DNA of 41,406 nucleotides from Omnitrophica bacterium GWA2_41_15 (GTDB lineage Bacteria; Omnitrophota; Gorgyraeia; Gygaellales; UBA12090), in contig CAKKQA010000067.1 of NCBI GenBank assembly GCA_919901925.1, positions 1,212 to 42,617 of the forward strand. Reading direction: 5' to 3'. Both the position numbers and the translations under genes were made by a program. Below, piece after piece: positions 1-41,406 of the stretch. The first letter of the stretch is position 1. Every line of letters begins with the position of its first letter. Under the pieces are notes generated by a model. It saw nothing but the letters and a program-made list of their open reading frames with translations. It was not told where the DNA came from and ran no database searches.

Positions 1-797
1 TGTTCTTTTGCTTGTTCTTGAAGCGCTGCTGTATTAGAGATATTTTTAAGCTGTTCGAGAGAATATTTCGATAGCTTTTGCCTTAAATCCTTGATAACCT
101 CTTTCATCCCTTCCTGCATAAGGTCGGTATAACTATTTAGATCTGTGCCCCAGTTATAATATAAACCTTGGATAACGGTCTTCTCTTTATCAAATGCGTA
201 CGACCAGATCAAATCGCCGCTTTTGTTGTTTTTAAGGTATAGGTTAATATCGAGTTTGTTATAAGATGAACCCGCTGGCAGGCCAAAACACCACAAAGCC
301 GGCCCCAGAAAAGATATGCCATAAGAATATGTCTTGCCTTCGTAAAGAGTAGAAACAATATCACCGCTGAGCACAAAATCCGCGTTTGCATTCTGCTGGC
401 CGCTGATCAATACAACATTATCAAAAATCTTGGCATCCTGAAGCTCTTTGAAGAAAACTTCTGAAAGGCCTTTGGCAAGGTCAAACTTATAGGCGTTTAC
501 CGTATTAAACATCTTCGCGTCTTCAGGGCGCTCATACTGGATAGTGCCATAAGGCATCAAAGGAATCAAATACCTATAGACGCTTCCGTAGTTATTGTAA
601 TTACCCCGCTTCTCGTTGAAAGGAAACACAGCGACTGTTATCGGGTAATTTTTCTGCTGGACAGCGGCCTGAAAGGCTTTCTCGCGCTCGGTGTTAACAA
701 ATGGCACATGCTTGCTTACAGTCGCGCAACCGGAAAATAAAAATACCGCGGCCGCAATCACAGACGATGCTAAAAATGTTATATTACTTTTGTTCAT
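1..797 (-). CDS. Putative lipoprotein, 3' end truncated by window edge
   Basis: Not in the ORF track (no stop in window). Manual translation from ATG 797: MNKSNITFLASSVIAAAVFLFSGCATVSKHVPF..., a signal peptide with lipobox FSGC; frame stays open to base 1. Confidence 0.8.
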   Translation of the reverse strand, partial: MNKSNITFLASSVIAAAVFLFSGCATVSKHVPFVNTEREKAFQAAVQQKNYPITVAVFPFNEKRGNYNNYGSVYRYLIPLMPYGTIQYERPEDAKMFNTVNAYKFDLAKGLSEVFFKELQDAKIFDNVVLISGQQNANADFVLSGDIVSTLYEGKTYSYGISFLGPALWCFGLPAGSSYNKLDINLYLKNNKSGDLIWSYAFDKEKTVIQGLYYNWGTDLNSYTDLMQEGMKEVIKDLRQKLSKYSLEQLKNISNTAALQEQAKE

Positions 798-845
798 ATA
801 TTTATTCGCTTCTGCCACAAGCTAACCTCTGTAAAAGCTGCTTTT

Positions 846-902
846 GCAGGGGCTTGATTTATTAAGCCCGTTCTCGTCGGGCGCCATAAATGGCGCCCCT
901 AC
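846..902. repeat. GTAG-type REP doublet
   Basis: GCAGGGGCTTGATTTATTAAGCCCG...CGGGCGCCATAAATGGCGCCCCTAC; the right unit is identical to 10268-10292. Confidence 0.8.
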
Positions 903-907
903 AATTA

Positions 908-1138
908 TTATTCAATTTCCGCCAGGGCTTCGCCCACCTTAACTGACTGGCCTTCTAAAAAGAATATCTTCTTTAATTTACCGGATGCCGGCGACGGAAG
1001 GTTAAAAGCCGCCTTATCTGTAGTAAGCTCAACAAGGTCATCCTTTTCTTTAACTTCCTGTCCGGCTTGAAAATACCAATAAGAAACTGTTGCCTTGGTA
1101 ATGCCTTCGCCTAGTTCTGGTAATATTACTTTTGCCAT
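908..1138 (-). CDS. Stand-alone lipoyl domain protein (E2-like lipoyl carrier)
   Basis: 76 aa; LPELGEGI...ELTTDKA...PSPASG motifs with the lipoyl-lysine DKA; adjacent to lipB and lpdA. Confidence 0.9.
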   Translation of the reverse strand: MAKVILPELGEGITKATVSYWYFQAGQEVKEKDDLVELTTDKAAFNLPSPASGKLKKIFFLEGQSVKVGEALAEIE

Positions 1139-1149
1139 CTTAAACCTCT

Positions 1150-1785
1150 TTAAGCCTTAAAAACCTCGCGAAACTTATGGATTAATACACCCTTCACTTT
1201 TTCTATATTCACGTTGTTTGGGCCCAAAATTTCAGTCATCGACGTCATCATTATATCCTGTCCGCATGGCCTTATCAAGGAAAATAAATCGAGATTGCCT
1301 CCTACATTAAGGCTTAAGCCGTGGCTGGTTACCCAGCGGCTCACAGAAATTCCTATTGAAGCAATTTTTTTATCTCCAACCCACACACCGGTGTTGTTTT
1401 CTTTCCTTATGCCCTTAATATGATACCCTCTTAACAAAAGCAGGATTGCCTCCTCCATCGCCCGAAGGAATTTGTGTAAATCGCGTTTCCATTGCCGCAA
1501 GGAAAAAATCGGATACACCACCAATTGGCCGGGGATATGCATTGTTACATCTCCCCCGCGGTGGACATTATAGGTGCTAATCCCCATTTTCATAAGAGCG
1601 TCTTGAGGCTTTAGGATGTTTTTTTCGTTTGCCTGCCTTCCTAAAGTAATAACCGGATTATGCTCGCATAAAATCAACGTGCTAATTTTTACCCCGGAAG
1701 ACACTTCGCAAACAAGCCTATTCTGTATAGCAAGCGCTTCGGAATAATCAACTAAACCTAAATCCAAAATATCGAAACTAAACAT
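1150..1785 (-). CDS. lipB: Octanoyltransferase LipB
   Basis: EHNPVITLGR, RGGDVTMHIPGQLVVYPI, KIASIG, HGLSLNV, IRPCG motifs. Start moved to ATG 1785 because the longer ORF only reads through a repeat. Confidence 0.92.
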   Translation of the reverse strand: MFSFDILDLGLVDYSEALAIQNRLVCEVSSGVKISTLILCEHNPVITLGRQANEKNILKPQDALMKMGISTYNVHRGGDVTMHIPGQLVVYPIFSLRQWKRDLHKFLRAMEEAILLLLRGYHIKGIRKENNTGVWVGDKKIASIGISVSRWVTSHGLSLNVGGNLDLFSLIRPCGQDIMMTSMTEILGPNNVNIEKVKGVLIHKFREVFKA

Positions 1786-1790
1786 GATTA

Positions 1791-1917
1791 TGGGGTCAGG
1801 TCCAAAACAACCGTGGGACCAGGTCCAAAACACGGTTGGAAAGTGTCCCCGCCTAGGTGGGGACACTTTCGCCGGTTAATTTGGACCTGACCCCACGGTT
1901 AAATTGTACCTGTCCCT
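1791..1917. repeat. GGGGTCAGGTCC inverted-repeat element with central hairpin
   Basis: Perfect 16-bp IR 1791-1806/1880-1895; extra units at about 1813-1829 and 1902-1917; 12-bp stem 1839-1850/1859-1870. Confidence 0.85.
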
Positions 1918-3200
1918 GATAGAAGAGTTTCTAAAATTCCCTCTGAAACAGTAGGGTGAGCGAAAATCGTGTCTTTTAGCTGACTTGTTTTTAATGAATT
2001 TTTGATAGCGACGGTTAAAACGTGGATGATCTCTGTTGCCCGCGGGCCGATTATGACACTGCCGACGATAAAATCATTCTTGTCTGAAATAATTTTAATA
2101 AAACCTTCGCTTTCATCCAAAACATGCGCCATTCCCAGAGAAAGAAAATCCAGCCTTTTGACGGTTATTTCGCCGTAATTCTTTCTCGCTTCTTCTTCGC
2201 TTAAGCCAACAGCCGCGATTTCCGGATTAGAATATATTCCGCTTGGGGCCGCCCTGTAATCAGCCTTTTCTGTATTAGCGTTTAATATATTTTTGACTGC
2301 CAGCCTGCCTTCGTAACTTGCGACATGCGCCAAAAGATAACCGCCGATACAATCTCCTGCCGCGTAAATATTCGGGATATTCGTCTGTAAATATTCATTA
2401 ACTAATATTTTAGAGCGCTCTTTTTTAATTTCCATATCCCCGAGGCAATCGCAAACAGGCGCCCTGCCAACACAAAGCAAAACCTTTTCATAATTCTCAA
2501 AATTAACTTTTGTGGCGTCGGTACTCAAAGATATTTTTACGCCTTTTTTCTTTAATATGGTTTCTAGTTTCCTGGCCGCTTCTTTATCCGTTCCCGGAAG
2601 CAGGTTCGCGGTAAGTTCACATATTTCTACCGACGAACCCAGAGTAGAAAATATCTCGGCAAACTCACAGCCTATTACTCCTCCGCCGATAATAAGGATA
2701 CTTTTCGGCACGGCAACAATCTGTAAAGCTTCTCGGCTAGAAATAATTTTTTGCCCGTCAAATTTAATTGTCGGAAGCTCTATCGGCTTTGAACCGGTGG
2801 CTATTAAAATATATTTCGTGCCTAATAATTGCCCCGCCACTTCTATTCTTTGCGGGTTGGAAATTTTCGCGCTGCCGCGGATAAGATCGATTTTATTGGC
2901 CTTAATCAAAAACTCAAGGCCGTTTTTGAGTTTATTAACAACTTCTTCTTTTCTTTTGATAAGCTGTGGCAAATCTACCAAAGCGCCGGTAGTATTTATG
3001 GCAAATTTCTGGGATTTTTTAATCTGTGAAAATAATTTTGTGGTGTTAAGGATTGTTTTGGTAGGGATACAACCGTAATTAAGGCAAGTTCCGCCTAAAG
3101 CGTCGTTCTCGATAAGGGCGGTCTTTAGGCCGTGCTTAGCCGCGTATTCCGCCGCGCTAAACCCCGCCCATCCCGCGCCGATAACAATTAGGTCGTACAT
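1899..3200 (-). CDS. lpdA: Dihydrolipoamide dehydrogenase (E3)
   Basis: GAGWAG FAD site, GGTCLNYGCIP redox disulfide, GGGVIGCE NAD site, C-terminal HPTVSE. Confidence 0.92.
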   Translation of the reverse strand: MYDLIVIGAGWAGFSAAEYAAKHGLKTALIENDALGGTCLNYGCIPTKTILNTTKLFSQIKKSQKFAINTTGALVDLPQLIKRKEEVVNKLKNGLEFLIKANKIDLIRGSAKISNPQRIEVAGQLLGTKYILIATGSKPIELPTIKFDGQKIISSREALQIVAVPKSILIIGGGVIGCEFAEIFSTLGSSVEICELTANLLPGTDKEAARKLETILKKKGVKISLSTDATKVNFENYEKVLLCVGRAPVCDCLGDMEIKKERSKILVNEYLQTNIPNIYAAGDCIGGYLLAHVASYEGRLAVKNILNANTEKADYRAAPSGIYSNPEIAAVGLSEEEARKNYGEITVKRLDFLSLGMAHVLDESEGFIKIISDKNDFIVGSVIIGPRATEIIHVLTVAIKNSLKTSQLKDTIFAHPTVSEGILETLLSGTGTI

Positions 3201-3212
3201 AGGAGCGCCGCA

Positions 3213-3260
3213 AAACTGAACTCGGAGGTCCGCAAGATTGCGGACCTCCGAGTTCAGTTT
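3213..3260. repeat. Perfect 23-bp inverted repeat (possible terminator or processing hairpin)
   Basis: AAACTGAACTCGGAGGTCCGCAA-GA-TTGCGGACCTCCGAGTTCAGTTT between mdh and lpdA. Confidence 0.9.
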
Positions 3261-3264
3261 ATGG

Positions 3265-4182
3265 TTATGATAAAACTTTGAGTTGAGCGCGGATGGTTTC
3301 TGCGGACTGCGCGAAAGCTTCTTTTTCCTGCGCGTTTAGCTCCAATTCGATTATCTTTTCCACTCCGGATTTCCCGATACAAGCAGGCACGCCGAGATAA
3401 AGCCCTTGGACGCCGTACTCACCGTCTAAATAAGCGCAAACACCGATAACGCGTTTTTCATCTTTAGCAATCGCGCTTATGATTTCCACAGTCGCCATTG
3501 CCGGAGCAAAATAGGCGCTTCCTGAACCCAAAGCCGCGACAATCGACGCGCCCCTATCCACTGTTTCCTGCTTTAGCCGCGCCGCGTCTAGAGGCGAAAC
3601 CAAAGCATCCAGGCTTTTACCGGAAACTTTTGTCAGGCGGCCTAACGGCAACATCGCCTGTCCGTGGCTGGCAACAACTACCGGCTCTATGTTTTTTACA
3701 GAAGCATTCAACGCCTGATGTATCAAATTCGCGAATCGTCCCGCGTCAAGGCTTACTCCCATCCCGAAAACCCGTTTTTTATCAAATCCGGTAAACTTGT
3801 AAACCAGAGAAACCATAAGATCGACGGGATTAGTGATAGTAATAACAATAGGATTATTAGTGAACTCCTTTATTTTCAAAGAAACGTCGCGAATAATTCC
3901 GGAGTTTATCTTTAAAAGGTCATCACGGGTCATCCCGGGTTTACGGGCGAGGCCCGCGGTAATCACAACTATGTCGGAATTCTTTAAAAGAGAAAAATCA
4001 TCGCTTCCCTCTATCAGGCAATCTTGTTTACAAAGAGAAGCGAAATCCTGTAAATCCAAAGCCTTGCCTTTTGCTAAGCCCTTGGCGACGTCTAATAATA
4101 AACAATCGCCGATGCCTTCTTTTACAAGAAGCATGGCGATTTGTCCGCCGACGTTACCCGCGCCGATTATTGTGACTTTCAT
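3265..4182 (-). CDS. mdh: Malate dehydrogenase (LDH-like MDH)
   Basis: GAGNVG nucleotide site; TAGLARKPGMTRDDLL with the MDH-specific Arg; GSAYFAPA. Confidence 0.93.
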   Translation of the reverse strand: MKVTIIGAGNVGGQIAMLLVKEGIGDCLLLDVAKGLAKGKALDLQDFASLCKQDCLIEGSDDFSLLKNSDIVVITAGLARKPGMTRDDLLKINSGIIRDVSLKIKEFTNNPIVITITNPVDLMVSLVYKFTGFDKKRVFGMGVSLDAGRFANLIHQALNASVKNIEPVVVASHGQAMLPLGRLTKVSGKSLDALVSPLDAARLKQETVDRGASIVAALGSGSAYFAPAMATVEIISAIAKDEKRVIGVCAYLDGEYGVQGLYLGVPACIGKSGVEKIIELELNAQEKEAFAQSAETIRAQLKVLS

Positions 4183-4193
4183 CGCTATTGTTT

Positions 4194-4269
4194 GTTTACC
4201 GGTTTGCCGGTTGGCCAGTTAGCCGGTTTAAAAACAGACAAACTGGTAAACTGGCAAACAGGCTAACTA
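4194..4269. repeat. 8-mer inverted tandem array element, copy A
   Basis: Four GTTNRCCR units then four inverted units; right end AACTA contains the upstream gene's TAG. Confidence 0.9.
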
Positions 4270-5355
4270 ACCCCTCTTAAGCCTATCGATTATCGCCTCT
4301 GCCATTTGCTGCGTCCCGACTGCTGTCGGGTCATTACGGTCCGCTTTCAAATCATAAGTCACATACTTACCTTCCCGAATAACATCCGATACGGCCATTT
4401 CCAGGGCGTTTGCCGCTTTCGTTTCTCCGATATGCCTTAATAACAACACCCCGGACAAAATTGTCGCTGTGGGATTGACTTTGTTTAAACCTGCATATTT
4501 CGGCGCCGCTCCGTGCACCGGCTCAAAAAGGGCGATGTTCTTTCCAATGTTTGCTCCCGGAGCCAGCCCCAATCCGCCGATAAGCCCTGCGCCTAAATCC
4601 GAAATAATATCGCCGTAAAGATTTGGCAGGACAAGGACGTCAAAGTTCCTGGGATTCTTAACCAACTGCATAGAAAGATTATCCACTATCGCGTCTTCAA
4701 AAGCTATTTTTCCGGCATATTTCTTTGCCACCTTTCGCGCCGTTTCAAGAAATAACCCGTCAGTGAATTTCATTATATTCGCTTTATGCACGGCTGTTAC
4801 TTTTTTACGGTCATTCTTGACGGCGTATTCAAAAGCAAATTCAACGATCCTCTTTGAGCACTTAGGAGAAATCGGCTTTATCGAAATTGCCGAATCATGG
4901 TCAATCTTTTTCGGCTGAAGCTTTTCAATTAAACTAATAAGTTTTTTAGCCGCGGGCTTTTTACTTTCAAACTCTATCCCCGCGTATAAATCTTCCGTAT
5001 TTTCCCTGACAATCACAAAATCTACATTTTGATATCGCGAGACTACGCCGGGAATAGATTTTATCGGCCGAAGGCAGGCAAATAAATCCAATTCCTGGCG
5101 AAGCGCTACATTTACCGAACGAAAGCCGGTGCCAACAGGCGTGATTATCGGGCCTTTAATCGCCAGCTTATTTTTACGGATAGATTTTAAAACATAATCC
5201 GGCAAGGGCGTGTTATATTGCTCCAAAGCGGCAGAACCAGCGATAACTTCTTCCCATTGGAATTTTACCCCTGTTGCCTCAAGGCATTTCTTGGCGGCTA
5301 AAGCGACTTCAGGGCCAATACCATCTCCGGGAATCAATGTGACTTTATATGACAT
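4267..5355 (-). CDS. icd: Isocitrate/isopropylmalate dehydrogenase family, IDH-like
   Basis: IPGDGIGPEV, TPVGTGFRSVNVALR (IDH-type Ser/Asn), VHKANIMK, NLYGDIISDL, FEPVHG. Confidence 0.75.
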   Translation of the reverse strand: MSYKVTLIPGDGIGPEVALAAKKCLEATGVKFQWEEVIAGSAALEQYNTPLPDYVLKSIRKNKLAIKGPIITPVGTGFRSVNVALRQELDLFACLRPIKSIPGVVSRYQNVDFVIVRENTEDLYAGIEFESKKPAAKKLISLIEKLQPKKIDHDSAISIKPISPKCSKRIVEFAFEYAVKNDRKKVTAVHKANIMKFTDGLFLETARKVAKKYAGKIAFEDAIVDNLSMQLVKNPRNFDVLVLPNLYGDIISDLGAGLIGGLGLAPGANIGKNIALFEPVHGAAPKYAGLNKVNPTATILSGVLLLRHIGETKAANALEMAVSDVIREGKYVTYDLKADRNDPTAVGTQQMAEAIIDRLKRG

Positions 5356-5365
5356 GTTTTCCTTC

Positions 5366-5472
5366 CGTCATTGCGAGGAGCTTTTATTTGGTTACGGCGA
5401 CGAAGCAATCTCGTTTTAAAAACAGGATTGCTTCGTCACAGATATGCCAAGTGAGGGTTCCTCGCAATGACG
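5366..5472. repeat. CGTC-type nested palindrome, copy 1
   Basis: CGTCATTGCGAGGA...GACGAAGCAATC...GATTGCTTCGTC...TCCTCGCAATGACG. Confidence 0.92.
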
Positions 5473-5483
5473 CTGTATAAACT

Positions 5484-5987
5484 TTACAACTCTATCTTTC
5501 CGTTATGCTTCTTAATATGATTCACTATTCCGCCGTCAGAAAGCAAAACCCGCATTATATTTGACAGCGGCTCTATTTTAATCTTCAGGTTTTGCGTTGA
5601 ATCCATAATACAAGACTCCTCCACATCAATCAATAACTTATCGTTTTCCTTAATGCCAGAGGTGTCCGCGGTAATCAAGGGCAATCCGATGTTAAATCCA
5701 TTACGGTAAAAAATCCTGGCGAATGATTTTGCCACCACGCAGGCTATTCCTGCCGCTTTAATGACTAACGGCGCCTGCTCGCGCGAAGAGCCCATGCCGA
5801 AGTTTTCTCCGGCGACAATAATCGATTCTCCGGCTTTTAGCTTCTTAGGAAAATCCGGGTCAATATCTTCCATTATATGCTTAGAAAGCTCTTTCATATC
5901 GGAAATAGCAAATTTATACCGCCCGGAAATTATAAAATCGGTATTGATATTGTCCGGCAATAAAACCGCGCTGCCTTCTATTTTCAT
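5484..5987 (-). CDS. leuD: Isopropylmalate dehydratase/homoaconitase-type small subunit
   Basis: NINTDFII, AGENFGMGSSREQAP, SFARIFYRN; short (167 aa) archaeal-like type. Confidence 0.85.
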   Translation of the reverse strand: MKIEGSAVLLPDNINTDFIISGRYKFAISDMKELSKHIMEDIDPDFPKKLKAGESIIVAGENFGMGSSREQAPLVIKAAGIACVVAKSFARIFYRNGFNIGLPLITADTSGIKENDKLLIDVEESCIMDSTQNLKIKIEPLSNIMRVLLSDGGIVNHIKKHNGKIEL

Positions 5988-6003
5988 ATATTTTTAACCA
6001 CCT

Positions 6004-6110
6004 CGTCATTGCGAGGAACCCTCATTTGACATATCAGTGACGAAGCAATCTCGTTTTTAGAAACGGGATTGCTTCGTCGCTACAACCAAACGATAGCTCC
6101 TCGCAATGAC
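6004..6110. repeat. CGTC-type nested palindrome, copy 2 (inverted relative to copy 1)
   Basis: Same outer and inner arms as 5366-5472 with the order of the linkers reversed. Confidence 0.92.
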
Positions 6111-6126
6111 AAATTTTAATCTTTCT

Positions 6127-7182
6127 CTACTTCCTCATCATGTTTCTTAATTCTTCCGGATTCTTGGCCTTCTCCATAGCCGCTTCCATAGTTATAAACC
6201 CGGTTTCGTACAAATCCTTTAGCGACTTATCCATAGTATGCATACCGAATTGCCCGCCGGTTTGCATCATTGTGGGTATCTGCTCAATCTCTTGCTCCCT
6301 TATCAAATTGCGGATACCGGGGGTAGCAATCATAATCTCTGATGCCATAACCCTGGCTTTGCCATCTACCCGCGGAAGCAGCAACTGCGAAAGTACGCCC
6401 TGAAGGCAATCTGATAACTGCAGCTTGATCTGCCTCTGCTGATCCGACGGGAACACGTCGATAATCCTCTGGATAGTCTGAGGAGCATCGGGTGTATGCA
6501 ATGTCGCCAAAACCAAGTGGCCTGTTTCGGCTGCTGTCAAGGTTATCGCTATAGTCTCTAAATCGCGCATTTCACCGACGACAATGACATTGGGGTCCTG
6601 GCGCAGGGCATGGCGTAAGGCCGCGGCAAAAGACTTTGTGTCGCCGTAAACCTCGCGCTGTTTAATCACGCTTTTTTTATTGTGATGAACAAACTCTATC
6701 GGGTCCTCGATACAAAGTATCAACGATTCTCTTTCGCTGTTAATAAGGTCAACCATTGCCGCTAAAGTCGTAGTCTTACCGGCGCCAGTGGGCCCGGTAA
6801 CTAAAACCAATCCATTAGGCTTACGCGCTAAGGCCTCCGCTACCGGCGGAAGCATTAATTCCTGTATGGTAGGAATAGTCAAAGGCACTCTTCGAAATGC
6901 CGCTTCAACACAGCCCTTCTGAACATGCACATTAACCCTAAAGCGGTCTAACCCCGGAAGAGCAAGAGAAATGTCTAACTCTAATTCGCGTTCGAATTCT
7001 GTTTTCTGGTTATCGCTTAATAATGTATATATTAAACGTTTTAATTCGTCTTTATTTAACGGTTTTTGTTCGATGCGGGTCAGCCGGCCGTTAATCCTTA
7101 ATATTGGAGGTTCATTCTCTGTCAGATGCAGGTCTGACGCGGCTTTCTCAACTGTCAATGCTAACAGCTCCTTGATTTCCAT
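6127..7182 (-). CDS. pilT: Type IV pilus retraction ATPase PilT family
   Basis: ASDLHL, Walker A GPTGAGKTT, Asp box EDPIE, VGEMRD, His box TGHLVLATLHT, GIRNLIRE. Confidence 0.92.
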   Translation of the reverse strand: MEIKELLALTVEKAASDLHLTENEPPILRINGRLTRIEQKPLNKDELKRLIYTLLSDNQKTEFERELELDISLALPGLDRFRVNVHVQKGCVEAAFRRVPLTIPTIQELMLPPVAEALARKPNGLVLVTGPTGAGKTTTLAAMVDLINSERESLILCIEDPIEFVHHNKKSVIKQREVYGDTKSFAAALRHALRQDPNVIVVGEMRDLETIAITLTAAETGHLVLATLHTPDAPQTIQRIIDVFPSDQQRQIKLQLSDCLQGVLSQLLLPRVDGKARVMASEIMIATPGIRNLIREQEIEQIPTMMQTGGQFGMHTMDKSLKDLYETGFITMEAAMEKAKNPEELRNMMRK

Positions 7183-7197
7183 ATTTCATCCTCCCTA

Positions 7198-8454
7198 TTA
7201 TTTTAAATACTTACGCGGGTCCGCGATTTTACCTTCTATCGCCGAAGCGGCAGCAGTTGCCGGCGAGCTAAGATAAATGAATGCTTTGGGATTGCCCATC
7301 CTGCCGGTAAAATTACGGTTTGCCGTCGAGACAACCACTTCTCCATCCGCAGGCACGCCCTGATGCGTGCCGACGCAAGGGCCGCAACCGGGATTTAAAA
7401 CCACTGCCCCGGAGTCAATAAACGCGGCCACTAAACCTTCTTTTAAGGCTTGACGGTAAATCGACATAGACGCGGGCACAATAATTAATTTTATCCCGGA
7501 TTTTACCTGCCTACCCTTTAATATCGCCGCCGCGGCTTTTAAATCTTCCAGCCTTCCGTTTGTGCAAGTGCCGATAAAGGCTTCATTTATCGGAGTGCCT
7601 TTCAATTCCTCGACTGTAGCATAATTATCCACTGTGTGCGGCTTAGCAAGCGAAGGAATAATTTTTGACACATCATATTCTTTAATATCTTCATATTCTG
7701 CCGCTTTGTCCGCTTGGTGGACAGTATATTTCTTCTTAACCCTTTGAGCCAGCCAATTTTTTGTTTTGACATCAACCGGCATAAACGCGCATTTAGCTCC
7801 AAGTTCTACAACCATATTGCACATTGTAAACCTTCCGGACATATCCAACGCGTCAACTGCTTCTCCGTAAAACTCAATTGCTTTGTAGGCCGCGCCGTTT
7901 GCCGTAAGCTTTCCCGCGAGAAATAAAATTATATCTTTGGCATATACGCCTTTTTTCAATTCTCCTTTTAGGATTATTTTAATAGCCTGCGGCACCTTAA
8001 ACCAATTCTTGCCGGTTGCCAAAGCAACAGCCAAATCAGTAGAGCCGACTCCCGTCGATAAAGCCCCTAAAGCGCCGTAGGTGCAGGTATGCGAATCCGC
8101 GCCCAAAACCAGATAACCCGGTAAAACATGCCCGAATTCCGGGACAATCTGATGGCATACTCCGCAATTCACATCGTAAAGTTTAACATCATATTCTTCG
8201 GCAAACCCGCGCATCTTTTTCTGTACAGCCGCCGCGCCGAGATTAGGCGCCGGCGCGTTATGGTCGATCACCATGCAGAATTTCTTATTATCGAAAACTT
8301 TTTTTACGCCTATTTCTTTAATCCGGTCGATTATAATACCGCTGGTGCCATCCTGCCCAAAGCAGAAATCGATATCGCAGACAGCGAAATCTCCGGCTTT
8401 TAAAGATTTTTTAGCGTGCGCGCTTAAGATTTTTTCGGCAACTGTTTGAGCCAT
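7198..8454 (-). CDS. leuC: Isopropylmalate dehydratase/homoaconitase-type large subunit
   Basis: GADSHTCTYGA, GTCTNGR, PGCGPCVG (Fe-S cysteines), STANRNFTGRMG. Confidence 0.85.
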   Translation of the reverse strand: MAQTVAEKILSAHAKKSLKAGDFAVCDIDFCFGQDGTSGIIIDRIKEIGVKKVFDNKKFCMVIDHNAPAPNLGAAAVQKKMRGFAEEYDVKLYDVNCGVCHQIVPEFGHVLPGYLVLGADSHTCTYGALGALSTGVGSTDLAVALATGKNWFKVPQAIKIILKGELKKGVYAKDIILFLAGKLTANGAAYKAIEFYGEAVDALDMSGRFTMCNMVVELGAKCAFMPVDVKTKNWLAQRVKKKYTVHQADKAAEYEDIKEYDVSKIIPSLAKPHTVDNYATVEELKGTPINEAFIGTCTNGRLEDLKAAAAILKGRQVKSGIKLIIVPASMSIYRQALKEGLVAAFIDSGAVVLNPGCGPCVGTHQGVPADGEVVVSTANRNFTGRMGNPKAFIYLSSPATAAASAIEGKIADPRKYLK

Positions 8455-9599
8455 AACTCTAACCTGTCTATTCCCTTGCTTATTGTTTCTGTCTTCATCG
8501 CGAAGCTAAGGCGAATATAATCCTCGCATCCAAATCCCGCCCCCGGAATCACCGCGACGCCTGCTTCTTTTAACAAGGCAATCGCGAAGTCAGAAGAGTT
8601 TAGCCCTGTTTTAGAAATATCGCAAAATAAATAAAACGCGCCGTTTGGCTTGATATATTTCAAAGCGGGTATCTTATCGATGCGGCCGCAAAGATAATCT
8701 TTTCTTTTTTCAAACTCTAACCGCATTTTCTCTGTCCAATCGCCTTCTGTGGTTAAAGCGCAAAGCGCGGCCTTCTGGGCGATTGAACAAGGGTTTGATG
8801 TTGAATGATCCTGAAGGTTCTTTATTGCCTCCACTGCTTCAAGCGGGCCGGCAAAATAGCCAATACGCCAACCGGTCATAGAATAAGCTTTTGAGACGCC
8901 GTTAACCGTAAAAGTAAGGTCAAAGACTTTTTCATTAAACGACGCTATCGATACGTGAGAAAGCCCGCCGTATATCAGCTTTTCATAAATTTCGTCGGAC
9001 AAAATATATATATTATGCCTGACGCAAACATCTGCCAGGCCCTGAAGCTCTTTTTTCTCATAAACGGCACCGGCAGGATTTGACGGGCTGTTAAGAATAA
9101 AAAGTTTTGTCTTTTTTGTGATTGCTTTTTCTAACTTCTCGGGCGTGATTTTAAAACTATTCGCGGATTCTGTATAGACGAATTTAGAAACCCCTCGCGC
9201 CACAGTAACCATTTCGGGATAACTAACCCAGTAAGGAGCCGGTATAATAACCTCATCGCCTTCTTCTACCACCGCTAAAATTATATTGAAAATACAGTGC
9301 TTCGCTCCGGAAGAAACAACGGCCTGTTCCGGCGTGTAGATAAGGTTATTTTCTTTCTTGAATTTTTCGCAGATTGCTTTTTTTAATTCTATAATTCCTG
9401 TGGATGGAGTATATTTGGTAAAGCCGGCGCGGATTGCGTTTATAGCGAATTCTTTTATGTAATCAGGAGTATCAAAATCCGGCTCGCCGGCGCCAAAGCT
9501 GACAATATCTTGGCCTTCTTGTGATAATTTCTTGGCAAGCGCGGTAATTTGAAGTGTGGATGACGGATTGAGGGCTTTTACTCGTTTAGCAAGGTACAT
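8424..9599 (-). CDS. aspC: Class I PLP-dependent (aspartate) aminotransferase
   Basis: GEPDF, NSPSNPAG, SDEIY, SKAYSMTGWRIG; 31-bp overlap with leuC. Confidence 0.88.
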   Translation of the reverse strand: MYLAKRVKALNPSSTLQITALAKKLSQEGQDIVSFGAGEPDFDTPDYIKEFAINAIRAGFTKYTPSTGIIELKKAICEKFKKENNLIYTPEQAVVSSGAKHCIFNIILAVVEEGDEVIIPAPYWVSYPEMVTVARGVSKFVYTESANSFKITPEKLEKAITKKTKLFILNSPSNPAGAVYEKKELQGLADVCVRHNIYILSDEIYEKLIYGGLSHVSIASFNEKVFDLTFTVNGVSKAYSMTGWRIGYFAGPLEAVEAIKNLQDHSTSNPCSIAQKAALCALTTEGDWTEKMRLEFEKRKDYLCGRIDKIPALKYIKPNGAFYLFCDISKTGLNSSDFAIALLKEAGVAVIPGAGFGCEDYIRLSFAMKTETISKGIDRLELWLKQLPKKS

Positions 9600-9609
9600 G
9601 TATTAAAAG

Positions 9610-9637
9610 GCAGGGGACGGCAGCAACCGTCCCCTAC
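9610..9637. repeat. GTAG-type REP hairpin
   Basis: GCAGGGGACGG-CAGCAA-CCGTCCCCTAC just downstream of the rplQ stop. Confidence 0.75.
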
Positions 9638-9639
9638 GC

Positions 9640-10233
9640 TTATAATGAATCTCTTTCTTTTTTAAAGAGCTTACGTAAATTGCCTAAAAACTTCTTTGGG
9701 GCTTGAGCTTTTTTATCAACAACTTTTGATTTTTCTTCTTTTGAGGCATGCGGTTTTTCTTCATCCGCACGCAGCTTTTCTTCTGTTTCTTTATCATGCT
9801 CATGATCGTGTTCATGCTCAAGATGGCCGTGTTCATCCGCGGCCTTTGCCTTCTTTGGCTTCTTTTCTTTAACCGCGCTTTTTTCGGTAAGTTCTAAAAT
9901 AGCCATCTGCGCGTCATCGCCGCGGCGCTTGCCTAATTTTATGACTCTTGTATATCCGCTTGAGCGATTTTCAAACAACCCGACTATCTCGCTGAATAAC
10001 CTGCTTACCAGTTTATGATCCTGAAGCACGCTAAATGCTTTCCTCTTAGATGATAAACTACCCTCTTTGGCCAGTGTAATCAACTGCTCGACAAGAGGGC
10101 TTGAAGCCTTTGCCCTTGCGTGGGTAGTCCTTATCGACTGATTGATTAAAAGCGCCCGGGCAAGAGAAATTATCGTAGCTTTTCTTAAAGAACTGAACCT
10201 GTCTAAACGATTAGTTTTTACGCTGTGTCTCAT
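9640..10233 (-). CDS. rplQ: 50S ribosomal protein L17 with long charged, His-rich C-terminal extension
   Basis: MRH..., IRTTHARAK, GYTRVIKLGKRRGDDAQMAILEL; follows rpoA. Confidence 0.95.
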   Translation of the reverse strand: MRHSVKTNRLDRFSSLRKATIISLARALLINQSIRTTHARAKASSPLVEQLITLAKEGSLSSKRKAFSVLQDHKLVSRLFSEIVGLFENRSSGYTRVIKLGKRRGDDAQMAILELTEKSAVKEKKPKKAKAADEHGHLEHEHDHEHDKETEEKLRADEEKPHASKEEKSKVVDKKAQAPKKFLGNLRKLFKKERDSL

Positions 10234-10267
10234 TAATCACCTGAATCTTTAACTTATATGTTTTTGG

Positions 10268-10375
10268 CGGGCGCCATAAATGGCGCCCCTACAGACGCGT
10301 TATCAATCGACCACATTGCCGCCATGCATTGTAGGGGCCGGATTTATCCGACCCGTTGGCCAATGGCGCCCCTAC
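10268..10375. repeat. GTAG-type REP cluster
   Basis: Units at 10268-10292, 10331-10355 and a half unit at 10363-10375. Confidence 0.82.
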
Positions 10376-10389
10376 ATTACAAACGGTGT

Positions 10390-11382
10390 TTATTTGACCT
10401 TCAGCTTCTTTGAATCAATCGTAATCCCTAAATTTAACCCCATCGAAGCAAGCAGTTCTTTAATCTCGGTTAATGATTTCTTGCCGAAATTCCGGAAAGA
10501 CAACATCTCTTCTTCGGCAAGCTTCACTAAGTCCGCGATAATTTTAATGTTAGCTTCCCGCAAACAATTAGACGACCTGACTGATAACTCAAGCTCTGAA
10601 ATCGGCAAACGTAATTTCTCGTAGAGCGCGATTTCTTCGGGCTGCATCAACGGTTCCTCTTCCAGATTTTCTTCCGGCAGCTGCCCGAAATTCACAAAAA
10701 CATCCAAATGCCTCTGTAAAATATTTGAGGCGTATAAAAGCGCGTCTTTCGGTGACATTGCCCCGTTAGTCCAAATCTCCATGATAAGCCTGTCATAGTC
10801 TGTCTTTTGTCCGACGCGCGCGTTTTCCGTCGAGTAAGCAACCTTCGCTACAGGGCTGAAAATAGAATCTATAGCGATGACCCCGATAGGATGGTCTTCC
10901 CTTTTATTCTGTTCAGAACTAACGTATCCCCTGCCTCTGGATACTTCCAGCTCAAGCGAAAACTTCGCGTTACGGCTTAAAGTCGCTATGTGTAATTTAG
11001 GATTCACTACTTCTATGGTTTCATCAGTTTCTATATCGGCTGCTGTAACCTCGCCCTTTTCAGTCTTTTTTATAGTAATGACCTTGGGGCTTTTTGAAGT
11101 CGAACGCAATACCAGGTTTTTGATATTCAATACTATCTCTGTTACATCTTCGACCACACCGGGAATCGTGCTGAATTCATGCTGTACGCCGTCAATTTTT
11201 ATTGATGTTACCGCGGCGCCCTCTATAGAAGATAAAAGAACCCGTCTTAAAGGATTACCCAGAGTTACCCCATATCCCCTTTCAAAAGGTTCAGCGATAA
11301 ATTTGCCGTAAGTGTCCGTGTAGCTGGCTTCATCACAATCCAGCCTGCGCGGCATCTGAAAATCTCTCCATTTAATCCCCAT
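10390..11382 (-). CDS. rpoA: RNA polymerase alpha subunit
   Basis: EPFERGYGVTLGN, IDSIFSPV, LELSVRSSNCL, NFGKKSL. Confidence 0.98.
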   Translation of the reverse strand: MGIKWRDFQMPRRLDCDEASYTDTYGKFIAEPFERGYGVTLGNPLRRVLLSSIEGAAVTSIKIDGVQHEFSTIPGVVEDVTEIVLNIKNLVLRSTSKSPKVITIKKTEKGEVTAADIETDETIEVVNPKLHIATLSRNAKFSLELEVSRGRGYVSSEQNKREDHPIGVIAIDSIFSPVAKVAYSTENARVGQKTDYDRLIMEIWTNGAMSPKDALLYASNILQRHLDVFVNFGQLPEENLEEEPLMQPEEIALYEKLRLPISELELSVRSSNCLREANIKIIADLVKLAEEEMLSFRNFGKKSLTEIKELLASMGLNLGITIDSKKLKVK

Positions 11383-11402
11383 GTCTTCTCCTTAATGAGC
11401 GC

Positions 11403-11523
11403 TAGACTTACGTCATCCGCCGAAAGCGGATGACGTAAGTCTATGCGCGAATTAATCCCGAAGCCAGCGCAGTCGATTTTTGGCGCGAAGCGCCAGAAAT
11501 TGACAAGCGTTTTGGCGAGGGAT
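11403..11523. repeat. Two long hairpins in the rpsD-rpoA spacer
   Basis: Perfect 18-bp stem 11403-11420/11426-11443; imperfect stem 11455-11523 centred on TGGCGC-GAA-GCGCCA. Confidence 0.8.
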
Positions 11524-11535
11524 AATACTATTCGA

Positions 11536-12171
11536 CTACTTCGAATACAACTCGACGATCAACTGCTCTTCAATGGGCATCGAGATGTCTTCCTTTAACG
11601 GCAGCCTCAAGACTTTAAAGCTTAATTTCTCTGTGTCTATATCAAGCCAGCGAGCCTTGCCGCGGTCAGCGGTCAATTTTATATTCTGCCTGATTTGTTC
11701 CATACACTTAAGTGTGCCTTTTAATTCAATGGCTTCATCAGCGCTGACTGAATATGACGGAATATTCACCCTTACCTGATTAACATAAACATGGCCGTGG
11801 CGGACAATCTGGCGCGCGTGATCCCTTGATGTCGCGAAACCGGCGTTGTATACCACATTATCAAGGCGCCTTTCCAAAAGCTGTAAGAGGATTTTTCCTG
11901 TAACGCCCTTGCTTTTTGAAGCAATATCAAAATATCTCCTGAACTGTTTTTCCAGAACGCCATAAGTTCTTTTTACCTTCTGCTTTTCCCTCAACTGCAT
12001 GCCATAATTAGATAAGTTCTGCCTTCTTTTTCCGCCTTGGCCGTGCTGGCCGGGAGCATACGCCCTTTTGGCGAGGCCGCATTTCGCGGTATTGCATCTA
12101 GTCCCTTTTAAAAATAATTTCAGGCCTTCTCTGCGGCATAAACGGCAGTCAGCCCCTGTGTACCTTGCCAT
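11536..12171 (-). CDS. rpsD: 30S ribosomal protein S4 (Zn-binding type)
   Basis: MARYTGADCRLCRREG, QLREKQK, LERRLDNVV, IVELYSK. Confidence 0.98.
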   Translation of the reverse strand: MARYTGADCRLCRREGLKLFLKGTRCNTAKCGLAKRAYAPGQHGQGGKRRQNLSNYGMQLREKQKVKRTYGVLEKQFRRYFDIASKSKGVTGKILLQLLERRLDNVVYNAGFATSRDHARQIVRHGHVYVNQVRVNIPSYSVSADEAIELKGTLKCMEQIRQNIKLTADRGKARWLDIDTEKLSFKVLRLPLKEDISMPIEEQLIVELYSK

Positions 12172-12211
12172 ATATTTATTCTCCTATATAAATGCTAATT
12201 TCTACCCGCTT

Positions 12212-12601
12212 CTACACTCTTCGTTTCTTAGACGGCCTGCAGCCATTATGAGGTATGGGAGTAACATCTTTTATTAATGTAACATTCAAACCCCCTGCCT
12301 GCAATGCCCTTATCGCCGATTCTCTTCCCGAACCCGGGCCGTTAACATATACTTCGATATCTTTTAAACCGATTTCCTTGGCTTTTTTAGCCGCATCCGC
12401 GGCTGCTACCTGTGCCGCAAACGGAGTTGCCTTTTTAGAACCGCTAAAACCGACAATTCCCGGCGTCGACCAGACAAGGACATTGCCTTGCTTATCGGTA
12501 ATGCTTACAATAGTATTATTAAAACTCGCAAGTACATGTGCTATGCCTTGAGTAACGCCCCTTGCTAATTTTTTTTTCTTTGCTTTATCTTTCGTCGACA
12601 T
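12212..12601 (-). CDS. rpsK: 30S ribosomal protein S11
   Basis: [33 protein letters not shown]. Confidence 0.98.
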
Positions 12602-12616
12602 ATTTAATTCCTCTTT

Positions 12617-13042
12617 TTATGGCTTTGGTTTCGCTGCTGGCGCGGGTTTCGCGGAAGCCCCTGTTTCTTTTTTCTTTCCGATAATTAACCCGCCTTTACG
12701 CGGGCCTTTGCGCGTGTGCGCGTTGGTCCTTGTGCGCTGGCCCCTTACCGGCAGGCCTTTTTTGTGGCGCATTCCGCGGTAAGAGCCTATATCCATAAGG
12801 CGCTTAATATTAGCGGAGATTTCCCTGCGCAGGTCGCCTTCAACTTTATAATTATTTTTCTGAATCCATATGGTAATCTTCTGAATTTCTTCTTCGCTTA
12901 AATCCTTCGCCCTCTTTGAAGGGTCAATATCTACTTCCTTTAATATCTTCGCGGATAAAGGCCTGCCTATGCCGTATAAATAACTCAACGCGATATCTAT
13001 ACGTTTTTCCTTCGGTAAATCTACGCCGACAATCCTAGCCAC
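12617..13042 (-). CDS. rpsM: 30S ribosomal protein S13 (GTG start)
   Basis: [27 protein letters not shown]; Lys/Pro/Ala-rich tail. Confidence 0.98.
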
Positions 13043-13094
13043 TTTTCAACCCCTTTCAATAACCAGAAGAAAATAATTAATATATATTTAAAAT

Positions 13095-13125
13095 CCTTAC
13101 CGCTTAACCCTTTACCCTTAACCCT
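13095..13125. repeat. 7-mer array, single arm
   Basis: CCTTACCGCTTAACCCTTTACCCTTAACCCT; matches the right arms near 25950-25980 and 35065-35120. Confidence 0.8.
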
Positions 13126-13143
13126 ACCTCTGTTTTATTCGTA

Positions 13144-13257
13144 TTATCCCTGCCGTTGCTTATGCTTCGGATTCTTGCAGATAACCCTTACGACTCTGCG
13201 CCTTTTGACTATTTTACAGCTATCACAAATCCTTTTGACTGAAGATTTTACTTTCAT
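13144..13257 (-). CDS. rpmJ: 50S ribosomal protein L36
   Basis: Not in the ORF track; manual translation [37 protein letters not shown], between infA and rpsM. Confidence 0.97.
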
Positions 13258-13270
13258 TTCTCTTTCTATT

Positions 13271-13377
13271 GTCATTGCGAGGAGCTTTCGTTAGCCTGAT
13301 GCGACGAAGCAATCTCGTCTTTAAGAACGAGATTGCTTCGTCACCTATATACCAATCGAGGGTTCCTCGCAATGACG
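13271..13377. repeat. CGTC-type nested palindrome, copy 3
   Basis: GTCATTGCGAGGAGC...GACGAAGCAATCTCG...CGAGATTGCTTCGTC...GGTTCCTCGCAATGACG. Confidence 0.92.
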
Positions 13378-13388
13378 ATTTTAAGCCC

Positions 13389-13607
13389 TCACTTAACTCT
13401 AAACGTTATTCTCCCCTTAGTTAAATCATATGGAGATAATTCCATCTTTACTCTGTCGCCCGGCAATATCCGGATGAAATTCATCCTCATCTTGCCTGAT
13501 ATATGCGCCAGTACCACGTGGCCGTTATCCAATTCAACCCGAAACATCGCGTTCGGCAGCGAGTCTTTTACTGTCCCTTCGATTTCAATCGCTTCTTCTT
13601 TAGGCAT
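13389..13607 (-). CDS. infA: Translation initiation factor IF-1
   Basis: [41 protein letters not shown]. Confidence 0.98.
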
Positions 13608-13611
13608 TTTT

Positions 13612-13693
13612 TAGTTAGCCAGTTTACCAGTTATCCAGTTTGCCAGTTTTTTTCCTTCAACCGGCTAACGGGCTAACCGGTAAACAGGCTAAC
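13612..13693. repeat. 8-mer inverted tandem array element, copy B
   Basis: TA-GTTAGCCA GTTTACCA GTTATCCA GTTTGCCA, short spacer, then four inverted units. Confidence 0.9.
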
Positions 13694-13705
13694 AGAAATT
13701 ATTTT

Positions 13706-14449
13706 TTATCTCGTCAACACTTCCGGGCCATTGCCGGTGATTGCGACGGTATGTTCGAAGTGCGCCGAGTTAAGCCTGTCTTTAGTTAGAGCTGTCCAAC
13801 CATTTTCGCTGATATCGACTTCCCACGTACCCGCGTTTACCATCGGCTCAATCGCCAGGCACATTCCTTCTTTCAAAACCACGCCCTTATGCGGCAGGCC
13901 GTAGTTCATTATCTCCGGCGGCTCGTGCATTTGCCTGCCTATTCCGTGGCCCACAAATTCCCTGACAACCGAAAATCCCTGCGCCTCCACATGACTTTGT
14001 ATTGCCCAGGACACATCAGATAAATGGTTGCCGGCTCTCGCCTGAGCAATCCCTAAATCAAGCGCTTTTTTTGTCGCGTCTATCAATCGTTTTGACCGGC
14101 CGTCTATTTTGCCTAAGCCGACCGTAAAAGCGCTATCTGAGAAAAAACCGTCAAGCTCTATGCCTATATCAACTTTCAAAAGGTCGCCTTCTTTTAAAAT
14201 CCTATTAGAAGGAATACCGTGGACAACTTCTTCATTCACCGAAGCGCAGATATTCGCCGGAAACCCCCGGTAGCCTTTAAACGCCGCTCTTACCGCGTTT
14301 TCCCGCATGATCTCTAAGGCCTGCGCGTCTAATTCTTGAGTGGCCATCCCTACTATAACCCTTGGCCTGAGTTCGTCTATTATCTTTCGCAATACTGCTG
14401 ATACCCGCCGCATCGCATCCAGTTCGGCAGGGGACTTTATGGGGACCAT
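13706..14449 (-). CDS. map: Methionine aminopeptidase type I
   Basis: CASVNEEVVHGIP, GHGIG, AIEPM, SAHFEHT. Confidence 0.97.
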   Translation of the reverse strand: MVPIKSPAELDAMRRVSAVLRKIIDELRPRVIVGMATQELDAQALEIMRENAVRAAFKGYRGFPANICASVNEEVVHGIPSNRILKEGDLLKVDIGIELDGFFSDSAFTVGLGKIDGRSKRLIDATKKALDLGIAQARAGNHLSDVSWAIQSHVEAQGFSVVREFVGHGIGRQMHEPPEIMNYGLPHKGVVLKEGMCLAIEPMVNAGTWEVDISENGWTALTKDRLNSAHFEHTVAITGNGPEVLTR

Positions 14450-14450
14450 C

Positions 14451-14685
14451 TATTCTCCTTCGCAAAACCAATATAAAACTATGGTATTGCTTCGGAGCAA
14501 TTATTTCATCTGTGAATATTCCTACGAAGCAATACCATAGTATTCTCTTATTTTTGCGTAGCAGAATATTCTCCTTCGCAAAACTAATAAAAAATCTGGT
14601 ATTGCTTCGGAGCAATTATTGCATCAGTGAATATTTCTGCGAAGCAATACCATAGTATTCTCTTATTTTTGCGTAGCAGAATATT
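14451..14685. repeat. Tandem dimer of a ~116-bp nested palindrome
   Basis: Units 14451-14566 and 14567-14681; each has outer arms TATTCT..CGCAAAA/TTTTGCG..AGAATA and inner arms TGGTATTGCTTCG/CGAAGCAATACCA. Confidence 0.92.
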
Positions 14686-15319
14686 TCTTCAGTATCTTCA
14701 AGATTTCGCTGATTACTATTTCCGGTTCTTTATCTGAATCTACCCGTATCAATTTCTTGCGGGCTGTATAATATTCTATCAAAGGCGAAGTTTGTTCTCT
14801 GTAAACCAAAAGCCTGTTCTTTATTGTCTCCTCGCGGTCATCCGGGCGCTGGACAAGCGCGCCACCGCAGGAATCGCAGGTGCCTTCTTTCTTTGGCGGC
14901 ATATTTTGCGTATGAAAAACCGCCTGGCACTTTTGGCAAATCCTTCTTCCGCTTAAACGCTGGATAAGGATATTTTCGCTTGAATCAAGATATATGACTG
15001 TCAAATCCGCTTGAATTTTTAAAAAGCTGTCTAAAGATTGCGCCTGCTGGATATTGCGTGGAAAGCCATCTAATATAAAACCGTCTTCTACGTCAGATTG
15101 AGAAATCCTCTCGGCAACCATTTTGGTTACCAGCGCGTCAGGGACAAGCCCGCCTGATTCCACGAATCTTTTTGCCTCTATTCCAAGCGGGGTATTATTT
15201 TTTATTGCCGCGCGCAATATATCGCCGGTTGAAATATGTTTTAAATTCAGCTTCCCGGATAGCGTCTTAGCCTGAGTCCCTTTGCCTGCTCCGGGCGGGC
15301 CTAATAATATGATCTTCAT
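14663..15319 (-). CDS. adk: Adenylate kinase (Zn-LID type)
   Basis: GPPGAGKGT, HISTGDILR, LDGFPR, CQKC...CDSC. Confidence 0.97.
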   Translation of the reverse strand: MKIILLGPPGAGKGTQAKTLSGKLNLKHISTGDILRAAIKNNTPLGIEAKRFVESGGLVPDALVTKMVAERISQSDVEDGFILDGFPRNIQQAQSLDSFLKIQADLTVIYLDSSENILIQRLSGRRICQKCQAVFHTQNMPPKKEGTCDSCGGALVQRPDDREETIKNRLLVYREQTSPLIEYYTARKKLIRVDSDKEPEIVISEILKILKKYSATQK

Positions 15320-16656
15320 CGCCTGCCCTGGATACGCCCGCTCTTTAAGAAACCCTCATAGTGGCGCATTAAAAGTTGTGATTCTATCTGTTTTATTGTA
15401 TCGAGCATGACCCCGACAATGATCAGGATGCCTGTGCCGCCAAAGAACGAAGCGATTAAATACGGTATTTTCATCGCGGACATTATAAAATCCGGGAATA
15501 TAGCGATAAAAGCGATAAACAACGCGCCTGCCAGAGTAATCCTTGTCATTACAAAATCTAAAAATTCCGCGGTCGGCGCCCCCGGCCTTATCCCGGGGAC
15601 AAACCCGCCGTATTTCTTCATATTCTCTGATATTTCCTGCGGGTTAAAAACAATGGCTGTATAAAAATAACAGAAAAATATTATCAACAACGCGTAGGTC
15701 AACATATACATCCAGTGGCCTCGAGCTAAAGCATTAGCAAACTGCTGAAATCCCGGGTTTGGGATAAAAGAGGCTATTGTCGCCGGGAATAAAATTATTG
15801 ACTGGGCAAAAATAATCGCGATTACCCCGGCGGTATCGACTTTCAAAGGAATATACGTCGACTGGCCGCCGTAGATTTTTCTTCCTACTACCCTGCGGGC
15901 ATACTGCACGGGAATTTTTCTCTGCCCTTGCGTAACAAAGGTAACCGATAAGATAACACCCACCAATAAAACCGCCATAACGATCAATACCGCCGGATGC
16001 AGTTGGCGTGTTTTAGGAGAGATAATGACTATTAACTGATGGATAGCCGTCGGCATACGTGAAACGATGCCGGCTGTAATAATAAGCGATATGCCATTAC
16101 CTATGCCTCTTTCCTGTATCTGCTCGCCCAACCACATTATAAATATCGTGCCTGTGGTCAATGTCAGCACTGTAACAAACCTGAAACTCAAACCCGGGTC
16201 AATAACAATGCTTAATCCGTCAAGCAGCCTTCCCGGATGCTCAAGCCATAAAGCGACAAAATATGATTGTATCAAAGCTAAGCCGACTGTCGCGCATCTG
16301 GTATATTGATTAATCTTTTGATGGCCGGCCTTGCCTTCTTTGGATAATTTTTCTAATGACGGAATAACCGCGGTCAAAAGCTGCATGATAATCGAGCTTG
16401 AAATATACGGCATTATCCCTAAAGCAAAAATTGTCAGCTTCTCAAGCGAACCTCCCGAGAACATATTCATAATACCAAGGATCGTGCCTCCCTGGCTTTT
16501 TGCTATACGGTCAAAGAACGTTGCCAGCGCCTGCGAATCTATGCCGGGCGTGGGGATAAAACAACCTATCCTATATACTGCTATAAGCGCCAATGTAAAT
16601 AAAACCTTGCGCCTTAAATCAGGAATTTTAAAAATATTGAGCAGCGATCTTAGCAT
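15316..16656 (-). CDS. secY: Preprotein translocase SecY
   Basis: IFALGIMPYISSSII, GIGNGISLII, GGTGILIIVGV. Confidence 0.98.
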   Translation of the reverse strand: MLRSLLNIFKIPDLRRKVLFTLALIAVYRIGCFIPTPGIDSQALATFFDRIAKSQGGTILGIMNMFSGGSLEKLTIFALGIMPYISSSIIMQLLTAVIPSLEKLSKEGKAGHQKINQYTRCATVGLALIQSYFVALWLEHPGRLLDGLSIVIDPGLSFRFVTVLTLTTGTIFIMWLGEQIQERGIGNGISLIITAGIVSRMPTAIHQLIVIISPKTRQLHPAVLIVMAVLLVGVILSVTFVTQGQRKIPVQYARRVVGRKIYGGQSTYIPLKVDTAGVIAIIFAQSIILFPATIASFIPNPGFQQFANALARGHWMYMLTYALLIIFFCYFYTAIVFNPQEISENMKKYGGFVPGIRPGAPTAEFLDFVMTRITLAGALFIAFIAIFPDFIMSAMKIPYLIASFFGGTGILIIVGVMLDTIKQIESQLLMRHYEGFLKSGRIQGRR

Positions 16657-16668
16657 ACAGTTTTTATT

Positions 16669-16706
16669 TAACCGGTAAACTGGCTAACCGGTTAACCGGT
16701 TAACTA
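16669..16706. repeat. 8-mer array, single arm, copy C
   Basis: TAACCGGT AAACTGGC TAACCGGT TAACCGGT TAACTA; the final CTA is the rplO stop. Confidence 0.88.
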
Positions 16707-17150
16707 TTTAACTACTTCCGCAACCCCGCCTGCTTTTTCTATTAACTTAACCGCGCCCTCGGAAAAATTAGCCGCTTTTATTGTCAACTTTTTCTTTAGC
16801 TCACCTGTGCCTAATATCTTTACCGGCTTTTCAGCTTGCTTAATCAAACCTTTTTCTTCCAATACTTTAGAATCAACCACCGCGTCATTTTCAAAGCCAT
16901 TTAAACTGCGGATATTTACCAGCTGATATTCTATTTTAGAAGTATGATTAAACCCTCTTTTGGGCATCCTGCGGATTAAAGGAGACTGGCCGCCTTCAAA
17001 ACCAAGGTAAAAATCCCTTCCCGAGCGTGATTTCTGGCCGTTAGAGCCTCTGGTCGAAGTTTTACCGTGTCCGGAACCTGAGCCGCGGCCTACAAGTTTT
17101 TTTCTTTTGCGGGAAGCTATTGGATTAGATTTTAAATTATTCAGTGGCAT
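16704..17150 (-). CDS. rplO: 50S ribosomal protein L15
   Basis: [29 protein letters not shown]. Confidence 0.98.
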
Positions 17151-17607
17151 TTAAAATATCTTTTCTTAACTGGCTTAAACCTTCCATGGTTGCTTTTATA
17201 ACATTAATGGAATTATTTGATTTCAAGCATTTTGTAAGTATATCTTTTATACCGGCAGCTTCACATACCGCCCTGACCGCGGCTGCCGCGATAACACCCG
17301 TACCTTCAGAAGCGGGTTTAAGCAAAACTTTTGCCGCGCCAAAATGGCCCAAAACTTCATGGGGAATTGTAGTGCCTGAAAGAGTTACTTTAACGCAATT
17401 TTTTTTCGCGTTGGCCAGCCCTTTACGTATGGCATCAGCGACTTCATTAGCCTTGCCTAACGCGTAGCCTACTTCACCCTTGCCATTTCCATAAACTATT
17501 AACGCGCTAAAGGACATCTTTTTGCCGCCCTTGGTGACTTTACTGACCCGGTTTATGCTGACTACTTTTTCTATACACCCTGATAAATCTTTCTTATAAT
17601 CGCCCAT
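17137..17607 (-). CDS. rpsE: 30S ribosomal protein S5
   Basis: [28 protein letters not shown]; overlaps the rplO start. Confidence 0.97.
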
Positions 17608-17610
17608 AAT

Positions 17611-17973
17611 TTAAAATTCCAATCCGCCTTTACGCAGGCTCTCCGCGAACACTTTCACCCTGCCATGATAAGGGTAGCCGCCGCGGTCAAAGACAATCTT
17701 CTTTATTCCTTTTTCAACAGCTTTCTTCGCTAATATTTCCGCCAATAACTGCGCGGATTTAATATTACCGCCCTTGTCTAATTTAGTTTTAAATTCCTTT
17801 GAAGATGTCGACAAAAAAAGCAGGGTTTTAGCTTCTGTATCGTCGATAATCTGGGCATGCATATTATTTAAGCTTTTATGCACGCTCAACCGCGGCCTTT
17901 CCTGTGTGCCTATGATCCTCAAGCGCAGCCTACTATGCCTTGCGACTCTTTTTTCTTCGTTTGTTTTTTTCAT
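17611..17973 (-). CDS. rplR: 50S ribosomal protein L18
   Basis: RPRLSV, AQIIDD, VFDRGGYPYHGRV. Confidence 0.97.
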   Translation of the reverse strand: MKKTNEEKRVARHSRLRLRIIGTQERPRLSVHKSLNNMHAQIIDDTEAKTLLFLSTSSKEFKTKLDKGGNIKSAQLLAEILAKKAVEKGIKKIVFDRGGYPYHGRVKVFAESLRKGGLEF

Positions 17974-17991
17974 GATTTTATTCGTTCTTTT

Positions 17992-18062
17992 GAGATTGCT
18001 TCGTCGCCTTATTTAAACGCAGGCTCCTCGCAATGACGGCTGTAAAATACACAGCCGTCATT
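17992..18062. repeat. CGTC-type element, half copy plus terminal hairpin
   Basis: GAGATTGCTTCGTC...CTCCTCGCAATGACG (17992-18038); 12-bp IR 18032-18043/18051-18062 containing the rplF TGA. Confidence 0.85.
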
Positions 18063-18597
18063 TCGTCGCGGCCTTTCCCAATTTCCTACGCACCTGTTCG
18101 CCAACGTAACGAATACCCTTACCTTTATACGGTTCCGGCGGGAAAATCCTGCGTATCTGGGAAGCGACTTCTCCGACTCTTTGTTTATCAATTCCTCTTA
18201 TTACTATACTAGTCGGCTTTGGCGTCTCGATTTTAATATCCGCCGGTATCGGAAAGTTAACAGGGTGAGAAAAACCCAGGATCAAAGTCAGATTATTTCC
18301 GTTAACAGCGGCGCGAAAACCAACGCCTTGAATTTCCATCTCTTTGGAAAAACCTTCAGAAACACCCTTAATCATATTATTAATAAGGCTGCGTGTCAAC
18401 CCGTGCAAGGATCTATCAACCCTTGACCGCAAAGGAGATTTGACAACGATTTGATTGTCACTTGACTCAACATTAACCCTGCCCGGGCATTCAAAAAATA
18501 ACTTCCCTTTTGATCCTTCTACGGTAATCGCGCTATCTTTAATATTAACTTTCACGCCCGAAGGGACTGTGATTATTTTTTTACCTATTCTAGACAT
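18058..18597 (-). CDS. rplF: 50S ribosomal protein L6
   Basis: MSRIGK, LGFSHP, PPEPYKGKGIRY. Confidence 0.98.
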   Translation of the reverse strand: MSRIGKKIITVPSGVKVNIKDSAITVEGSKGKLFFECPGRVNVESSDNQIVVKSPLRSRVDRSLHGLTRSLINNMIKGVSEGFSKEMEIQGVGFRAAVNGNNLTLILGFSHPVNFPIPADIKIETPKPTSIVIRGIDKQRVGEVASQIRRIFPPEPYKGKGIRYVGEQVRRKLGKAATK

Positions 18598-18629
18598 TTT
18601 TTATATTTTATATTATGCTTTGAATGCGT

Positions 18630-19031
18630 TTACCAGATGTAACAAATAACTTCTCCGCCTATTTTCTGTTCTCTTGCCTGTCTATCTGTCATCAGGCCCT
18701 TAGAAGTTGTAATAATCGAAATGCCGTAACCTTTCAACACATAAGGCACTTTATCTTTTTTAGCATAAAGCCTTAAACCCGAGCGGGAAGCCCTGCGTAA
18801 ACCCTTAATAACCGCGGTACCATCCGTATCATACTTCGGATAAACTTTTATAGTCTTACGGCCTGTTTGCGCGTCTTGTTCCCTGTAATTTTCCAAATAA
18901 CCTCTATCCTTCATGATTTCTATAATCGCTTTATTAGTTTTAGAAGCAGTAACTACCACAGAGTCCTTATTAACCATAATAGCGTTCCTGATCATTGTCA
19001 GCATTTCTGCTATAGAATCTGTCCGTGCCAT
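18630..19031 (-). CDS. rpsH: 30S ribosomal protein S8
   Basis: DSIAEMLTMIRNA, TSKGLMTD, GGEVICYIW. Confidence 0.97.
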   Translation of the reverse strand: MARTDSIAEMLTMIRNAIMVNKDSVVVTASKTNKAIIEIMKDRGYLENYREQDAQTGRKTIKVYPKYDTDGTAVIKGLRRASRSGLRLYAKKDKVPYVLKGYGISIITTSKGLMTDRQAREQKIGGEVICYIW

Positions 19032-19100
19032 TGTTCTCCTGATTTACAAGTTAATTATAAGTTAAATCTTTAAAATGTTTTCTATCGCTCATCGCAAACT

Positions 19101-19155
19101 GTAGGTGACGGTCGCGGCCGTCCCCTACGTTTGGGCGGCTAAGCAATCTCGTTTT
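19101..19155. repeat. GTAG-type REP hairpin plus degenerate CGTC-element fragment
   Basis: GTAGGTGACGG-TCGCGG-CCGTCCCCTAC (19101-19128), then AAGCAATCTCGTTTT matching the inner arm of the CGTC element. Confidence 0.7.
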
Positions 19156-19166
19156 TATACTTAAGA

Positions 19167-19352
19167 CTACCAGCTCGCCTTTTTAACGCCGGGAATCAAC
19201 CCCTGCCAGACTAACTCTCTAAAACAGATACGGCAAAGTTTAAACCTGCGGTAAAAACCTCCCGAACGGCCGCATATGGCGCAGCGATTATATTTGCGGC
19301 TTGAAAATTTAGGCACTCTTTTCCAGCGAGCTAACTGTGATTGTTTAGCCAT
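19167..19352 (-). CDS. rpsN: 30S ribosomal protein S14, short Zn-binding (type Z) form
   Basis: 61 aa; RCAICGR...LCRICFRE...KASW. Confidence 0.97.
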
Positions 19353-19361
19353 ATAATTTTA

Positions 19362-19916
19362 CTACTCTCTTTCCCTGTTTTGAAACGGCATACCGCATAA
19401 CCTTAATAACTCTTTAACCTCTTCGATACTTTTTGAGTTAGTTACAATTGTAATATCCATACCCTGTACCCGTGAAATCCTGTCCACATCAAGTTCAGGG
19501 AATATAGACTGGTCTTTTATCCCCAGGCTGTAATTACCGCCCTTATCAAATGAATCATCCGGCACGCCGCGGAAATCGCGCACGCGCGGCAGGGCGACGT
19601 TTATCAGCCGGTCAAGAAATTCATACATAATCTTACGCCTCAATGTAACCTTACATCCTATAGGCAGATTTTCCCTTATCTTAAAATTAGCGATGGCTTT
19701 TTTCGACCTGCGCATAAGCGGCCTTTGGCCTGTTATAGAGGCGAGTTCTTCCATTGCCCTATCCAATATTTTTACATCGGCGATGGCTTCTCCGACTCCC
19801 ATATTAACAACTACCTTACGGAAGGAAGGAACCTGCATGGGGCTTTTGTAATTAAACTTCTCCCGCATCGCGGGGACTATCTCTTTACGGTATTTTTCTA
19901 ATAAACGCGGTGTCAT
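19362..19916 (-). CDS. rplE: 50S ribosomal protein L5
   Basis: [28 protein letters not shown]; start set at ATG 19916 (ATGA overlap with rplX). Confidence 0.97.
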
Positions 19917-20224
19917 ATTGTTTGATTGCACCTTTTGCAAATCCTGATTTTTGTTTTATCCGCCGAAACGCTATATCCAACCCTTACCGGCTTTTCGCAA
20001 GCCTTACAATAAGGCATTACATTTGAAATCGAAAACGGCCTTTCTATACTGACAATCCCGCCCTGTTGATTATCACGGGTAGCGCGCATATGTTTTTTAA
20101 GCATATTAACCCCTTCAACCAGGACTCTGTTCTTTTCTTTAAAGACAGTGAGCACCTTTCCGGTCTTTCCCTTATCTTTACCCGAAGTTACCTTTACTAT
20201 ATCGTTTTTCTTTATTCTATTCAT
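19913..20224 (-). CDS. rplX: 50S ribosomal protein L24
   Basis: KOW motif [15 protein letters not shown]; C-terminal CKAC...CKRC. Confidence 0.97.
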
Positions 20225-20227
20225 TTT

Positions 20228-20320
20228 TAGTTAGCCAGTTAGCCAGTTGACCAGTTGACCAGTTAGCGGTTAATTTTGTCTTTTAACCGGCAAACTGGTG
20301 AACAGGTTAACCGGAAAACC
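20228..20320. repeat. 8-mer inverted tandem array element, copy D
   Basis: Left units GTTAGCCA/GTTGACCA, spacer GCGGTTAATTTTGTCTTT, four inverted units. Confidence 0.9.
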
Positions 20321-20334
20321 AAAAGATTTATAAA

Positions 20335-20703
20335 CTAAATAACTTCCGGCGCCAATGATACTATTTTCATGAAATTCTTATCCCGCAATTCTCTTGCCAC
20401 CGGGCCAAATACGCGTGTTCCCCTGGGATTACCTTGCACGTCGATAAGCACAATCGCGTTATTGTCAAACCTTAAATATGAGCCGTCCGGCCTTTTAATC
20501 GCTTTTTTAGTCCGCACAATCACAGCCCTTGCCTTCTCGCCTTTTTTTACCGCGGCATCAGGAACTGATTCTCTGACAGCCACATTAATAACTTCAGCGA
20601 TATTAGCGTACTTACAATTCTTCTTGCCCAAAACGCCTATATAATAAGCCTTTTTGGCCCCTGTATTATCTGCCACGTCTAAAAGTGTCTTTAAGAATAT
20701 CAT
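20335..20703 (-). CDS. rplN: 50S ribosomal protein L14
   Basis: [39 protein letters not shown]. Confidence 0.98.
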
Positions 20704-20705
20704 GT

Positions 20706-20806
20706 TAGTTACCCGGTTACCCGGTTACCCAGTTACCCTGTTACCCTGTTGGCGGTTATTTTTATCTTTTAACCGGCAAACTGGCAAACAGGTTAACTGG
20801 CTAACT
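20706..20806. repeat. 8-mer inverted tandem array element, copy E
   Basis: Five GTTACCCN units, spacer GCGGTTATTTTTATCTTT, inverted units; includes the last codon and TAG of rpsQ. Confidence 0.9.
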
Positions 20807-21058
20807 TGCATTATTTTTTTTGACAATTTCTAACAAACGCCAGCATTTTTCTTTTGACAACGGTTTTGTCTCAATAATCTTTACTCCATCGCCGATTTTC
20901 GCGCTATTCTCTTCGTCGTGCGCTTTATACTTCTTGAATTTCTTGATGGTTTTGCCGTAATTTGGATCCTTGGTCAGCCTTTCCACGCGGACCACAATCG
21001 TCTTTTTCATCTTATCGCTTACTACAATCCCTGCCCTGATCTTTTTGTTGCTTCTCAT
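20801..21058 (-). CDS. rpsQ: 30S ribosomal protein S17
   Basis: [26 protein letters not shown]. Confidence 0.97.
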
Positions 21059-21065
21059 TTGTTTT

Positions 21066-21159
21066 TAGTTAGCCAGTTAACCAGTTAGCCAGTTAGCCAG
21101 TTAGCGGTTAATTTTATCTTTTAACCGGTAAACTGGCAAACAGGCTAACTAGCTAACTA
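21066..21159. repeat. 8-mer inverted tandem array element, copy F
   Basis: TAGTTAGCCA...GCGGTTAATTTTATCTTT TAACCGGT...TAACTA. Confidence 0.9.
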
Positions 21160-21170
21160 ACTTTTATAAT

Positions 21171-21362
21171 TTACTTGTTTTTTATCTTGTTCAAAACTGT
21201 TTTAATACGGGCGACGTCTTTTCTTAGCAGCGTAAACATATGCGGCTTCTCAACTCTGCCGCTATAACGCTGGTAATTAAAGTTATAAAGCTGTTCCTTG
21301 AGCTTTTTTTCTTTTTCCAGCAATTCCGCTTCGCTTAAGCCTTCTATCTCTTTGTATTTCAT
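21171..21362 (-). CDS. rpmC: 50S ribosomal protein L29
   Basis: 63 aa, RKDVARIKTVL; located between rplP and rpsQ. Confidence 0.93.
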   Translation of the reverse strand: MKYKEIEGLSEAELLEKEKKLKEQLYNFNYQRYSGRVEKPHMFTLLRKDVARIKTVLNKIKNK

Positions 21363-21363
21363 T

Positions 21364-21777
21364 TTAACGCTGCCTTGTTACGAATTTTGTCCTAAATGGA
21401 AGTTTAAAAGCGCACAAACGAAACGCGTTCTGCGCGATTATCTCGGGCACACCACCAATTTCCAATAACACCCTGCCTTTTTTGACTACACTTACCCAAT
21501 GGTCAAGGTCGCCCTTGCCCTTTCCTTGACGGGTTTCCGCGGGCTTCTTAGTAACTGACTTGTCAGGGAAAACCTTAATCCATAGCTTTCCGCCGCCATG
21601 AAGCTGACGGGCAACTATAACCCTCATAGCCTCAAGCTGTGTATTCTTAAGCCAGGCATTCTCCAATGACTTCAACCCGAACTCGCCGAACTTTACTTCT
21701 GAGCCTCTGGTTGAAACACCCCCGCGCTTTCCTCTCTGGCTCTTGCGGTATTTTACTCTTTTCGGCATTAATGGCAT
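21364..21777 (-). CDS. rplP: 50S ribosomal protein L16
   Basis: LMPKRVKYRK, FGEFGL, FPDK, KPAETRQGKGKG. Confidence 0.98.
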   Translation of the reverse strand: MPLMPKRVKYRKSQRGKRGGVSTRGSEVKFGEFGLKSLENAWLKNTQLEAMRVIVARQLHGGGKLWIKVFPDKSVTKKPAETRQGKGKGDLDHWVSVVKKGRVLLEIGGVPEIIAQNAFRLCAFKLPFRTKFVTRQR

Positions 21778-21793
21778 TTTATTTTACTCCAGC

Positions 21794-22474
21794 TTATGCT
21801 ATTGGCGTTCCTTGAGATACAACAGGCTTCTTTTGCTGTTTAGGAGTAAAGAAAATATCTCCTTTATATACCCAAGCCTTTACTCCTATAAGGCCGTAAG
21901 TGGTCATGGCCTCTGTAAAACCGTAATCTATGTCAGCCCTTAAAGTAGATAAAGGAATTTTGCCTTGTTTGTATGTTTCCGTGCGTGACATCTCCGCGCC
22001 GCCTAACCTTCCGGCCGCGGAAATCTTAATCCCTTTTGCCCCAGACTGCATAGCCTGTTCTATCGCCCTCTTCATAGCCCTGCGAAAAGCGATTCTTTTT
22101 TCCAGCTGTAAAGCGACATTTTCCGCGATCAATTGAGCTTCAACGGATGGCTCCTTGACTTCGATTATGTCTACAGCCAATTCCTGTTTTAATAATCCGT
22201 TAAGATCCTCGCGCAGCTTTTCAATATCCGCGCCATGGCGGCCGATTATAAGCCCGGGCCTGGCGGAATGTATCTTAATTCTGATTTTATCCGTCATCCT
22301 TTCAATAATTATCCGGGCTATTGCCGCCTGCTTAAATCTCTTCTTTATAAGACGGCGCACCTTATAATCTTGTTCTATGAATTTAGCGTAATCCTGCCTT
22401 TTGGAATACCAGACACTCAGCCAATTTTTTGTATATCCTATTCTTTGTAATAACGGACTAACTTTTTGTCCCAT
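21794..22474 (-). CDS. rpsC: 30S ribosomal protein S3
   Basis: MGQKV, RPGLIIG, GRLGGAEMSR, TLRADIDYG. Confidence 0.98.
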   Translation of the reverse strand: MGQKVSPLLQRIGYTKNWLSVWYSKRQDYAKFIEQDYKVRRLIKKRFKQAAIARIIIERMTDKIRIKIHSARPGLIIGRHGADIEKLREDLNGLLKQELAVDIIEVKEPSVEAQLIAENVALQLEKRIAFRRAMKRAIEQAMQSGAKGIKISAAGRLGGAEMSRTETYKQGKIPLSTLRADIDYGFTEAMTTYGLIGVKAWVYKGDIFFTPKQQKKPVVSQGTPIA

Positions 22475-22497
22475 ATTTACTCCAATAATATTATGTT

Positions 22498-22551
22498 AGG
22501 TTAAAGGTGAAAGGTTTTAGGTGAAAGGAAATAAAACACCTTTAACCTTTT
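22498..22551. repeat. 7-mer inverted array, variant unit AGGTKAA
   Basis: AGGTTAA AGGTGAA AGGTTTT AGGTGAA AGG-spacer-CACCTTTAACCTTT; contains the rplV stop. Confidence 0.75.
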
Positions 22552-22874
22552 AAATCTAATTCCACCGTAATATGCGCTGTCCTTCTTCTTATTTTTGCCG
22601 CTCTTCCGAATGCGGCAGCTTTAAACCTTTTCCACATCGGCCCGACGTCCGCGGATATCTTTGAAATATAAAGCTGTTCAGGTTTAAAACCTTTGACTTG
22701 CGCGTTACTTACTGCTGATTTCAAGGTCTTACGAATGTGGCGCACCGCGCCTTTATTAATATTTAATAATAAGCCATCCGCGGTGAGGACATCCTTACCT
22801 CTAACCACATTGATTACTTCTCTCACTTTTGAAGGTGATATCTTAATATGTTTGGCTATTGCCCTAACTATCAT
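22542..22874 (-). CDS. rplV: 50S ribosomal protein L22
   Basis: ISPSKVREV, SAVSNA, HITVEL; start set at ATG 22874, 1 nt after the rpsS stop. Confidence 0.96.
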   Translation of the reverse strand: MIVRAIAKHIKISPSKVREVINVVRGKDVLTADGLLLNINKGAVRHIRKTLKSAVSNAQVKGFKPEQLYISKISADVGPMWKRFKAAAFGRAAKIRRRTAHITVELDLKG

Positions 22875-22875
22875 T

Positions 22876-23163
22876 TTATGTCTTTTCCGCGGCTTTCTTT
22901 GCCTTGATGCCGCCGTGCTTCCTGAACACTCTCGTCGGAGCAAATTCCCCTAATTTATGGCCGACCATATTTTCGGTAATAAAAATCGGTATATGCCTTC
23001 TGCCATCATATACGGCAATGGTTAAACCCACAAAATCAGGGCTGATGGTGGAACGCCTATACCAAGTCTTTATAGGAGTACGTGTGCCTGCCCTTTTTGC
23101 TCGTTCTACTTTTTCCTGCAACTTTACGTCTATATAAGGCCCTTTTTTAAGTGAACGTGGCAT
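22876..23163 (-). CDS. rpsS: 30S ribosomal protein S19
   Basis: [21 protein letters not shown]. Confidence 0.98.
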
Positions 23164-23184
23164 TTTTCCTCGCTTAGTTCAAAT

Positions 23185-23214
23185 GTAGGAAACGATTCCA
23201 GAACCGTCCTCTAC
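23185..23214. repeat. Degenerate GTAG-type REP hairpin
   Basis: GTAGGAAACG...CCGTCCTCTAC, similar to 9610-9637 and 19101-19128. Confidence 0.55.
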
Positions 23215-23216
23215 AC

Positions 23217-24050
23217 TTATTTCCTTCTCTTAACAATAAACTTATTAGAATACCTGTTATGTTTGCGCGTTTTATAACCTTTAGTCGGTTGGCCCCATGG
23301 AGAAACAGGATGAGGATTACCTTGACCGGATTTACCTTCACCGCCGCCGTGCGGATGGTCGACAGGATTCATCGCTAAACCTCTGACTGTCGGCCTGATA
23401 CCAAGCCATCTGCTTCTGCCGGCTTTCCCTATTGTAATCGAACCATGGTCAATATTAGAAACCTGTCCGATTGTCGCCCGGCAATCAAGATGAGCTAACC
23501 TTACTTCCCCGGAAGGTAATTTCACATGAGCGAAATCGCCTTCTTTCGCGGTTACATTTGCCAAGGCGCCCGCGCTTCGAACAATCTGCCCGCCTTGGCC
23601 TTTAACTAATTCTATATTATGAACCGGCGTGCCTAAAGGAATAAATCTTAAAGGAAGGCAATTTCCCGGTTTAATTTCTGTTTCAGGATTACGCGTACTG
23701 ATTATTGTGTCTCCGACTTTTAAATCGTATGGCGCCAGGCAATATCTTTTTTCATGATCCTCGTATTCGACTAACGCGATTCTGGCAGACCTGTTGGGAT
23801 CATACTCTATAGTTAATACCTTCGCGGGCATATCCAATTTATCGCGTTTAAAATCAATAAGCCGGTACATCTTTTTATGGCCGCCGCCCTGATGCCTGAC
23901 GGTAATCCTGCCGTAGCAATTTCTTCCCCCGGTCCTCTTATGCACACGCAAAAGCGGCTTATATGGCTTATCAGTGGTCAACTCTTCGAAAGTCGAAACA
24001 CTCATCCATCTTTGACCAGGCGTTGTTGGTTTTAATTTATTTATACCCAT
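23217..24050 (-). CDS. rplB: 50S ribosomal protein L2
   Basis: [32 protein letters not shown]. Confidence 0.99.
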
Positions 24051-24088
24051 CTTCTTTTATGATTGATTCCTTAAGCTAAACCCTAAAT

Positions 24089-24373
24089 TTAAGTTACGTC
24101 TATCTTATGGCCTTCTTTTAAAGTAACATAAGCCTTTTTGCGGTCGGCTTCATATCCTGCCTGATAGCGCACCTTGCGTAATTTTCCGCCGGATATTTTT
24201 GTGTTCACCGACTGCACCTTGACTTTATAAATTTCTTCGACAGCGTTTTTAATCTGAATTTTGTTTGCCCTGTCGCTGACAAGGAACAAATATTTGCGCT
24301 GGGATTCTAAAAGTGTCGCTTTTTCGCTGCGCAGTAAAGTTTTAAGTATATCATACGAAGTCATGTTTGTCAT
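24089..24373 (-). CDS. rplW: 50S ribosomal protein L23
   Basis: ANKIQIKNAVEEIYKVKV, KKAYVTL; start may be the second Met (24364). Confidence 0.95.
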   Translation of the reverse strand: MTNMTSYDILKTLLRSEKATLLESQRKYLFLVSDRANKIQIKNAVEEIYKVKVQSVNTKISGGKLRKVRYQAGYEADRKKAYVTLKEGHKIDVT

Positions 24374-24383
24374 CTTTTTTTAT

Positions 24384-25055
24384 TTATATTTGTACTCTGT
24401 GTTTTAAGATACTAAGCGCGTCTTTTAATATAATCACCTTCGAGCTTTTCATAACATCCAGCGCGTTTAAACATCCTGCCTCCTGAATAACCAAACCCGG
24501 AATATTTCTTGAGGCGCGCCTTATCGCGTTATCCTTACTTTTTAAAACGATCAAAGCCTTACTGCCGCTTTTAAGGAAATTCAATATTTTTTGAATATCT
24601 TTTGTCTTGGCAATTTTATCGCTGGGAATCTCTTCCAACACAACCACTTTATGTTCGCTCTTTTCAATCAACGCCGACAGAAGAGCAAGCTTCTTTATTT
24701 TTGGAGATAACGTGTAGCTAAAATCTCTCGGATGCGGCCCAAAAACCACGCCACCGTGGCGCCACAAAGGAGAACGTATAGACCCGGCCCTTGCCCTGCC
24801 TGTGCCTTTTTGCTTCCAAGGCTTTTTTCCGCCGCCTGAGACTTCACCAATTGTTTTAGTCGAGGCAAGCCCTTTGCGTTGATTGGCAAGGTACATTTTA
24901 ATAGTTTCGGTCAATACAGGATGATTTACCTTGCCGCCAAAAGGCGACTTTATTTCTTCGATCTTTTGGCCAGAAACATTATAGATAACTAAAGTATTTT
25001 CTTTCTCCGGCATTTTCTCTTTTGTTTGCTTTGCTTTGAGTTCTTTTATTGGCAT
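24384..25055 (-). CDS. rplD: 50S ribosomal protein L4
   Basis: VSGGGKKPWKQKGTGRARAGSIRSP, GGVVFGP; exact start uncertain. Confidence 0.97.
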   Translation of the reverse strand: MPIKELKAKQTKEKMPEKENTLVIYNVSGQKIEEIKSPFGGKVNHPVLTETIKMYLANQRKGLASTKTIGEVSGGGKKPWKQKGTGRARAGSIRSPLWRHGGVVFGPHPRDFSYTLSPKIKKLALLSALIEKSEHKVVVLEEIPSDKIAKTKDIQKILNFLKSGSKALIVLKSKDNAIRRASRNIPGLVIQEAGCLNALDVMKSSKVIILKDALSILKHRVQI

Positions 25056-25072
25056 TGTTGTCCTATTCCCCG

Positions 25073-25774
25073 TTATTTTTTCACAGAGGCGCTTTGCTTC
25101 TTGGCATCTTTCTTCCCGGCTTCAGCTTTTTGTTCGGCTATTATCGGCCGGATAACCTGGCGTGTATGTTTTGTAGTTTTACGCACAATCAAATAACTAT
25201 TCTTATGCCCAGGGACAGCACCTTTGACTATCAGAAGATTATTCTCCGGATCAACTTTTATTACCCGTAGGCCGCTGACCGTCACCGCTATGTTACCCAT
25301 ATGCCCGGGCATGTGATGCCCTTTAATAGTCCTGCCGGGAGTGGTGCTTGAGCCGATTGAACCTGCACGGCGATGGCTTGTTGAACCGTGAGTTTTCGGG
25401 CCGCCATCCCAATGCCAGCGCTTCATGCCGCCCTGAAAGCCTTTACCTATGGAAATCCCCGAACAATCAACTTTTTCATTAGGCGTGAACACATCAACTT
25501 TTATTTCCTGGCCAACCTGATATTGTTGATCTTTTACTTTAGGGACTTCTTTCAAAAACTTTCTGGGCTTGACATTGGCCTTCTTAAACAAACCCATCCG
25601 GGGTTTCGAAACTGCTTTTTCTTTGACGTCGCCAAAACCAAGCAACACACTCTTCTCTTTAACCGCGATAACCAAACAAGGCCCTGCTTCAATAACAGTC
25701 ACAGGGACTATCCTGCCTGAATCGTCGAATATTTGAGTCATTCCTATTTTCTTGCCTAATAATCTTATAGTCAT
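25073..25774 (-). CDS. rplC: 50S ribosomal protein L3
   Basis: GKKIGMTQ, GKGFQG, MPGHMG, VKGAVPG. Confidence 0.98.
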   Translation of the reverse strand: MTIRLLGKKIGMTQIFDDSGRIVPVTVIEAGPCLVIAVKEKSVLLGFGDVKEKAVSKPRMGLFKKANVKPRKFLKEVPKVKDQQYQVGQEIKVDVFTPNEKVDCSGISIGKGFQGGMKRWHWDGGPKTHGSTSHRRAGSIGSSTTPGRTIKGHHMPGHMGNIAVTVSGLRVIKVDPENNLLIVKGAVPGHKNSYLIVRKTTKHTRQVIRPIIAEQKAEAGKKDAKKQSASVKK

Positions 25775-25831
25775 TTTTTTAATATATACTCGTTGTATAT
25801 CAAAAATTAATGCCCAGTTAAGGTTATGTCG

Positions 25832-25981
25832 AGGGTTAAGTGATAAGGGTAAAGGGTTACATAGGGTTAAGGGGTCAGGGTTAAGTGATAAGGAAAAGAA
25901 CAGAATATTAAAAAATACCCTATTTCTCCTTTTTTGTTTTTTATTTTTTCCTTACCGCTTAACCCTTACCGCTTACCCCTA
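25832..25981. repeat. 7-mer inverted tandem array element
   Basis: AGGGTTA/AGTGATA units, A-rich then T-rich spacer, CTTACCG/CTTAACC units; ends in the rpsJ TAG. Confidence 0.88.
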
Positions 25982-26278
25982 CTTTATCTCCGCGTCAACA
26001 CCCGCCGGCAGATTAAGTTTGCGCAAGGCATCGATTGTCTTTGACGTAGGTTCCCTTAATTCCAAAAGCCGCTTATGCGTAATAAGGTAGAACTGTTCAC
26101 GCGACTTTTTATCAATTACCGGGGAACGGTTTACAGTGTAAATCTCCCGTTTAACCGGTAAAGGTATAGGGCCCGAAACTACTGCTCCGCTTTTTTTGGC
26201 GGTCTCGACAATTTCCTCCACTGCCTGATCTAACAAGCGGTGGTCATATGCCTTTAGTTTTATTCTTATTTTTTGCAT
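25979..26278 (-). CDS. rpsJ: 30S ribosomal protein S10
   Basis: [32 protein letters not shown]. Confidence 0.98.
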
Positions 26279-26290
26279 GTATTCTCGATT

Positions 26291-26317
26291 GTAGGGGCAC
26301 GGCTGCCGTGCCCCTAC
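26291..26317. repeat. GTAG-type REP, perfect hairpin
   Basis: GTAGGGGCACGGC-T-GCCGTGCCCCTAC between tuf and rpsJ. Confidence 0.85.
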
Positions 26318-26324
26318 GGCGTAT

Positions 26325-27527
26325 TTACGCTATTATCTCCGAAACAACTCCCGCACCGACGGTATGCCCGCCTTCACGGATAGCAAAACGTGATTCTTTT
26401 TCCATAGCAATAGGCATAATCAGCTCAATTTCCAAATTGACGTTATCACCGGGCATAACCATTTCAACTCCTTCAGGAAGTTTCGCGCTTCCGGTAACAT
26501 CTGTGGTACGGAAATAAAACTGCGGGCGGTAACCGTTAAAAAACGGCGTGTGCCTTCCGCCTTCTTCCTTGGTCAAAATGTAAATCTGGGCCTTGAATTT
26601 GGTATGCGGCGTGATGGAACCGGGCGCTGCCAAAACCATGCCTCTTTCAAGAGTACTCTTATCAACGCCTCTTAAAAGCAAGCCGACATTATCGCCGGCT
26701 AACCCTTCATCAAGAAGCTTACGGAACATTTCAATGCCCGTAACAACCGTCTTGGTAACTTCAGGCTTCATACCGACGATATCAACGTTTTCATTAATCT
26801 TGACCTTACCGCGTTCAATCCTTCCGGTACCGACTGTCCCGCGGCCTTCGATTGAGAAAACATCTTCGATTGCCATCAAGAACGGCTTTTCAAGGTCTCT
26901 TTTCGGCAAAGGTATGAAGTCATCAACCGCTTTCATCAAATCGATTATTGGCTTGCAACTGGGGCAATCATCTTTTCCACAGGCGCAATTCATCGCGTTT
27001 AACGCCGAACCTTTGATAATAGGCGTTTTATCGCCGGGGAAATTATATTTTGTCAAAAGGTCCCTGACTTCCATCTCGACAAGGTCAATAAGCTCTTTGT
27101 CTTCGACCATATCAACCTTATTCATAAATACAACCATTGACGGAACGTTAACCTGACGGGCAAGTAGTATATGCTCTCTTGTCTGAGGCATCGGGCCGTC
27201 CGCCGCTGACACGACTAATATTGCCCCGTCCATCTGGGCCGCGCCGGTAATCATATTCTTGATGTAGTCGGCGTGTCCCGGGCAGTCGATGTGCGCGTAA
27301 TGCCGGGCCACTGTCTGATATTCAACGTGAGAAATATTTATCGTAACGCCGCGCTCTCTTTCTTCGGGAGCGTTATCGATTGAATCGTATGCCCTTGCTT
27401 CTGCCAGCCCTCTTTTGCTTAATACCATCGTTATCGCCGATGTGAGGGTTGTTTTACCATGATCAACGTGGCCGATGGTTCCGATATTAACATGTGGTTT
27501 TGACCTAACAAATTTTTCTTTAGCCAT
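26325..27527 (-). CDS. tuf: Elongation factor Tu
   Basis: [35 protein letters not shown]; SD AGGAGG upstream. Confidence 0.99.
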
Positions 27528-27567
27528 TATCCACCTCCTATTAAGTTATTGTTTAAAACCCTTGGTT

Positions 27568-29673
27568 TCATTTAGCGCCAAATCTCTGAGTACTTGCCCC
27601 GGAACTACGCTCTATAATTTTCTGCGCGATATGTGAAGGCACCTCTTGATAGAACGAGGGCTCCATTGTATAAGTAGCTCTGCCTTGAGTCAAAGACCTG
27701 ATCACCGTCGCGTAATTAAAGATTTCAGACAACGGGACATTACAACGTATAAGCCTTGTATTTAAACGCTGGCCGAGTGAAATTATTTTGGCCCGCCGAG
27801 AATTCAAATCGCCGATAATCGCGCCCATATACTCTTCCGGGACGATTACCTCCATATCCATAATAGGCTCTAATATCTTACAAGATGCCTTTCTTAAGCC
27901 GTCAGTAAAAGCAATTGAAGCGGCCATCTGAAAAGCAAGCTCCGATGAATCGACGTCGTGAAATGACCCGTCAATCAAAGTTACCGCCACGTCAACAACA
28001 GGATATCCGGCCAAGATCCCGCTTTTCGCGCTTATCATTACGCCGTTTCTGATTGACGGCACAAATTCTCTTGGAATAGCCCCGCCTTTTAATTTGTCCT
28101 CAAAGGTAATGCCGGCGCCGGGAGTTTCCTGCGGCTGCATTTCAAAAACAACATGGCCATATTGCCCGCGGCCGCCCGATTGTTGAATAAACTTTCCCGT
28201 GGAAATTAATTTCTTAGTCAGAGTCTCTTTATAAGCGACCTGCGGCTGGCCGACACTGCAATCGACGCTAAATTCCCTCAATAACCTATCAACAAGTATA
28301 TCCAAATGCAACTGGCCCATTCCGGAAATTATGGTCTGTCCCGTATCGTGATTATAAGTAACCCGAAACGACGGATCCTCGTCGGTAAGTTTCTTTAATG
28401 CCATACCCATTTTTTCCTGGTCAGACTTGCTCTTCGGCTCTATCGCCTGAGAAATAACCGGCTCGGGGAAATGCATTGCCTCAAGTATTATCGGGTCTTT
28501 TTCGGTACACAATGTGTCGCCGGTCTTGGTTTCTTTTAAACCGACAACCGCGCAAATATCGCCGGTTGCCACTTCATCGATAATCTCTTGCCTGTTAGCG
28601 TGCATAAGCACAATCTTGGTAACTCTCTCTTTTTCCCTCTTTGCCGCATTGTAAATGTATGTGCCTGAAGAAAGCACTCCTGAATAAACCCTCACATAAT
28701 TAAGCCTTCCGACATATGGGTCAGTGGCAACCTTAAAACATAAACCGCAAAACGGCGCTTCATCGTTTACATTGCGTTCGATGTATTCATCGGTTTTAGG
28801 ATTAGTGCCCTTTACAGTTCCAACGTCCCCAGGCGCCGGCAAATACCAGCAAACCGCATCGAGTACATGCTGTACGCCTTTATTCTTAAAAGCCGAGCCG
28901 CAAAAAACAGGGACGAACGCGTTTTTCAAAACTGCCCTGCGCACTGCTTTCTTTATTATCTCTTTTTCCGGATATTTACCCTCAACGAAAAAGCTCATTA
29001 CCTCTTCATCAGCTTCAGCCAAATGCTCAAAAAGCTTGTCCTTCGCTTCTTTAACTTTACCATTCATCTCTTCGGGCACCTCCACCCAATTAAATTCTTT
29101 TCCGGTGGGGTCATCATACAGGCAAAGCTTATCCTCTATTAAATCTATCGTCCCTTTAAAATCATCTTCAGTCCCATAAGGAAGCTGTACTGCCGCGGCA
29201 TTAGCTCCCAGGCGCTCATGTATCTGCTTTAACGTCTCGGCAAAATCAGCTGCCGGACGGTCCATCTTATTAACAAAACATATGCGCGGGACATTATACC
29301 TATCGGCCTGGCGCCAGACTGTCTCTGACTGCGGTTCTACGCCGTTTACCGCGTCAAAAAGCACTATCGCGCCGTCTAATACTTTCAATGAACGCTCTAC
29401 CTCGATTGTAAAATCAACGTGCCCGGGAGTATCAATTATATTTATACGGCAATCCTGCCAAAAGCAGGTTGTACAGGCTGAAGTAATCGTGATTCCGCGC
29501 TCCTGTTCCTGAACCATCCAATCCATTACAGCAGTGCCTTCATGGACCTCACCGATTTTATAGGTTTTGCCCGTATAAAAAAGTATTCGTTCGGTAGTTG
29601 TCGTCTTGCCCGCGTCTATGTGAGCGACGATACCTATGTTTCTAATTTTATCTATTGGATATTGACGTTTCAT
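27568..29673 (-). CDS. fusA: Elongation factor G
   Basis: [41 protein letters not shown]. Confidence 0.99.
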
Positions 29674-29682
29674 TATATTCTG

Positions 29683-29747
29683 GTAGGGGCAGGCCTATGT
29701 GTCTGCCCTTTATCCATATTAGGGCGAACACATAGGTTCGCCCCTAC
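29683..29747. repeat. GTAG-type REP doublet (REPIN-like)
   Basis: GTAGGGGCAGGCCTATGTGTCTGCCC...GGGCGAACACATAGGTTCGCCCCTAC. Confidence 0.88.
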
Positions 29748-29764
29748 AATTATTTCTTCTACCG

Positions 29765-30235
29765 TTACCATCTTAAATGCGCGAACGCCTTGTTGCTTTC
29801 TGCCATCTTATGCATATCATCGCGCTTCTTTATTGCCGAACCTTCGCCTTTATAACTAAACATTAATTCTTCCGCTAGCTTTTCAACCATCGCCTTGCCT
29901 TTTTTCCCGCGGGCAAAATCACGCATCCAGCGCATCGCGATCGAATTGCCTCTTTCCTGCTTAACCTCAACGGGAACCTGATAGGTGGCTCCGCCGACAC
30001 GGCGCGGCTTAACTTCCAAACGCGGCCTGACATTATCAATTGCCTTGTGAAAGATCTTCAAAGCATCCGGCTCGTTAAGCTTTTGTTTGACAATATCAAA
30101 CGCTCCATAGACAATTGTCTCTGCCGTAGACTTTTTTCCTCTCTCCATAACCATATTGATAAACTTGGCCACGGTCTTACTGTTATATTTCGGATCCGCC
30201 AATATTTCTCTTTTTCCAACTCTTCTTCGTCTCAT
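29765..30235 (-). CDS. rpsG: 30S ribosomal protein S7
   Basis: GKKSTAE, RRVGGATYQVP, HKMAESNKAFAH. Confidence 0.98.
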   Translation of the reverse strand: MRRRRVGKREILADPKYNSKTVAKFINMVMERGKKSTAETIVYGAFDIVKQKLNEPDALKIFHKAIDNVRPRLEVKPRRVGGATYQVPVEVKQERGNSIAMRWMRDFARGKKGKAMVEKLAEELMFSYKGEGSAIKKRDDMHKMAESNKAFAHLRW

Positions 30236-30240
30236 CTTTT

Positions 30241-30378
30241 TAGTTAACCAGTTAGCCTGTTTACCAGTTTGCCAGTTTACTTGGTAAACTACTAATAGCT
30301 TTTATTTTTTCCTGTTATTTTTTTTAAAATTTAACCTGGCCAACCGGCTAACTGGCCAACCGGCTAACCGGCCAACTA
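30241..30378. repeat. 8-mer inverted tandem array element, copy G
   Basis: TAGTTAACCA..., ~55-bp AT-rich spacer, ...GGCCAACTA; the final CTA is the rpsL stop. Confidence 0.92.
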
Positions 30379-30747
30379 CTTAGGCCTTTTAGCCCCATAC
30401 TTAGAACGCGATTTCTTTCTATTCGCGACTCCGGCTGTATCCAAAGTACCGCGGACAATATGATACCTTACTCCGGGCAAATCCTTAACCCTGCCGCCTC
30501 TTACCAAAACTATTGAATGTTCCTGTAAATTATGGCCTTCACCGGGTATATAACAGGTTGCCTCAATGCCTGTTGTAAGCCTGACCCTGGCTATTTTACG
30601 CAGGGCCGAGTTTGGCTTCTTAGGCGTCATCGTCTTAACCTGCAGGCAAACGCCTCTTCTTTGCGGGCATGCTTTTAACGCCGGCGACTTTGATTTTTTC
30701 TTCTTTAAAACTCTTCCCTTCCTGATTAATTGAGAGATCGTAGGCAT
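30376..30747 (-). CDS. rpsL: 30S ribosomal protein S12
   Basis: [24 protein letters not shown]. Confidence 0.99.
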
Positions 30748-30753
30748 TTTTTT

Positions 30754-30914
30754 TAGTTTACCGGTTAGCCAGTTTACCAGTTAGCCAGTTAATTTGGTAA
30801 GCTGCTAATAGATTTTAATTTTTTTGTTGTTTATTTTTAAACTTTAACCGGCCAACCGGCTAACCGGCCAACCGGCTAACTGGCCAACCGGCTAACTGGC
30901 CAACCGGCTAACTA
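30754..30914. repeat. 8-mer inverted tandem array element, copy H
   Basis: Four left units, spacer homologous to copy G, eight right units of the YAACYGGC type, ending AACTA. Confidence 0.92.
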
Positions 30915-30915
30915 T

Positions 30916-33900
30916 TTAAGATTCAGCCTTCTCCTGCTTATCTTTCGCTTTTGCTCTTGCTTCTTTTGCCGCTACCGCGTCATTGTGCGTTTTTAGCCCT
31001 GTGCCCGCGGGAATCAAATGTCCGACGATAACATTCTCTTTCAAACCGTAAAGGTCGTCTTTCTTGCCCGCGGCCGCGGCTTCAGTTAAAACGCGCGTTG
31101 TTTCCTGGAAACTTGCCGCTGAAATGAAACTGTCGGTTGTTAACGACGCCTTGGTAATACCTAATAAAACAGGCGCGGCTGAAGCGGGTTTTCCGCTCTT
31201 TTTCATAACCCTGGCATTTTCCGCGTGGAACTTCCACTTATCAACGTGTTCGCCGGATAAAAAGTCTGTGGCGCCGGAATCTTCAATACGCACCTTTTTT
31301 AACATCTGCCTGATTATAAGCTCGATGTGCTTATCGTTTATATTAACGCCCTGCAGGCGATAGACTTCCTGTACTTCGTTAACCAGATATTCCTGCAGGA
31401 CTTTATCGCCGCATACGCGTAAGATATCCTGTAAGACTACCGGCCCGTCGGTAAGCTGCTGGCCCGCGGTAACCCGGTCGCCTTTGTAAACGTTAGGATG
31501 CTTACCATGAGGTATTCCGTATTCGCGCCTCATTCCTGTCGGGCTTCTGACCACAATTACTCTCTGGCCTTTTTTTGTTTCGCTAAATTCGATAAACCCG
31601 TCTATTTCGCTGATGATTGCCGGATCTTTAGGCCTGCGCGCCTCAAACAATTCCGCGACCCTTGGCAAGCCGCCTGTGATATCGCGGGTTTTGCCGGAAA
31701 CGCGGGGTATCTTTGCCAGGAGGGCGCCGGCATTAATATGCTGGCCGTCTTTAACCATTATATGCGCGCCTATTGGCAAAGGATAAATACCAGACACTTC
31801 TTTTTGCGGGTCTAATACGACGATCTGAGGATGAAAATCTGTTTTATGGTCAATTACGACGCGCTCTCTGACTCCGGTTACAGAATTTAACTCTTCCCTG
31901 ATGGTTACATTTTCCTTCAAGTCTTCCAGCTTTATCTCGCCTTTTACTTCGACGAGAATCGGAGTTGTATAGGGATCCCAACGAATAAACACAACGCCTT
32001 TATTCACTTCGTGCGAATCAGCAATATTAATGAAAGAACCCTGTGGAACGGTATAACGCTCAAGCTCTCTTCCTTGCTCGTCGTTAATGCTGATCGCGCC
32101 ATTTCTATTTAAGACTACATACTCTTTGTCTTTTTCAACAGTGCGAAGGTTATGATATTTGAGGACACCTTTATTCTTTGACTTAATGGAAGACTGCTCG
32201 ACAATACGCGAGGCAGTGCCTCCGATATGGAACGTCCTCATTGTCAACTGCGTGCCCGGCTCTCCGATACTCTGCGCCGCGATAATCCCTACTGCTTCGC
32301 CTGACGCGACAAGCTTACCGCTGGCAAGGTTCCTGCCATAGCATTTAGAGCAGACACCCCGCGGCGACTCACAAGTCAAAACGCTGCGTATACGGATTTT
32401 CTCAATACCGAGGCGCTCTATCATATCAGCTTTTTCTTCTATAATTTCAGTGCCTGCCTCAACGACAATTTCATCGGTTATAATATCAACCACGTTATCA
32501 AGGGCAACCCTGCCGACGATCCTGTCTTTAAGAGAAACAACGACCTCGTCGCCTTCGATAATCGCCGCGATAGTGATCCCGTTTAACGTGCCGCAATCAG
32601 GCTCGTTAACGATAACTTCTTGAGCTATATCAACAAGCCTGCGGGTAAGGTAACCCGCGTCGGCTGTCTTTAAAGCCGTATCTGCCAAACCTTTTCTGGC
32701 GCCGTGGGTTGAAATAAAATATTCCAAAACCGTTAACCCTTCGCGGAAATTCGCGGTAATCGGGTTTTCAATGATCTCGCCTGAAGGCTTGGCCATAAGG
32801 CCGCGCATACCGGCAAGCTGCCTTATCTGAAGGCGCGAGCCTCTAGCGCCTGAATCTGCCATCATAAATATAGGATTGAACGAATCCATCTGCTTAAAAA
32901 GCGAATCCGACACCCTATCTGTTGTATGCGTCCAGATGTCGATGACTTTATTGTATCTTTCGCCGTTGGTTATAATACCTTTACGGTATTGATCCTCTAC
33001 CTTCGATACTTCCTGCATAGACTCTTTTAAAATATCCTGTTTATCTTTCGGTATCTTCAAATCGTCGATAGCAATAGACATCCCGCTATAAGTGGCATAC
33101 TCAAAGCCCAAAGACTTAAGCCTGTCTAAGAGCCTAATAGTTTCCGCGTGGCCAAACCTTTTATAACAATTAGCAACCACCGAGCCGATTCTCGATTTAT
33201 TCATTTCGTAATTTACAAAACCAAAACCTTTGGGCAGACTATCGTTAAAAATAGCCCTGCCTGCCGAGGTTTCAATAATCTGTTTGGTTTCGACTAACTG
33301 CGCCTGCTCAAGGTCAAACACTGACTCTACCCTTAGTTTGATTTTTGCGTGCAGTTCAATCGCCTTGTCGTTATAAGCCGTAATAACTTCCGTGGGATCT
33401 GAAAAAATCTTGCCTTCGCCTTTAGCGTGAAGTTTTTCTTTGGTCAGAAAATAACAGCCTAAAACTATATCTTGCGTAGGCGTGACTATCGGCCTGCCGT
33501 CTGCCGGAGAAAAAACATTATTTGTTGAAAGTATCAGCTCTCTGGTTTCCTTCTGAGCTTCCAAAGACAATGGCACATGGACTGCCATCTGGTCGCCGTC
33601 AAAGTCGGCGTTAAACGCTGTACAGACTAAAGGATGTATTTTAATAGCTTTCCCTTCGATAAGAATCGGCTGAAATGCCTGAATACTCAAGCGGTGCAAA
33701 GTCGGAGCGCGGTTAAGCATTACCGGATGATCTTTAATAACTTCATCCAATATATCCCATACCTCAATCTTTGACCTCTCAACCATTCTCTTGGCGCCGC
33801 GGATGGTATGGACAAAGCCTTTCTCGCGCAGTTTCTTGATAATAAACGGCTCAAAAAGTTCCAGGGCCATCTGCTTGGGAAGGCCGCACTGATCCATCTT

Positions 33901-34956
33901 TAAATCCGGGCCGACGACAATAACCGAACGGCCGGAATAATCAACGCGCTTTCCTAAAAGGTTCTGGCGGAAACGGCCTTGCTTGCCCTTTAACATATCC
34001 GACAAAGACTTTAAGGGCCTATTGTTCGCTCCCATTACCGGCCTGCCGTGCCTGCCGTTATCCAATAGCGCGTCTACCGCTTCCTGAAGCATCCTTTTTT
34101 CATTACGGATAATTATTTCAGGAGCGCTCAATTCCATTAATTTTCTTAAACGGTTGTTACGGTTAATTACCCTTCTGTATAAGTCGTTTAAATCCGAAGT
34201 GGCAAACCTCCCGCCGTCAAGAGGGACCAACGGCCTTAAATCCGGAGGAATAACCGGCACTACCTCCAATATCATCCATTCAGGACGGTTACCGGAATTC
34301 TTTATATCATCAACCAACTTTAAAATCTTCAGATTTTTGCGGGCGGTAGGGGTTTCCTTGTCGCCTTCCAAATCTTTACGCATTCTTTTGCAAAGCGCGC
34401 CTAAATCCAATTCTTTCAAAAGATCCCTAATCGCCTCGGCCCCAATTTTAGCTTTGAAGTTCGAACCGTATTTCTCTAGGCATTCCTGATATTTATCTTC
34501 GCTAAGAAGCTCTTTTTTCTTCAAAGGCGTACCCATGGGATCAAGGACAATATATTCTTCGTAATAAATAATCTTCTCTAATTCCCTGATACCCAAGTCA
34601 AGCATCGCTGAAAGGCGGCTAGGCACAGTCTTAAAGAACCATATGTGAGTTACCGGTGCGGCTAACTCAATATGGCCCATACGCTCACGCCGGACCGATG
34701 ACCTGTCAATAGTAACCCCGCAGCGGTCGCATGTTACTCCCTTAAATTTGATGCCTTTGTACTTTCCGCAGTTGCATTCCCAATCTTTTACAGGGCCGAA
34801 TATCTTTTCGCAGAATAGCCCGCCCTTTTCCGGTTTCAGCGTCCGGTAATTAATGGTCTCCGCCTTTTTAACTTCTCCCTTTGACCAGGAATGGATTATC
34901 TGCGGCGAGGCAATCTTTATGACTATTGAATCAAAACTAACTGTTTCATCTGTCAT
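30916..34956 (-). CDS. rpoC: RNA polymerase beta' subunit
   Basis: Zn finger, [31 protein letters not shown]; start set at ATG 34956 (GGGGA upstream), since the longer ORF begins inside a repeat. Confidence 0.99.
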
Positions 34957-34971
34957 ATGTTCCCCATCATG

Positions 34972-35120
34972 AGGGTTAAGGGTCAAGGGTTAAGTGATAA
35001 GGAAAAACAAAAAAAGTAAAATGTTTTTAAATTGTTTTTTTAGCTTCTTATCTTTTGCTTTTACTTACCACTTAACCCTTACCGCTTAACCCTACTTTTA
35101 ACCCCTTTACCCTTAACCCT
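34972..35120. repeat. 7-mer inverted tandem array element
   Basis: AGGGTTA AGGGTCA AGGGTTA AGTGATA AGG, A/T spacer, CTTACCA CTTAACC CTTACCG...; arms shared with 25832-25981. Confidence 0.9.
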
Positions 35121-35121
35121 T

Positions 35122-38100
35122 CTATTTGTCTACTTGGGTCCTAATGTCAAGGCACAAGCCTTGAAGTTCTTTCAACAAAACATTAAACGACTCCGGAATG
35201 CCGGCCTGAAGCCTTTGCTCGCCTTTTACTATAGCTTCATATATGCGGGTGCGGCCGACCACGTCGTCGGATTTTACGGTCAACATTTCCTGCAAAGTAT
35301 ACACGGCGCCATATGCCTCAAGCGCCCAGACTTCCATTTCTCCGAACCTCTGGCCGCCGAATTGGGCCTTGCCGCCTAATGGCTGCTGGGTTACCAAAGA
35401 ATACGGGCCAATCGAACGGGCGTGAATCTTTTCATCAACCATGTGGCTTAATTTCATAACATAGATGAAACCAACCGTTGTCTCTTGTTCGAAAGGATCT
35501 CCGGTATATCCATCATACAACTGGATTTTACCTTCAAGCGGAAGCCCTGCTTCTTTTAGCATTTCTTTCACTTCATGCTCGCTAGCCCCATCAAAAACCG
35601 GCGATGAAATATTCAATCCTAAGGCCTTTGCCGCCCAGCCAAGGTGTGTTTCCAAAATCTGGCCGACGTTCATACGCGAAGGCACACCCAAAGGATTAAG
35701 CACAATATCCACTGGCGTGCCGTCTGCTAAATAGGGCATATCTTCGGCGGGAAGTATCCTGGCGATAACGCCTTTGTTTCCATGGCGGCCGGCTAACTTA
35801 TCGCCCACCGCGATTTTTCTTTTAGTGGCGACATAAACCACGACCCGTTTTAAAACTCCGGGCTGAAGCTCATCTCCGCGCCTGATTTTTTCGATTTCCT
35901 GTTCCTGCTCGGATAAAAGCGCCTTGATCTGCTCTTCGTAAGATTCAGACAAGCTTCTCGCCTCTTCATTGGAACCGATATCCGAACGCTCTAATTTATT
36001 CTTGTCAATACCGAGCAGTTTACCTAAACGGATTATTTTCTCTTCTTCGATAAATTCTACTTCTTGTTTATAATAAGCTTTAATTTCGCGTACTTTGGCC
36101 AACTCCAGGTTTTTTTCTTCTTTGGATTTACGGCCTCTGTCTTTACGCTGGAATATATGCACGTCAATGACTACGCCATCGACTCCGGGAGAAGCGACTA
36201 AAGACGTATCGCGCACATCACCTGCTTTTTCTCCGAATATCGCCCGCAAAAGGCGCTCCTCCGGAGAAAGCTCTGATTCGGTTTTCGGGGTTACTTTACC
36301 GACTAAAATATCGCCGGGGTGGACCTCCGCTCCGATACGGACTATACCATCCTGGTCTAGGTCCTTCAATGCCTCTTCGGAAACATTTGGGATATCGCGG
36401 GTGATTTCCTCATTGCCTAATCTTGTCTCTGTTGCCTCGATATGAAACTCTTCGACATGTATTGACGTAAAAGTATCTTCTTTCACAGCCTTTTCAGACA
36501 TAAGAATAGCGTCTTCAAAATTATATCCGCGCCAAGGCATAAACGCGCACAAAAGATTTTTTCCTAATGCTAAATCGCCGTCTTTGGTAGCCATACCGTC
36601 GGCAATCACATCTCCGGCTTCAACCTTATCCCCTAATTTTACTAAAGGCCTTTGATTAACGCAGGTATCCGCGTTTGAACGGACAAATTTCTTAATCTTA
36701 TAAATATTCTTGCCGATGGTAACGCTTGAAGCATCGACAGCGTTTACCTTGCCGGATTCTTTAGCAACGATAACAGCGCCCGAGTCTCTGGCAACTTTAG
36801 CTTCTATTTCTGTCCCTACTAACGGCGCTTCGGTAATCATAAGCGGCACTGCCTGCCTCTGCATGTTTGAACCCATCAGGGCGCGGTTCGCGTCGTCATG
36901 TTCAAGGAAAGGTATCAGGGCGGCCGCGACCGAAACCAACTGCTTCGGCGAAACATCCATATATTCGACTTTTTTCGGCGGGACTCTCGGAAAATCTCCT
37001 TTAAACCTGCAGAGGACTTCTTTTTCTTTGAATGTGCCATCATCTTCAAGCGTAGCGTTTGCCTGGGCGATGATTTTATTTTCATCCACGTCGGCAGTCA
37101 GGTATTCAACCTTACGCGTAACTTTGCCGTCTTCAACTTTTCTATACGGAGTTTCCAAAAGCCCTAATTCATTAACCCTGGCATAAGTGCTTAACGAAGC
37201 AATCAAACCGATATTCGGGCCTTCAGGAGTTTCTATGGGGCAGACCCTGCCGTAATGTGAATTATGGATATCGCGCACTTCAAACCCGGCTCTTTCGCGG
37301 GATAAACCGCCCGGGCCTAAAGCGGAAAGGCGGCGTTTGTGGGTCATTTCCGCTAACGGGTTGACTTGATCCATAAATTGTGATAACTGCGAACGGGCAA
37401 AGAAATCTTTGATCTGGCTGGAGAGAAGTTTTGAATTGATCAGATGGTGCAGGCTTAAGGTGCTAAATTCAGACATTACAGATAAACGCTCCCTAATCGA
37501 ACGCTCCACCCTTGCCAAGCCGATGCGCACCTGATTCTGGACTAGTTCGCCTACGGTTTTAACACGGCGGTTGCCTAAATGGTCAATGTCGTCAATCTGG
37601 CCTATGCCTTCTTTTAATTTAATTAAATATTCCATTGACTTAATAACCGTCTGGACATCAAGTATCCTTTTATCTAAAGGAATATTCAATCCTAATTTGC
37701 GGTTTAGAATAAACCTTCCGACTTGCGCGAGGTCATACCTGCGCGGGTCAAAAAACAATCTATAAAATAATGTTTCCGCCGCTTCAGGGACAACCGGTTC
37801 GGTTGGCCGCATCCTGCGGTAGAAATCTGACAAGGCTTCTTCTTTTGTTTTAGTGGGGTCTTTCTTTAAGGTATTGATAATTTGCTGCGGCTGGCCTTCA
37901 AAAGCGTTGAGTATATCTTCATCTGAAACATATCCCATAATCCTTAATATCTGGGTCGCCGGGAAATTGCGTTTGCGGTCTACATAGGCAAGGATAACTT
38001 CAGAAACATCATATTTAAACTCAAGCCACGCCCCGCGGTATGGGATTATACGGGCGTAAAACATCTTCTTGCCGGTATGATGCAGCTCTTCTTCAAAAGA

Positions 38101-38526
38101 AATACCCGGGGAACGCTGTAACTGGCTGACCACAACCCTTTCATCGCCGTTAATAATAAAAGTTCCGGTTTCGGTCATCAACGGAATTTCGCCGAAATAT
38201 GCTTCCTGCTCTTTAGTCTCATTAGGGCTTACTAACCTAAACCTGACCTTTAATGGCGAAGCATAACTCATTGAGCGCCTGATACATTCAGGGACATCAT
38301 ATTTTGGCTTACCCAGAGAATAGCTTAAGAAATCCAACCGTACCTGCCGGTCAAAACTCTCAATCGGAAACATCTCTGTGAATGTTTCTTGAAGGCCAAG
38401 ATTTTTGCGCTCGTCAGATGTCATATCCACCTGTAAGAATTCTTCGTAGGATAATCTCTGAATATCCAAAAGATCAGGCATCTTGTAGACTTCTTTAAGC
38501 TTGGAAAAACTTTTACGTTTTAACAT
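35122..38526 (-). CDS. rpoB: RNA polymerase beta subunit
   Basis: [42 protein letters not shown]. Confidence 0.99.
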
Positions 38527-38550
38527 ACGCCTTCCTATATATATTATACT

Positions 38551-38919
38551 TTATTTCAATTCTACGGTGGCTCCGGCCGCTACGAGCTTTTTCTTTATCT
38601 CTTCAGCTTCTTCTTTTGGAACGTTTTCTTTTATCGGCTTAGGCGCGCCATCAACCAAGTCCTTCGCTTCTTTTAGGCCAAGGTTAGTTATCGTGCGGAC
38701 TTCCTTGATAACCGAGATTTTATTCGCTCCGGCTGAAGTTAAAACTACCGTAAACACAGTTTTTTCTTCTGCCGGCGCGGCAGCGCCCGCGGCTGGTGCA
38801 GCCGCTACAGCAACCTGTCCGGAAACTCCGAACTTGTCCTGAAGCTCTTTCACCAAATCTGCCAATTCCAACACTGTCATGCCTTCTATCGCTTTAATTA
38901 CATCTTCTTTTACCGCCAT
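38551..38919 (-). CDS. rplL: 50S ribosomal protein L7/L12
   Basis: Ala-rich hinge, [19 protein letters not shown]; SD AAGGAGG upstream. Confidence 0.98.
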
Positions 38920-38931
38920 GTTATTTCCTCC

Positions 38932-39474
38932 TTAACTTTTTTTATCTTTTATCTGATTTAACACGATCACTAATTTATTCAAAGCCCCTTGCAGAGTAAA
39001 TACCAAGCCGGCAAGGGGAGATTTTATCGACATAACTACCTGCGCGCGCAATTCATCTTTAGAAGGAAGGGCAGCGATAGACTCGATATCTTTTTTCTCT
39101 AAAATGCGATTGCCGAAAAACGCGCCATTCAGGGAAAGGGCGGGATTTTCTTTAGCGAATTTAACCAGGGATTTAGAAATCGCGCTGATATCTTCGCAAG
39201 AAAATATAACTGCCGTCGGGCCTTTAACAAACTGGCTTACGCCTTCGATGTTGGATGATTTTAACGCCCTGTTTATAAGCGTATTTTTAGTAACAAAAAC
39301 CCTGCTTTTAACCAGCCTTAAGCTATTCCTTAAAGAAGTCATCTGGACGCTGGATAAGCCGGAATACTGGGCCATAAAAATGATATCCGAAGATTTCATA
39401 TCCTGCTTTAATTTCTCTTCTGTCGTGGCGCGAAAGAACCTTCCAATGTTATCTTGAGACTTTTCTTTTTTCAT
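38932..39474 (-). CDS. rplJ: 50S ribosomal protein L10
   Basis: YSGL, KNTL, GPTA, ALPSKDEL; start set at ATG 39474 (ATGA overlap with rplA). Confidence 0.94.
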   Translation of the reverse strand: MKKEKSQDNIGRFFRATTEEKLKQDMKSSDIIFMAQYSGLSSVQMTSLRNSLRLVKSRVFVTKNTLINRALKSSNIEGVSQFVKGPTAVIFSCEDISAISKSLVKFAKENPALSLNGAFFGNRILEKKDIESIAALPSKDELRAQVVMSIKSPLAGLVFTLQGALNKLVIVLNQIKDKKS

Positions 39475-40157
39475 AGCTCTAATGTGCATCCCGGGCTCAT
39501 AGATGCCGATATTGATATTGATTTTATGAAATCGCCTTTTACAGTCGTGGGCCTGGAAGCCTTAATAGCTTCTAATATCTTAGAAGCGTTATCGATTATC
39601 TCGGCCTCGGTAAAGTTTATCTTGCCCACCGGAACTTGTATGCCTCCCTGTTTATCAACTTTAAATTCAATCTTACCGCCTCTGATATCTTTTACTGCTT
39701 GAGCCACGTTATTGGTTACTGTGCCTGTCTTAGGGCTGGGCATAAGCCCGCGCGGCCCTAAAATTTTGCCTAAGCGGCTTAAATCTTTCATCATTTCCGG
39801 AGTAGCTACAGCCGAATCAAAATCCATGAATCCGCCTGCCACTTTCTCAATTAACTCTACTCCTCCTATATAATCCGCGCCTGCCGCTTGGGCTTCCTTC
39901 TCGTGTTCACCTTTACAGAACACCGCGACCCGCACGGTTTTTCCTGTCCCATGAGGCAAAGTAACTGTGCCGCGGACCAACTGGTCTGTTTTCTTAGTAT
40001 CGATATTTAAATGGAAGATTAAATCTACCGTTTGGTTAAACTTTGTAGCCGGCATCTTTTTTAACAGGGCTACTGCTTCTATTAAAGAGTATGCCTTATT
40101 TTTGTCTACGAGTTTTTCAGCTTCCTGAAATCTTTTACCGGCTTGTTTCTTGCGCAT
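39471..40157 (-). CDS. rplA: 50S ribosomal protein L1
   Basis: VRGTVTLPHGTG, LGPRGLMPSPKTGTVT. Confidence 0.98.
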   Translation of the reverse strand: MRKKQAGKRFQEAEKLVDKNKAYSLIEAVALLKKMPATKFNQTVDLIFHLNIDTKKTDQLVRGTVTLPHGTGKTVRVAVFCKGEHEKEAQAAGADYIGGVELIEKVAGGFMDFDSAVATPEMMKDLSRLGKILGPRGLMPSPKTGTVTNNVAQAVKDIRGGKIEFKVDKQGGIQVPVGKINFTEAEIIDNASKILEAIKASRPTTVKGDFIKSISISASMSPGCTLEL

Positions 40158-40160
40158 TGT

Positions 40161-40589
40161 CTATCCCTCTATCGCGATGCCCATACTGCGGGCTGTACCT
40201 TCGACCATCTTGGCCGCTTTCTGCATGTCTTCGCTGTTTAAATCTTTTAGTTTAAGTTTTACAATCTCCTCAATCTGCTTACGGTTCACCGTGCCTATTT
40301 TCTCCTTACCTGCCTGGCCGGAAGCTTTGGCTAAGTTTGCCGCGCGTTTTAATAATACGGATGTCGGAGGGCTTTTTATAATAAAATCAAATGATTTATC
40401 TTCATAAACGTTTATTACGACAGGGACTATCAATCCTTCCCTGCCTTTAGTCTGTTCGTTAAACTGCTTGCAGAACTGCATGATGTTTACGCCATGCTGG
40501 CCCAATGCCGGGCCTACCGGCGGCGCGGGATTCGCGGCTCCCGCGGAAACATGCAGTTTAATCTGAGCTGTAATTTTCTTCTTTGCCAT
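40161..40589 (-). CDS. rplK: 50S ribosomal protein L11
   Basis: [29 protein letters not shown]. Confidence 0.98.
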
Positions 40590-40590
40590 T

Positions 40591-41121
40591 TTAAGTCTTC
40601 TCCACCTGCCAATACTCTAATTCTACCGGTGTCATGCGGCCAAAAATAGAAACGTTTACTTTTAGCTTGCCTTTTTCCGGCCTGATCTCTTCGATCGTGC
40701 CGTTAAAATTCAAAAACGGCCCTTCGATAACCCTTACCTGTTCGCCTTTTTCAAAAATTGTTTTTGGGCTCGGGCGGGATTGGGTTTCTTCTGTCTTTTT
40801 TAAAATATTCTCGACATCTATATCCGGCAGTGACGACGGCTGCCTTCCCAAACCGATAAAACCTGTTACCCCGGGCGTGGTTTTGACTAAAAGATACGTG
40901 CGTTCGTTTAATTCCATTTCCAGAAGCAGGTATCCCGGGAAAAACTTTCTCTGTGTAACCCTTTTTTTTCCGCTGCGCACTTCGGATACCTGTTCAGTAG
41001 GTATCATTATCTTGCCCATCGAATCTTTTACAACGCTGGCAGCAATGCGCTTTTCTAAGTTTATTTTAACTTTGTCTTCCAACCCTGTCTGGGTATGTAC
41101 TACGTACCACTTTTTTGTCAT
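40591..41121 (-). CDS. nusG: Transcription factor NusG
   Basis: [28 protein letters not shown]. Confidence 0.98.
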
Positions 41122-41303
41122 TTTATTAGAAAGGTCAAGAACTTGGAAAGGCTGAAATCAACAACTCCTATGTAAACTGCCAGTATTGTGGTGATTACAA
41201 TAACCACAAGGGTGGCGCCCATAAGTTCTTGGCGTGTTGACCAGGAAACCTTGCCTAATTCCACTTTTACTTCGGTAAAAAAGCCTTTTATTTTACTAAC
41301 CAT
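41118..41303 (-). CDS. secE: Preprotein translocase SecE
   Basis: ELGKVSW followed by one TM helix; start set at ATG 41303. Confidence 0.93.
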   Translation of the reverse strand: MVSKIKGFFTEVKVELGKVSWSTRQELMGATLVVIVITTILAVYIGVVDFSLSKFLTFLIK

Positions 41304-41356
41304 TTTTCTTGCTTTACCCGGGAGAAAACCCACACCCCCTTGATTCAAGTTTCAAG

Positions 41357-41406
41357 CAGGGGCGGAGGGACTTGAACCCCCAGGACGGGATTTGGAGTCT
41401 CGCCGT
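41357..41406 (-). tRNA. trpT: tRNA-Trp(CCA), 3' portion (5' end outside window)
   Basis: Minus strand: CGAGA-CTCCAAA-TCCCG anticodon arm, GGGGG-TTCAAGT-CCCTC T arm, acceptor strand CGCCCCT plus discriminator G; canonical position upstream of secE; 3' CCA not encoded. Confidence 0.93.

Follow-up and report, generated by a model that had tools for sequence, protein, structure and literature searches.

Tandem-octamer inverted elements at gene junctions of a Candidatus Omnitrophota genome: probably a cargo-less form of a PF05635-carrying, IVS-type element

Foldback transposons, known from Drosophila and other eukaryotes, carry long inverted arms made of tandem short repeats, and some copies have a coding region at the centre while others do not. 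These eukaryotic transposons greatly exceed the elements described here in size and have a known transposase partner. Rickettsia palindromic elements were reportedly described by Ogata and colleagues in 2000 as inserted in frame in housekeeping ORFs and translated; to our knowledge their arms are not made of tandem short units, and we know of no cargo-bearing form. Intervening sequences (IVS) of the 23S rRNA gene that encode an S23p/PF05635 four-helix-bundle protein occur in Coxiella, Leptospira and other bacteria. The Coxiella IVS is presented as selfish, its terminal stem spanning 28 bp, with two to three tandem heptamers and an S23p ORF, and the portion of that paper used here describes the origin of the 23S IVS and the function of the S23p protein as unclear (PMC4990558). 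GGGAATC heptamers of Xanthomonas form 70-75 convergent pairs per genome between aligned ORFs, with the first array within 50 bp of the stop codon or over it and a preference for four units, and the authors found no IS associated with them (Rehm et al. 2015, PMC4692102). Finally, TAACTGA direct repeats in Beggiatoaceae, Cyanobacteria and Bacteroidetes are located in ribosomal protein operons, where they end a few nucleotides before start codons and Shine-Dalgarno motifs are rare; according to the part of the source drawn on here, they provide stops in all frames in one orientation and are patchily distributed (MacGregor 2015, PMC4679880).

In this study, we analysed a stretch of 41,406 nucleotides (the window) from a 1.79-Mb Candidatus Omnitrophota MAG (G000), an uncultured groundwater bacterium. 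Genes were named by Pfam (mdh, icd, infA, map, secY, rplO, rplX, rplN, rpsQ, rpmC, rpsG, rpsL, rpoC and rpoB), and all genes in the element-bearing region lie on the - strand. Eight inverted-array elements had been listed in an earlier note made from the sequence of the window, and all eight were confirmed by reading the - strand and by Tandem Repeats Finder, which called a period of 8 or 16 at each locus. Seven have both arms and one has a single arm.

4194..4267, - strand: element between icd (TAG 4269-4267) and mdh (ATG 4182), 4 + 4 units, 10-nt loop, distal end degenerate; RNA fold -33.9 kcal/mol, z -4.6
13614..13693, - strand: element between map (TAA 13708-13706) and infA (ATG 13607), 4 + 4 units; RNA fold -44.7 kcal/mol, z -8.0
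16673..16704, - strand: single forward arm between rplO (TAG 16706-16704) and secY (ATG 16656), about 4.6 units
20230..20319, - strand: element between rplN (TAG 20337-20335) and rplX (ATG 20224)
20708..20805, - strand: element between rpsQ (TAG 20803-20801, within the first unit) and rplN (ATG 20703)
21068..21157, - strand: element between rpmC and rpsQ (ATG 21058); RNA fold -52 kcal/mol, z -8.9
30243..30376, - strand: element between rpsL (TAG 30378-30376) and rpsG (ATG 30235), 54-nt loop
30756..30912, - strand: element between rpoC (TAA 30918-30916) and rpsL (ATG 30747), 8 + 4 units, 61-nt loop

On the - strand, all eight loci read as (GTTNNCCN)3-8, loop, (NGGNNAAC)3-6, with an A/T-rich loop between the tandem GTTNNCCN arm and its inverse array. 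The single arm at 16673..16704 consists of GGTTAACC-type units, which are self-complementary, and the 5' arm of the 20230..20319 element is prolonged to the rplN stop by two decayed in-phase units. No Rfam match was found in the window. Of the proposed TAGTT...AACTA bounds, the distal AACTA is missing from the mdh copy. The placing of upstream stops at the element end stands for icd, rplO and rpsL, whose TAG adjoins the first GTT, for rpsQ, whose TAG falls inside the element, and for rpoC, whose TAA lies 1 nt upstream of TAGTT; it had to be corrected for map, whose TAA lies 12 nt before the element. On the other side, the gap of 2-7 nt between AACTA and the next ATG was found as described, mostly A and measuring 4 nt for infA, 3 for rplX, 2 for rplN, 7 for rpsQ, 5 for rpsG and 6 for rpsL, with no Shine-Dalgarno motif before any of these starts.

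The family is dispersed over the genome, with 45 paired copies and 18 single arms, compared with 0 in a shuffled genome. Arms of at least three units number 54 forward and 54 reverse, against 0 and 0 after a third-order Markov shuffle, and the commonest arm length is four units (60 of 108 arms). A reverse arm follows within 130 nt for 47 of the 54 forward arms, whereas a forward arm follows only 1 of the 54 reverse arms.

One copy encloses an ORF. On contig C138, octamer arrays and then GGAG precede an ORF matching PF05635 (E 6.5e-28; TIGR02436), the four-helix-bundle family of the 23S-rRNA-IVS type ('S23p/IVP'); this is the only cargo copy found in G000, against the 45 paired cargo-less ones. 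The link to four-helix-bundle genes, which the earlier note had proposed, was thereby confirmed, and the same octamer arrays surround a PF05635 gene in G027, G023 and G010, such that they flank this gene in four families of the order. Among 33 PF05635 genes examined in the order, 26 have flanking inverted short-period arrays (25 with period 7 or 8 and one with period 10). Furthermore, period-7 arrays flank 16 of 19 PF05635 genes in five genomes from two other phyla, and the units of these arrays are those of the cargo-less arrays in the ribosomal protein junctions of the same genome. Cargo-less and cargo-bearing arrays with a common unit per genome are thus found in Omnitrophota, Planctomycetota and Acidobacteriota. 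The four octamer-flanked PF05635 proteins fall in one clade of five tips (support 0.88), and the octamer label changes twice on the PF05635 tree versus a shuffled mean of 3.9, with 4 of 2000 shuffles as good. When the cargo-less loops were compared with the inside of the C138 cargo, the similarity was not significant (p 0.2-0.97), and in G024 (95% completeness) elements are present and a PF05635 match is absent. We know of no mobility function of PF05635 proteins.

Comparison with relatives supports the earlier suggestion of a non-autonomous element in gene junctions and shows that it behaves as a recently spreading repeat. In a relative of about 95% identity (run X3; 43 of 1062 nt and 71 of 1276 nt differ, with single contigs bridging the junctions), elements are absent at four junctions and, by inference, at a fifth. 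This relative has 9 nt in place of window 20228-20341 at rplN/rplX, 37 nt in place of window 20704-20815 at rpsQ/rplN, 38 other letters with a 19-nt spacer containing AAGGAG at rpsL/rpsG, and at least 40 other letters at rpoC/rpsL; the element at 21068..21157 (rpmC/rpsQ) is missing by length arithmetic only. Its spacers are ordinary, with AAGGAG or GAGG, and the sites differ from G000 by more than the element, as they contain 19-25-nt spacers absent from G000. The rpsQ/rplN/rplX junctions are tight in 8 of 8 other loci examined (six of them Omnitrophota by record title), and the rpoC/rpsL and rpsL/rpsG junctions measure -4 to 30 nt in most of 29 relatives. Matches to the four-unit pattern number 83 in G000, 24 in G011, 11 in G023 and 6 in G024, all genomes of the order, and 0 in eight same-family genomes; the octamer family is also present at the rpsL/rpsG junction of G024. 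Judged from these sequences, the octamer-array family appears to have expanded recently, colonising gaps that separate essential genes. The hairpins also break assemblies; contigs of run X2 end near the elements.

Several traits of MITEs are present, namely terminal inverted repeats, many similar copies, and presence/absence between close relatives. As to a possible target-site duplication, counted by eye in 40 intergenic copies, TA precedes GTT in about 22 and follows AAC in about 17, although TA is palindromic and its presence at both ends would look no different from a 2-bp longer stem. At rpsL/rpsG, G037 reads TAAAAGATG, and G000 reads ...AAC followed by TAAAAAGATG. A search for IS630-type DDE_3 gave 0 matches in G000, G011, G023 and G024, and no autonomous transposase partner was found, the sole cargo being PF05635, a family with no known transposase role. 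Of 41 genomes, 32 have Y1/RAYT genes, irrespective of arrays, and the three Y1_Tnp genes of G000 are all on contigs without an 8-mer element. REP/BIME sequences with RAYT (a 20-40 bp palindrome with a GTAG or CGTC tag, REPs also flanking the RAYT gene) were rejected as an identity, since the elements here consist of 63-157 bp of tandem units and RAYT genes are not adjacent. Separate GTAG-type hairpins also occur in the window.

Five copies lie in frame within ORFs, the carriers including KdtA, Asd, UvrA and a 1210-aa ORF. These copies have short loops, and TAG is avoided in every third unit. UvrA has 17 additional residues compared with solved UvrA structures and with four same-family genomes; the best PDB match of Asd has a segment of equal length at the copy, and an insertion is not seen there by PDB comparison. 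The same codon site of UvrA holds arrays of other unit and period in other lineages, though the insert often has the same length of 54 nt. Thus, in-frame insertion into a translated ORF, the behaviour of Rickettsia palindromic elements, is found for UvrA.

Taken together, the eight loci probably belong to a dispersed, recently expanded, foldback-type palindromic family that is the cargo-less, MITE-like form of a PF05635-carrying IVS-type element, and on our best reading they are selfish and derive, in a MITE-like manner, from foldback elements of the IVS type. The elements would spread as DNA, apparently into TA and often into the TA of a TAA stop, giving TA/GTT...AAC/TA. An ORF that enters an array ends at its edge because GTTAGCCN arrays give TAG in three frames per three units (8 mod 3 = 2). 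The fit from stop to start may then be largely a by-product of the built-in TAG, the apparent TA insertion and selective survival where the downstream gene goes on being translated, such that only insertions with the next start a few nucleotides past the stem foot would survive. A ribosome terminating at the stem foot would melt the stem and expose the start codon; since melting would free the start, translation would become coupled and the Shine-Dalgarno motif would decay. Translational coupling is a plausible consequence of the elements. Within ORFs, only stop-free, in-frame copies in tolerant loops would survive. As a working guess, the pentameric four-helix-bundle protein may bind its cognate tandem units.

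Alternatively, the elements might be a translational device selected by the host, in which the hairpin sets the stop beside the start and allows re-initiation, and thus ribosomal protein stoichiometry, without a Shine-Dalgarno motif. We consider this unlikely, despite a number of observations in its favour. The residual spacer around elements has a median of 15 nt versus 46 nt at other co-directional junctions (p = 0.027, with crude gene calls), and a Shine-Dalgarno motif is found in 2 of 31 genes 3' of an element versus 378 of 1141 background genes (33%; p = 8e-4). The ribosomal protein/rpo cluster is enriched, as 7 of the 45 paired copies fall within the window although it makes up 2.3% of the genome (p = 7e-5); sense-strand loops are A-rich in 29 of 36 cases; and G024 has its own arrays at the same junctions, as G029, G004 and G031 apparently do. 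Cluster enrichment, A-rich sense loops, and other-unit arrays at the same junctions and at the UvrA site could reflect selection for a host function and not passive survival. However, the relative of about 95% identity does without elements and uses its AAGGAG/GAGG spacers, the eight same-family genomes are without elements, and copies are also found within ORFs and around the cargo gene.

The behaviour of the arms also speaks against such a device. The long hairpin envisaged earlier can form: RNA folding of the seven paired window copies gives -33.9 to -62.5 kcal/mol, with z from -3.7 to -8.9, and none of 200 shuffles reaches such a fold; for the 30756..30912 element, the folded sequence lacked part of the 3' arm. 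Element-specific pairing, expected of a selected RNA structure, was not seen. Watson-Crick pairing is 75.6% between an element's own arms versus 79.4% between arms from different elements, and the sense strand has 76 wobble-compatible mismatches versus 91 for the antisense strand, with no sense-strand excess of G:U. Moreover, variable position 4 of both arms leans to sense A (87 A versus 44 T in the 5' arm, 77 versus 63 in the 3' arm), which costs pairing. A selected RNA fold of the arms is not supported. Two related roles found no support: a hairpin carrying an upstream Shine-Dalgarno motif to the start, as only 4 of 31 elements have the motif ahead of their 5' arm versus 25% of gene tails genome-wide, and an intrinsic terminator, as on the sense strand the stem is followed by an A run, not a U run.

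It had also been suggested that the elements are an RNA-processing device; in that case RNase III would cut the long stem and part the cistrons as in 23S rRNA intervening sequences. The stems here exceed 22 bp, all 5 array-bearing genomes from other phyla have RNase III, and in Coxiella and other bacteria this enzyme cuts IVS stems whose inverted repeats include tandem heptamers, according to the consulted part of the source (PMC4990558). Nevertheless, neither PF14622 nor TIGR02191 gave an RNase III match in the 41 genomes of the order (0 of 24 high-quality genomes for TIGR02191), in a search that gave matches in 8-9 of 14 control genomes, and PF00636 had 0 matches in G000. Since cutting would also wreck mRNAs with in-frame copies, processing by this enzyme is quite improbable.

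Neutral minisatellites, which with no transposition would form and lengthen where they stand through slippage at replication and correction templated by the hairpin, would account for the varying unit number among arms and for the differing unit and period at the UvrA site. The 5' arm of the 30756..30912 element, a 16-mer repeated 4.3 times with 98% identity (30845-30913), implies recent slippage. Growth in place is, however, hard to reconcile with the recurrence of five fixed bases at over 50 loci and none in shuffles, a constant element polarity across G000, homologous loops in adjacent window copies, the same arrays around a conserved gene in four of the order's families, and at least four sites (a fifth inferred) gained within about 5% divergence, and we hold it to be very unlikely.

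A second family in the window, of period 7, contains GGG runs.

25832..25977, - strand: inverted 7-mer arrays GGGTTAA/GCGGTAA then CTTAACC, between rpsJ and rplC
34972..35121, - strand: inverted 7-mer arrays between rpoB and rpoC, 3' arm reaching the rpoC start
13095..13125, - strand: single G-rich 7-mer arm after rpmJ
22498..22528, - strand: single C-rich 7-mer arm before rpsC

In the X4 relative, the rpsC junction, site of the 22498..22528 arm, is 11 nt with GAGGAG. G-quadruplex formation, as proposed for the Xanthomonas arrays, whose architecture of convergent pairs between aligned ORFs, first array at or over the stop and preferred four units is the same in the part of the account used here (PMC4692102), may be set aside as scarcely credible for the octamers despite the GGG runs of the 7-mer family, because the octamer unit has no three-G run in either arm and its arms cannot form a canonical quadruplex.

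Among known systems, foldback transposons resemble the octamer elements in their inverted arms of tandem repeats and in copies with or without a coding core, and Rickettsia palindromic elements, set side by side with them by description, resemble them as in-frame palindromes in housekeeping ORFs. Unlike the octamers, the Xanthomonas heptamers have period 7, are G-rich and are read as G-quadruplex elements, and the portion of their description used here mentions no cargo-gene link and no in-frame copies in housekeeping ORFs (PMC4692102); their pattern of at least four G3 tracts with period 7 is not shared by the period-8 octamers. TAACTGA repeats differ in being direct, with one inverted case, of period 7 and predicted to be unstructured, as given in the available part of that report (PMC4679880). 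The 23S IVS is alike in its long-stem terminal inverted repeats, variable tandem units beside an ORF and same cargo family, and is itself called selfish in the part of the paper cited here (PMC4990558). The octamers differ from it in lying in mRNA junctions and ORFs, with none of the window copies in a 23S helix, in being mostly without an ORF, in their 8-nt unit, and in an order where RNase III, the enzyme that excises an IVS, was not found.

A literature search, judged from titles and abstract openings and with subscription papers mostly outside it, found no link of paired short-unit arrays to the S23p/PF05635 element. Our results indicate that inverted arrays of the same short units both flank PF05635 genes and occur gene-less, in dozens of copies, in operon junctions and essential ORFs. 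They also matter for annotation, as octamer hairpins shift stop codons, erase Shine-Dalgarno motifs and lengthen UvrA and other proteins by extra peptides. More tentatively, it is possible, though we would not yet favour it, that PF05635 pentamers and their flanking arrays make up a widespread and hitherto unrecognised bacterial class of mobile foldback elements, in which the protein would bind 7-8-nt tandem units sequence-specifically, the modal four to five units per arm would match a five-subunit ring, and the 23S IVS, the Xanthomonas heptamers and the Omnitrophota hairpins would all be members, either full-length or cargo-less.

The window carries, as a minus-strand block, the gene order rplKAJL, rpoBC, rpsLG, fusA, tuf and the S10, spc and alpha operons, then icd and mdh, and these gene names are backed by Pfam. 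The eight octamer-array loci described in the earlier note are confirmed: Tandem Repeats Finder gave a period of 8 or 16 at each of them. Seven are paired, and the eighth consists of one arm:

16673-16704, single-arm 8-mer locus

On the mRNA strand, the seven paired loci usually begin with TA (TA at element ends was counted by eye), followed by 3-8 tandem GTTNNCCN units, a loop that starts with GTTRAAA and ends with TTTTAAC, 3-6 NGGNNAAC units, usually TA again, a few A, and then ATG. Folded as RNA, the seven copies give -33.9 to -62.5 kcal/mol (z = -3.7 to -8.9). No Rfam family matched within the window.

The genome holding the window (G000) is an assembly of 1.788 Mb in 201 contigs with 43% G+C and 90.5% completeness, and its closest rplN matches are Candidatus Omnitrophota MAGs with identity up to 75%. 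When this genome was scanned with one mismatch allowed per unit, 54 forward and 54 reverse arms were found, versus none in a third-order Markov shuffle, giving a total of 45 paired elements and 18 single arms. Polarity is fixed: a reverse arm lies within 130 nt after 47 of the 54 forward arms, and the opposite order was seen once, where two elements are neighbours. The modal arm length is four units (60/108 arms). Seven of the 45 pairs fall in the window, which makes up 2.3% of the genome (p = 7e-5).

It had been claimed that these elements reach from a stop codon to the next start codon. The individual placements hold, except that the map TAA lies 12 nt before its element and that the mdh copy has no distal AACTA. 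Genome-wide, 40 pairs are intergenic and five lie within ORFs. Both flanking features, an ORF end and an ORF start near the element, are on one strand in 31 of the 40 intergenic copies, counting upstream ORFs of >=50 aa that end -40 to +30 nt from the first unit and downstream ORFs of >=50 aa that start -12 to +80 nt from the last unit. This represents no preference for co-directional gene pairs, because 1219 of the 1277 junctions in G000 are co-directional by crude gene calls (32 convergent, 26 divergent). The stop codon is TAG in 16/31 element-flanked junctions versus 25% genome-wide, and its commonest position (10/31) is the one in which TA precedes the element and G is the first base of the first unit. 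The element end is a median of 9 nt from the start codon in the 31 copies. The residual spacer after subtraction of the element has a median of 15 nt versus 46 nt elsewhere (p = 0.027), and a Shine-Dalgarno-like motif precedes 2/31 downstream genes versus 378/1141 genes overall (p = 8e-4); these genome-wide distances and rates are approximate because the genes were called by a home-made codon-score caller, which missed rpsL, rplV and rpsN and produced two spurious ORFs in the window.

Since 8 = 2 mod 3, three successive GTTAGCCN units give TAG in all three frames, and therefore an ORF entering an array stops within 24 nt. The copies inside genes confirm this rule from the opposite direction: every one of them is read as GTT AGC CAG TTA GCC AGT, with TTG, TGG or TCG in place of TAG in the third unit. 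Such in-frame elements are found in KdtA, Asd, UvrA and a 1210-aa ORF (G000 contig C100:32227-35859), the last with two full elements and one half element. The only family match of this ORF is a weak one to PGI, and similar CTTCGCCGG stretches border each of its elements at either end. In Asd, an insertion is not apparent from comparison with the best solved homologue, in which the corresponding segment is just as long. Compared with solved UvrA, the G000 protein has 17 extra residues. When this part of UvrA was aligned across 30 genomes of the order, 16-21 extra residues appeared at the same site in eight, and none in the four same-family genomes aligned. The site is at 44698-44768 of G000 contig C186, and the same codon site is occupied in G010, G011, G012, G020, G024, G029 and G037. 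The inserts are hairpin-forming inverted arrays whose unit differs by genome, with octamers in G000, G024, G010 and G012, heptamers in G029, G037 and G020, and another palindrome in G011; five of them are exactly 54 nt. This site may be a hot spot that was hit repeatedly, or an old insert may have been rewritten in place.

Alignment of the same junctions in relatives did uncover empty sites. In a sequencing run (X3) that comes from another study than the likely source and holds a relative of G000, contigs that show 43 differences over 1062 nt and 71 over 1276 nt of the flanking genes span four junctions without 8-mer elements:

Window segments between minus-strand genes and their replacements in the X3 relative
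20228-20341, rplN-rplX junction, empty site with 9 letters
20704-20815, rpsQ-rplN junction, empty site with 37 letters
30236-30394, rpsL-rpsG junction, empty site with 38 letters
30752-30937, rpoC-rpsL junction, empty site with at least 40 letters

Contig arithmetic suggests that this relative also lacks the copy at 21068. On the mRNA strand its rpsL ends in ...YGAKRPK and TAA; the next 19 nt form a spacer that includes AAGGAG, and its rpoC-rpsL spacer ends with GAGG. In a contig from another run (X4), 11 nt including GAGGAG stand in place of the 7-mer arm before rpsC. Tight rpsQ-rplN-rplX junctions are also found in eight more distant loci, and the rpoC-rpsL-rpsG junctions measure -4 to 30 nt in most of 29 genomes of the order. 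Among the metagenome contigs searched for close relatives, the best match had only 75% protein identity. In G024, the octamer family is present at rpsL-rpsG with the same ends as in G000, and G029, G004 and G031 appear to have arrays of their own at rpoC-rpsL or rpsL-rpsG. At rplN-rplX, TAAATAAAATG of the X3 relative compares with TAG...AAC followed by TAAAAATG in G000, and at rpsL-rpsG, TAAAAGATG in G037 corresponds to AAC followed by TAAAAAGATG in G000. Both comparisons could reflect an element that entered the TA of a TAA stop and is now bordered by TA at either end; the match is inexact and TA is palindromic, so a TA duplication is no more than a candidate.

The earlier note had also suggested that these arrays may be cargo-less versions of those around four-helix-bundle genes, and the cargo form was indeed found. 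On G000 contig C138, seven forward units, GGAG, a PF05635 ORF (S23p/IVP type; E 6.5e-28, also TIGR02436) and five reverse units lie between gspF and gspG. G027, G023 and G010, which represent three further families of the order, share this arrangement and have closely related proteins; in G023, a 123-aa ORF lies between four GTTATCCG-type units and four inverse units, and ATG comes after the latter. At 606-1490 of C138 (L239), the pseudopilin gene gspG behind the cargo element lacks a start codon of its own. Its frame continues that of the PF05635 ORF and the reverse array, which would give a 265-aa fusion with the prepilin cleavage motif directly after the array peptide. PF05635 is found in 25/41 genomes of the order versus 1/14 control genomes. 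Inverted short-period arrays flank 26 of the 33 copies examined (25 of period 7 or 8, one of period 10), with units that differ from copy to copy; another G000 gene, on contig C193, is flanked by GGGTTAA-type heptamers. In a midpoint-rooted FastTree phylogeny, in which related sequences share labels, a single five-tip clade (support 0.88) contains all four octamer-flanked proteins, and only 4 of 2000 label shuffles were as good. G027_L248 and G041_L273 were dropped from the tree for internal stops, and it was built without L267, L275, L282, L289, L264, L288 and a weak second match on G000 contig C95.

The best reading of the elements is that they belong, as cargo-less members, to a foldback family of IVS type which recently colonised operon junctions and ORFs. 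Their fit between stop and start would come from the built-in stop codons, from a target that appears to be TA or A-rich, and from survival only where translation of the downstream gene continues.

Translational coupling as a host function is a lesser possibility, which the results do not positively support. On the sense strand, 29 of 36 loops are rich in A, which the overall A-richness of leaders here would explain as readily as a function. At variable position 4, both arms lean to A on the sense strand at the cost of pairing. Processing of the stems by RNase III is unlikely in this order, because three models gave no RNase III match in G000 and PF14622 and TIGR02191 gave none in its 41 genomes (24 high-quality), while 8-9 of 14 control genomes and all five genomes of other phyla have the enzyme; the lack of the enzyme may partly explain how mRNAs of this group can carry long stems. 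The one RNA run, X11, yielded short pieces only, two of them exact (18549-18720 and 21997-22234), and none spans an element. Element-specific compensatory pairing of the arms did not hold up: Watson-Crick pairing is 75.6% between own arms versus 79.4% between arms of different elements, and the arms pair because of five fixed bases per unit rather than element-specific compensation. Selection on the sense-strand RNA was likewise rejected, as fold energies of the two strands are mixed and would-be G:U mismatches number 76 on the sense versus 91 on the antisense strand. Further ideas were rejected as well. A Shine-Dalgarno motif that the hairpin could bring close to the start lies upstream in 4/31 cases versus 25% in the background (not significant), the loops gave no significant alignment with the C138 cargo (p 0.2-0.97) to mark them as remnants of its internal deletion, and neither IS630 nor RAYT showed an association with the elements that would make it their partner.

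Other repeats accompany the octamers. A second family consists of period-7 inverted arrays (GGGTTAA/GCGGTAA, then CTTAACC), with the G-rich arm first after the stop codon; its cargo-less arms gave 119 partly overlapping scan matches in G000, and four sites are in the window:

13095-13125, second-family 7-mer array
22498-22528, second-family 7-mer array
25832-25977, second-family 7-mer array
34972-35121, second-family 7-mer array

A further palindrome, in which GTCATTGCGAGGA...TCCTCGCAATGAC encloses an inner hairpin, lies between infA and rpmJ (13271-13376, minus strand), and parts of it recur ahead of icd (about 5356-5400) and ahead of the gene at 5484-5987. REP-like GTAG hairpins (GTAGGGGC...GCCCCTAC; about 26291-26317, 29674-29713 and 9600-9639) stand upstream of rpsJ, fusA and one further gene, and G000 has three Y1/RAYT-type genes on contigs other than that of the window. 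Between map and adk, a 115-bp unit is repeated twice with 93% identity (14451-14685), each copy with its own inverted repeat.

Inverted heptamer arrays are also present in junctions of 16 of 160 ribosomal-protein loci from other bacteria; in a Phycisphaerales locus, for example, TAG precedes four GGGTTCA units, which a loop separates from four inverse units, and ATG comes next. No PF05635 gene was found by tblastn inside these 160 loci. Five genomes were checked (one Phycisphaerales, one Thermoanaerobaculia and three Pyrinomonadaceae), and each contains 3-16 PF05635 genes, with period-7 inverted arrays flanking 16 of the 19 examined. In all five, at least one PF05635-flanking unit is identical to the cargo-less unit of a ribosomal-protein junction. 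This common unit is the strongest evidence linking cargo-less arrays with PF05635 elements. Xanthomonas is reported to have both S23p and GGGAATC arrays.

Among the papers listed by the literature searches, none was found that joins the IVS, Xanthomonas and TAACTGA facts or that reports an octamer form. The 23S IVS of Coxiella is described as selfish, with a terminal stem of 28 bp, 2-3 tandem GACAGAT units ahead of its S23p ORF and excision by RNase III, and its origin and function are called unclear (PMC4990558). Xanthomonas genomes are described as carrying 70-75 convergent GGGAATC array pairs each, between aligned ORFs at or over stop codons, which were read as G-quadruplex repeats with no mobile partner (PMC4692102). 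In Beggiatoaceae, TAACTGA direct repeats are described as adjoining start codons without a Shine-Dalgarno sequence (PMC4679880).
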